Below are positions 1 through 64,000 of a stretch of 64,000 nucleotides of DNA, one piece after another (position 1 is the first letter of the stretch; each line of letters starts with the position of its first letter). The notes under the pieces are model-generated. The model searched no databases. It had not been told where the DNA came from and worked only from the letters and a program-made list of their open reading frames with translations. Where the stretch lies: contig OZ004607.1 of NCBI GenBank assembly GCA_963924565.1, positions 29,388,001 to 29,452,000 of the forward strand, read 5' to 3'. A program made the translations under genes and the position numbers. The stretch comes from Ascidiella aspersa. Taxonomy: Eukaryota.

Positions 1-3000
1 TTTACTTAGAAGAATACGGTTGAATAATTTTCGGTCCAACTGCTTTGGTAGGATTAGACTGGAGGAATAAGCAAAAGTACAGCAGTGCCTAAGCTCGTCG
101 GTATCTTGGGAATTTAGAATCCCTGTTTGCCTTTCGGGCCTTGAGAAGTAGCCGCCGCTTTGACTTCCCTTGTGCAAATACGCGTATCGCAAACGAAAGT
201 GCAATAACATTTGTTAGTGTGTGCAGAGTGTAGCGAGACGAGCAAACAGTTATTGTAGCGAATTGGAAGTCGAACAATAGCAGACGGGTTGCAGTCGGAC
301 AATATCGTGTCTGGTGGACAAGCGACTTGACAATGGCCCTTATCTGACGCTTGCGAGGGCCGGCGTGCGAAGTGGCATTGCACAAACAGTGCCACAAAGG
401 CCCAGACTTGTTGTTATTACAGCGAATGAATTGTTTCCTGTGGCCAGCGCGCTACAATGCGGATTAAGAAGGCAGCGGAAAGAATATAAGCCGTCGCAAA
501 AGGAACAGAGCTTACCAGTCTCAGTTCGGTTGTATTCAACTTGCAAAGTCAATTCCTTGTTTTTACAAACCCAAGGCGTTGTAACAAACAGTAAAACGGT
601 AAATATTTAGTAACCTAGGTTATTTGGTCGCAAAACCCAGCTTTCGTGCTTGCAGCGTAGTGCATTGCCAGATCGGAATTCGCGAAATGTTAGATCAGCA
701 CAAAGATAGAACGGAACTAAAGAAGCGAAATCCAAACTTTGGACTTTTTATGCCACTCGTGCGCTTTCTTGTCGATCAATTCGGCAAATAAATCGTTAAT
801 TTAACTGCCACCGATCTCCAAGGGGGTCGCCTAGCTGGGTCGTTACCGCGAGCTTGCCCGAGATTTTAAATGACCTTAACTAGGGCAGCTCTCGAGATTT
901 GAAGCTATTTGAACGTATAGTGGGGCAGGTTTTGCGGTCATACTGAACTGTTAAAAAGGCAGAATTCCGGGCAGAAATCTTGATTTTAAATCGTCGTTTT
1001 GTGGCAGAGACCTGGCAGCAGCTAATAAAAGAGTACAGTTGACAGGAATATTTTGCCAAGTATCTTAGATTGGTGTTTGACGGTAGTTCGATTGCGATAA
1101 CAAACATAATTTCGTCGACGCCCGGTCGCACAAGTGCCCAGTTACAACGGTAAATCGAAGTTGCCCCCTTCAACGAGGGTGTGTTCTATGGCAGAGGGCT
1201 GGCGTTGCCAAGTATCTCAAGTGCAATGCCATCGGGGCTCGTTGAACCTAATAGCACCAGGCTCTGTTACCAGCGGATGCGATGCTCGGCTCAATTGAGG
1301 AAAGCTACACTCACACACTGAGGCACGTTACCTCGAATGGTTTAGCGCCGTAGTGGTCGTAATGAGTTTCGCGGCCGAATCCTAGTCGCCAAATCGCCGC
1401 GTTATTGCGCCAATTACCGGCGATTTAAGTTTGTGGAATAGCTTCGTGCACCGCCAAAGGTCGTTTGATATTTTTCGTGTTGCTAGATGAAGGCTCGTTA
1501 GCGACTGAAACGTCGTTGATATCCTGTATTTTTCTGATTAACCGCTACATCATCGTTACACCAGGTTATGACATGATTTTTGCAACAAAGTGTAAGATCA
1601 ACAAAGTGTAAGATCCAAAGGATTTGTAATATTAACGCATAAATTGTCAATCTTAAGGTAAACAACTGTTTATGATTATAATATTATCGCCACCGTTTGT
1701 CTACATTTCAAGTGTGTATAAGACAAAAGAAAAGGCCAAAGCTATCTCGCCTATTGTCACTGGCCAAATTCGTTTTTGTGTCGATTCCCTGTAGGCCGAG
1801 GCTCAAATCTCATTGTCCTTTCGCCGTTCGCTGTTCGACTGTGTCTTGTTTTCGAAAAAGGAGAAAATGCAAGTGGGCCTCGCGGGGCTAGAGACGAAAC
1901 TGTTGCAATGCATTCATGGCTGGTGCAGGCCTCCATTGTCACACCGCTCCACAAAGGGGGCGAATAATTGTCGAACCCCCTCGGGGCTTGAGCTTCCCGG
2001 GGTCGATCAAAATGCGCGCGTCTTTTGTCTTTTATGCGTCACAATGCAACAGTAGCAGGTTATTCGCGTTGCGGTCACCAGGTAATGCAAGGTGTGTATA
2101 CGCGTTAGTTCCAGGTGAAAATAAGTATGCAGAAAATCGACTGTAGAATTAGTTAACGAGAGGCGTGAAATGTGGGTGGAGCGTGAAAAAAAGTATTCAT
2201 CCAAATATCCAAATTCTGAAAAGGTTGCATCCAATAATATTTTTTTTAAAAGATTTGCTGTTTGAAAATGCCTTTTTTTTCGAAATCGTAGCTAAGAGAT
2301 GGCACGTTTTTAGGCCGTGCACAAATTTCGAGTCACGAAATCGCCGATATGCAAAACGCGATCAAGCGTTTTCCATGAAAAATTGCAACGCAACGTGAAC
2401 AGACCGAAGGCAACATCGTTTGGCTCCTTTTTTCTAGGCGAACCAAACGGCGGCCGCTGTCTGCTCATTCGGTTCGGCGGCGCGAAGAAGTATCAGGGTA
2501 GCTCAGTTGCTTAGCCGGGCGCTTCTTGTCAGTCGTGCCCTGTTTTTCGTCAGCAGCGTTGTGTGTCGACAGGTCTATATCGGAGGCTTATGACCGTTGC
2601 AGTTTTTACTGTTTATTTATGCCTCATCTGGTAGACGTTCAAGTTAGTAAGGAACCAGTCGACGTTGATAGGCGGCGTGTACGCTGCGATGAGCCTAGAA
2701 ACGCGAAGACATTTAAACCGATTTCGCTAATAGTTTTTAACAGCAGTTCATTACAGAAAGGCCAGATCCGATAATTTTTGCATTAAGACAATCTTAGGCT
2801 GGGGTGGATAGTACTATTAGGTATGTTAGCTATGATACAAATGAACAGTTGCCGGTTATGATTTATTGCTGTGAGAATCACCGCCTTCGGTCAGGAAGCC
2901 TTTGCATGAGACGTAAGTGGGCCAAGCGAATCATATCCGCCACAAAAATACAGTCGCTTTGGCGGATTTAATACCTAGGGGACCGTTATACGTCTACAAC

Positions 3001-3202
3001 TATACAGTTATCGTTGCCAAATTGTAAGGAGCTCGGTGGATAAAGAAAAAATAGGAGCTAACTCTTATTTTGTTGTGTTGCAGCAGCGAACTTGAGATTT
3101 TTGTGGAATATCAAGAACGCACAAAAAAAACGATTTAGACTGTTTATAAGTGCTACGAGCAATTATACCATCTTGCTTCGTATTTGTGCGAGCGTGAAAA
3201 GC

Positions 3203-6200
3203 ATGATGCAAGGAATATCGCGAATCGCAGCCCACGAAATGTCGCACGACTACTTCATCGAGACTTACGGCAGCTGCTCTCCGTCACCAACCCACAAAGG
3301 TAAGTCAGAAATACCATTTTCAATGAATAGATATTGTAAATAGTCAGGTTTTTGGCGAACATAAATGTTATTTCCTTGTAGTATACAGGCAACATGTATT
3401 GAATGGATTCGTAATCTAAACCCAACACTTTAAAACAGCAATAATGAAAATAATACATTTAACAATAGAAGCGTTTTAAAAAAGTACTGTTTTGATGTGA
3501 ATATTTAATTGTAATATTCTAAAACCGTAGCATAGCTCACCCATATGTTTCAGTCAATTTATCCTGATTGAAAAAATAAATCAGTTTTAAAATTACCCTG
3601 CGCTAATAATAAAACTGTGTCCCAAAGGGTTTCGGGGATTTATCATTTTATTGACACTCGTCCGCGTCTGGCGAATCGCAATAACCAAGCACGCCGTTTC
3701 GAGTTATTGCCTTTCGTCTGCGATTCGCATAATTGCGCCACAAAAGTTACCCCATAAAAGGTGTTATTTCCCCATTTCGCTTGCGCCAGAGGCCTGTGAT
3801 CGATTGCATTTCCAGGCATAGCCTGTGCCACATCACGTATTCCCACCACGCGCATAGCCCTTGCCCCCTTACGCAGCAAACGGGCGGACGTCCAACTTTG
3901 TGCGAGCGGCTTGCCAATTAATTGCGTGCGCTTTTTGCTACTGGTTTGTAAATATTGGCCGCCCGCTTCATTAAGACTTTATTGTTTAGCGCCGGCGACG
4001 CTGATGCCGCTCGCCCCGGCCGCGGACTTATCGAACGAAGAGAGATTTTTGGACGACGAAAGAGCAAGCTCCGACGTGGAGGTATGTTTATGCTACGTTA
4101 ATTTGTATTTTATTAAGAGGTGCTGGGCTGACCTTTAGCCGATGTTTATAGTAAGCGGTAAAATATGTGATATAGGAGGTTAAAAAAGGGATAACTATAA
4201 ACAACGGCTAAAAGTTTAAAGTGACATCGGCTAAAAGTTCAAAGTGAAATTTACAAAAACATTTCTTCTCCTTGTTTTAGAAACGTATTGAAAAGTTGGT
4301 TAAGGCTGCAATGTAAACTGCTGCTTAGTTATGTAAAGGCTTAACGCTATTTTAAAATCGTGTTGCTATTTCAGTGCAACCGCGACGATTTTATCGCTGC
4401 CAGCGACGGATGTTTACAAGTTTACGCGTCTGAGGTTTAGGGAAAGCGATGGGTCCCGATTAAAACTCAGGCTGTGTGTTGGCGGATTTGGTCCGCATTC
4501 TTCGACCGCCGCTGGCCTTTGCTGCTGATAATAAAGGCCTTTCTTCGGCGTAACGCGGCAGTTCTCTTTTCCTGGAAAGCCGCTTAAAATCGGCCTTCTG
4601 GCGAGAGTTCAACGACACCGGATTTTCTCTGGCAACTTACCCGGTATTGCAAATCGCCGAGAGATTAGCAGGCCTCGCGGGAGTGTCGCGCATTAGCCTT
4701 GTAACATTCCTTAACCGCGGGTAACGTTAGCCAGATCACGCTAGCTTGTCGATGTGCTCGGCAGCTGTCAGCTGAACCTGTCGTTGTTGCAGCCCTGGCG
4801 CATGTGTTTTGCTGTTAGGGCGCTCGCCAAATAAGGGTCACCTCGTGTGACGTAGAAGCCCAGCGAAGGTGGCCTCTACTACGTCATCAGAGAGATGTAG
4901 ACAGGCAGACTACACGACTGACAGTTGTACGAAGTAGGCTTCGGCAAATATTGGATTAGGCCCCGGAGATATGTTACAGCTCGTCTCCATATCCTGTCCG
5001 TTAGCGTAAACAAGCGAATTAACTCGCGGCGGTAATTGCGCTTTTAAATTGCCCTTCACCTCAAGCCGCGTCAGTCTTAGAGTTGTGGGTAAGCCGCCCA
5101 GTGTATTGGCAACGCGAGCAAAGAGCCGTAGAAACGGGTTTGACCGGGGATCGTTTACTTAGCGACCCATTACCGATTCTGCACGGCCCACTACCTGGAA
5201 AGAAAGGAACGTGAAATTGTGGCCAATTAGGAGGCCGCGTAAACAAAGCACAGGCAGTGGCAAACTTTGCGTTGGCTGATCAGCCTGTAACTACGATCGT
5301 GGGCTCAGTACAAACGTATTGGTTCGAAGAAAGCAAACAAGGAATACTAGCAGCAGCCTAAAAGCTTGGGCAGGTATAAAAGACAGGGCTTTATTGTTTG
5401 CAAACAGTTGTCCAGTACAAGTCAGTTCATGTCTTCGCTTATCAGCATAAGAAAACTGTTGATCGCTATGGTTTAATAACAACGGTATCGGTTGGAAAAC
5501 TGTTGCTTTCTAAATGTTCACGATTCATAGCAGCAGCGCATATGCATCAGCGTTACGCAGCGGTATCGACAAGTGTTTGTTAACAAGGCGTCCAATGACA
5601 TCCGCGCGGATTAGAACGGCGTCGCCTTAACCAAAACAAACCGCGCACTGGAAAAGCGATCGGTCACCGCGCGCTCCTATACGATAGCAAACGGTGAGAT
5701 GCGATTTCGAAGGTGTATATTCTCGGAAGGCCGTCGTCGAGCTTACACGTAGTAGCAGGGGCAATCGAGGCGACGTGAAGTACGACTTGTGTGAACGGCC
5801 AATGTCCGCATTTTCGCTCTCGTTGACGTGTTTACGGTCTTGAATGTCACGTCGTATTGGTTGAAACCTCTCGAATCGCGCCCCACGCACCTGACTCTGT
5901 CCATTCACAGTTGTACGTAAACAGCCGGCGATCTTGGCCACGTATATGGGATCAGATTAACCGAGTGCAACACGGAAAAGTAAATCTCTTTAAAACCGTG
6001 ACCCCCAGATCGCTGATTCCGCAGCCCAGCGCTCGAATGTCTCCACGAATGAGCCATTTATTCGAAATCTCTCGAGCCTTTAAAATATGACAGAACGCTT
6101 CCGTTTTAAGGCGAAATGGGCTGGGATGGCATGGGCTGGGAGGGCGACCTACCGACACAGACAACGTTAGAGTTACAGCTATGAAGGGGGATTGTAGGTT

Positions 6201-9200
6201 TTCCTACGTAACTTACTCATATTTTGCCAGGTTTTCTTTTTAGGTTTCCTTTTTTCTGAGCTTTATCTTATCCGTTAGCTAGTGTAAGGGGTCGCTCTAA
6301 ATAGCTAAGCGTTTTAAGAGTCGTATTTTTTTCTAGTCGCGAAAATGTGATGAAAACAGAAGGGATGGGTCGTTTTTCAATGGCGGGGTTTCAAATTAGG
6401 ACTGTTTTGAATAACAGCCTACCCTGTGTTGTGCCGTATGGTAAATATTTTCAATAGGTTGAATAGTTTACACGTAAATGCTCACGTAAACCCCGAAAGG
6501 TTCCTCGCGCTTAATCGTTTCAATTTCCCTTGGGTTTAATTTTAACCCGGGTCGTGATAAAGGACGTTAGTGTTTTTGAGCCACATCCTACAGCGGCGAT
6601 GTCCTGTTTTGACCGACTCTAATTTTTCAAGCTTCAATGCTGGGTAATCCTGGAGTGCGAATTTCCCCGCGATGGGTTTTCACCCCTTGGTCAGTTTTTA
6701 GGTGACGCTGGTAAATAGCCTGGAGGCTCAAAATGGCGCAACGACAATTGCGAGTAGGGGTTAGGCACATGACAAATCTCGCGTGCGCTGGGGCGTGAAG
6801 TATGACTTCCCCTTTTGGCTTTTCCGATTTAAACAGTGGTTTAACAAGTCTATTGCGCTTTTGTGGATCGTTGCCAATCGAAGTCACAAATCACGAGTTT
6901 GGCGTCTGTGATACGAGTCTTCTCCCACCGACATGTCACGTCATGATTTCGCCTTAGCCGAGCAGTGACAGCTGTGCGATATTTCTAACGTCACGTTGTA
7001 GGTGGAATTGGAAAGTATGACGTCATTTTCCAAGAAACAATAAAAGTATTTAAATTTATTTGTTTGACACAGTTTTGAGAGCTATAAATAATACTGTGCA
7101 GCCAGTTTGCGATAATGTGGGTTTTTTCGTATTCATCAACGCATAAAGAACAAACAGGGTGTTTTATGCTTCACCAAAATGTTTCGTGTATTTCAAAGCC
7201 AAAGACACTCGCCCTTGACTGGTTACGCCTAACCAAAGCGTGTTCCAAGCTGACTGGATTGTTGGAGGCCGCGGTCGTTCTTGGGCCTACGCACCAGCAG
7301 CACCTGTCGCGCTGTACTTGTTCGACGGGTATTTTGTACAGCACACGTCGTTCGGTTAGTTAAATTGCGGCCGACGCGGTTACAGCGTTCTGTTCACGGC
7401 CAGCGCATTTATTGCCCCCCGAAAGCGTCGTAAAGGCGCCTTGATTCCGCCGCGCCTGACCGGCTTGTGATGCTTGGAGCTGCTGCCAGTTCACGCCTCC
7501 GACGCGGCGCATTTTAAGTTCATGCGAAGCTGTATACACGTCAATCGCCCGACTCTAGAAGGTTCAAGGCTGTTTGTAGCAGTAGAATGAAAAGTAGACG
7601 TGGAATGAAAGTAGAAGGCCTTTTTGACACCGTTTTGAGTTATTCTAATTCATCCTGGCGAGGTGTCCGTTTGTAAGTGGCGTGTCAATTGTAGTTATTA
7701 GATTAACACAAAGTCGCTTTTTAATATAACATTCAACAGAATTGAACAAACCGTGGTAACATACCACACCTAATGTTTCTTAAGATAGCATCGCCGCTTT
7801 TGGTCATACGCTTTCCTTTATAAACTGTCGTGTATTTGTGTGTATTCCGACACTATTACGTAACGAACTCGAACGCAATCACCTTCTTACGGTATAAAAC
7901 CACCCACGTATATCATGAAGTAATCATTTAATTATGTTACTTTAAATGGAGCAAGGCGGTTGGCTTTCACTATTCGCTCTTGGGAGAAGCGCAAAGATAA
8001 ACAACAGCTCGGCCTTTCGCGACGCGTTACTAAATCGAGCGACTCTGAGCTTACTGTTTGGTCGTCAAACTAATTTCGAGCCGGTCGTTTTTACAGCGGC
8101 GCCCCTTTAAAATCTGGGTCGGGTCGCCCTTGAGAGAAACAAGTACGATGCGAAAGAAACAAACAGCTGTATATTCACCGTAGAGTAAGGTTGCAATTTA
8201 GGCTGTGTACAGTTCAACGTCTTTGTAGTTCTAGTCTTGGTTGTTGGCCTATAGGCTTATAACGCCGTAGTCGCTGTTTCAGTTGTTTTGAAACGAGTTT
8301 AACATTTGGTAGAAAACAGTAGACAGTAGGGTCACCAACCATCCCCGAGTTCGTGGTAATTTGCCAAAACGACTGCAGGCTGTGGCGATCATTACGCCGA
8401 TTGCATGTCACGATTAGTGTCTAACATTTCGCCCTTGCCAATTGGCAAACCCTGGTTGCATCCAAGTTGCCTAAGACAGTCAAAGTCCAAGCTATAGCGC
8501 GCAAAATTTTCTTTGCTTGGCGCCTACAATGAGCTTTCGGAATTAGCTGGGATTACAACTTGAAATTCTCCGTTTGTCTTGGCCACTTACGGTCCCCTAC
8601 TTAGTAGCGCGGGTCAAAGTGTGAATGGGCGACGTGCTGGACGCGACCCTGGCCGAACCGCGCTTGTTTTCGTTACGCAAAGCGACAGGGGAAGCGAAAT
8701 TGATGGCCCTGCGACCTGCAAGGCAATGGCCGCTTAGGAGACGTTTGCAAAAGGCCCAATCAGTGCGTCGTGATTCATCGTTGCCGCAAAGGGCAGATTA
8801 ATAGCCCGTATCGCCAGTTATTGCCTTTGCTCGCTTGTTTACGGCCTCTGACGAGTTCGCTAGTGCATATAGCTATCAGGTGCAGCGGCAATTAATTGGC
8901 AGCAATGCAGATTTGATTTGTGGAGTATTGGACCTGCTCGATGGACGCTAATGCCTTTTGTCTTTTTGTGCAGAAAGTAACCAGTAGGAGAAATAGATAC
9001 AGCAAGAAGATGAAGCATCACGCCACCAGGGAACCACTAAGAGCCACCAGACCACACGGTAAGTGGCAGAGCGTCGTTTTGCGACTATAAAATTGATATT
9101 AACCCGGGGTAAATCGGCGATCTCCGCTCGTTACAACACATGATTAAACTTGATAGCCTAATATTGGACACGTGCGTGAACTATATATGATAAAACGCTT

Positions 9201-12200
9201 GCGGCTTGGAGATTTGCCGAAAGTGAAATAAGTTCTTACTCATTGATGACGATGCGCGGTAATTCGCAATAACCTAACAGCCTCAATCAATACGCCATTT
9301 ACAAGATATCGTAAACGTATTTCCTCCACCCTAACCACTTTTACCTTCCTCCACTTGCAGGCTCCCAGTACCTAAGCATGAGCCAGGAGGACATTCTCTC
9401 CAGCGTCGAGGCGAGTCCCGGACCTACCTCATCCGCATCCTCATCATCTTCTACGTCATCAAGGAGGACCACCAAGTTCCAGAATATCGCCAACCGACTG
9501 GCGCGTCGCAGCTTCCGAGTCGTCCCGAAAAAGAAGACAGTTGAAGGACCGTCCCACTCCGAACCCCTCAGCACGCGACCCCCCACTCCCAACCGCCTGG
9601 GGGCGTTTCTATTCAAACGCAGCAAGAGCGTGTCCCGTCAGCCACCTGCCGAATGCACTAGGTAAGCTTACCGGGTTAAAGGTCGTTTTTCTTATAAATA
9701 AATGTAACTGTTGGGTACTAGTTACTATAAGGAGATACAAGTTTCATGGTCGTGCGGTTTTTGCGAGCCAACTTTTTAATGTTTGAAATGTCTTTCAACA
9801 GAGCCAGTTAATTTAGAATTAACGTTTGACAAATAAAACCCTCATTTAGGATTTAAAAGATATACAGCTATCATCATAGCCTTGTATCGGTCAACATTTT
9901 AGGAGGGGAATAACGCATGGTCTGCCTTATGGCTCTAATAATGAGCGTGTTTCAAATCCTACGCATCGCCCGTATATATGCTACGACTGCTACGTGCTGT
10001 ACGCTGCATGCAAATGGCGGCATGACGAAGACATTTGTGCAGCTATTGGAGAGTTTCTGGAAACTCGGAATTAGCTTTAATTATGCAATTGACTCAAGCA
10101 CGCGCGGTAAAATCCCAAATCGTGGTGACCGCGCTCGCTAATGGCTTTGAGTATCCGCTTTTTCTACCAATAAATCGCCAAAACAACAGTCGATTAGGAG
10201 CACAGCTGCTGTGCCGTCGGCAAACCAAGATTTTCGCGTATGGTCATAATTGCAACTTCGCAGCCTAATGGCTAAGGCTAAACTTGAGCGCCTTAATTGC
10301 CAACGTCGATCGTGAGAGCAGGCGAAATTACGTGACGTATGTTGGGAAACCACAAGGTAGCCTGGGCCTATGTTATACATGATTGCACCTGCGTTAAGGG
10401 CCATTAAACTGACGCTGTAGGTGCCTTCCTCCGTTGGGTTTGTTCGGGTTTGTAAGCAACACACGCTAGATCCATTCCAGGGGTGAATGATACGTAGCAT
10501 ACAAGCTACCATATTTACTTTCATTGAAATTGCAACGCTGGTTATCCGCAAGCTTCAGTGTATTGTCAACCGTTCTAACAGGGAAGCTTTATTTTTCAGC
10601 TTCCGAATACTTTCCGACGACGAACAGCTTTCTTCCGTCCGCCCCGTCGCCTCAACCCCGTCCAGACCCCAGTCACGTGCCGACCGCAGGTCAAGGGTCA
10701 CGCGCAGCATGAGCATGTCGCCGTCGACGTCACTCCTCGTCAAGCCGGTAAGGGTGGGGTGACTTTCTCGTGTCTGCCTGTAGTTTGTGACAGATCGAAA
10801 TACTTCGATTATAGTTACGTTAGCAGTTTGCCTCGGACGCTTAATTTAAAGTACAATAAAACTGCCTCGAAGTTCAAACACGAGACAAAAACGGGGTAAT
10901 TTCGCCGCAGCAGTGACAACGCAGTAGTGATTTCGCTAATGTCCATCGTGACGTGATATAACAAAAATTCAAATTTTTAAGGCGAAAAGCTAATATCGCA
11001 ATTAAATTAATTCAGTTGACCTTAAGGAAATCGTTTTGATATGGCCTTTATACTCCAGTAAAACAGTTTACTATACGATTTTAAAAGCGCCAGGAATCAT
11101 TGATTTCAAAGAAACTTCTATGTATTTTGCACCCTGGGTGCGTTTACCATGTCCGTAGTGTACGTGCCGTTTTCGCGTTGAGACTTTTAGGCTTAAGTGA
11201 ACAAAATCGAATTTTGATCCTAACCTACGGGTCAGAGAGTAAAGCTAAAAGTGTTAACTCGCCAGGATCGATCGTATTTGGCCACAAGCGACGCTTTATT
11301 TTACGCGCTAACCGTGTGCGAAGTGCGCGTTTCGGTGGACGAGATAGACCATAGTTTTCGACGGGCACAATGGCCCAGTCTACATTCAAAGTCGCCCAAC
11401 TGAAACGGCGTTCCTCTTCGCAGAAGAATTTACAGCCGTCCAAGCGTCACAGCGCCTACGCGCCCAACGACTGGGAGACACTGTCTGACGGCAAACAGCA
11501 GCAGAAGGACACAATTTGCGACGGGGCCGAGATGGTCCAGGGCCAGGGTGGCAAGGAGGACATCTTGCAACAGATCCTGGAACAAAAACAGCAGATCTTG
11601 GACGAGCAGCGGCGCTTTCGCGACGAGGTGACTGTTTGACTTTGCCCGTCCTTGTACAAACACGCTAAAGTTCGCGCCGCAGAGGCATTTTCTAGCTGGT
11701 GTTTATCCACAACTTGTAGATCGCAGTGACGCGGCATAACCGGGATGCCGGAGGGTTACGGCCGTTTCCGGGCCTCTAAAAGGCCTTAGCCCTTCACGGT
11801 GTCTTTTCCTATGTTTACTTTCGCCAAGGCATGTTTGGAAAATCGCGAATTTTATAACGGCGTGGCATTTGTCCGAGCAAACAAGTTGCCTTTACGAATC
11901 CATTTGTTGGCCTTGTTTTCTCCCGAGCATTTTGTGGTTTGCCATGTTTTTGTATTAACCCTGGAGCTTTCGCAGGTCAACCCGTCTCGGGTCCGACAAG
12001 GCGACTCGGGCAGCGAACTCGATGTGACAAGAAAATACGAGTCGATACGCCAGAACGAGGAAACGCGAGTCGTGGCAATCGTCGCCCTTCTCAACAGGTA
12101 AAAACATAACGGATATATATTTACCAACGTTTTGTCAATCGCCGGCTCCTTTATTTTTTTTCGGTGGTACAAACGTATTTTTACCAAGTACAGCAACATG

Positions 12201-15200
12201 GCAATGTGACCATCCTGCTCATTTGAAATCTAGATACTTGACATTTTATTCCGATAAGTATATACCAAATGATGTAATATGTAGATGAAAATGAAAATGT
12301 TAAAATATAATTTTTTCATGTTAAAATTTGCTTTAGCCCTAAGAAGTTTAGCTACCATCGGTTGTCAACCTACTATTTGTTTTTGATAAATTCACCTTTC
12401 AAATACATTCACTTTTTTGTGAAAAAGAGTAGTATATATTTGACCATCTCCCAACTAGAACACTTATTTTGTGTAATTTGTACATTTCCGACATTCCTAA
12501 TGGATAACAGGCGCCTACTTTGTACATCATCCATGTCAATGGTTGCTTTTTGCAGATAAAATTGCCCTGAAAGCCTACTATAAGCCTTTTCGTGGTTTCG
12601 CCTTTTATGCACCGCATGCGGATCGTATCGATAAACATCGAAATCGGTCTGAAAGAGTTTTCGTGAAGCCGACGCGATTCGGCACGCAATCTCAAATCTT
12701 TGCCAAACATCGGCGCGCTGGTAAAATGGAAGTGATCACTGGTAATCTGTTCGCGCGATGTTTGCCGATAGCAAACGCAAAGCGAACTCGTTATGTGTGG
12801 TGCGGGCAAGTGCTAACTGGACCGTCCAGCGTAATCTCCGGGATGCTGGTTTCGAGCTTTAGTGCTCGCCTTACCAGCATTATACGGCATACTTTGTTCC
12901 GTCGTAAAATTGCCGCTGCGTTTTTTACCGGATTCTGTTGAACTAGTTTTTCTGTTTTGGCCAGTGAATGACGACGATTGTAAATGCCGGCAATCAGGGT
13001 TTCATCAAAACCTGGTGGTTCATTTTTTAATCTTCTGATTATGCCGTTTTTGCTTGGTAATGTAAATAATCCCGCCGTTAAAAAAGGATTTGATGCGTAC
13101 GCGAAGTATTTCTGTAAACTGGCCATATATTTGCTCGAGTAATTTTTTTGTCCAAGAGTACTGGCACCACCTTTCGCAAACACCATTTCGACCCATTGTT
13201 GACAGAATCTGTAGTCGTATAGTTCTCGACCCATCGAAACGTTTTTTATATCGTAAACAACCGGAAAACCGAAAAACGTGCCCATCAACCCGCAATTAGT
13301 TTATCCGCGGCTAGGCTGGCCAGCTTCCGGACATGAAATGCTCGTTTTGCCCTTAAAAGGCGCCCGTCTAATTGCACTCAACGACAATATCTGCATACAG
13401 TTGGTTTACAACGCATAAAAAGCCTTATATTTTCAGGCTTTGTCACTCAAGTTTCATGAAGTTTTTTTAGACTCCAAAACGTCATTCAAACTGTGTTACG
13501 TTTAATGTATTCTGAAGTATATAAATCGTAGTGTGGAGGCTTCAAATTAAATTCAGGATTTATTCCGAATATTCACCTTTCAAATTGAGATTTTCTGCTT
13601 TAGTTTAACGTACATTTTTTCATCCCGTATCCAAACTCCAACATCCCTTATTCACAGACGTAAAAACTCTCTTCGAATCAAATGCGACCGTTTCGAGAAG
13701 GAACTACAGGCCAGCAGCCCCACGGGAACTACAGACAACAACAGCAGCAAAGAAGTGTCCAACACCGCCGCCGACAGGCTCCGGTTCGTTAAGGAGCGGG
13801 CCCGTGCCTTTCGGCGAAAATTAACGGTCGTCGAACAATGCATCGACGAACAAAAGGACAAAATGCAGGTGAGAACCAAAGTCGTAATTGCGACCTCGTC
13901 CGCTACGGCGTCAAAGCATCCGCCTTGCTGCCCATCACCACCGTTTGGTCTTCGCGTTAAGCCGCAAATTCGAGGTTGCGGGCTGCCGCTTTATACTCGT
14001 GGCCGAGAGTGAGCGCTTAACCTTTTGTGCGAAAGTTCACCGCTCGATTGAGCCTTAAAGCTACCGGCGAATCATCTCGAATAAAACGAGCTCAGGTCGC
14101 TGAGATAGGCTTATTTTTTCAGCCACTTGGCGAAACAAAATACCAGCTAATCGCTCGGATATGCGATTGAGTGTGAATAGAAAAGCAAGCTATTTTCGTA
14201 TTTTAAGAAATTGTTAATTTAAAACTTTATTACCCCAAGCACACAAATTGTTGTTGAAGTGATTTATAGGTCAAATAACTCACTTAAAATCGTTCACCCG
14301 AATGTTAATCGTGTTAAACTTAAAGTTGGCCTTGACCACACATTTCAAGGTAAATTACCATTTTTGCCTTGACGACACATTTCAAGGTAAATTACGATAT
14401 TTTGTAGGTTATATTTTTTTAAAGTTTAATCCAAGAGACTCGCCCTTTTACAACTGGCAACTAACGCCAATATTCTATTCGACTTTTCAGCTCTCCGCCG
14501 CCAAGCTTGAACTCAAGTGCTGCGTCGAGCTTTTCCAGATGGGCCTAGCCAACGACGAGGCCGTCCTGGCCAAACGGGGTGCCCTAGCCCGGCGCCACAC
14601 TGGGCCGGCCAAGACCAGCTCGCGGCCCACCCTGAAGGCTGCCTCCTCCTGTGACACACTGGGCTCCGTGGACGACACTTCGGTGTTTGAGGATTCGACT
14701 CCCGTCTCTGACTTCTCCCTGGTGAGTGACTATATGATGACTGTGGTTTGTTCAGTTGTGAATCACGCCATGTTGTAACGCCGTTTAAGGCATTTTTTCT
14801 GAATTGGGAGAGACACTCGTTTACCGCAGACCACTATAGTAGGTGAGGTCATAAACGATTAGCGCGTATAGCTTTTAAAATGCCCATGTTGGGATATACG
14901 TTTAGTACTGTATAAGTAGTTGCTATCGGGCATCGTAATATTTTGTTGGTGTTTTCGTCGACATATTGATCTAATTGACGCACTGTCTTCGCCAAGGCTA
15001 TATTTGTTGGAAATTTTAAAAAGGTGCGTTGAGCTATATTGAGAAATGGAATTTTGTTTGTCAAATCACTTTAAGGGCGTCAAGATAAAAAAAAAACATG
15101 ACGTCCATGCTTTAACATCTTCCAATACATCAAGCCGCTAATTGAGTTTCCCGACGCAATGGTAGCATATTGCGACGCGAAATCTAACATGACTTTCTCA

Positions 15201-16576
15201 CTATTGCAGAGCTTCGAACGGTCGTCTCCAGCCCAGCACCTTACCTCGCGCACCTCGAGCGCCACCCAGGGACAGGTCAGCCCGCTCAGCCTCAAATCGA
15301 ACCTGACGCTGAACGACTCGTGCGACAAGGGAGCCATGCGCCGCTCAGGTTGGTCGGCGTTCTCAAGTGTTTAAACTTTGTTACAAGTGACTTATTAAAG
15401 AGAAGCTGGATTTAAAAAATATAGAGTGTAAAGCGAAATAGTTTACTGTTTCGGCCGGTCGTTGTCTGATTAGTGTCGTTCCTCTTTTTATATTGGAAAG
15501 TTATGACCTGCCATCAGTTCAATAAATTTTGATGGGAATAGGGTTTTGCATTAATATTGGTTTATTAATAAATGTAATGTTACCGAATATTTTCGTAAAT
15601 TAGGTAAACAAACCGGTAAAATCTTCATTTTTTATCATGACAACCGAAAAATAACTCCTCACTTGGCAGCAGTGCTAAACTCCGTATCTAATTTTTTACC
15701 TTGAGTTTAAAGTTTCAAGATTCAATTTATTTTTGTGCATCTTTGTAAATATTGAACAAAAAAAGCATAAAGACTTACACATGGACAACAAAAGGACCTT
15801 ATAGTCGAGCAGCCTTATACTCAAACTATCCACTTTTACACCGACAGGGAGATGCCGCTCCATTGATTACGCGATCACGTCGGACTGCGACAGTGGCTTC
15901 GACAACGGCGATACCCTGAGTCGTAGCGACATCAGCCTGGACGGGACCCTGTCCAAGTCCACCGGCTCCATCGTGTCCTCCTGCTCCCAGTCCGGTTGCC
16001 AGGCAACCACCACCTGCAGCATCACTAGCAGCAGCAACAGCGCTTCACCACTGGCCAAGCACAACGACGTCTTCTACTCGCCCAGGCAGGCCGCCAAAAC
16101 CCTGGACACGATCCCGGACAGCTGCTTCGAAAGCCACGATGACGTCGACCGACGTGTCCTCGCTCAAATCGAGGTGAATATAACATATAGTTGAACTTGC
16201 TATTTTATTAATTTGTATATTCTTTCGTACAAGAGTCAATTTATATGTATTATGAAATTTTGGCTGGTAAAAACGCGTACCAACTGTGGTAAAATTGTTA
16301 GTTTATTGTTCAATCATGAATAAAATCGGCTTAAAACTGATTGAACTATGGTATAATACCAGCTGGCAAATAAAAGAAAATGAAATGTGAAAACGTTTAA
16401 AACAATCAAATAAATTGATGAAAGCCTTTAGTCAAATGACAGCAGAATGTATTCGTTTTTTACACCATTCTTAATTTATGCATTCTTATGTGCAGGACTT
16501 TGAACACTTCGCCGAAAAGAGAATTCGCTGCCTCTCCAACAAAGGAAGGATCGTTCCGCTCAAGGGCGGCTCTTAG
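3203..16576 (+). CDS. Gene A: spliced ~678-aa Ser-rich/coiled-coil protein; PH-less tandem paralogue of the C-terminal part of gene B
   Basis: GT-AG exons with consistent phases: 3203-3299, 3990-4081, 8974-9058, 9361-9661, 10600-10747, 11424-11627, 11976-12097, 13658-13868, 14491-14721, 15210-15348, 15848-16173, 16496-16576 (TAG). The sum is 2037 nt with an open frame. Coiled-coil segments: KEDILQQILEQKQQILDEQRRFRDE and LLNRRKNSLRIKCDRFEKEL. The start is taken as the first ATG after the acceptor at ~3086. The frame stays open back to that acceptor, so an N-terminal extension from upstream exons is not excluded. Confidence 0.85.
14331..14397 (+). repeat. Local tandem duplication (38-bp period)
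   Basis: CTTGAC(C/G)ACACATTTCAAGGTAAATTAC occurs twice. Confidence 0.75.
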
Positions 16577-16825
16577 TCTTTATGCATTTGTTAGTTTTGT
16601 TTTTGTTCTTTCTTCGTTCGTCTTCCCTGCTGATTTTTCCACGTCTGCCAGTCTCTTCCAGTTCAAACGCAGTGTAAACAATCGAAATTACACATCCGCC
16701 GGCCATGCTTGCCAGACCCTATTTCTTTAGACGTCCTCATTTTTCTCTTTCGTTTTTTTTGTGCCAAAAGCCATCACAAGTGCCTCGCGACCGCCCCCTG
16801 TCGACCGAATGCAGTATTCCGAACA

Positions 16826-16831
16826 AATAAA
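16826..16831 (+). terminator. Putative poly(A) signal of gene A
   Basis: AATAAA ~250 nt after the stop, followed by a GT-rich tract; an alternative AATAAA lies at 17014. Confidence 0.45.
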
Positions 16832-19800
16832 TTATTCTTACCGTGACTCGTGTGTCTGAGTGAAAGCAGATATGTACCAGTTGAAAAATTGTTTTGATGA
16901 TAAGGTTTATAATAGATGTTTTGGGAATAGGGTTCCACTAAAAAGGATATAGGTCTAGTCGGTTTATGTCGTCGACTTAATGACAATGTGAAAACAATTT
17001 AAATAACCAGAATAATAAAATAACGTTCTTATATCTTGTTTGACTAAACGCAAAAATACAAACTATTGTATGCTTGACAGAAATATATTTTCGTGGTTTT
17101 GTACTTCCAAAGTCGACACTTGATAACAAAGTGAGTACAACAACGTTCTGCTTTTGCAAAGTCACGCAGTTTTGTTCCGTTGGGAGTGTGGTAGCATAAT
17201 AGTTCGCGCCAAGATGCAGCAATGGGATCCTCAGGTCCTATTATTTCTCTGCATCAATTTAGATTAATTTGGCCCCGAAATACCATTAATTAAAGCAAAT
17301 GGCCCAATGACACTTTTTCGCCCTGTTGCTACAATGCCTTCATGCGATATGCCTTAATAATTGCTTATGTATCACAAAACATTTGTCAAAATAAATGCCG
17401 GCATACCTGATGGGCAAGTCAAATGTCAGCCGAACGACACACATCTACTTACATAACTTCGCGTTTACTTTGTATGATTCGAGGGGCTCCTCAAGTGATG
17501 TGTCGAGCTAAATTTGCCCACAAAGTGTGCGCAAAAGTGCTCGCGACTTTGTCTAGGTCGTGTCATGCATTCTGCGCTCGTCACGCGTTTTTTACCTTAT
17601 GTCATGAGCTTTACGGGCCCGTGTTCACCCCAACTTTCAATCGGCTAATCTCAAGCGAGTTTACAGGTGCTGTTAAGTTCCAGCAAGCAGTTTCTGATTT
17701 GCCAGGGCTTCTTAAGCAAATGAGGTGTTATTAACTTAATTTTTGATCGATTAGTTTATAGCGATACCGATTTTTCCTACAAAACCACAGCTTCGCGAAA
17801 CAGGGGCAGACATTTTGAGTTTCTAAAGCTATTTTGAACTAAATGTGTTGACAAGGATAGCCTGCTATATGGTTTCGGTCAATTTTTTGCAATTATTTGA
17901 ATTCCCTTTTTTGCGGCAGACATTTGTTGTAGTGTAGAAAAATGGAAGAATTTAAGATTTAATTTGGGCCGATGTTGATTACAAAAACGTATTTAGGACC
18001 TCTTGGTGCAAAGAAATGAGGTTTGCAAGTTACTAAACGTATCATTATCTTCAAAAAGCTAGCGCAAAAGGTTTTTGGTTGTTTCTTTAGATGACAGGAT
18101 AACTGATCGAAAAGGCTATAAAGCAAGGGAATGTCAAGCGTGCTTGGTGTCATTTCATTATCTTGCTCAGTCTAATTTCGCTTTAAAAAGTGGCCGCATA
18201 CCATTCTCCATAATATTGTCTCAGAAAACCTTCGTTATGTTAAAAACGGAAGCAGGGTACAAAAACGGATTTTATCTGCTTTACTGCTAGCCACATTAAC
18301 AAGCTTTTAAAGATGTATTTAAAAAGTGAGCAACAGCGGCGCGTCACACGCACGTAATCCGCATTTACATGAAATCGTCACAACCGCTTGAAATCTCGTT
18401 TCGCCCGCCATTCGGTGTAACGCTATTATATACCGGGCGTCGACCGGTCATTGTTTGCACAATCGATTTGCCGGCCTTCCCGTACACATTCGCTCGCGCC
18501 AAGTTATGTTTGGCGGTTATGTGCGTGTTGAACCCTCGAAAAGTTGTCGGTCGGTTTACGTGTGGACTCTATACCGGCCGGATGTTGCCTTAAACTATTT
18601 TTGTGTTTTTTACACGCTGTGGTCTTGCTGACTGATGAAGGTGCGAAGGTCTTACGGATCGTGTTACAAAATGATCATGGCATATACTGGGCTCTCTACT
18701 TTCGGTTGTAGGTTGGCGGAGCTTATTATTAAACTGTGGGTGGCCGTAGAAAACTGTTTGCAATTTTAATTTGCCAGGAGAATTGTTTAAGAAGTTCTTT
18801 GTTTTATGCACGTCATACAACGAATGATTTATTGTGATAATGATATTTATTTTATTCTTTCAGTAACTGTCCGAATCCAAGACTCCAAAATCTAGCAAAA
18901 ATGTTGGCCAATACTTTTTGTAAGAGTTTGTGAAGCAACACTGGTAGAGTCCCTATCCCGCTCATCTGGCAAACCTGGTCTTATTGCTTGAACCTCTATG
19001 TATACTTCATCATGCCGCAAACAGTATATTGCAGGGACTTTACGTCGCGTCGAGCGGATTAGAGGCAAATTATACGGATCGAAATCCGCTTATTAGTGGC
19101 GAAAGCATGGATTCAAAACCCTATTATGCGATGTGTACGAACGGGCGGTCTTCTTTGATTAGTCGAACCCCGCCTCTCTCTCGTTACGATTGCGTTTTTT
19201 CTGTAGTTTGTTTAAGCCGGCGTAAGAGAAGGTCTTACATTGCTCGTACGTTTTAAGCGCGTTCAAGTTGTGTTTGCAGTCTTTAGGTTGAAGTCTGGTT
19301 TATAATGTAAGATACATGTTCAGCTTCGTAATTTCAAGAATTTTTATGAGTTTGGCCTATAGCTGAAAATGTACAGTTTTCGATGATTCACGACAGATAA
19401 GATGTAATGATATGAAAAGAGACTTTAAGTTAGAAGTTAATTTGGGCTTCCGTGACCTCGCGATTTTGAGCAGACGTCATCTAATTTGTCTAACGTACCT
19501 CTAAAATTTTGAAGCGCTTATGAAACCTGACAAAGAAAGAACGGTGTAGATTAAACTTTCGCAAGTTCGATAAAGATACGTTCTATTTCTAGAAGTAAAT
19601 AAATGAATAACCATGATTTTGGAAGTCGTTTTTGGAAGTAAAAATAGTGCTATATTAAATGATGGCACAACATGCGCTTTTCACATCAAAATTCTTTAGG
19701 CTTTTATTTTGACACGTATCTATCGAGAATCAAACCACAAAGTCAAAATTGGATATTTGCCTATTAGAGTGTAAGAAACTTATGTGCTTGAACAGAATAC

Positions 19801-21009
19801 TTTTATCCAGGATTTCGAAGAGATTTGTTGGGATTAGGAATAGGTTAGGTTGCTGTCATGACCTTTTTTAATGTGCACCTAAATTTGCGACAGGGCCTAT
19901 AAAGTGCGATCGAGGTGTTAAAATCCGGAAAAATAAAAGCGAAAGTGATTTCTCTTGGAAAATTAAATAATAAATTCAGAGGCTTGTACAAAATTTAATG
20001 GTTATTTTTAGAACCTCGCATAAATACTGTGCTTATTGATTCAATATTTACCGTAAAATTGTTTTCGATGTTCCACTCGCTAAATTATTTAAATTAGAGC
20101 GTTTAGTGTCATTTTGGTGGTATTCAGAAATACCATTCGATTTGATGCGAAGGTGGTATAGCTTGGTATAGCTTTTGTGTATTGAATTTGTTCAAGTATT
20201 TCTTCACATGATCTATGTCAGAAATTTTATAATGGCTTAAACGTAAAATATAGTTGTCTGTGATATAATTTTAGAAGGCGGCAAAATTTTAAGAGAAAGT
20301 CCAGTAAATTTTACGACAAGAAAGCAATAAACATTAGTTTAAGTTGCATTTTGTGTAGGCTATCCATACCTTAATGTGAAAAAAAAATTTTTTCTGGGTA
20401 TAAGTTGAACGTGTTTTACTGTCCGTTTTGTGAAGTGTCCCTCTGGACTATTTTTTTTTGTGGAAGCTTTTAGTAAAAGCTCACAAGACAATTGCACATA
20501 GCTACGTTATATAAAAATGTAGAAATTCAGGGACCTACCCCTTTGGTAAACCTGGTCAAGAAACTTAATTGGCTCACAAACTTGTCAAATGTTTTTTTTG
20601 GGGGAAAAGGGATTTGCAATTTTTGTTATATCCTGAAGTGCGTCTTGATAAAAAATTAAATCTAAAATGTCTTGGTGTAACATAAATATAAAGATTAAAT
20701 CGTTTACGCAGTAACGCAGTTACTACTAAATACTGCATTATATTGTATGCAATCATGCAACCCCAACAAAAAAATGATCAAAGGATAACATGACCAATTG
20801 ACCATATGTTGTACAGGCTCGCAAACTAAACATAACAGCCAATAAAAATTTGACAATATCATTGCACTGATGAAAATTTCCCGTATTGGTTATCGAAACA
20901 ACGGTACATTTAATAAAAAATATTGCCGGAAGGACAATCTTACAATTGATACACTGCCTGGAAGCAACAGTATAAAATCCATTAAGTCGACGTATACTGC
21001 GCATATGTT

Positions 21010-21434
21010 GCTTTGGTGGCGGAAGTACACTTAAAGGTCCTGTGCGTGCGCCACCTGTTTTACTTCACAAGTTTAGACCGACCGGCGCTGATCATCAGTG
21101 AACGAAGCGACGGCAAATACAAATTGTCTGTCGGCCGACACTTTCGCCGCGACGTATATCGGCTCCAGACCGATGATTCTCGTCGGCGGCGTGGATATAA
21201 CGCGGCGGGATGCCTTTAAATCAGAGGCGCGCGGCTGTGTTTGCCTTGGCGCTTGGCTGGAAGGAAAAGTCTCCCGCTAACAGGACCCGCCGCATACCCG
21301 CGTCAGTTTAAATAGGGAGGGAAGGATGCTAGTTTGCTTGTCAAACTTACAAGACTCAGCGCCAGTCTAACACCAGGCTTGGTTGCCTTACGAGGCACTG
21401 TCGATTTACAACTTAGATTTCTCACATTTGGCAT
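21010..21434 (+). promoter_or_regulatory. Candidate promoter and non-coding first exon of gene B
   Basis: A GC/CpG-rich island in an AT-rich intergenic region, with TATA-like TTTAAATA near 21306 and a strong donor CAT|GTAAGC at 21434/21435. The start-codon exon (acceptor at 24273) needs an upstream exon or a trans-spliced leader. Confidence 0.35.
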
Positions 21435-24314
21435 GTAAGCACAGGGCAGAGAGATAAATCTTCTATGTTGCGGATTGACAAAACAATTTAAGGCAGATTA
21501 ATAGAACAATTTAAGTAGTGGAGTTTATACAAAAACACAGTTCGAAGTGTGTTAATCAAATGAGCAGGTTTAACTAGAGTTAGGGCAAAGCGTTGTCGGT
21601 TAAAAATGTACAATGGTTAGAAGACCCTCTCTGTCAGTTGCAGTCCGTGGATTTAACGCCAAATCTGGGCGCCAAACTTTGTGATTTGCTTCTGTGAATC
21701 ACTAAACACACTTTGCGTTTTGGGGGTTTAGATTGGGTGAGTCATTAAGCTTCCCGCTACACGTGGGGCGGGGATATAGCAGACGAAGTGTATATATAAA
21801 ATAATTTGGTTTGTTGTCATTAGGTCAACAAATGTCAGGAAGCCTGTGCGGTTCATAGTCTCACGAATTTAACACAGCCAGTTAAGATTGTGATACTCTA
21901 GGCCAATTGAAGGAATATTGTAAAACAAACGTTAAGGACTTTGCTATATTTGGAAGACAATGCTTAATGTGTGTTCAGTCCTAGGTGAATAAATTATCGT
22001 GCAGTTAGCACTCACTCCTGCGTATTTGTCCTGTCTTATTTCAACTACATTTAAACTTGCAAGATAAGGCGACGCTGGCAGCTGAGACAAAGCCAGTTTA
22101 CGATCATAACCAGCGTATTGTTTACTATATGAAAACACAGGGCTTGCCACAACCAGCCCTCCTGAACAAATCTCCATTGCGAAAGATGAATGGTCGTATA
22201 TGTGTGCTTAATAAGCTCTTTGGGACGCACGGTATTATAGAGCTTTGCGCAACTGTGTTCAAATATCAAAGCCAAAATCTAGGCCTATTCGTAATCATTG
22301 GTTTGGCTTACTGCGTGAAGCAACTTGCTGTATGTTTTTTGGGGTAAGTCGCGCCTTGTTTCACGAATTGTAGATTCGCTCTTGAAATATACGCCGCACA
22401 GGTCATAGATTCGCCGAAGATATATATATGTTTTTAACGTGTATGGCTTACTAGCAAACGAGAAAGCTGTTTTCCTTCGTGTTTACTGAAGGATTCAGTC
22501 CAACAATTGTCTTCCCTATCCTGAATGGGCCGTTGTCTATTTTTGAGGAGTATTAGTCTTGAGATCACAATGCGGGTACACTGCGAGCCCTGTAAGGGAA
22601 AGATTGGTATCGCAGATGTTAAGGTACACAATTGGACCGGTAACTACTACCTATATGCGCAAAAGAGATTACCTTATCCACAGTAGGCCTTACCGTAAGG
22701 ATTGAAATTGCGTGCCTTTAACTTTGGGTATGTGTCATAAGCTGGTTTGCAATTTGATGCCAAACCATGATGTAGAATTAGGGACTAATAAAGGTCATTG
22801 TACAAGTACTGTTTAGTCTAGATGAATATCTCAAAATAATACTCATGCTGTTCCCTAGTTATAGGAATATTTTTCCTGGCTATGAATCGCCTAAAATCTG
22901 TATTGCTGATTGACATGTAATATTAACAAGCCATACTTTAATCTTTTAGTGTGTTTTCTGCAGTAGAACCGAATTGACGCTTATAAAGCAATTCTTTCGA
23001 AGCCAAAAGCTATACCTCTGGCATGGTTCGAATAATTATACCGTACTGATGTTCAGAGTTAGATACGTTAAAACTCTGCAACCGACTTTGTTTGTATTGC
23101 ACGATAACTATAGATTTTATATAAAAACTCTTGTGTTGGACAAGCATTAAACTTAAGTTAATCAGATAAATAATACGCATATTAAAATTGTCCCCTCCCT
23201 CTCGCCTGAATTAACCGAGTAACGCCCCTGCTCAGGTACCAGCTTTACCCAACCATATTACGAGGTTGACTTGGCATTTTTAATCTTCGGTCACGCGTTC
23301 TAATTGTTACAGGCTACGACGCAATACGCTTTATTAATCGCCTATGGTAAGATATCGTGAAGCCATTTATGGCTGTGAGCGTAAACGGCTTCTTCCGCTC
23401 TCGAATCGTAAAGTTAATCACGCGTTAACTAGGTGCACATCGTTAAGACTTTGGCGCTAAACAAGTACGCTTTACATGACCAGTTTAAAACGTCTCGATC
23501 TTTTATGGGTGTATATTTGGTGCTTTGCGAAATTGGCGCAAAATTTAAGCAGCATGGAAAATGTGTAGTCAATCATGTTAAACTGACTTATGGTGTGAAA
23601 AACTACATAAATCGCTGTTAAAACCGGAGCTTGGCGTTTGTCGCGCTGCTAAGTAACCGTCTGCCTATAAGCGGGCAATAAAGTAGGGTCGGAAAACGAG
23701 GTCCTTCGTTTGATCACGTCACGCTAACAGGCTATAAAGACGTCGTCGGATTCTTGCGCATCACTAGTTTGACTTTCTCTGACGAAATGTGACGTGCACA
23801 ACATTTTGCGCTCGTGATGGCGACCTGTTTGAGGAAATGAATCTGTTGTTTGCCGTAGTGTCCGCATTGGAGATTTGGTTTCGCGAATCGCAGCTTTTCC
23901 ACGTAATTGCAAGAGATTTTATCGAGGGATTTCGACTGAATACGTGAGACAGAACGATTGCATCTTGCGCCGTTAGCAGATTTTATTGATATACACGTCC
24001 TAATATTATGATGTAAAATTATTTGTACTTATGGGAGCAGTGTAGCCAGTGAATGCATTCTTTACATCGTATGGTCAAGTTAGAGTTGTAATATTCACTA
24101 TGTTACATACCGTAGCGGTGTATAAACAAAATTATATCTAATAGATGGTTAGCTATAATGTAACTACCAATAATGTAATTATAATATTTTTATAGATTTT
24201 TATAGTAATTAAATGACGTTCTCCAACTGTGTTTCAGTTATCGAGACAGCAAACAATTTTTGTTTTCTTGTAGGAAGTTAGCAAACATGTAAATGCGTAA
24301 GACGCCACTAAGAA

Positions 24315-27300
24315 ATGGATTTAAACAGGGTGAGATTTGCGGGATATTTGTCCAAGGTGGAATACAAACAAACGACGGTAAGAGTTAAATAGAATAATGC
24401 ATTTTTTTGTTAAATAATATTACGTAGGTTATACACGGAATAAATTAAAAAAATTATTCTTTAAATTTTGCTACGTTTTAATTATAAGGTTTTGAAAGCC
24501 GTAACATATCAGCAAACCGTAGAAGTCTTGATATGTTTCATACTTTGCTTGGTAAAAGAGTTTCTGCAAGCACATAATTGAGATTTAGTATCCGATGCGC
24601 AATCTTTTCAACCGATATCGATAACGGAAATTGTAGACCAAAACAACCCTGATCCGGAACTTAAAAACTGATCTGATCAGATTTATAAATGAACTAATAT
24701 TAAAGGCAGTTTTCAAAAAGGTAAGACGTGAGGCAATACAGACCAATACTTGTAGCTGCTATTCTGTAATTGGTTTGATTTTTGCCAATTTGTAAAGTTG
24801 TATTATAGTGTATTGATGACTACGCCCCGTAGTTCAAATCCGACGTTAGATCGGTACGCTTCGGTCTATGTCCTATGGTATTGCTTTCGCACTATAGTGC
24901 AGCCAATGAAACACATAACTGAGAAAAATGGCGGCATGTCTTCTCTAAGTGTTGAATCTGCACGTTTTTTCAGCACTTGGCTTCCAGATGCAGACCAGTT
25001 TAATACAAACTAAAGGAATAGCCTAGCCAGTCGAATGATTCGCTCGCCGTGCTGTGCGAAAGTCGATAACATCTGACCGCATTTATCTTTTGCCCCGGCC
25101 GGATCCCGTGACCTGTCAATCTCGCGTATGGATCGCCGCGCTCCGTAAACCGGGTGCAATTTTTTACTGAGCAGTAAAACTTGTCGGACTGGGGTGAGCG
25201 GCGTTTACTGTAAACCTAGACGCCAAATTACTTAGACCACATTGGAGAACTCTGGCGTCAGGGCGTTATTGAATTTGTCATCTATACGCTGTTGGGATGT
25301 ATGGGGTTTGGAAAAGTGGCATTTCGGTATATTTTCGCCTTCGGCACCACCTTTCCAAGAAATAAATGTAATCTAACTAACATCTTCAAATAATTACACT
25401 ACTCTCAAAGGTTAAAAGCATGATGCATACACGCTGTTCTTGGTATAATCCTGATAAGCCTTAGTTAAAATAAAATCATGATAAACTTTTAGACGTTATC
25501 TGATTTGTTGTATGTTGTAGATCCGACATTTTCAAAAAGGTTTTTATTAAAGTCATTCGCAATTCAGAATGCCTCAAGTTAAAAAAATGACTTAATTGTA
25601 CTTAACTACAAAAGGTCGAACACCATTTTGTTCAAATAGTCATAACTTATGAAAGAAGAATTTCATTTGGGTCATATTTCTTTTTCAGAATCTTATTTTC
25701 GTAATGAACTATTTTTTTAAATCGAATACAAGTTTAGCTTGATAAATTTTATCAGATAAGCCATTCGTTTAAAATAGTAAACAATCATATTTTCTGTAAA
25801 TATACGAAAATTCATAGAATTCCACAAGTTAATTTTCTCCATATTTGCAGATTTTTACGCCATAATGTTTTATCTTTTATCCCGATCGAGTAAACAGTCT
25901 AAACGACCTCTTACTGCAATCGATCAAATATCGTGCTCATTAACTGCTTTGCGCATGAAAATGTTTTTCGCAGCAACAAATAATTGGAATGTCTTTTGAT
26001 AATTTAGCATTACTATCGGAGATACGATAGTCTATCGTGCATGAGCTTGGTACGTATATTGTGATGAAACGAGTTGGATTAAGGTTTCAAAGTTTTCCTC
26101 GGCGTATGGTGGCGATGGTTCTTTTGTATGGGCTCCATTTGTGCTTCCCAATATTTTTCAATTGGGTCGTCAGGTTTATTTTTATTTTTCCGGACTAGAA
26201 TTGGAAATACATGACATCTTACTAGCTGGTCGGTTTTAAGTGGGAGGCGAAATTCAGTACGGCATTGCCTTGCAGAAATTATTTCCAATTTATTCACTGT
26301 GCAATGTATTTTTTAATGTACAGAGTGGCAACAACACATTTTGGATTAGGTTAAATTGCTTAATGCGGCGGTTCTCAACCAGTGGGCCATGGCTGACTGG
26401 TGGGCCATGGAAACTTTTGAGGTGGGCCACAGACCAATTTGAAAAAGCTAGATTTAATTATTTAGTTTCATTGGTGTCACTATACTTAATTTTACAGGAA
26501 TAATGGCTTGGGGAGGATTTGAGAAGGAATGTAAATTTATTGTTCAAAAGCAAGTAGGCCTACCTTACTAATGCACGGTAGAATAAATAATCTGATTTGA
26601 TATATGTTCCGCTATTTATGTTCTAAACCTTTTTTTTATTTTGTTCTTTCATACAAATGTATTGGACCACAACATTTTTTGTGCAACGAAAATGGGCCAC
26701 GAAAGATAAAAGGTTGAGAACCACTGGCGCAATGGGTGTCCATATTGTTTTAAGATTACTTTTTTGTTTCATTTTCTGAAATTGACCATTAAAACTTGCT
26801 TACGATAAAGCGTGAGCATTAACGAATAAAGACATCAACATACAGTAAACGTTCTGAAAATTTAGGATCTTATTTAAGAGCTAATTAGCTTATTTTTTGC
26901 CACCATACCCTTTCCTAAAATATTGTGTAAGGTAGCTGTATGCATAAGTTTTTACAAATATATAAGATAGAAAACTAAAACTGATATGGATGAATCAATT
27001 TGTGGAAATATGTTGTGCCCCTTCTCGCAAAATCCTTGCAGGATTCCACCCCTTCCCCAAATCTTAAAAACCTTGGGCCCCAATGAGTGACTCTCATACT
27101 TTCATGAGTGGTGGCTCCCTCCCATGGGCTGTCAACAGTTCGTGGACCGATAATGCTCAAAGTTTTGGAACATTACACCATGTAATATTCAAATGGAGGA
27201 TTCATAAGTCCTTGCTAGAAACAATAGTCTGCTGACGAATAATTAGTACAATACATGCTCGTGGATCCCCGAAGACCGCTTGGTCGCCCACAGGGGTTTG

Positions 27301-28530
27301 AGGTCAAGGTCCACGGAGACAAGCTTGGTCCATACAATCACCCATTACGCTTAATTTTCCATGTGACATTAAGCAGAACTACTGGTGCGTGATAAGGGAC
27401 GGCGGCTTCTTCGTGTACAACTACCACAACGTCACGTCCGCCCCGATTGGCCACAGTCTGGAGGACACGCCAGTTCAGCAATTCCCCATCAGTCACCTCT
27501 CAGCCACCGCCTACGTTCTTCCCAACGGAAATAAGCGGTAGGTGTAAATTTTAAAGCGTACGATTTTGCTCGGCTTTCATGGTCTTTTGTCTTTGTAAAG
27601 CCATTTAGACATCCGCCTTGCGTGAGAAAATTGCGATCGGGTATCCGGGCAGGCCATGCGATTCAGCCTAGTAAATTGCCATAAAAGCGATAGCTTTACC
27701 ATTTAATCAAATCGGCAAAATGTAATGTTCAGTTATAGTGTGTGTTTTACCTCCGAGAACATTTGTTATGGCCTACATTTTTGGGCATAAGAAAGACTCA
27801 CTTTTAAATAATAAAAGCGAGGCAATTAAATGATAACAATGAGTAATCCTACTTGATGTAACAATGTTTTGGCAAGCATGTAGAATAATATGTCGCACAT
27901 ATCAATGATGCAAGAATCTACACCTTTAAACAAACCCCTAATGAATCTGTATTTGGAGTTCCCGAGATGAGTATATGATTCGTTTTTTATTTTAAATTTC
28001 TTATTAACGACACCGCGCCTGTCTTTACGAATGCAATAGGCAATAATCTAAAGATATTCCAATTTGTATTGCGATTCTAGTTTGTGGTATCAAAATATTG
28101 TCTGGTTTTGTTTGTGTTAAGAACATTTAGTACCTGTAAAGCAGGTGTCACTGTTTATTCAAACCGAATGATCGGATAAAGTAAGTTTGAGAAGTCATGT
28201 TAACCACTACTATTATGGTGACTATTATACCAATTCAATTACAGAAAGAAATATTTGCAACCGATAATATTGCCTAATTAAAAGATAATCTGTTTTGGTC
28301 TTAGGGCCATGGTGTTCAACGTGTATTGCTTTTAATAATACTTAATTATAGTTCAATGATATTTAATTATAAGGAGTTTATTAAATCGTATTCTGTGTTA
28401 TGAATTCAGGGTGCCGACGCCTTTCGCACTGCAGCTCGACTGCGCCGACACTGGCGTGGCGACCACCTTCTTTGCCGAACACGAGTGGGCGCTAGAGCAG
28501 TGGGTGGACGCCATCAAAGCCGAGGCGAGC
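24315..28530 (+). other. PH domain 1 of gene B (spliced over 3 exons)
   Basis: RFAGYLSK...NYWCVIRDGGFFVYN...PFALQLDC...FFAEHEWALEQWVDAIKAE: PH beta1/beta2 pattern and the C-terminal helix with the conserved Trp. Confidence 0.8.
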
Positions 28531-31500
28531 GCCGACCACGTGTTCCCATCGGAGGAGTGCGATCTGCTGCCACCGAGCGGCTACCACGGCTTGCGGCGCG
28601 AGTCGCTGGAGGTCGCTGCAGCAGGAGCCTTTGCGGGGCGCAGGTCTCCGAGCAATTACGAGCACGAGGTGATCGTAGAACAAGCGGAAAGTGTGTTCGA
28701 CAGGCTTGTAAAGGACGTCGTTGCACCGTCGAAGGAGTACGGCCTGGCCGCAGCCAAGGCCGCCCGCTCCCCCCTCCTTTCCGAAAAGGTCAGGCTGTTT
28801 TGCAAGTTTATTTCCGAACGCTGCTAATTGCGATTTGCGGTTCCGATTCCCACGCCTCGGGACAGTCAACACTTGGGTTTGAAGTTTAAACAGGCACAAT
28901 TTGGCCATTCAGAAAGTTGAGTTGCGGGTTCCGTATAGTGTTTAACATCACAACTCTTCCGTGTGTTATCGATTCGATTTGCGCACTGCATTTACGATTA
29001 AATTTAAGACGCTGTGAAGGTCTTGGATCAGCAATTATAACATGTTTTAAACTTGTTTGTGGATGCACCCCTTTGCTGTAAGTAAAAGTAAGCACACAGT
29101 AACACTTACAATTTAACAAGGCCTATCTCAGATGTATCTATCAAATATTATAGGTAACACAAGGCATTTACTGAATAGCGGTTACGTGATAAACTGTTAG
29201 CATTGCCCCAAAACGTCTTAAGTGTGACGTGATTTATGCGTAAGAATACTAAAATCTATACAGAAACTTACAATAATACCTAAATAGGAGGAGTATGAAA
29301 ATACTCCAAATGGTAGAAATAACTTCTAAATTGCCTGGAATGGAATTTGACTGTGCTATAAAGGCTTATGAGAAATATCTTACCACAGATTTATATTAAG
29401 GACGGAGTAGTAGGCTTACTGCTTCTGGCCTATTATTAGGCTGTAGGAAAAATGCCTAGAGCCACGAAGCAAAATTAGAGCTGTCGAAATGTGGTTATTT
29501 CGATTAAATTATCATTTCTAAATTAATGTAAAATTTAATGATGTAATTGTTTTACGTTTTAATTCTTTTTCGACTGCCCTTGGTTTAGGAATTAGCTCAC
29601 CTTATTTGTTATAGTGTCTAAGTTCTGTAAAACATTTTCTAATGACAAATGTGCAAATATAGTCGATGTATAATATAGAAGTAACTTCAGCTTGAAGGAC
29701 ACCCATTTCATTAGCGCACTTCGGAGTTATTATATATGCGTACTGGCCGGATAGATGTATCAAATAAAAAAGTGCATTTTAAATTAAATCATTGTACGGT
29801 GTCAGTGCTTACATAACAAGGATAAAGATGAAGAATGATATTTTTTAAGATCTCCAGGAAGCTTTGTTAGTGTTTGTAAGGTTACTTCGAACCTCACTGC
29901 ATACAAGTTGTTTTTTTCTAGCCTGCCCTGCTTGCCTTATTGATCGACAGATTCGGTGAGTCTGCGATGGCTGTCGCTGTACTAATGATATAAGCGTAAT
30001 CGTTGGTCAAAAAGCAGCTTCAGAAGGGCTAGATTACAGTGGTTGACACACATATGTATGTGCATGTTTCATTGTTTGTTAGGTTATGTTTCTTCTACGT
30101 CTTTTATAAATCAGAACAATTTTTTTGTCACAGAACTTAAAGAAAACCTTCATGCTACGTGCACTTCCTGACGTCATACCACTTGCGCAACAGCGGCAAC
30201 AATTTAAAGATCAGGTTAGAATTTTTTCTAAATCAGAGAGGTCTACATAGTTTGCTGCGGGCCATCCGAGCAATTCCTTTTATATGGCGGGCCAATGTTG
30301 CAGGGATAGAACCAAGATTTTACCTTAAATCTTACTTTGTGATATCACAAGTGATTTTACGAACAGCGCCGTTATCAAACAACTAACGCTAAATATTACA
30401 ATCGCTTTTGTAAAGCGAAAACATGTTTTGCAAAATAGCTAAACTAATGATCGATCTGTTGCTTGTGTTCGTGTTTACGAAAATAGAGATGCCCGCGTGT
30501 CGGTTAGTCTACGTCATTCGCAAAATGACGTAAAAAAAACGTTACGCAATAACGCACGCCTGTAGTTAAACTTGCACGTCAGAAGTAAAATCGATCCAAA
30601 ACGGTGTTCTTCGTCCATTTAGCACAGTGGATCTCAACCGAGGTGACGTGGCGCCCTGGTGTGGCATTTCTAATACTCCAGGGTGCCGATATGTAGGCCA
30701 TTAGATAATTTTTAAGAACCTGATTTTTTGCTCCATCGGTAAGTTGATACAGCTATTCTTGTTGATACAACTATTTATGTACGATTAGAGACCATTATAT
30801 CAAATTACATAATCCTACATGTTTTAAGTTGATTGTGTTTTATCAGTTACATCTATAGCAACATTTCAGTAAAATACCCAACGAAAATTCAAGTCGCGGT
30901 GCCGCAAATCTATTTATTATTTTTGAGGGGTGCTGTAAGCCATAAAAGGTTAAAAATCACTGATTTAGCAGTTTGATAAAAACTATTCATTATCGACACA
31001 GTGCCCGAAATCTCCTCTCGGGAGCAGGAGGCGCCACCTGACTCCTTCCCCTGCCTCCTCCTGCGCCGCCTCCTCATCCCGGATCGGGAGCAGCTTCCAA
31101 GGATCGGCCGACGAGTCTTCCCTCGGATCGGTTGCGCAATTCTCCCCTTCGGCGACGCGTCGAAGGAACAACCCAAGGTGCGTGACAGAAACCATTTTTT
31201 GCGAGACTACGATTGGAATTGACGTCATAGGGCCGTTGGTTGGCGACTCTTTTCAGATTTTATTTTACAAAGAAAGTGAAAGAACGACTTCCTATAACTG
31301 TCGACTTCTTAAAGCACGGTGCTTTTTTAACTATTTCTTTTCAAGAAGTTTTTGCTTCTTGAAACAAAACAACATTACCCAACCAATTTTTAAAGCACGG
31401 AATGTGAAATATAACTCCAATATCCAAATAAGTATACTCATACAAAATATGTACTGTGCACAAACTGTGAAATGATTTATTATTATAAAAACTAAAAGAC

Positions 31501-34500
31501 AAGGATGTGCACCGGCTAATATAATTTATTAGTCAATAAATAAAAACAATTGCGCGAAAAAAAAGCGAAAAATGCCCCACAAGTCGCTTTCATAATATAT
31601 AAAAGGGATGTCTTTTTGTTTTGGCATTATCTGACAAAACGAACCTAAAGGTCGCATGACAGATCCTTGGAAGCACTTGAGCACAAAAATGTTAAGCAAT
31701 TTGAATATCAAAGGTTAAATCGAATAGAAAGCCTCCCAGCAGGATTTATTTGTTGGCATGAAAGAATACGCGCGATTTTGGAGCAATTAACCTATCGCTG
31801 GTGACAACTGCGGTTTGTTTTGCCACAGGATTGAGCTCGGCCATGTCAGGCCTTGTTTAAAAGCGCTACCGAAAGGCATGTTTACAGTTTTTGCCGCGTC
31901 TCGTCCTGAGAAAATTCACCGTCGATTGGCGATTTGGCCTTTGCGGTTTTGGCCCGCGCCAAAATCGGCACAAATCCTTTCGAGCGAACCTCGTCCATCG
32001 AAGCGATCGGCAATACAGCGCCTAATGCTTCCCGTCGTAAACTCGCTGGCAGCGCGCAAATGCATTTCTTGGCAGTTATTTTGACCTTATGTAACTCCTC
32101 CCGCCCGCAGAGCGCTTCCAGAGAGGGAAACACTCCGCCCCGGTCCTCGACAGCCCGCACCTGCGCCAGCACTCGGTCGAAGTCCTTCGAAGCCTAGGAG
32201 CCCGAGTAAAGACCAAACATGGAGTCGAAACGAGGCGCAGGGCGGAAACGGCTCGGTTGCTCGCGGATCAAAGTCAAAGCCTACAGTCTTCGTCTTGGCA
32301 CAAGAAGCGGCCGGTAAAGGTGCATTTGGGGATGCAGCTGAGGCTATTCATGCCAACCGAACTGGTTTGGACGCCGGGCAACACTCCAGGAAGCGACATA
32401 CCATTACAGGTAGGGGAATTGCATTATTGATAAAGCGATTTTCGCTTATCAAAGGGCAGACTTGCCAATTCGCTCTTCGTTTGTAAATTGCAATCTTACT
32501 TATCCTTGAAAGCACATTAAAGTACGCTTTGTACATTTTAATAAATTCCGTGTAGAAGCACCCCTACCATTTAGGATCAACTAACTATATGCAGTGATAC
32601 CCTAAGAAGGAATGGGGTATAAAATGACTGATTAATAAAACCAATTATCGGCATACAATTATCGCAAGGAATTCGTAATCCAACTTTCCTAGTTTTGTTT
32701 GATTTGCTTAATTGCCGGGAAAATCACGAGGACAGATTGTATTCTCAAACACACGAGGTATTTATTTCAGTCTAGCATTAGAATATCTGAGGAGAAAATC
32801 CTTCAAAGTGAGATTCGAAATTCTATAGCTTTTAAGAATATCGTCAGTTTCATTGTTGATAAGGCTAACACATCAGATGCTTGGGAACACAAACATTTTA
32901 CCTAACACGTTGGGTTAAATCTAGATCGACATTCGTTATTAACCTTTTTCATTTCATCCATTGTGCTGGGTGTCTTATATAGGCGGGTGGTAATGTTTCT
33001 TCCGCGGTAAAACATTGTTAAAAACGCGTATCGTTGGCGATATGCATCGACAGAGCGATCGCAAACAGATCCAACACGTTCTCATGCCATTGCGGTTTAA
33101 AATACCCGCGATAGTGTCCACTTTTAAGCGCTCTCTCACCGATAAGCGGGTCATAGGCAATCGCATGTCCAAAAGTGTCGTCTTCGCTTACGTAACGGTT
33201 GCCCGGGCAACGATGCATGCGCAAGCGATCCGCTCCAATCTCGGGCAAAAATAGCGGCGTCGACGTAACACTGTATAGGATCCGACACGATCCTGCGCGG
33301 CAAATCGACCATAGCTTACAAAACTCGCGCGATTGCTCACAAACGAGTAGCAATCGGCCGCTGTTGTACGCGTCCGTTCCCACGCCGGCCTTTGGAGCGC
33401 ACGCGAGAACCGAGGCCCAGGATGACGTCATCGCTCTTTGGCGCCGCTTCCGCCAGATGCGCCCGATTGGCCGATTCGTTGGGAAAGTGTCAAATCCAGT
33501 GCTTTCGCCGTGCCCAAGGCCTCCCGCGCCCTTTCTAGGCTAAATGGTGGCGATTGATACACTCCTCGCTTCGGTGAATATAGCTTGACAAGGCCGGCGT
33601 GCAGAAATAGCCTGTTGGTTGCGAACCGAGGCTTTCTCATGGGGCCTATTTTTGCCCAAGACGAGAGCCCGACCGCTTCGGATGCTTGATGCTTGGTATA
33701 GTTGACAGTTTTCGCTCTTGCTTTAGTCGTGCAACAGTCGACGGGACGGAACGACGGTAAATCGAAAGACGTCAGAGAACGAACGAATCCGGAACAATCG
33801 CCAAAGACCCGCGCAAGGTATTCCGGTTGCTCTTTTATTGTAGAAAACCGCAATTAGCTTTATCTGGTGATGTAACATTTAATCAAATAGCAGAATCAAT
33901 GCCTAATCCAGACTATTAGCCTTCCATCTATGTACAGAAGTAGCTAATCAAGAATCGTTTTATTGAATTTTATTTCCTCTGTTTTAATTTACTTTTTTCC
34001 TTTATATTAAAATACTAACGATTGCCACGACATTTTATGATTATTATACATAAACTGTTAAAGAACAATTTATCAGTTAATAATATATAATATCTTAGAA
34101 TTGAAAACCAGAGTAATATCATTGATATTACTTGGCAAATCCGTTGGGATATTAAATTTGTATATGCATAACCCGAAAATTATAAATACAGTTTATTACG
34201 GAAAATAAATATTTTTTAATGGAGCAGCAAATAAGGCACTAAACAGTTTAAGGTTTAGTTCTTAATATACATTGTTAGGGCAGTGATGGTCGTTGTTCTT
34301 GCTTATGGATTATAAAAATAATTTACTTGTGTAAAAGATCAATCTTCTTTTTAAAGTGGTTTTAGTAGTTATAAATAAACGGCATTAAGTACACGATGAA
34401 CATAAAACGAGGCTTAGGTTGATATTGAAGGTTTTTGGCGTTTTGTGTGTGCCCAAACTTTATTGAGTACTTCGCAGTCCAACATAACGCAATAACTAAG

Positions 34501-37500
34501 ATTCTACGTTTAAAACAAATTATTTTTAGCCACATGAAATAATCGCTATCAATGGTGGAATGGGCATTGTGTTTTGATTATAAACGATTTACCTCAATGT
34601 TTTGTGTAACATTAAAACGTTGGTGTACAAGGTATCTCGCATCGACAACATGTTCAGGTTTCCTTGAAAAGTTGAAGGAGCTGAGCTACCTCAAACACTA
34701 AATTTAAAATGAATTTGACTGCCTAATCCGAAATTGCTACGTGGCTGTTTTCTTTCAGGCACTCTATAGCGCCGCTTTCAAGTCTCGACCTTAATATAGC
34801 CCAGCGAAGACGGGCGACCAGACAACTGCCAGAAGCGAGATTATTCTACAACAAAACTCACGGTCATCTCACATGTAAGCTTGCGGTAGACGATTTAGCC
34901 AATTCTACTTTATAGTAATAGCTTTAAATGTTTCTTAACAAGTAGATGCGACGTCAAGTTGCGTTTCATGCTGATATTATCTCGTTAACGATTTTTCATT
35001 GACTTAATAAGGTTAAACCTTCCTTATTTTATCTTGTAAGATTACCAGCTAATCCATGACATGACAGTGGCATTTCGATACGCAGTTAAAGTCCATATAC
35101 AGTAATCGCGTTACCCGCCAATGGGACATCGGAATGTGCTGCAAGAGGGTCGTATATTACATAATTTATATGGATAATGTGTCGGGCAGGGGTTCCTATA
35201 CTGGGGTCCATGAACCCTTTGCATTTCCGTAAGCTAGTTTTAGGGGTGCATAAAAACATAAAAGGATATTAGTGTATATTTAAGAAGTAATAAATTTTGC
35301 AAAGAAAAATTTAATTCAAAAATAAAACGGCTTCGCACTGAATGTATTTAGACTTGATTTAACTTTCACATTTTTCGGCCTGAAATCAGCAGATTTATGA
35401 AGTCTGTTTGCGTTGTGACATAAATTTTTGACGTCATCTTAAAAAAATTATTGTCTACGGTGGTCCACGCGAAGCACAAAAACAGTAGGGTTCCGCGGTA
35501 AAAAAAAAGTTTATAAACAACTGGTGTAGGAGATTTGTTAATACTGTAGACCTCACATTATTAATGTATCCAATATGTTGTATTTAGCGTACGAAAGCAG
35601 CACAAGTAGCAGCAGCAGCAGCAGTAGTAGTGAAGACGAAGACGAAGCGAACAAGGACAACGCTGCGGATTACAAGTATGTTTGTTGTTCTTTTCCATTG
35701 GCCGGGACCGTTTTCTAAACGGCAACAATAAACACGTTCGATTGGCCTTTTGTTTAACCGCTCTCCGTCGGCGACAATTCGATTTTTCGCAACAATAATA
35801 ATGACACAGGGCCTCTAATGGACAAAGGCGCGCCGACAGCCCGCGAGCCAATTGGGAAAGCGGCATTCATTTCGCTCTGGCGAGGGCAATTCAAACAGCA
35901 CAACTATTAACCCTTGCATTCGGTAATCTGCCTCTTTTGGGGGACGACATTCTTGATTACTGTTGTTCCAAAGGAATCATTCTATTATTGTAGCTTGTTT
36001 TCAAACAGAGCCAATAATGCATCACTCCACGCGACAAACTAATACCGATCGCTGATCCAATAATTACCAGGCCTTTTCACGTTTGCCTGCGTCGCCTGTC
36101 TGTAATCCGCTGCTTGTTTATTTTGTCTGTGAAGTGACTCGGATTTGTATTGGATAGCTATCAGTCTATTACATTTATGCCTGATTTGCGTAGCGGTTGT
36201 TTTGATTTTAAAACGCAAAACGAAAGAAAAACAAAGCATAAGTGTTGCAAATAACCGTCAACAGTGAAACAAGTGGTAAAAAATTATTCTGACGAAAATG
36301 AAAGTCGCTTGCCAAAATGGGACGTCACGAATTATTCCCCACGTGATGTTCATTCTGGTAAACACATTATAAATGTGAAATCCGGTTAAATGTATTTTTA
36401 ATAACAAAACGATTAAACATCTTAAAGACTTTTAAACTTCTTTTTAAATCGTTCACGTTTGCAAATTTCCTCTTTGTGGTTTAGTTAAGGTTATGATTAC
36501 TAATTAAAGCTACTATTTTTTCAACTACAAACGCATACGTATCAACAAAAAACTAAAAACGACAACCTTAATTTAAAGTCAAAGTAATTAAATATATATA
36601 AAAATATGACAATTTTATATATTAGCCTACACTTTGTTTATATAGGGATGCTTCTGCAAGAAATGTCATTCGATTTGTCAGTGAATGCTTATAGTGCCCC
36701 AAATTACAATTGTCGGTATTAGCCTAACCTAGTAAATGACTATTTTTTTACGTGTGAATTCACGTGCAGTCGTCCATCGGTTGAGATAGCAGCATCGCCC
36801 AGCACAAGTCTTGCATCAGGCTGGTCAACAACAACTTCGACTAGCTTCGACAGCAGCTTTAACGAAGGCGACCTATCCGCCTCCTTTTCTTCAACTAGCG
36901 AAGGTGCTTATGAGTGTTTTAAAAAGTCGAAGACATTTTGATGAAAGTCGAAGACAGTAACTAATGTAAATGACATGACCTCGGTGATTCGGACAATGTC
37001 TTGGTTGGGAGGCTTAAATGACTAGGTTGGAATATAAACATTCTGTCCGTTTTTTATTGAACAGAATGTATTGCCATGTTAAATCGATGAATTTGAAACG
37101 CGTAAAACTTTGACCCAGGCATGTGTTTTTGTTTTTTGTGCTTAGTATTTCCTTTGCGAAATATTGCTCGATACGGAATAAGTTTTCTTGATAGTTTTCA
37201 ATTTGTTGTTTTAATTGAAATCTCTTTACGACTTGGCTTCCAAATGGTTATTACTTGGAAAACAAACGGCTTGTCTTGAGTTAAGTCATTTTAAAGCGAC
37301 TTGTTTATAACAATGGCGATTATGCAGGCGGCCAAGCTCGTTGGAACACCTTTTTTTATCTGTTTACTCAAAACACTACATGGCTTTGTGTGCAGCCGAA
37401 GGCTGTACGATTTCGCCACGAGAGAATAACAGGCAATGGTTCCCTTTTGCGATTAGCGTGCACGTTAAGTAATACGCACAAATTTATTTTAAATACGTCT

Positions 37501-40500
37501 TTGTTACTTTTGTTACTGTATTTAATTTAAATTTTGCTATCTGCATAATAAATGGGTGCTGGTTTCCAACTTAATCAATGCTATTTTCCCATTTCTTATT
37601 TAAATACTCGGAACCTTCCTTTATGCTCTTTTCAAACTTCGCATAATTGCGACTAGTTAAATTTCGGAGCGGAATGCTCTTTCCTGTGACTGACCATTGG
37701 TTTCCTTCAAACTGAAACCCGCCCTAATGCGTGCACTTAAACTTACAGACATGAGGTCAGCTGTGTATAAGCTAAAGGGCCGTCTCCAAGTTCCCTCCCC
37801 CGATCACCACCAGCAAGCGGAAGGACCAAGCTCAACGTGAGTCACGCCTTTCGATCGTAAAGTGCCTGCTCGATCAATAATTAATCGCCCCACAACGACG
37901 TTCAACCGCAGGTCGAGCATCGACGCACCGCATCCGGCGAACGAGCCGCTTCGCAAGGCTTCGGAAAGTTTCGGAAACCGCTTTCTGCACCGGGCGAAAA
38001 GCATGATAGGCAAGCAGCATAAGTCGGAAGAGCGGACCTCGTCCAAATCGCTGGCCACTTCTCCCAACGCCCGTGCCAATTCGTTGAGCGAGGACTGCCT
38101 GGACCTTACTCAGTACAGGACCGTCGATAAGGTCGAAATCACTCGGTGAGTGAAATTGCCTTGGTTTTATTTTGAATCATTTGTCAAGGTGACCGCATTG
38201 GCTTTGCGGTCGGATGCTACAGGAAACGGATTTCGAGCGGAAAACAGGGTTTTGCGGTTTTGGGCCGAGGTATTTTTGTTGAAGTTGTAGTAAATTCTTT
38301 TGAAGCCCTTTGCCAAGTTTTGAGGGCTTGCCTTACATATTTTGCAGCTGCAAAACGACAATTTGACCTAGTTCGTCGTTTGTATTTTAAAAGCTCTATT
38401 TTATATTTAACAACTTTGTTTAACATTGTTCATACTTTTTACGAAATATAATTTTTATTCGATTTATTCATGTTTCTTTCGAATGATGTACTATACTTTT
38501 ACTTTGGTACACTAGCAGCAGTATGCATAACACAGGCTAAAATAGCATTACATGGAAATGGTGATAGTTGCGTTAGAGTCAGATAACGCACTATAAGTAT
38601 CTCGTCGTGCGTTCCACTGAAATTCAACATATACCCGTAGCTGTACCGTATAGAACAAAACAAACAAACTACTATACATACAGTATCAACGACCCAAAAG
38701 AAAACTGCCAAGAAGAGAGGATAGCCAGCCTCGGTCCCATCCACCTGGAAGGAGCACTTTTCAGGAGGAAGAGGCTCAAATGGAGCAGGACTTGGGCGGT
38801 CCTCCACACCAGCAAGATGATGGCCTTCTACAAGGATGCGAACCATCGAGATCGCGAAGTTCCTTTGTTTCTCATCGATCTGAAACTCGGCTGCGATATT
38901 GGCCACGTGACGCAAGGTATATTTTTACATTAAACGCGCAAATTTGTTGGAACACAATCTATAGAATTTTTGGTGTACGAAAGGTTTGTCGTGGTAAGCC
39001 TGCAAGTTGAATATATACTGGCCAAAGGAACTTGTTTGTCACTTTATGTTTGTTTTTTTCAATTCAAAGTTGAGTCCTCTTTTAAGTTTTCGGTTACAGT
39101 CACTAAAGTATTTCTAAGATATATCGACTTGCGTGCGATATCGGGAACGTGACTCAAGGTAATTTTTTGGCGTTGAACACGTAAATTTGTTGGAACACAA
39201 TCTAGGGATTTTTGTGTACGAATTATATATTAACCTTGTAACAATTATTTCCATAACGGTTTGTCGTCGTTAACTTACAAGTTGAATATACTGACCAAAG
39301 ACATTTGTTTGTCACTTTATGAATAATTTGAAAAAATTCAAAGTTGAGTTCTAGTTTTTTTGTTTAATGTGACAGATTGTTGATAAAAAACAAACTATTT
39401 TTGTTTAAGATTTTAAAGAAAAACGATATTTTGTTGTCTAGAGAGTATTGCATTAATTTGTGTGTCAAACTTAGTTTTCTGGTTTAACATATTCATTAGG
39501 CAAGTTATTAGAAAAATTAAATTTGTGATAATGTTATCTTCAAATTTAAAACAACAGCATTAAAAAGCTCTTCAGCCTATATATCAAAAAATAAATAACG
39601 GGAGAAGATTAAGTAACATATGTTTTTTATCACCCAATTTAACACGCATGCCAAACCGATTAATCATATTAACCTTGATTATGTGGGGTATTGATTTGAT
39701 TTTAAGCTTTTTCGATTTTAGACAAAGCTGGCAGCTCGTTCACGCTAACTTCCAACTCTAATCCAAAAGAAGGTGGAAAGATGGGATCTTCGCTGGAACA
39801 AAACGACAAGGGTATTTACTTTACTTATTGTTTAAAGATAAATTTAATATTAAAAAAACAATTTAGTTATAACAAAAATGTATGTGGGCTCATGGAGCAG
39901 TCGTATAACAGATCACAAATAGAATTAATCCCATTTTAAAAAGTTTAAATTATGCAAATAGTGAATTGCGTACGAAGCCCCAATCGTCACGGCCCGTATA
40001 TACTTTAGATTCAATAAAATTTCGCAGCGCCTCATCATTCCAACTCGGCGGCGTATGTGGCCAAACAGAATTATCTGCGCCCGCCTCGGCAAACCTCTAA
40101 TCCGACGCATCTCTTACTTTTCTATCCAAAATCAACTTCGGAGCGAGCGAACGAATTTCGCGGTTCGAATATGCGCTCGAGCCATATCACGTCGCGCTCA
40201 CGCCAGCCTGACAGCGGCAGGCCTTTGGCTGGCTCCAGAGCGCAAGTCGCAGTTGTAGGGCTGATGTCGAGTCGTCGGGATTAGAGAGCGAGTTCGCGGC
40301 GTGCGTCCGAATCGCTAATCCCCTTATCTGCTTGTTTACTGGATCGTCGCCGCTGGCCTGGCGAAAGCTGGACGCTGTGGCGACTGGCTGCTTACGCCGC
40401 ATTCTGCTACTAGGTCGATCAAATTTGCTCGCCATGCGCATTCGCGGACGCTTGATTGGGGTTTGTTTTGGCGGTTTGCCTACGTCGAACCTTTGTTGGC

Positions 40501-43500
40501 CGACGGGATTATTGCCTTGTAATTGCCAGCGCCGCGCAAATCGACAAGCGAATGCTGATTGATGGACAGAGGCGAAGGCCCAAAACGACGTCACAAAAAC
40601 TAAATCGAGTAACATCTGATGTACGCAATTTCTGGTTGTTAAGCCCGGTCAGACATTGTATGGTCATCACATTTTACACTCTGGATTACGTAACACGATT
40701 GGGCTGATCCTTCGGCTCGCAAATTTAGTACATTAAGCTATGCGTTCTTTAAATCCGTTCATTCAAATCCAAAAATGCCTCTTTCTAACATAATTGTTTT
40801 AGTTAAAAATGCCGAAATATTTTGGACATTTCAGGAATCCGAATAAAACTCGAAAATATAAAAACACAACAAATTTAGTTTAACCGGTAAAGGAGAACTC
40901 CAACTATAGATTGCAATTAGAAAGCAACTGTTTCCCACGTGCTGTTAAGCAGACGTTGGCGGTTAGCTATTGCAACGGTGCCAGCAGTCGATCTTACAAT
41001 ACACGCTTTGTCCGTTTGGCACAATCCTTAAACCCAAACAAGCGAATCGCGTTGCATAACTTTGTGTAAACCTTAAACGCGTGTTCCTTTCGCGCAGGTG
41101 CCGAGAGCAGAACGCGCAGGTCGGTGCAGCTTCTGTGCAAAAGCGTACCCGAGTTCGTATACTGGATCAAGGCGTTCGTTTTGGTTAACACGTCAGCGCA
41201 ACTGCCGACCAAGGTATCGTCTTCCCCGACGCCGCTTAACGAATCGCTCATATCCAAACAAGGTCAAACGGGAATAAACTTCGAGAGCTCGTCGCGGTTC
41301 GACGTTCCAGGAATCGCCTCTTCGTCTGCTGCTGGTGCAGGGAGTACATACGCGCCTGGAGTGGACGTCTTGGAAGATTTCCCCACACTCCGGTGCGCTG
41401 TAACTCCACCAGCCTTATCAGGGTTAGACCCGAGTACTCTAGACACGAGCATAACTGTGCAGACGCCCTTGTTCAAGCTGGACCGCAACGCCAACCACCC
41501 TCGTGATGATCACATTAACATAATAGTGGGAGATAGTGTTTTCGATTCTTCGACTGCTTTAACCGATTTGCGAACGGACATTCATGGGAAAACATTAGAG
41601 CCGGCTGATGGCGTGAAAAGATACTTCAGGGCGGAAACGAGCCGCGAAAAGGTTATTGCAAGGGACCTGCTCGCGGATGTGTCAGGCTCGGATGACAATG
41701 GGCGCCGAGAACAAACGGGCAGCAGTTCAAACATCCGAGGTGCTTCACAGCCAGGTTCCCGCAGCACAAGAGAGGAACAATGCCAAGTTCGCGGCATCAA
41801 AGCCTCGAACCTGCAGGTCGGCATGAGCGGAGCGTGTCAGGTCGACGCTGGCGAGGTGCGAAGCGATCGAGCCGCTAATCGCCGGTGTAATAATGACGCC
41901 CAGTCGCCAGGGCCGCGCGCCCTTATCGCCGGCGAAAGCGATTGCGGCGCTGCGCAAACAGAAGCGACCCGCGGGCGTTCGAGCGCGGACGAGAGAGAGT
42001 TGCCGCCCGCGCTGCCTTTTTCCTCTCGCGCTCTCGTTCATAAGGATCCAGAATGCCGAGACTCCATCACAACAGCTCAAACAGCAGTGCCATCAGCAGC
42101 TGCAGCGCTTGAATTACCAAGGATTATTAATCGTCAGGCAGTCATTAATAGGTCGTTACTAGTTAACGCACCAGTAGAAAGTTTGTGGAATATTAATCCG
42201 AGTTTGGAGCAACCTATTTACCCCGAAGTTTTTGAATTCGCAGCGACCGATAGTTTACCTTATTCTAACAACGACCAGTTGATTTGCAAACCCAAGTCAA
42301 GCTTCCGAAGACGACGACAGTCTGACGGAAATATCTTGGAAGCCTGTTGCGACAAACCTTACAGAATGAGATTTTCGCGAAGACCCGTTCCTGAACTCAC
42401 AAAAATCGACTTCATTGAGATCTACGGAGGATACAACGGCAATAAAGGTATGAAACCGCGAATTTATTAGCCTATAATATAAAGGTAATACAAAAGTTAC
42501 GTAACGTCTGCAATTTTCTTAATGTGGTAGAGTGATGTTAACGGTGATATTAAATAACCATTTTTGTTGTTGGTATATGTTGTATGAATTTGTGTGTTGT
42601 GTCTATGCAGATGCCTGCACAGACTCAGAAGTTCACACACACCTTAACATCAACATGAAATTCCTCGCGGTAAGTCGAATTTATTTGAAAGTTATTTTGT
42701 TCGGAGTCGTGTTTACAGTAACCTGGGAAATTTGGTCGTCACAAGTGTTCATCTTTATTTTCGCCCAAAATAGTTTCAACGCCCACGTTGTTTTTAAAGC
42801 ATCATTAAGTTTCCAGCGTGGAACCTCGAAGTCACGCGATTAGGATTCCAACCGAAAGTGTGGGAGTTGTTTTAATTGGCCGCCGCTAATCGCGCGCGGA
42901 TTACGCCGAAAGCGCTGTTTTTATCGCCACCGCGATTATCGCGTCTCTTGTTTTCGAGCGATAACAATCCCGTATGAATTTGTGTGAGCGCCCATAACAA
43001 TTTGGACTTAGTAGCCCTGATGGAAAACAGGGTCATAAATCGCCGCTGAAGTTTATTACGCGCGGTCGTGTTAAATGCACTCTGTTCAACTGGTTAAAAA
43101 TATACCCCAAATTGCTTTGGAATACCCTTTCCTAAAATTACATCGAGCGGTTATCTTTCCCAATAATATCTGAGAGTATGGCTGTGTACACTACAAGACG
43201 ACACGCATGCCCGAGGAAATGCGATTACACGGCTTCATTTGCATATCGCTTTGCTGTCAGTTCTGTTCCATGCCCCTGGATCGGTTTACACCCGTCCCGG
43301 GCCAATCCCTTTGCGGCAAGCCATCTAAAATGCTTGTCCGTGTGTCTGTCACCCAACGCTCTCTCGACGCGATTGCGTGTCAGTGTGCATACGTGTTGGC
43401 CTGCAGTTGTTGATTGTTTTCGTCTTGTGTTGCAGCAAAAGCGCCGAAGCGTTCACAAGGAATCTGAAAATCGATCTATGTCATCAGAAGGTAAGTTTTG

Positions 43501-46500
43501 TTTCACAAATAAAAATATAAAATATATATATCAAGATTGCTATTAAAATTTATTTTGTATGCTGCCTGATTCATGGTAAAAGTAAATATAATCGTTACCA
43601 ATTGCATTGGTTGTTGCTATTTAAGTAGTAAACCGAAGTAAAAAAAAACAATTTGAGAACGCTTTTATTCTTATTTGTCTGGAATAGCTTTCAAATATTT
43701 TGTAATTACCACTAAAACATGTTTTTTTTGTTTAGAATCCAGCTCTTCGGGCGTATCGTCGTCCGGAATTGGCTCCACCGACCAGCACAAAACCAACCTG
43801 GAAAGAAGTCACTCGCACCTCAGCTCGGCGTCGGCCTCCAGCGACGGATCCACCAAGGTGGGGTCGCGCTCGGGACGCTTCAGCCATATTGCGGCCGCGC
43901 TGCGCTTTGGCTCCAGGGGTGGCGACCAGACTGGCGCCAGCAGCGCCGGGAAGGCAACTGTGCTGCATCTGCCCGCCTCGCAGATGGCCAACGCCGCTCA
44001 CCGCGGTTACATGGACCGACGGGGCAAGAAGAAGCAGTGGGAAAGGTAATTTCGCCTTTTGTCTTTTGTCTCTATAGCAGTGCCACACTCAAAAGATGCA
44101 CAAATACTTTACAAAGGGTGAATGCCGCACTTAAGGCACCACTCGACGATCGTATATAGAGGGATATAGGCAGAATATTGTTGCGGTTGGCACTTGAGCC
44201 TTTGACGCACGCATTCCAAAGAACCACACCCGTAAACAAGAATTGTTTGAGAAGCTTGTTGAACTTTTTAGCCTATAGATAGCAATAGCTCCTCGCATAA
44301 CTTCCGTTTTTGTGAAAAAAATAGCTTGTTTAACTATTTCATGAAATATCCTTGAGCTATATTCGTAAATATCTTGGTAAATTTTAGTGGTTCGATTAGT
44401 ACAAATTTTTTTGCTAGCGTTCTCGAACCTTCTCTCTTGTCAACGAGAAAGTTGTTACCGATTGAACCGGTCGTCGAGTCGAGATTACTTACAGCGAAGA
44501 AAACAAAAATCGAAATCGCCCGCTATTGTTTTCGCGTTGGCCCGCGCCCCGAAGTGCACCCGGTGTTTTGGCATCGAGCGCCTTGGGCAATCGAAGCGAC
44601 ACCCGCCACTTAATGTGATTTGCCTTCGATCGAGTGTACGTGACGGAGTGCTCGAAACCCGATGCTCGAATAACATTGACCGACTAGCAAAGGCCGTTAT
44701 TGGCAATCCCGCGGCGGGATTTTTCCTGTGCGATTCGACCGCGTTCAGCTGCGCAAAGCAATCCAATAAGTAGCGCTCGGTGACCGCCGAAAGGTCGTTG
44801 GCGCACCCGTTTAACATTTCTTCTCTTTATTCAGGTTCTGGTGCGTTCTGCAGGACTCGTGCCTCTACTGTTACAACTCGCCGCAGTCGGCATCGACCCG
44901 CGACGTGATCCTGCTACGCGGCTATGACGTGATCGCCGACGTCATCAACGTGAACCGCAGCCGCTTCATGTTTCGTCTTGCTCAAGAGGTGAGACAGCCC
45001 TTCTTTGTGATACACCCCACAGTCCCCGCCGTCTGTAACAGTTACAATGCGAAGGAAACCCTTCGCTTCACGCACAATGCTAAGTCTCGAGACTTCGCAC
45101 GCCGCGTGTCGATTACAGAACAGAGCCTAGGATGTTCGTTAATAATCGGGCCACTTTAATTTTTATTGATACTTACATTGATTGGGAGACATTTGGATTC
45201 CAGACACGCTATGCAGGCGTGTGAGTGGCTCTCACGCCGCATATTGACTTCCCAACGCTCGCCTAAGCCCGCCCCTCTAACCGCAATCTCTTGTTTCAGG
45301 GCGCGCCAACACTTCACTTCAGCGCCGACAATCACCAAGACTACTTGCTGTGGGTCGGCACCCTGGAGCGCGACACCAGAAGCGTGAACAACCCAGGCAG
45401 CGGAGCCAGTCCGGATGGCAACAGGTAAAATTCGGAAGCCGACACGCGGAGGTGTAAACAAGCGTTTTGTTTCGACATTTTACATCTAATGTAATTTCGG
45501 TGTGGTCGGGAAATGCCAGACATTCTTTGCGACTCTGGCGTTTAAAATTTGCTAAGCGCGCCACATCAGCAATTAAGGACGGATGTTTTATATCTCAAAA
45601 CAAGCAGACCGTTAATCCATTAGCATATTTGAAACACTTTTACGCATAATAACCACTTAACCTGGTAGAAACCGACCTTTTAATTACAGCCTCAAACTCT
45701 AGGGCTTTAACATTTTATTGCTAGTGACCAGTGTTATGAAAGTATTAGAAATTTCAGGCCCATCGTATCAAATGATTTAATAGTAAAAAAATAAGCTTCA
45801 CAACATAAAATTATCATCGCGTGTATTCATAAATTAATTCAGAAACATGATCTATGCAAAATAAACGAAACATACTGACATCCTTCTTGTTCATTTGCAG
45901 AAAAGACACAACTACCAGCAGCAAGTACACCAACAGCCTCTCGCCGGCACACAGTGTGTCCGGAGGATCGCTGAGGAGCAGTGACTCGACCGAGGACGCA
46001 AGCAGGAGCAACCTTGGCTCTTCCCTGAATCACAGCGAGTCCTCCGAGCGCCTCGGTCAAGATCTCGTTGAGATGGAGAAGCACAAGCTCCTCAAGGAGA
46101 TCGTAAACCAGCAGCACCAGATCCTCCACGAGCAAAAGCAGTTGGCGAAAAAGGTGAATAATATAACCAATACATATAATACCTTGGGCGCTTCCTTTTT
46201 TATCATCAAGTATTTTATTTATAATTTAGAGCTATTGTTTTTAAAAGTTGAGTTAAGTTTATAGTTGCATTTTATTACCTTCCTGTTTGAATCTAAATGA
46301 CTGGAAAACAAAGTTTCATACCGCCGGAGCTCTAACATTTAATCATATATTCCACCACGATTTATCAACCACAATTTCGCCATTGTAACCCGCCTTTTTT
46401 CTTCTCAGATTTCCTGTGACTCCCCCTCATCGAGCCCAACTGCCTCGGCCGCGAGCCCGCTAGTTTCCCGCCGCAGCGGCAACAACAGCATTATCGCTTC

Positions 46501-47540
46501 GCCGCCGCCGCCCGCCATCCGTCGCGAGGTTGTACTGAACCGCTTCGAGCGCGTTCGCGATGCCGAGGACCTGAAGATGACCAAGTTCATGACGCACCTG
46601 ACGCGGCGACGTAACTCGGCGCAGCTCAAGGTCGACCAGCTGTCGCGAGAGATCGCACCGCGTACCGGGAAGCGTCGCAGCGCCGACCACCGCCGCTTCG
46701 CCGCCGTCGAGGCGAGATTGGGAGAGATGCGCGCTCGTTTGGCAGGAATCGATGAGGAGATTGCCGTTGGACAAGCTAAACAGCAGAACGTCATCAGCAA
46801 GCTGCGGGAGCGGCAAGACTTCGAGCTTCTGCTGGCTGAACAGCAGGAAACGCTCGCCATCATGCGACGTCACGAGCATGACGTCAGCACCGGTTTGGTC
46901 GTGCCGCCGGCGCGCCGCTTTCACCGTGCTTCCTCCGCCTCAGCAGTGGTCACCGGACGCAGGGAACCGCTCGCATCCATCGAAGACCTCTCGAGCATCT
47001 CGGACTGCTCCTCCTCAGGGTCGCTTGAGCTGTCCTCCGAGAGCAAGGGTGTGATCCGAACCATGTCCACCCCGCGACAGCAGAGGAGCGAACAAGGCGT
47101 CCGACAGTCTGTCGTCATTCCCTTGTCTTCCGACTCTATTGATTCCGCAACTGAGGAGTACAACCAAAGAGTGATCCGTCCTTCCGGTCTCTGCAGTCGT
47201 AGCTCCTCCAGCATTGAGGATCCCATCGCCTCCTCCTCTATGAGTTGCTCCGCCTCCTCACTCCCGGCTGCCCCCAGCCAATCCTCGGATGTTGATCCTG
47301 CTGTCATGGCTGAAATTGAGGTAGGCGTCCTCACTTGTTACTATAACTAGATCTAAGATAGAAAATAATTATGATTTTTGATCTACGCTAAGTAACTGAT
47401 CTTATTTTTAAATACACTGTATCTTGTTGATTAAACTTTCTATTTTCTAAACCGATTTCCTTTTTATTTAGATGTTCGAGCAATTCTCAGCGCTTACTTT
47501 GCAAAAGATTCAAAGCAGATCGCCGCAAAATTCTCTGTAG
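24315..47540 (+). CDS. Gene B: spliced ~1812-aa protein with three pleckstrin-homology (PH) domains, long Ser-rich linkers and a C-terminal coiled coil
   Basis: Exons: 24315-24377, 27377-27537, 28410-28788, 31002-31177, 32111-32409, 33727-33817, 34759-34874, 35588-35675, 36770-36903, 37749-37836, 37912-38145, 38684-38916, 39722-39811, 41098-42447, 42611-42669, 43436-43490, 43736-44045, 44835-44988, 45300-45424, 45901-46153, 46409-47320, 47472-47540 (TAG). The sum is 5439 nt and all phases are compatible. An in-frame TAG at 24279 lies upstream of ATG 24315. It could instead be two genes or isoforms joined at the 41098-42447 exon. Confidence 0.8.
26366..26726. mobile_element. hAT-type MITE (non-autonomous), gene B intron 1
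   Basis: TIRs CGGCGGTTCTCAACC / GGTTGAGAACCACTG; flanks GCTTAATG / GCGCAATG (6/8, decayed 8-bp TSD); repeated TGGGCCA subterminal motifs. Confidence 0.8.
30625..30962. mobile_element. hAT-type MITE, gene B intron 3
   Basis: TIRs CAGTGGATCTCAACC / GGTTAAAAATCACTG; perfect 8-bp TSD ATTTAGCA (30617-30624, 30963-30970). Confidence 0.85.
35187..35523. mobile_element. Degenerate hAT-type MITE, gene B intron
   Basis: Ends CAGGGGTTCCTATACT / AGTTTATAAACAACTG (11/16 inverted match); flanks GTGTCGGG / GTGTAGGA (6/8); GGGGTCCA- and GGTCCAC-type subterminal motifs. Confidence 0.65.
38684..41190 (+). other. PH domain 2 of gene B (spliced over 3 exons)
   Basis: LEGALFRRKRLKWSRTWAVLHTSKMMAFYKD...PLFLIDL...SFTLTS...VQLLCKSVPEFVYWIKAF. 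Confidence 0.8.
38931..39352 (+). repeat. Diverged direct duplication (~150-180 bp x2) in a gene B intron
   Basis: AAATTTGTTGGAACACAATCTA...GGTTTGTCGT...CAAGTTGAATATA...TTGTTTGTCACTTTATG...AATTCAAAGTTGAGT occurs at ~38931-39079 and ~39173-39352. Confidence 0.85.
43990..45375 (+). other. PH domain 3 of gene B (spliced over 3 exons)
   Basis: HRGYMDRRGKKKQWERFWCVLQDSCLYCYNS...ILLRGYDV...RFMFRLAQEGAPTLHFSADNHQDYLLWVGTLERD: canonical PH pattern with a basic beta1-beta2 loop. Confidence 0.9.
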
Positions 47541-47839
47541 AGAGTTTGCAGTTTTCTCGACGAGGCTTATTTCTTTTCTTTTTAAATTGAATTAGTTCCT
47601 ACAACTTGTTATTTCTGTGCCAAAGTACGTTGCTATTTTTGTATGTGCTATTACATTCTTTTTAATTTTACGTTGTTATTTGCGCTTCCTGTTATAAGCT
47701 TAATTTTATCTTTTTTATAAGCATAATACGTTTGTTAATATTCTTGCTTTCTGTATTTGTTTTTTCCGATTTGTTTTTCGCAGTGGCCGTTTTAATAAGA
47801 CTGTGGCCATAGACAACTGTTGTTTATGTTTTTGCGTCA

Positions 47840-47845
47840 ATTAAA
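47840..47845 (+). terminator. Putative poly(A) signal (ATTAAA) of gene B
   Basis: Ends a ~300-nt very T-rich 3' UTR and is followed by GTTGTT tracts. Confidence 0.4.
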
Positions 47846-48914
47846 CACGTTTAAAGTAACTAAAACTTGGAAGTTGTTGCAATTGTTGTCGAGCAGCTCA
47901 GGGTTTGCATCTAATCTACATTGACATCATCTAAACGTCTAACTAACTACAGAAACACCACGATTTGGAAAATAACTTTGTATTTTCTTTGTACAGCATA
48001 TATAGCACATAATTACGAATTGTTTTTTAAAATTGCCTCTGAAACCTAATTACGTTGGGTTTTGCGAAACTCTATTTTGAAAAAATAGTCTTCTATATCA
48101 ACGCTAGGCCTACTACGGAAATTTAAAACCAAGCATGCTTCCAAATGCCTACGTACATTGCTTAATATGCGACATCTAAATGCAAAATAAAACAATAAAT
48201 ATAGAATTTGGCTGGCTAAAATTTACGTTATTCGCGGTTCACGACTCGTATAACGTTGGTCATTATAAGAACTAAAGAGAGGATTCGGGCCAAACACGAA
48301 AACCTTTTGTATTAAGCGAGTTATGCATTTTCTTGGGATCCAGCCTTAGTGTGATGGGCTACATTTATATTAATGTTGGCACATAAAATAATCGTCAACT
48401 ACATTAAACCTAAACAATGTACGATGTCAAACAATTAATGACATGACATACAATCGTTGCGGCAATTTTAAATTGTCTGACCACGTGGCTCGCGGAAGCC
48501 ATGGTTAAATTGGCCAAACTTTTGGTCCATAAACTTAACACAGGCGGGTTAACGAGATTGTTGATTTGCAATAATTTATTCTATTCGACTGTATGACCAA
48601 TATATTTCAACTGTATCACTTATAACTTTATTATTAGTTTATTATTTAAACCTAAAATATGCACTGTTTGTTGTCTCAATGTAGGAGTAGGTGTTGCTTG
48701 ATAAGATAAAATACACCCAACCTCCTATGGTATTTGGTGACGAGCTACTATTGTTTTTAATTAGCGAAGCAGTGACATCGGGTGATTTGTGTTGAGTTTT
48801 CGTGTTCAGAATGGTGACGACAGAGAAACCTTCCTTTGAACAAAATGGGGAAAAATCGTGCGGAAATGCGTGTAGGAAATCGACGAAGTTATGTAAGAGT
48901 TTTCTGTATTCTGT

Positions 48915-51900
48915 TCATCCATGTCCAGTTAGACTGCAAGAATCAAGGGAAATAAGGTTGTTGAGTTTTGATGCATCGTCAACGGTTTTCACAAGGCGCC
49001 AGGCGTTTGCTTGTAAGTTGTAAGCATGAATTCGACCATGATTTTCTCTGCAAGCAGATACAACATTATTAGTGTCCTCATTGCACTTATATATATCGCT
49101 CTTCTGTTTACGTCTTCTATACCTTTTAACAGCTACAACAATTTCGCCGAAGCAGGTACATGCATCAAGTAAATAATCCACGTCATTTAACTGACAAACG
49201 TTAAAATCTGGTGGTCGTTGTAGCTGTTGTCTATTTTGAAGTGCAACTGTTATTAACATTTCAACTTTCAGTTTTCTACCTGAAAAGAATGAAAATGTAA
49301 TTTTGTTTTAAAATATTTTGTGCTGCCTAACTTAGGGTAAGTTGATGATCTTTCATTGACGTGTTTCGATTTTCACGTTAACCAATTCAAAACTCACGTA
49401 ATATGTGAATCAGGTATTTTGTGTTGTTTAAAACCAAGATTTTAAATGGATTTTGGCTGTACAAAGCAGTTTCAATCCTTTCTCTGATTTGAGTTTCTGT
49501 ATTGAAAACTAGATTTGCCGTTTCACTACATACATGGAGAGAACCTGTCAATGTAATTACGTTAAGACATGGTCCCAGATGTGATACATATGACACGTAG
49601 TGTAAAATTGAATGTTACCTTCTATCATAAACAACTTAAGATGAGTGTTCAAACTGCAATTAAAACCACTCTTGTAAACCCAGCGTTCGTCACGTGGTGT
49701 AAACACCCCAACATGGAACGTTTCGGCTTCACTACCTGTCTTCCCGAGCAGATAGATTTGATCTATAATATCCAAAGTTCAATCACAATTACCATGCGAC
49801 GACATGGTTAAGGCCTCTTCTAATTTACGACAAGTTTACAATACCAGAAACGTTGTATACTCGGTAATATACAGAGTTAAAGCCAATTACCTTGGTAAAC
49901 GACAGACGAAGACACCCTCTGTGCAATTTGATTGGACGGCTGAGGCTCCCAACCTAAAGTTAAGGAATTTCTCAGGTTTAGCCGGAACACAGACGAAGCG
50001 GTTTCACCGCTATTTACACTGCACATCATGTATAGGTGTTCATCGAGAACTGCGAAGCTTGTACCCTGGCTCATTTTTGTTACATCCTACAAAAGATGTA
50101 TAAGCCCAATGCAGTACAATAAAACAGAACGTTGATAACTACAGTATTATTAGAATAGCACAAGTACGGATGTAGGATTTTTGTTTGGGGAGGGGTATAA
50201 AACATTTTAGGCTTGACGTCACAAATTACGTCATGACGTGACGTCATAAAACAATTAATTTTAATAACACTCGTTGACGTCGATCGAACTCGTGCTCCAC
50301 TCCCAAGTGAATCCGCTCTATTAGCGCAAAACGCCCCAAAATACGTTTATTTGGTTTAAAATGGCAAAACTTTCAACGTAAAAGGGTACGTGACGTATTA
50401 GGCACATAAAAGAGATTCAAACATTCGCGAAGTAAAAGTGTAGAGATTAATTAATCGAAAACATTCTGTAGTATACATGGTGTATTTTGGGCTAGATTTC
50501 CTAAACCCGACGAAAACCGGATCCTCCCATTCAAAGAATATTTGTCTTTCAGTCCTAAGTTACTTGACACGATTCAAAGTTTATAGTTTCTGTTTTTATT
50601 TTAAAATGTGTTGTTAGAGTTGGCGCACCTGTAAATATTTGAAAATGATTTTCAATACCGGGGTTAGGCTTTTTCTATAAAGGCTTACCCAGGCTGATAA
50701 TATACCTCACAAATAATATTTTCTTTTGCAGAAGTAACATCCAAAAGTGTTAAACAAGTTGCGCCTTCGTCCATAATTAGAACACTCCTTTGGAACTCTG
50801 TTGTAAAAACAGCATGTGAGATAAAATACAAGTACATACACAGTATATACTCTCAGTACATACGGGGACGTTTTGCATGAAGAATTTGTTTCCACTTTTG
50901 GTTTATTCTTCGGAAACACTCAGGATGTTGTTCCAGTATAATCTACAATCAGCAATATTCTTATTATTTGGTCGTAAATTTCCCCCAATTTCACTCAAGT
51001 GCAAATGAATAAAATGGTCAAAATTAAATCTTAAACGAGAGGCCAGATGTATATCATAAATTGTTATTTGTTGATGAGTGTGGGAGGCGGATTTCCTTAA
51101 TAATATGTCATATAACATCAACAAATTTTAGACAAGTTTTTTTTTTTTCTTAAAGTTTGGAAACGCATCTTTAGTGTGCTTACAAAATATACACTAAATT
51201 CCCACAAATCAGAAAAGAAAAAGAAATGTTAGGAGAATGGGAAATTGATTAAAATGACAAAATTAACAGTGAGCTAAAAGTTAAGCAGCTAAACACCAAA
51301 ACGCCACTTGTTATTTTTATCACACCATGCGTCGTTAAACAGACCTTATATTAAAATCAAAGCTAGTTAACGTGGAATTTAAGGCAGTTTACACAATTTA
51401 GGCTGGTTTAGGGGTTAATATGCAAAAGATTTTTGTTGAGCCTAATTTATGACGTGTATTCAGTGTCCCCTAAAATCCAAGAATCATTTGCCTAATCCAC
51501 ATAATTTAGCCATGAGGGTTGATTGTTCTAACGTGTGATTTAATAACGACATTGCGACAGTATGTGACCATAAGACAAATCTCTTTTACAAAGTAGTACT
51601 CCAACTTCTGACCTTACTGAAACTTATCTATGGCAAAGGTTGATTTTGAGAGGCACAACAATTGGCCTCAAAACTTAACTCGTTTGTCATTGATTACTTG
51701 GTATTACCTCGTTTGCGATTTGTTGATCAAAAAAGTTCTCATCGACATGGTCCAGGTCTATAAGCTTGAACAAATCGGGGTAGTGGATTTCTCTTCCCTT
51801 CTCATAACTAACCCATCTCTTCACATACTTATATGCAACTTTCTCCTCGCTTCCCTGAAATATGATACCAGAACACGACACCAGATTATTTTGGACAAAC

Positions 51901-53959
51901 AACTGTGACTAAATTATATTCGTAAAACACAAGGCACTTTTAGTATATTTTTCATGTGAACAGCAGTAAGTAAATATCGGTAAAACCTAATTGACTGCTT
52001 TTAATGAACGTAATTCTCTTGATATATAATTGAAACTATAGCTAAACGGCTACATGTAAACGAATTAGTATTTTACACGTGAACATCAGTTAGTAAATAA
52101 CGGTACTTGATTTTGCTGACATAAACATCAACAAGGATATTATCGTACATTTCCAAAAGAATAGCTTATAAATGTAAATTCAACCCGTTAAAGTAAGTTT
52201 GTCTTTATTCACATACAATTTGTCTTAGTGTCCAGCTGGTAGCCACGAAAACTCTTAACTTATAATATTATAAAATATAAGTCTTTTATAAAAGACTAAC
52301 ATGCGCCCCAAGCCAACGATGAATTAGACTAGGTTAATTGCCTTTTAAACTGTATATTCAATTAGGCCTATGCCATACCGTTTCCGACTTCATTGCAACA
52401 AAAATAGTGAAATCAGTAAAAGACATAGATAACATAGATTCATTGGGAGGAAATTTTACAAAATTTTCGTTGATGAAGCGTAAAATTTCTTGATTTAACT
52501 CGTCAACAAAAAATTGTTTGGCGATATTCCAAAATTCCATGCAGTTTTCAATCGTTAAATTTGCAATGTAAAACGTTGCACATATTTTCATCAAGCCTGT
52601 TATGATATATACAAAATGTTCACTTAAACACTGAATTTAATTAGCTCAAGTTGGCTTACAGGGAATTTCCAAATAGTTTGCAGCCTCAAGAATCGCCAGT
52701 GCATTTTCGTCTGTTATGTCAACTCTGGCCGTGTACATAAATTGTAGAGCAGCTTGTAACATGGGGGCCGACACTCCTTCCAATGGAACAATTTTTGCAT
52801 ATTTTTCGCTCATCTGAAAACATAGTAACTTTTACAGTGTCCTTCCTGGTTACCATTCATTGTATAAAGGTATGTTTTAGAATGCTGGTCGATTGCTTGA
52901 ACTAATGTTCACCGTATTGTCTTACTTACTTCGGATGTAAACATTGCTTCAAAAAATTTCGATTGGGCCGCTATTATACTTTTATGGACAGGAAATTCTT
53001 CGCCTTGGCATTGAAGTCGAACGTCGCAAAACGTGCTCTCTTGACGAAATCTTGATAATATAAACAGATTATATGTTTTTCAAAGCATGTTTAGGACCTT
53101 TATAAACTCTAACAAAGCGAGTTGGACTTAAAATATCTCCAGGTTTTTGTACACCAGGTACCTTCGGAAAAGCTATTAACAAAATCACTTGACCGAATCA
53201 GGATAGTTGTGGAAGCAAGGCCAGTATAGAAACACAACAAGCCTACAGTGATATTCGATCTCACGACAACGGCCAGACGGGGACCCTCTCTCTATCAAAT
53301 GAGCTGCACACGCTCAGAAGGAGCAGATCGCGAGAAACGACCATTGCACCATTGCCTGCTGCATCCTGTTTGTGCGTATTACTTCATGTTAGGGGATCAA
53401 CAGGCCGGATTACCAACTGAGCTTGAATCCACATTGGTATATATGCCCCGCTGAAATAGTACTTATACCACGATTACGGCATACTTATAATAATATACCA
53501 GGAAGTGAAATCTATAGACCTACTCAGAATTGCCAACTGAATAATTTTTTTGCCAAACTTGCAACAACGAATTATTATATTTTTTGCTTTCAGATAATCC
53601 TTAGTATGCTTACGACTTGGCTATTCAGAGCTGTGTGGGTAACGGTTGTTTTAAAGGAAAGTTTTATCTCTAAATCTAGATGAATTTATTTCTGCAAGAA
53701 ATTTTTCTTGTGGCCAATTCATTAAAAGCAGTTTATCACACGGCTGAAGTTACGCTATCTCCTAAACAATATTCTACGTCCGCCGTGGCACTACATTGGC
53801 GAAATTTGTCAACCGTAAATAAAATAAAAAATGCGAACACAATTCAAGTTCTTGAGCGACCATGCAGCTAAAATATTTATTTAATACAGCGGTTTCCAAG
53901 GCTTACCTGCTTAAATTGGTGAGAAGGTGTTCATGGTGTTGTTTGGCTTGATCTTCCAT
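48915..53959 (-). CDS. Gene C: BTB-BACK protein with divergent kelch-like C-terminal repeats (KLHL/KBTBD-like, putative Cullin-3 adaptor), ~546-571 aa
   Basis: Minus-strand exons: 53959-53907, 53050-52930, 52813-52660, 52596-52379, 51854-51708, 50942-50864, 50797-50706, 50086-49891, 49762-49619, 49544-49398, 49279-48915 (possible 75-nt intron at 49122-49048). BTB: FCDVRLQCQGEEFPVHKSIIAAQSKFFEAMFTSEMSEK...LQFMYTARVDITDENALAILEAANYLEIP. BACK: LTIENCMEFW...EEKVAYKYVKRWVSY. Confidence 0.88.
53186..53451 (-). other. GC-richer intronic insert, candidate tRNA-derived SINE or structured ncRNA
   Basis: On the minus strand it has an A-box-like AGCTCAGTTGGTA (53423-53411), a B-box-like GTTGATCCCC, and several helices that need G-U pairs available only on that strand. 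Confidence 0.35.
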
Positions 53960-54466
53960 TCTACGTTTTTCCTTAACAAATATTAATTTGAAAGCATTCT
54001 GTGAAATTAATGTCAAACAACGGCAACAACCTGCTGCAAACTAAAGCCAGATTGTATACCAGTCCTGTAGAGAAAATTAATAAAAATTGTAGAACAGAAC
54101 TACTTATCCAATGGCTTTAATTTCATTGGCCTTTGTAAAATTAACATAATTTCGACGTCAATTATTGAAATACTACTTGGGACACGTCTGAAACAGTGTT
54201 TTTGCCACAATACTAAACTGGTTTGAATAGCTCATCTATTCCAAACAAATGTATATTCTACAAAGGGATCAGGAAGGTTGCGACACAGAATATTAACAAA
54301 GAAAACTTTTGTTCTTCGCCATACTTACAAGGATAACGTGATACTTTACGAGTTGCGCCACATTAAGACAAAAGACAGTTACACGCCAAAGGATCAAGTT
54401 TCCCCCCATCAAATTGGCGAACTTCCGTATTTCTGTTGTGAATTAAACTTTCTCGTTAATTTAGAC

Positions 54467-54790
54467 CAGGGGTGTGCAACTCAAACATGCTGACGTGCCA
54501 GTTTTTATCTTATAACTTCTTCCCGTGCGTAAGTTTAGCAACTATTTTTTTGTAATAATAAAACGCTTTTATACAAAAAATAAAAACAGTAAAGTGTTAT
54601 AATATGAGGAGTAATTGTTTGTTGTTGTAATTGCTGGGATTGTTTTGTATTGTGAATAAACAATAACAATTGGCTGTGTAACAAATTTAGCTTTTTTGGC
54701 AATTGGCTGTATTTCATGGGGGCTTGCGTGCCATTTTTTATTAGGTCGCGTGCCACATTTGGCACGCGTGCCTCATGTTGGACACCCCTG
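54467..54790. mobile_element. hAT-type MITE between divergently oriented genes C and D
   Basis: TIRs CAGGGGTGTGCAAC / GTTGGACACCCCTG (13/14); perfect 8-bp TSD ATTTAGAC; subterminal palindrome CGCGTGCCA-CATT-TGGCACGCG. Confidence 0.9.
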
Positions 54791-54975
54791 ATTTAGACTG
54801 TCAAACACGGTTATTCCATTATATAACGTTTCAGGAATTTGTAGCAAAACGAAGATATAAAAGGTTATTTTGGTATTATTTTTAAAAACATAACTCAGCA
54901 ATAGGTTATAACGCAGTGCCCTCAAACTTGAGAGATGGTTACGTTTTATATATCTACAGGCCATGTTTGCACCCA

Positions 54976-55078
54976 ATGAAGCAAAAAAACACATTGTTGC
55001 CTTATAGATTCGCACTTTGTTGTTTGTACCACAAATGAAGCAAAAACACATTGTTTCCTTATAGATTCGTACTTTGTT
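54976..55078 (+). repeat. Short tandem duplication (~57-bp period, 2 copies)
   Basis: AATGAAGCAAAAA(AA)CACATTGTT(G/T)CCTTATAGATTCG(C/T)ACTTTGTT occurs twice. Confidence 0.8.
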
Positions 55079-55924
55079 AGGCCTGTCCTTTATTCAGTTG
55101 ACCAACAAGCTGACATTGCCCTGTATCAGAAAGTGAAAACGGGTTTCGCATAGTATTTAAGGGCCACAATTTAGACTACTATATTATTCAAAATTTGAGT
55201 CGGGGATATACCAGATTTGTTTTGTAAACGGCGTATTGTTCACTCATTTGAAAAGGAAATGTGTGAACATTTTATGACTGTTAATGTGCGTACATTTTGA
55301 GACAGGTATTGTGCTACACGGGAACACATAATTAGACCTAGAAAGCAACCATACTAAAGGCAGAAAAAAACTATTAAACTATAGTATTAAGACCAACGAC
55401 ATAATAAAGCCAAATACGCAGTAATATCCACGACAGAATAAGAACTTAATCGTCTGAAAAAGTCTACCCCTTATCCTTATTCCTAACCCTAACTCCAACT
55501 CTAACTCTAAACCGACATTATTTACCTTGTTTTGGAATCGTATATTTTGTTAGGTGTCAGATCATAGAGAATGTAAACGTTTATTTTCCCTTTAGAAGTG
55601 GGAGGTCAGGCAACTTAGAAAAGTTATAAAATGAAAGCGAAAAGTTATTTAAATTGCTCTGAAAACATTAGCTAATAATATCCTTAACGTTTAGTACTAT
55701 ACAAACAAACATTTAGACCTACACATACATTAAAATATTGTGCACACATTTGTACATGCCTATTTTAAAACTTTAGGAAAACAGATGTGCACGTTTTGGC
55801 ATATGAACATCGCCTGGATAAATGTGCTCAAAATTAGACGTGCACGTTTTGTCGTACATTGTGTGATAAACGCCACGTCTCAAGTTTCTTAAAAGAATAT
55901 TAAATTCCTAAACTTTTTTCTAGG

Positions 55925-56020
55925 TTGGCAGAAAATAGGTCTAAATAATACGCACGCTGGCAGAAAAAAAAACGTACGTTGGCAGAAAAAAAACGTACAT
56001 TGGCAAAAAAATACGCACGT
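55925..56020 (+). repeat. Degenerate minisatellite (TGGCAGAAAAAAAAACGTAC-like, about 21-22 bp, 3-4 copies)
   Basis: Repeated TGGCA(G/A)AAAA units at ~55926, 55958, 55980 and 56001. Confidence 0.7.
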
Positions 56021-56853
56021 CATCATATTTTCCTGTTATGCGAAGAGCCACGAATTTTTTTTCAACGTCTACTTTAATTAACATGATGGAACCTAACACG
56101 TCGATCTATCCTGCCTTAAAACGTGGAATCGTGAGCTTGTTTGTATCGTTAAAAGGCTTACTAGACGTTTTGCGGTCAGCTCTATACAGATATTTGGATG
56201 ATTAATGTAGCTATTTTAAGTCGCAAAAGCCAAGTCTAACGCTGCAAAACACTCGTGAACGCTGAAACACAAAACACGCTGACTAAACTAATGTTCCTTA
56301 AGCTTCAGTATGTTTTTAATGTCAACATGTACAACCATTGCTCAACAATGACTTCTTCTTGTTGGATCGCAAAACGCGTGGTTAACAAAAATGAAATCCG
56401 CTTAAACTATATGTGGCGACCCGTCGATTCATTCCTAATGATTGATTCATTCACAATTCGGAATACCCAAGCGGTGTTGTTCCACAACAAACTAATTTTA
56501 ACTCGAGAACACTATTTAACTGACATGTTATCTCTCAGGCTGTTATTTCGCTTGTGTGTTCGCTTGACGTACATTACTGAATTGCAAATATCAATAACTG
56601 TTATATTTTGCTACTGTATAGTTGGCGCCAATGAACAATAAAAGTAAGAGACGATCGTCAATTTTAGGTTAATTGTAAACTGATAGAAACAGATTTGAAT
56701 AATATTCATTGCTTATTTAGCCACTTTTGGTGTGAAATATACAAAAGCAAATAGGAAAGGATTATTCTATAATTTCAGTGATTTGTGACGCCTTTTCTGT
56801 ATTGCAGGCGTAACTATTGTAAGAATTCAGTTGTCTCGCTCTTTGTCGTCAAA

Positions 56854-59800
56854 ATGATGCAGATTATGTTCTTTCTTATGGGGTTTCTCGCATCTTCGCA
56901 AGCCTGGATCCTAGTATCAGGTAGGCTTGTATACATAAAGCAGGGAAAGGCTGTATAGTGTTAGTAACCACCCGGTAATAAAGTAAAATTAACCTTTAAG
57001 AATAAATATGTGACCGTGTGTTCAACAGTTGAAAAATGCGCGTTTTTTTATAAAATACTCTGATAAATACATGTAGTTCTGCCGTTAGTTGTTGATCGTG
57101 CATCTTTTAGTAAACAAACATTTTATCTACGATTAGAGCATCGAACGGCTTTTAATTGTGACCACAATCCTTGCTCACACCGCTGCGTTGAATTCCCTGG
57201 AGGATTCTACTGCGAATGCCCGAAAAGCCACTACCTTGACCCTGATGACCCTAACCAATCCACTTGCTTACCATTCGCTATACAAGGTACGGCACAACTA
57301 AATTAAATGAACAAACTCAAAGCTCTGTGTTAAATAAATTTGTAAGTATAGCAGCTATTGAGCTTATTTTGGAAAACATTACTTAAAGTACGGGTTTCGA
57401 AACTTTTAGGGCTTACACTACCCCTAGAAATAATAAATAAAAGGCGGTACCCCTACTGGAACTTTTGTTAAGAGGTTTAGTATTATTTCACTATAAAAAG
57501 AACATTAACAGCACTATTAACTGTGTATAATATACGAAAATATAATTAGATTTTATGTACTTTAATAATAATCAGTGGGGCCTACACAAAGGACTTTATG
57601 ACGAAGTTTGATCAATACAAAGAAAATCATATTCTTGAAGAATCCCAGATATCAATCAGCTACCTGAGTATTCGAAATGGCACCCTGGCTGGGAATCACT
57701 GACTTATATTTCATGGCATATTCAAAAATTATAAATATCAACATTCGGTCTTCATTACCCTTAAACATCGATCCTTTAAAATTAAAACCAAGGGCTCGTA
57801 TTTCGTTTTAAAGCAGTTTGTCGTATTTTGTGTAAGAATTGCACTAGCAAACTACAAACGTATGTTTTTTTAGTAAGAATTAGGCTTTAAAATTGACGGG
57901 ACAACCTTTTTTTCAGGATTTTAATTTGTTGCTAGTTGAATATTTGTTGTATTTAACGTCTATGAGACCAAACACTTTTGGTGACGCTGTCCGTAAAATA
58001 AATCCCGGATAATATAAAGTCTGCTCAAGGTAAAATCCCCAAGATAGTCAGTCTGTTTAAGTTTACATTCAAGGTTTAAAGTATGGTCGAAGGCATATTT
58101 ACCGTGATTGTTTAAGGTAGTCTGCATTACACCTTTTTCCATTAGATACTGCTTGTAACAAGGCAAACTGCTCCCAAGACTGTGTAACCTACAGGGATGA
58201 CTTCTTCTGCGAGTGCTGGGACTCCTACTACATTGCTGATGACTACGCGACATGTGTGGTTCGTCCTTCAGGTAACTTTGAAAAGGGCAACATCTACCCT
58301 ATAGGGCCTAGGCGTATTTATTATCCAATGTTCGAAAACTTAAAAAATAAATGCATTTCACGACAGATTAAAGTTGTCACTATACGCTGTATGTAAACAT
58401 TGCGTACAAAAGTCATTAAAACAAACTTTTGGCTTAAAGTTCTATAAATATTTGGAGATCTTGTGCAAAAATATGATTAGGAAATTACGAGCCTCGTGTT
58501 TTATCGAAGTCTTCAATGAAAGCAAACTTGGAAATTATCTACATTTAAATGATTTAAATGGATTGTTTTATCCCGATTAAAATAAGGAATTGCAAAATTG
58601 CCTGTCGAAAAAGTAAACCGAAACATCGCGTAATAAATTGGATAGAGGGGTGAGCGCTCTTTCTTGTACAACCTACAATTGGGGTAATTTTATTATATTT
58701 TGACAAGTATTTGATCCTATTTAGAGGCCGACTGCCCGCGTGATTTCTGGCCTTACGGCCACAGCTGCATGGCTTCCACCTACAATGCCTTATCTTACGC
58801 CGGTTCAAAGGCAGCTTGTAGACTCTTGGGAGGTCGCCTTGTAAAGATTCAGGACCAGGGAGTCAGGAGAATCGTCGCGCGCTATTTTGGATCCAAAATA
58901 TGGATTGGTAAGATTGAAATTTGCCGCTTGGATCCAGCGTCCAAATGTAGCCTCGTCAATATCGAAGTCGATTTAAAAAGAAAAAAAGACAAGGACGTTT
59001 TTAAAGTGGCCATCATAATCACATTGTAAAGGTTTATTTTTTGTAATAAATTGCGATATTTTCTATTTAATACAGAGTGAATCCTGCAAAAAAAATGTTT
59101 AGAAAAGTTGTGAAGTTCCGTTAAAATTATTTTCAGAAGATATATAGGGTTTCGTTAATTTGTTTTTGCCAGAGCTGGTATTGTCTGGTTTTGTCTCGTT
59201 GGTGACCGTTCACTATAGTTTTGTTTTTTGAAAAACCGGCACCTATATAAAAAAAAAAGCTTAATATAATCCCGCAACAGATATGCTGTTTGTCGCACCC
59301 AAAGCAACCAGAACGCTCTTTCGCATCTGACAGGTGTCAGCGATCGCGCGGGCGACGGTTCATTTGCCCACTCGGACGGAAGTCAGGTCACTTACGTCGA
59401 TGGATGGGCGACCGGTCATCCGGAACGCAACGGTTGCGGCTACATCTCAGACGGCAAACTCTATACTGGTGATTGCAAGAACAACTTGACGGCCGTGTGC
59501 GAAATCCGTGAGTATATTTCTTTCGGGGTTTAACGGAAAACACACACTTTTTATATAAAGCGATGGCTTGAGATGGCCAAAAAGTACCAAGTTCTGTTTT
59601 AGTTTGACAAAGCAACCGAATTGCATGTTTATTGCGTCATTTTAAACAATACATTACGGGAATGTTATTATGTTTATTATTCACGAATATATAATGTTTA
59701 AATTCAACGATTAAAAAAGAATTCCCTATCTCGAACTTAGAAACAAATTTTCGTTGTGAAATACATCTATTGACACGTATCCTTGACATGATACGCTCCA

Positions 59801-60871
59801 TAAATAATTATTATACAGTGATACAATAGCAGTGCTACAACATGTTTTTTGTTCAGCTCGTGCTACGGGTTTCGCCTTATTTTCCAACCGCCTCAGCTGG
59901 GAAGAGGTACACGGAACGCTTTACTTTCCTACTGATGTGAACGCCGTTCTCGTCACATTTCCACAACCGGTTAAAGAATTTTATGTGAGTATATAGGCCT
60001 ACATTCCGTCAGCTTGATCCCGTATTCTAAGAGGACACATTTAAAGTTTGCATAAATGCTTTTCAGCGAATCGAACATTGTGCTCGGCAGTGTATAGTCC
60101 CCGACACTTTATGACCATTTGCCGAAAACATTTGACACAGTGCTGTAAACTCTGTATTTTGGCTATATGACTCGAGCCACTTTTTAAGACAAATGCAATA
60201 CAAATCGAAATAACTGTATGTTTCCTTGTTTGTCCATAAGCTTTTGTCGCGGGTAATATTATAATAAGGCCTAAATGAAGTTTAATTCAGTAATATTTTG
60301 CGCTTTTAAAGAGGACAAAGGTCCGCTTTTCCATCCTTAACCGAACAAATGGTTCGCAACAATCCTTTCACTCCTTTGTGGCAAACAGCGAATGGAATAC
60401 ACACGATTTAAATCGCGCCACTTGTGCACGAATTTAGCATATGCTAATTTTGCCTAAAGAGTTTTGATTTTAAAAGATACCTCAGTATCTCCTCGAACAT
60501 AGCTAGATGGATTCACTTATGGCTATATTTAACCCACATTACTCAGCCCGATTGGTGGTTATACAACATATCGACAGCTGGTTGATACGATGTGTTCTGA
60601 TGAAACCACCATATGCTCATCTAGTTTTGTTTCTGAACAATATGATTAGGTTACTGAACAACTGATATAATACGTTGATAAATAAACAACATAATTTTGT
60701 GTGCAGGCCTGGTTCTCCAGTGTTGCTGCAAGGTTATCCAGCAGCCAATATGTGGTGAAGCAAAACGACATCGAACGTCAGTTTGGCGAAGGCCAAGGAA
60801 AGTTTGTTATCGAAATGGGTGACAGTCGTTTCCCAGATTACACAATTGCTGTAACCGCCTATGCTTCGTGA
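56854..60871 (+). CDS. Gene D: secreted 330-aa protein, signal peptide + 2 EGF-like + C-type lectin-like domain + ~95-aa beta-rich C-terminal domain
   Basis: Exons: 56854-56920, 57137-57286, 58146-58271, 58725-58907, 59334-59507, 59857-59984, 60707-60871 (TGA); 993 nt. Signal peptide MMQIMFFLMGFLASSQA. EGFs CDHNPCSHRCVEFPGGFYCECPKSHYL and CNKANCSQDCVTYRDDFFCECWDSYY, each on a phase 1-1 exon. CTLD: CPRDFWPYGHSC...SKAACRLLGGRLVKI...IWIGVSD...DCKNNLTAVCE. Confidence 0.9.
57389..57701. mobile_element. Possible old hAT-type MITE, gene D intron 2
   Basis: Right end GCTGGGAATCACTG, eroded left end TACGGGTTTCGAAACTTT; flanks ACTTAAAG / ACTTATAT (6/8); TACCCCT subterminal motifs; size similar to the other MITEs. 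Confidence 0.45.
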
Positions 60872-61043
60872 ATATCAAATGCATTTGTTGTCTGTGTTTT
60901 ACTTTTGATCAATTAAAATTTATGGCAAAAAGGCCGCAAGTTCATTATCTGGCTAAAATCTGTGTGGATCACATTAAGCTTTGTAAAATCGATTTTATTT
61001 ATTTTGCAATATTGTTTGACAAACACGTAATTTTTGTTTAATA

Positions 61044-61057
61044 AATAAAGCTTTATT
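61044..61057. terminator. Palindromic bidirectional poly(A) signal between convergent genes D and E
   Basis: AATAAAGCTTTATT is a perfect palindrome giving AATAAA on both strands, and lies between the stop codons at 60871 (+) and 61350 (-). Confidence 0.55.
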
Positions 61058-61349
61058 AAGTGTTATTGGGCATCAATCGTTACTAAGCTTTCCCCGAAAA
61101 AACAAACTTGAGAGGAAGCTTACGTGAACTTGAGAGGAAGCTTACAAAGCAACATAGAAGTGTCTTAACTTGAGTTTGAAGTTTGTCTACTAATTAATTT
61201 TATAGGAAATTAGGATGACATATTACAATAACTTGATAAATAAAATCCAGTCAACACAGTGTAAATCTTGAAAATATAAGTGAAACTGTGTGGAAAATAA
61301 ATTTATAAACAATTGGACCCTAGTTTGCTTTTGTAAATATTTTTAGGAT

Positions 61350-63516
61350 TCACTCATAAATAAACGAAATGTCCAGGCCCTGCAGTGTTTTGTCGACATT
61401 TCGATTTATCATATCGGAATGAGCAACCGTTAGGCGATCCTTCCAAGATCCAATTTTACCTACAGTTAAATAGAAGAATACCTTTATCGCATTACATTTA
61501 ATTTTTGCTAATAGTTTAACTTTGTGTAAACGTTGACTCAACTAGCGAATGTTCCATGAAATGGCATTATATAGTTTGTCAACTTTTGACGAAAATATTA
61601 AACATCAAAAACTTGTGATGAATTCGAATTTTTATTTTGAGAAATTCAGCAATTTCGAGCCAAGTTTGCCAAAATTAAAAGACATTTTGACTTTGGGAAA
61701 TTAATATTTTCCTATAATAAAAATGGGTCTACTCTAAAATTTACTTTTAACAGTTTGTATACCCTTAATTGAATGACCAATAAGGTCATGAATTCTTCTT
61801 GTTTGTCGGTTGTAAATAATTTTTAGCTGCAATATTTATCATAAGAGGCCGATTAAATGCTGTTTTGGTTTCATAATTTAGGTATTCTAACGTATGTTCG
61901 CATTTTTTTTCGCGCTGTTGCTCTTCTAGAATAAGGCGATAGTCATACTCAACCTTAACGGCATATAGAGTTCTGGCAAAGGAGTAATAAAAGTTTGTTA
62001 TACCTTTGCGAAACAAATTGGCGAATTCCTCGTTGTCGTTTGTCGCCGCTTTTTTCATCGTATCGAAAGTGCAGTTGTTGCAAATCTTCTCCAAGTTGTC
62101 GTTGTCGACCTGAACACCAATAAACTCGGCGATCTTTCTGACTTCTTGGCGTAAATTCTGAAAGACATGCTTGGTAAACAAGAGTATTACTAAATTAGTT
62201 ATACAGGCCATATATGTTTTTATCTATGTAGCAATAGAAGGTAGTTTTCTTGCTTCACTGCCTTGCCCAACTTTACGTCAATATACACATGACCACTAAC
62301 AAGTGACCAACGCCCAAGCGAGTGGAAAGGGGGTTTCGCGAATTCATACTAGGCTACTTTACGCTACTCAGCGTGTTACGTAGTCGTGTATACTGACGTT
62401 TGTAAATATGCTTAACGAGCAATTTTAACTAAGTGAAGTTATTCTGTCCAGAGTTCAAAAGTTAAGGACAGTTATATTAGCGGCCTGTTCCTTGGAGTCA
62501 GATGTATAAAAAGAAACGTGTTTGAGACTTATGCCGCCGTCGGCCCTTGTCTCAAGGGCCAGCGCCTTTATACCCGTGGCAACCACTAACACTAAAATCT
62601 TTAATGCCATATTTGGTTATTTATTGCTTGTCTACAAGATTCCCAACATTAGGTTTACAAATCATTATTGTTCGATCAACTTACTCCTTTCATCTCTTCA
62701 TACACAAGAAACAAAAGGTTTTTGTCGTCCTTATGTTGATGCCAAGCTTTGATGTGCTCCAGGTAACCCTCGCCATCTTTACCGAAACATCCTTGTTTAC
62801 CTTTGATATACATATACGTATTATGAGTTTTAAGTTCATCCGTTATTTCACCAATCTGACCTCTACGCTATACCTGCGATATGAAGGTCGTAAAACTCCT
62901 TTTCCGTTTTCGGAAATAAATTACACACATCATTTTTGATAAAGTTGTACCACGAAACCAACTGATCTTTAGGGTTGCGATACACGTATAAAGTCTAAGC
63001 CAAAAATAAGTAATTTATCAAATATTTATATTTGTATGACATTTTAGGGGCATTTTGGTCCATACATTATATTGTCACCATTGTATGTAAGTAATTTTGT
63101 GATAGATTGCAACACCAAACAAAGTAACCTTTGTGTTGTTTTGTCTTAACTTGTCCATGTTCACAAGGTTTGGTGTTAGATGAGTGCAAAAAAACCTTCG
63201 CAGCAACGCCAAGTTTTCAGTAACTTGATACTTGGAAACTGTAAACAATAATATGGAATAACATTGCTCCAAAAATGACTTTTTACCCAAGTGGTCATTG
63301 TTAACCGCGCTTGTGGCTGCTGGAGCACAGCCTAATTTTCTATTTGTAAAGAAACCTATTGCTTTCTTGTAGGTTGCTGAGTAATAGCCAATGTTGACTT
63401 ACTTGGTCCGAACTCCAAGTAGGAGAACATCTGTGTTATCTTTTTTGTCTTTTCAAGCGTCTCCTTGTCCTTGTAGTAAAGCAGGTTCCGCCCAATTTCA
63501 GTGGTCCAAGTTGTAC
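61350..63516 (-). CDS. Gene E: cytosolic (SULT-type) sulfotransferase, 5' end outside the window
   Basis: Minus-strand exons: 63516-63403, 63238-63129, 62994-62874, 62800-62685, 62157-62004, 61459-61350 (TGA). Motifs: end of the 5'-PSB loop GTTW, catalytic TH-L, 3'-PB YVYRNPKDQLVSWYNF, YEEMK, and FRKGKIGSWK (RKGxxGxWK). Confidence 0.93.
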
Positions 63517-64000
63517 CTATAGTATTCATAATAGTCATGAAAAACATCGGTATTGATTGCACCATTCCATAGAGTATAAAAGGCTAAAAAATATCCCCGG
63601 GAGAATTTACAAAGCCAGAAAATTTAAACTGAGATACGTTGGAATGGAAACGTTCCTGCGTTCTAAGTGGACATCCATTTTAAAACTGGTCGGGAAATCG
63701 TACAAATCTATAATAAAGCTGATGGTATCAAATTTTGCGGCACGGGACTGGTATTAGTCCGGGAGCTAGTAGAGATTTAAATAGCATGCCGAGTACAAAA
63801 GGTTTGACTATTTAAGGCATATAAGGGCCCCACATGGACCCCCAAAAGGCTGGTCTTAAGTTAAGAATTTGGTGCGTTTAGAAAGGGGGGCTGTTGAGAA
63901 AACCCCAAAATTTCGGTTTAAATATCATGTCGAGTACATCGATAAAACCTATCTTAAATGTTGCGCCACATATCAGAAACTTTATATCCCCCTGTTACAG

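What the first reader, a model, noticed from the sequence alone, without database searches (positions are those of the whole stretch)
3203..47540. Tandem paralogue pair: gene A is a PH-less copy of the last ~670 codons of the triple-PH gene B
Seen in sequence: collinear shared motifs. N-terminal ISRIAAHEMSHDYFIETYG (A) vs FSRRPVPELTKIDFIEIYG (B), ungapped. KFQNIANRL vs RFSHIAAAL. KEDILQQILEQKQQILDEQRR vs KHKLLKEIVNQQHQILHEQKQ, with an intron at the same place. RKYESIRQNEE...LNRRKNSLRIKCDRFEKEL vs NRFERVRDAED...LTRRRNSAQLKVDQLSREI. C-terminal DVDRRVLAQIE|DFEHF vs DVDPAVMAEIE|MFEQF, with an identical final intron position. The first five intron phases also match (1,0,1,2,0). Lengths are 678 aa (A) and 672 aa (B from ATG 42366). 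Inference: an old duplication produced a membrane-binding PH scaffold and a PH-less partner that kept the coiled coil and terminal motifs. A could therefore act as a heterodimeric regulator or decoy of B. I do not recognise the family.
Basis: partly seen in the sequence, partly recalled or inferred. Interest (0 to 1): 0.75.

Follow-up and report, generated by a model that had tools for sequence, protein, structure and literature searches.

The report
PH-less paralogue in ascidian triple-PH family
Gene A is a real, conserved sea-squirt gene related to the tail half of its neighbour B, and it has kept that family's zipper and end motifs but lost the membrane-binding PH domain; this is an ordinary kind of gene-family evolution in a family nobody has studied.

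Summary
15 of the 16 quoted peptide strings are at the stated places; the 16th spans an intron in A. The exon models give 678 and 672 codons, and both genes have intron phases 1,0,1,2,0.

Direct A-versus-B tblastx finds nothing significant, because A's exons are short. Homology is nevertheless firm:
- A profile built only from B-type sequences retrieved A-type orthologues from 1.84 billion proteins, at E 8e-6 and 2e-5.
- hhalign of A-types against B/C-types gives probability 99.0, E 3e-18.
- BLASTP of Phallusia A against Phallusia B gives E 2e-11.
- A, B and a third paralogue share intron positions.

The interpretation needs correcting. This is a three-gene cluster, not a pair. A short, PH-bearing gene C lies about 87 kb past the window's end on the minus strand. 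C starts at the same methionine motif as A and scores closer to A than B does. In the tree, A is sister to B plus C.

The family is unnamed. It occurs in tunicates, amphioxus, hemichordates, echinoderms and an annelid. Its only vertebrate lead is a resemblance of the tandem PH domains to AFAP1.

The decoy or heterodimer role is untested. RNA reads confirm only A's last intron.

The parts
3203..3299 (+). Gene A exon 1. ATG, then MMQGISRIAAHEMSHDYFIETYG.. (the family's S-x-D-x-F-x-E-x-Y-G motif). Donor gtaagt, phase 1.
   Evidence: Sequence read. tblastn of Phallusia A-type P0038 residues 1-30, 77% identity, E 1e-11. Non-A HMM positions 5-29, E 0.1.
3990..4081 (+). Gene A exon 2, a candidate only (phase 1 to 0).
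Evidence: One of nine candidates tied for the best score among 297 AG..GT open candidates. No RNA or homology support.
8974..9058 (+). Gene A exon 3 (phase 0 to 1), basic.
   Evidence: tblastn of P0038 residues 64-91 at 8974-9060, E 0.007. Splice sites read.
9361..9661 (+). Gene A exon 4. Ser-rich, then KFQNIANRLARRSFR, then ..LGAFLFKRSKSV.. at the place of PH strand beta1. Ends in phase 2 at the same intron as B4|B5 and C.
   Evidence: E 3e-19. Intron comparison. MAFFT placement.
10600..10747 (+). Gene A exon 5. It stands in the place of the PH-core exon (148 nt against 154 nt in B and C) but is Ser/Arg/Pro-rich, with no PH signal.
11424..11627 (+). Gene A exon 6, ending in the first helical block KEDILQQILEQKQQILDEQRRFRDE. 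Phase 0 donor at the same place as B7|B8.
   Evidence: Non-A HMM positions 245-306, E 0.0064.
11976..12097 (+). Gene A exon 7, ..RKYESIRQNEETRVVAIVALLN. Phase 2 donor at LLN^R, shared with C and absent from B.
   Evidence: (E 0.36).
13658..13868 (+). Gene A exon 8. Holds the RKNSLRIKCDRFEKEL block (invariant R, S and K) and the strongest heptad segment.
   Evidence: (E 0.053); residues 34-70, 1 of 200 shuffles as high.
14491..14721 (+). Gene A exon 9. End of the helical region and the acidic/Ser block ..TLGSVDDTSVFEDS..
   Evidence: hhalign alignment.
15210..15348 (+). Gene A exon 10, Ser/Thr-rich. Donor gttggt, phase 1.
   Evidence: E 2e-6.
15848..16173 (+). Gene A exon 11. TSDCDSGFDNGDTLSRSDISLD block (92% identical to Phallusia over 50 residues) and DVDRRVLAQIE.
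   Evidence: E 1e-21; E 0.044. Donor confirmed by RNA reads.
16496..16576 (+). Gene A exon 12, coding part: DFEHFAEKRIRCLSNKGRIVPLKGGS plus the stop codon.
   Evidence: Acceptor confirmed by 4 spliced RNA reads with 3 start places, joint 16173|16496, GT..AG.
27255..28788 (+). Gene B 5' coding part with PH1. Candidate ATG at 27255; exons about 27374-27538 and 28410-28788.
   Evidence: tblastn of Phallusia B-type P0005 residues 23-201, E 2e-12 and 2e-21. Sequence read. The ATG and the first short intron are guesses.
38709..38917 (+). Gene B exon with the first half of PH2.
   Evidence: Pfam PH, E 0.0059, below cutoff. tblastn of P0005 residues 597-667, E 2e-13. Donor read.
41098..42447 (+). Gene B 1350-nt exon. 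End of PH2, a long disordered stretch, then ..YRMRFSRRPVPELTKIDFIEIYG.. with the internal ATG at 42366, where the A- and C-type proteins begin.
   Evidence: The Met is present in 4 of 4 tunicate B-types.
42611..43490 (+). Gene B small exons B2 (42611-42669, phase 1 to 0) and B3 (43436-43490, phase 0 to 1).
43736..45424 (+). Gene B exons B4 (43736-44045), B5 (44835-44988) and B6 (45300-45424). They hold the RFSHIAAAL motif and PH3.
   Evidence: Pfam PH on B5, E 0.0036. Non-A HMM E 4e-12, 1e-29 and 5e-11.
45901..46153 (+). Gene B exon B7, ending in KHKLLKEIVNQQHQILHEQKQLAKK. Phase 0 donor.
   Evidence: E 1e-10.
46409..47320 (+). Gene B exon B8, 912 nt in one piece. Holds the NRFERVRDAED..LTRRRNSAQLKVDQL block, the heptad segments, LASIEDLSSISDC and DVDPAVMAEIE. 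It corresponds to A exons 7-11.
   Evidence: (E 1e-58).
47472..47540 (+). Gene B last exon: MFEQFSALTLQKIQSRSPQNSL plus the stop codon.

Best explanation
Gene A (window 3203-16576, + strand, 12 exons, about 678 codons) is a functional, single-copy, PH-less member of a three-gene ascidian family. All three genes lie within about 160 kb of one chromosome.
- A.
- B: triple-PH, about 27255-47540.
- C: a short single-PH gene, about 87 kb past the window's end on the minus strand.

The family descends from an unnamed triple-PH/zipper protein found in amphioxus, hemichordates, echinoderms and an annelid.

Shown:
- A is homologous to the part of B and C that runs from the internal Met/S-F-x-E-x-Y-G motif to the C-terminus.
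- A keeps the exon scaffold of the third PH domain. The phase-2 intron at the ..WE^R|FWCVL.. position is kept, and so is the phase-0 intron that follows it.
- The sequence on that scaffold is now Ser/Arg/Pro-rich, with no PH signal.
- One PH exon, the equivalent of B6, has no counterpart in A.
- A retains the first helical block, the KYE..LLNRR.NS.(L/I)K.D block with its invariant Arg, Ser and Lys, a heptad segment of about 40 residues, the acidic L.S(I/V)(D/E)..S block, the SD.DSGF block and the C-terminal ..IE.FE.F motif.

Inferred:
- A works as a soluble adaptor. It still dimerises through the heptad segment and binds whatever the conserved blocks bind, but it no longer reads membrane lipids through a PH domain.
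- Pairing with C or B is possible (about 0.3). Self-pairing with its own conserved blocks (TSDCDSGFDNGDTLSRSDISLD.., ..KGK(L/I)(V/I)PLK tail) is at least as likely.
- The duplication is old. A-types exist in Phallusia and Clavelina, and by name in Ciona. A keeps introns that B has lost in its 912-nt exon.

The confidence of 0.7 is for the whole statement. The shown part alone I put at about 0.95, and the soluble-adaptor mechanism at about 0.6.
For: Homology:
- A profile of the B8 exon plus two B-type fragments, with no A-type sequence in it, found A-types P0038 (Phallusia, 617 aa) at E 8.2e-6 and P0041 (Clavelina, 585 aa) at E 2.4e-5 in a library of 1.84 billion proteins (sequences; names).
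- hhalign of A-types against B/C-types: probability 99.0, E 3e-18, 187 columns, 29% identity.
- BLASTP of P0038 against P0005 (both Phallusia): 54.7 bits, E 2e-11.
- The window's own A exons are hit collinearly by a non-A HMM.
- The exon-chain score exceeds 200 of 200 shuffles.

Gene structure: the intron phases and positions are shared by A, B and C.

PH loss. hhalign gave no second hit over the PH region.

Retained modules:
- R320, S323, K327, I590 and F593 (P0038 numbering) are invariant in all 15 aligned proteins.
- The heptad segment is at the homologous place in A8, B8, P0038, P0041, P0007, P0003 and P0026.

A real gene:
- P0038 maps collinearly on 11 of my 12 exons at 40-92% identity.
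- It is single-copy in its own genome: all 10 matches lie in gene A.
- 4 spliced RNA reads cross the last intron, and the DNA run X1 has 0 such joints.

Third paralogue. C exons were read.
Against: - Direct tblastx of A against B is not significant.
- Single A exons reach only E 0.006-0.4 against the non-A profile, so the case rests on collinearity and on orthologue profiles.
- RNA support is thin. Only 8 reads were laid from about 6% of one run. Reads covered 1 of the 7 junctions inside the laid stretch, and none of the junctions upstream.
- Exon A2 is a guess.
- The heptad test is my own crude score, not a validated coiled-coil predictor.
- No structure could be predicted.
- No interaction, localisation or lipid-binding data exist.
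- A's long branch (1.79 changes per column) makes its place in the tree unsafe. Both alternative placements are rejected only weakly (p-AU 0.029 and 0.028).
Confidence: 0.7

Rival explanations
1. A is a truncated tandem copy of B itself, and it acts as a heterodimeric regulator or decoy of B through the shared coiled coil.
For: - A and B are adjacent on the same strand.
- They share the intron after the first helical block, which C lacks.
- The heptad segment is conserved at the same place.
- The zipper region is the best-aligned part.
Against: - A-types score higher to C-types (52-81 bits) than to B-types (44-60 bits).
- A shares the LLN^R and KL|HN introns with C, not with B.
- A and C both start at the Met motif, which is internal in B.
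- The tree puts A outside B plus C (95/96), and an A+B clade has p-AU 0.028.
- Identity in the zipper region is only 25-29%.
- A has conserved blocks of its own.
- No interaction test was possible.
Confidence: 0.2
2. A is a decaying copy, either a pseudogene or a string of chance open frames, and the exon model is an artefact.
For: - Very low read count in the one RNA run (8 reads).
- The PH domain is lost.
- The branch is long.
- Exon A2 is unsupported.
Against: - Eleven exons are matched collinearly by the Phallusia protein, up to 92% identity over 50 residues.
- A-types of Phallusia and Clavelina share many invariant blocks.
- All modelled introns have GT..AG ends and consistent phases.
- Spliced reads cross the last intron.
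Confidence: 0.03
3. The resemblance is compositional, from coiled-coil and Ser-rich bias plus chance motifs, and not common descent.
For: tblastx finds nothing significant. Much of both proteins is Ser-rich or helical.
Against: - Composition-preserving shuffles never reach the observed chain score (0 of 200).
- hhalign E 3e-18.
- Whole-library E about 1e-5 from a profile without A-types.
- Identical intron positions and phases inside aligned motifs.
Confidence: 0.01

Closest known systems
Unnamed triple-PH/zipper proteins of non-vertebrate animals: Ciona intestinalis LOC100176971 (B-type), LOC100187201 (C-type) and Phallusia 'LOC100176973'-like (A-type); Branchiostoma LOC118431098; Saccoglossus LOC102800563; Patiria LOC119745386; an Owenia PH domain-containing protein
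   Same: Same family by sequence. They share the S-F-x-E-x-Y-G motif, PH3 (except in A-types), the KYE..RR.(N/M)S.Q.K block, the heptad segment and the C-terminal ..EIE.FE.. motif.
   Different: A-types lack all PH domains. Only tunicates show the split into long (B) and short (A, C) genes among the sequences I saw. None of these proteins has a described function in the names given by the sources.
AFAP family (actin filament-associated protein 1). Architecture recalled: two PH domains around a Ser/Thr-rich stretch, with a C-terminal leucine zipper and actin-binding part.
   Same: A reptile AFAP1 (P0075) was the only protein outside this family at E<=0.001 in the word search with the non-tunicate profile, E 8.2e-10. 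hhalign aligns PH2-linker-PH3 of the family with PH1-linker-PH2 of AFAP1 at probability 97.3, E 2.5e-11, over 283 columns. The overall order, tandem PH then a long linker then a short zipper near the C-terminus, is alike.
   Different: The zipper and C-terminal motifs do not match: domain scores are -7.1 and -9.3 bits. AFAP1 has two PH domains, not three. A itself has none, so A cannot be filed under AFAP. The candidate list was capped at 8000 word-sharing proteins, so other vertebrate PH proteins may not have been scored.
CNK / connector enhancer of KSR 2. This is the name a source gives the Phallusia C-type P0007.
   Same: A PH domain followed by a helical C-terminal part (recalled for CNK and IPCEF1).
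   Different: Pfam finds only PH in P0007. There is no SAM or PDZ, which I recall as defining CNK. The name looks like an automatic best-hit label.
PLEKHA6 PH domain (PDB 2d9y, 2yry)
   Same: The only solved structures matched by the B/C profile, E 5e-4 and 8e-4, over PH3.
   Different: The match is weak and covers the PH alone. No WW domains are found.
Dimerisation-only paralogues such as Id proteins among bHLH factors (recalled analogy, not a relative)
   Same: A paralogue that keeps the pairing helix but lacks the targeting domain. That is how A would work if it pairs with B or C.
   Different: Unrelated fold and process. Pairing by A is not shown.

Membership tests
Unnamed triple-PH/zipper family (LOC100176971-like), as defined by the alignments made here | S-x-(D/E)-x-F-x-E-x-(Y/F)-G motif ahead of the last PH domain | tested here: met
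   A exon 1 has ..SHDYFIETYG. F18 is nearly invariant among 15 proteins. Non-A HMM positions 5-29, E 0.1.
Unnamed triple-PH/zipper family (LOC100176971-like) | PH domain(s); the last one lies directly before the helical part | tested here: not met
   No PH in 10 A stretches at E<=1, nor in P0038 or P0041 at E<=0.1. B-types and two outgroups have 3 PH stretches; C-types have 1. Only the exon scaffold and a beta1-like ..GAFLFKRSKS.. remain.
Unnamed triple-PH/zipper family (LOC100176971-like) | Helical core: LL.E(I/V)..Q...I.EEQ, then KYE....EE......(L/I)(L/T).L(N/K)RR.(N/M)S.Q(L/I)K.D | tested here: met
   hhalign probability 99.0, E 3e-18. R320, S323 and K327 invariant in 15 of 15. A6, A7 and A8 hit at E 0.0064, 0.36 and 0.053.
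Unnamed triple-PH/zipper family (LOC100176971-like) | Heptad (zipper-like) segment of about 40 residues after the RR.NS block | tested here: met
   My own heptad score: A8 residues 34-70 (1 of 200 shuffles as high). The same place scores in B8, P0038, P0041, P0007, P0003 and P0026. This is not a validated predictor.
Unnamed triple-PH/zipper family (LOC100176971-like) | C-terminal ..(E/D)(I/V)D...(L/M)A.IE.FE.F.. | tested here: met
   DVDRRVLAQIE|DFEHF in A. I590 and F593 invariant; E591 and E594 nearly invariant.
Unnamed triple-PH/zipper family (LOC100176971-like) | Shared intron positions and phases | tested here: met
   A and B: phases 1,0,1,2,0, plus the intron after the first helical block and the last intron. 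A and C: the WE^R, LLN^R and KL|HN positions.
AFAP family | Two PH domains around a Ser/Thr-rich stretch (recalled) | tested here: not met
   Not met for A, which has no PH. For the wider family the tandem PH does resemble AFAP1.
AFAP family | C-terminal leucine zipper and actin-binding part homologous to AFAP1's (recalled) | tested here: inconclusive
   The non-A HMM against AFAP1 P0075 gives helical-part domains of -7.1 and -9.3 bits. Only one AFAP sequence was at hand.
CNK / CNKSR | SAM, CRIC and PDZ domains ahead of the PH (recalled) | tested here: not met
   Pfam on P0007, P0016, P0003 and P0005 finds PH families only, apart from weak sub-cutoff matches to unrelated families.
PLEKHA4-7 | WW domains plus one PH (recalled) | tested here: not met
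   No WW. Only a weak PH match to PLEKHA6 structures.

The most novel reading that the evidence does not exclude
A is a naturally evolved 'zipper-only' antagonist or tuner of its PH-bearing paralogues C and B. It keeps the pairing helix and partner-binding blocks while its PH decayed in place, and it has been held under selection across ascidian orders. The whole unnamed family would then be the non-vertebrate counterpart of the AFAP adaptors, so ascidians would offer a three-gene system for studying how membrane targeting of such adaptors is regulated.
Probability: 0.15. Interest if true: 0.55.

Novelty: new member of a known kind. Interest (0 to 1): 0.35.

Why it matters
It gives a clean, checkable case of a domain lost in place: the introns of the PH domain are still there while the fold-forming sequence is gone.

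It also ties together three 'uncharacterized' ascidian loci and their amphioxus, hemichordate, echinoderm and annelid relatives as one family with defined motifs. These are an invariant RR.(N/M)S site, a short zipper and a C-terminal IE.FE.F motif.

This helps annotation. It also provides a testable lead, the AFAP-like tandem PH, for what the family does.

The event type itself, partial duplication followed by domain loss, is common.

Tried and rejected
Approaches that led nowhere:
- tblastx of the A region against the B region gave nothing significant. I replaced it with exon-chain and profile tests.
- Pfam on single exons gave only sub-threshold PH hits for B and nothing for A.
- A PDB sequence search with exon B8 returned only reovirus sigma-1 coiled coils at E>0.1. 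I rejected these as compositional.
- A word search with the A-type alignment returned only P0038 itself, not even P0041.
- A regex search for the C gene's first exon (the Met..F.E.YG motif) in L008 found nothing. The 5' end of C in this genome is not located.
- The search of earlier findings by words found nothing.

Readings considered and rejected:
- CNK membership: no SAM or PDZ.
- PLEKHA membership: no WW, and only a weak PH match.
- AFAP homology of the zipper: not detectable with one AFAP sequence.

Literature: I made four full-text searches.
- AFAP + Ciona.
- AFAP1/AFAP1L1/XB130 + evolution/invertebrate.
- The three Ciona LOC numbers (0 papers).
- 'three PH domains'/coiled-coil/ascidian.
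None gave a paper on this family. I saw search listings and the starts of abstracts only and read no paper. Supplementary files were not asked for; gene lists in supplements of ascidian expression papers could mention these loci.

Full report
WHAT IS THERE

The window is from an ascidian. It lies at C1:29388001-29452000 of a 308.6-Mb assembly.

Two spliced + strand genes fill the finding. I read their exons from the sequence.

Gene A:
- It has 12 exons: 3203-3299, 3990-4081 (candidate only), 8974-9058, 9361-9661, 10600-10747, 11424-11627, 11976-12097, 13658-13868, 14491-14721, 15210-15348, 15848-16173 and 16496-16573, followed by the stop codon.

Gene B:
- It runs from about 27255 to 47540. 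The Phallusia mammillata B-type protein P0005 maps collinearly from 27380 to 47323.
- From the internal ATG at 42366 the nine coding pieces sum to 2016 nt, or 672 codons.
- B-type orthologues have three PH stretches by Pfam.
- B's last 672 codons include the third PH domain (exons 43736-44045, 44835-44988 and 45300-45424).

CHECK OF THE OBSERVATION

15 of the 16 quoted peptides are found as written. The 16th is split by an intron in A.

The first five intron phases are 1,0,1,2,0 in both genes. The intron after the KEDIL/KHKLL block and the last intron (..IE|xFExF) are at identical positions and in phase 0 in both.

Direct tblastx between the two regions is not significant; the best hit is E 0.093, on the antisense frames. 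A's exons are short and identity is about 25-29%, so I tested homology in four other ways without joining exons.

1. A collinear chain of exon-by-exon local alignment scores reaches 386. Residue shuffles give 298 +/- 19 and permuted exon order gives 321 +/- 20. In each case 0 of 200 reach the observed value.

2. A profile built only from exon B8 and two B-type fragments (alignment A1) was run against 1.84 billion representative proteins.
   - It found 46 proteins at E<=0.001.
   - Two of them are A-type proteins: P0038 of Phallusia (617 aa, E 8.2e-6) and P0041 of Clavelina (585 aa, E 2.4e-5).
   - Their N-termini (MMQGLSRIVTNEMSHDQFVETFG..) match A exon 1.

3. hhalign of the two A-types against seven B/C-types gives probability 99.0, E 3e-18, over 187 columns. 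BLASTP of Phallusia A against Phallusia B gives E 2e-11.

4. An HMM built from 13 B-type, C-type and outgroup sequences, with no A-type, was run on all 2149 stop-free stretches of the window in six frames.
   - It hits seven stretches of gene A, all on the + strand, at E 0.0064 to 7.8.
   - Six of the seven are in the same order as the profile.
   - Only one stretch outside A and B is hit, at E 3.8.

The paralogy is real.

IS A A LIVING GENE?

Evidence that it is:
- P0038 maps collinearly on 11 of the 12 exons at 40-92% identity.
- The two A-type orthologues share long invariant blocks.
- A is single-copy in its genome: all 10 matches lie in gene A.

RNA evidence is thin. One RNA-seq run of the same species label (X4) was laid on 10590-16589.
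- Only 8 reads were laid from about 6% of the run.
- Four of them, with 3 start places, skip 16174-16495 with GT..AG ends. That is exactly my exon 11/12 junction.
- The DNA run X1 shows no such joint.
- The other six junctions in the stretch had no reads, so they are neither confirmed nor contradicted.
- Exon A2 rests only on frame, phase and splice sites.

I recall, but did not check, that the Phallusia records are transcript-derived.

The big search also returned short single-PH proteins of 668-761 aa:
- Phallusia P0007, which a source calls 'CNKSR2-like'.
- Clavelina P0008.
- Ciona P0006.
- Styela P0016.

Three of the four start MR..(L)S.(D/E).F.E(T/S)(F/Y)(G/C), as A does. The Ciona model starts later.

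The window's genome has such a gene (C) at C1:29539371-29549341 on the minus strand, about 87 kb beyond the window's end.

I read C's exons.
- C shares with A and B the phase-2 intron at ..WE^R|FWCVL.. and the phase-0 intron at the end of that exon.
- C shares with A only the phase-2 intron at ..LLN^RR.NS.. and the phase-0 intron at ..KL|HN.. (A: ..MQ|LS..).
- C lacks the intron after the first helical block, which A and B share.
- B has one 912-nt exon where A has five exons.

The simplest reading (an inference) is that the ancestor had all these introns, that B lost several and C lost one, and that A kept the fullest set.

Other evidence on A's position:
- BLASTP scores of A-types are higher to C-types (52-81 bits) than to B-types (44-60 bits).
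- The maximum-likelihood tree has 15 rows and 621 columns. The tunicate clade is supported at 100/99. A sits on a very long branch (1.79) as sister to B plus C (95/96).
- Forcing A+C or A+B costs 9.6 log-likelihood units each, with p-AU 0.029 and 0.028.
- With such a long branch I do not treat this as decisive.

In sum, A is an old short-form paralogue. That it is a copy of B in particular is not shown.

The Met at which A and C begin is present at the same place inside all 4 of 4 tunicate B-types. This fits a partial duplication starting there, or a short B isoform as the source. That is the subject of another note, s1-802168, which I did not test further.

THE PH DOMAIN

A has no PH signal, and hhalign gave no hit over that region. 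Yet the scaffold remains:
- Exon A4 ends, at the same phase-2 intron, with ..LGAFLFKRSKSVSRQPPAECT, where B has ..HRGYMDRRGKKKQWE. MAFFT places the A-type ..GAF(L)FKRSKS.. under ..RGYLDRRNKK... This is suggestive, not statistical.
- Exon A5 (148 nt) stands where the PH-core exon of B and C (154 nt) stands, with the same flanking phases, but it encodes Ser/Arg/Pro-rich sequence.
- There is no counterpart of B6, the last third of the PH.

This agrees with the scan's other note, s1-802373 ('PH decayed in place').

WHAT A KEEPS

Across 15 aligned proteins from A, B, C and outgroups, R320, S323, K327, I590 and F593 (P0038 numbering) are invariant. F18, L317, D329, E591 and E594 are nearly so. These lie in three places: the S-F-x-E-x-Y-G motif, the ..LNRR.NS.(L/I)K.D.. 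block and the C-terminal ..IE.FE.F.

RR.(N/M)S fits what I recall as a basophilic-kinase site. This was not tested.

My own heptad score finds its strongest segment at the homologous place in A8, B8, P0038, P0041, P0007, P0003 and P0026. It is a short zipper of roughly 40 residues.

A also keeps the acidic L.S(V/I)(D/E)..S block and the SD.DSGF block, which C-types and some outgroups have and which the window's B has largely lost.

HOW IT MOST LIKELY WORKS (INFERENCE)

The parent proteins look like membrane-associated scaffolds: PH domains, a dimerising zipper and conserved peptide motifs. A keeps the zipper and the motifs but not the lipid reader. It should therefore be a soluble adaptor that can still pair and bind the family's partners.

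Whether it pairs with B or C, as a tuner or decoy, or only with itself is open. No structure or multimer prediction was possible.

COMPARISON WITH WHAT IS KNOWN

I looked up names for 20 of the 46 hits.
- 18 carry an organism name. Ten are ascidian. Eight are from Branchiostoma, the hemichordates Saccoglossus, Ptychodera and Glandiceps, the echinoderms Patiria, Diadema and Holothuria, and the annelid Owenia.
- Two are unnamed (Logan, JGI).
- None is a vertebrate.
- 26 hits, mostly fragments of 67-391 aa, were not looked up.

A word search with a profile of seven non-tunicate members found one protein outside the family at E<=0.001, a lizard AFAP1 at E 8.2e-10.
- hhalign aligns the family's PH2-linker-PH3 with AFAP1's PH1-linker-PH2 at probability 97.3, E 2.5e-11.
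- The zipper and C-terminus do not match.
- The only solved relatives are PLEKHA6 PH domains at E 5e-4.
- CNK membership fails for lack of SAM and PDZ.

So the wider family works like, and may be related to, AFAP-type adaptors, but membership is not shown. A itself, having no PH, cannot be filed there.

Four literature searches found nothing on these loci (listings only).

VERDICT

It is incomplete in that this is a three-gene family and C is at least as close to A as B is. The proposed function is untested.

A-type genes are already annotated as uncharacterized loci in other ascidians. What is new is the family assignment and the in-place loss of the PH domain.

This is an ordinary evolutionary pattern in an unstudied family. 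Interest is modest, at 0.35.

The joined spliced proteins of A and B were deliberately never built or searched.

Noticed in passing
Own genome G000:C1:29539371-29549341, minus strand (loci L007, L008), about 87 kb beyond the window's end: A third paralogue (C-type, single PH plus zipper), 51-90% identical per exon to Phallusia P0007. Its first exon was not found within L008.
   Followed up: partly
window 13658-13690 (A8) and 46601-46630 (B8); P0038 residues 319-327: In ..LNRR.(N/M)S.(L/I)K.. the Arg, Ser and Lys are invariant in all 15 aligned family members, including the A-types. It looks like a basophilic-kinase site (recalled consensus).
   Followed up: no
window 15880-15960 (A11); P0038 residues 503-513: An SD.DSGF block is conserved in A-types, C-types and some outgroups (Holothuria, Glandiceps, Styela B). 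It is degenerate in the window's B (..SSDSIDSATEEY..).
   Followed up: no
window 42357-42371; P0003, P0004, P0005: All 4 of 4 tunicate B-types have ..(Y/N)(R)MR.. with a Met exactly where C-type and A-type proteins begin. Hemichordate and echinoderm relatives have ..(R/K/Q)MS(R/K).SF.. there. Older Styela models split B into 1035-aa and 671-aa proteins (P0049-P0052).
   Followed up: partly
window 46409-47320: B8 is one 912-nt exon where A has five exons and C at least three. A 304-aa Logan ORF (P0001, nearest to Styela B) reads through the same stretch and past its donor, so the fused exon seems old in the B lineage.
   Followed up: partly
P0030 (Branchiostoma isoform X2, 1025 aa): In the alignment this amphioxus isoform lacks the third PH domain altogether, and Pfam counts 2 PH stretches. 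This may be a PH3-less form produced by splicing or a faulty model.
   Followed up: no
P0012 (Styela clava LOC120326530, 675 aa): This gene model joins a P-loop (..GGAGTGKSH..) helicase-like N-terminus to a near-copy of the C-part of P0016. It is either a chimeric model or a captured duplicate.
   Followed up: no
window 12190-12389 and 15590-15789 (introns of A): The word depth of DNA run X1 jumps from about 48 to 141 and 424, with loose contig ends nearby. These are probably repeated elements inside A's introns.
   Followed up: no
window 27255-27373: The candidate first coding exon of B (MLVDPRRPLGRPQGFEVK) would be followed by an intron of only about 65 nt before ..QNYWCVIRDGG. The model is a guess from frames and the Phallusia protein.
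   Followed up: partly
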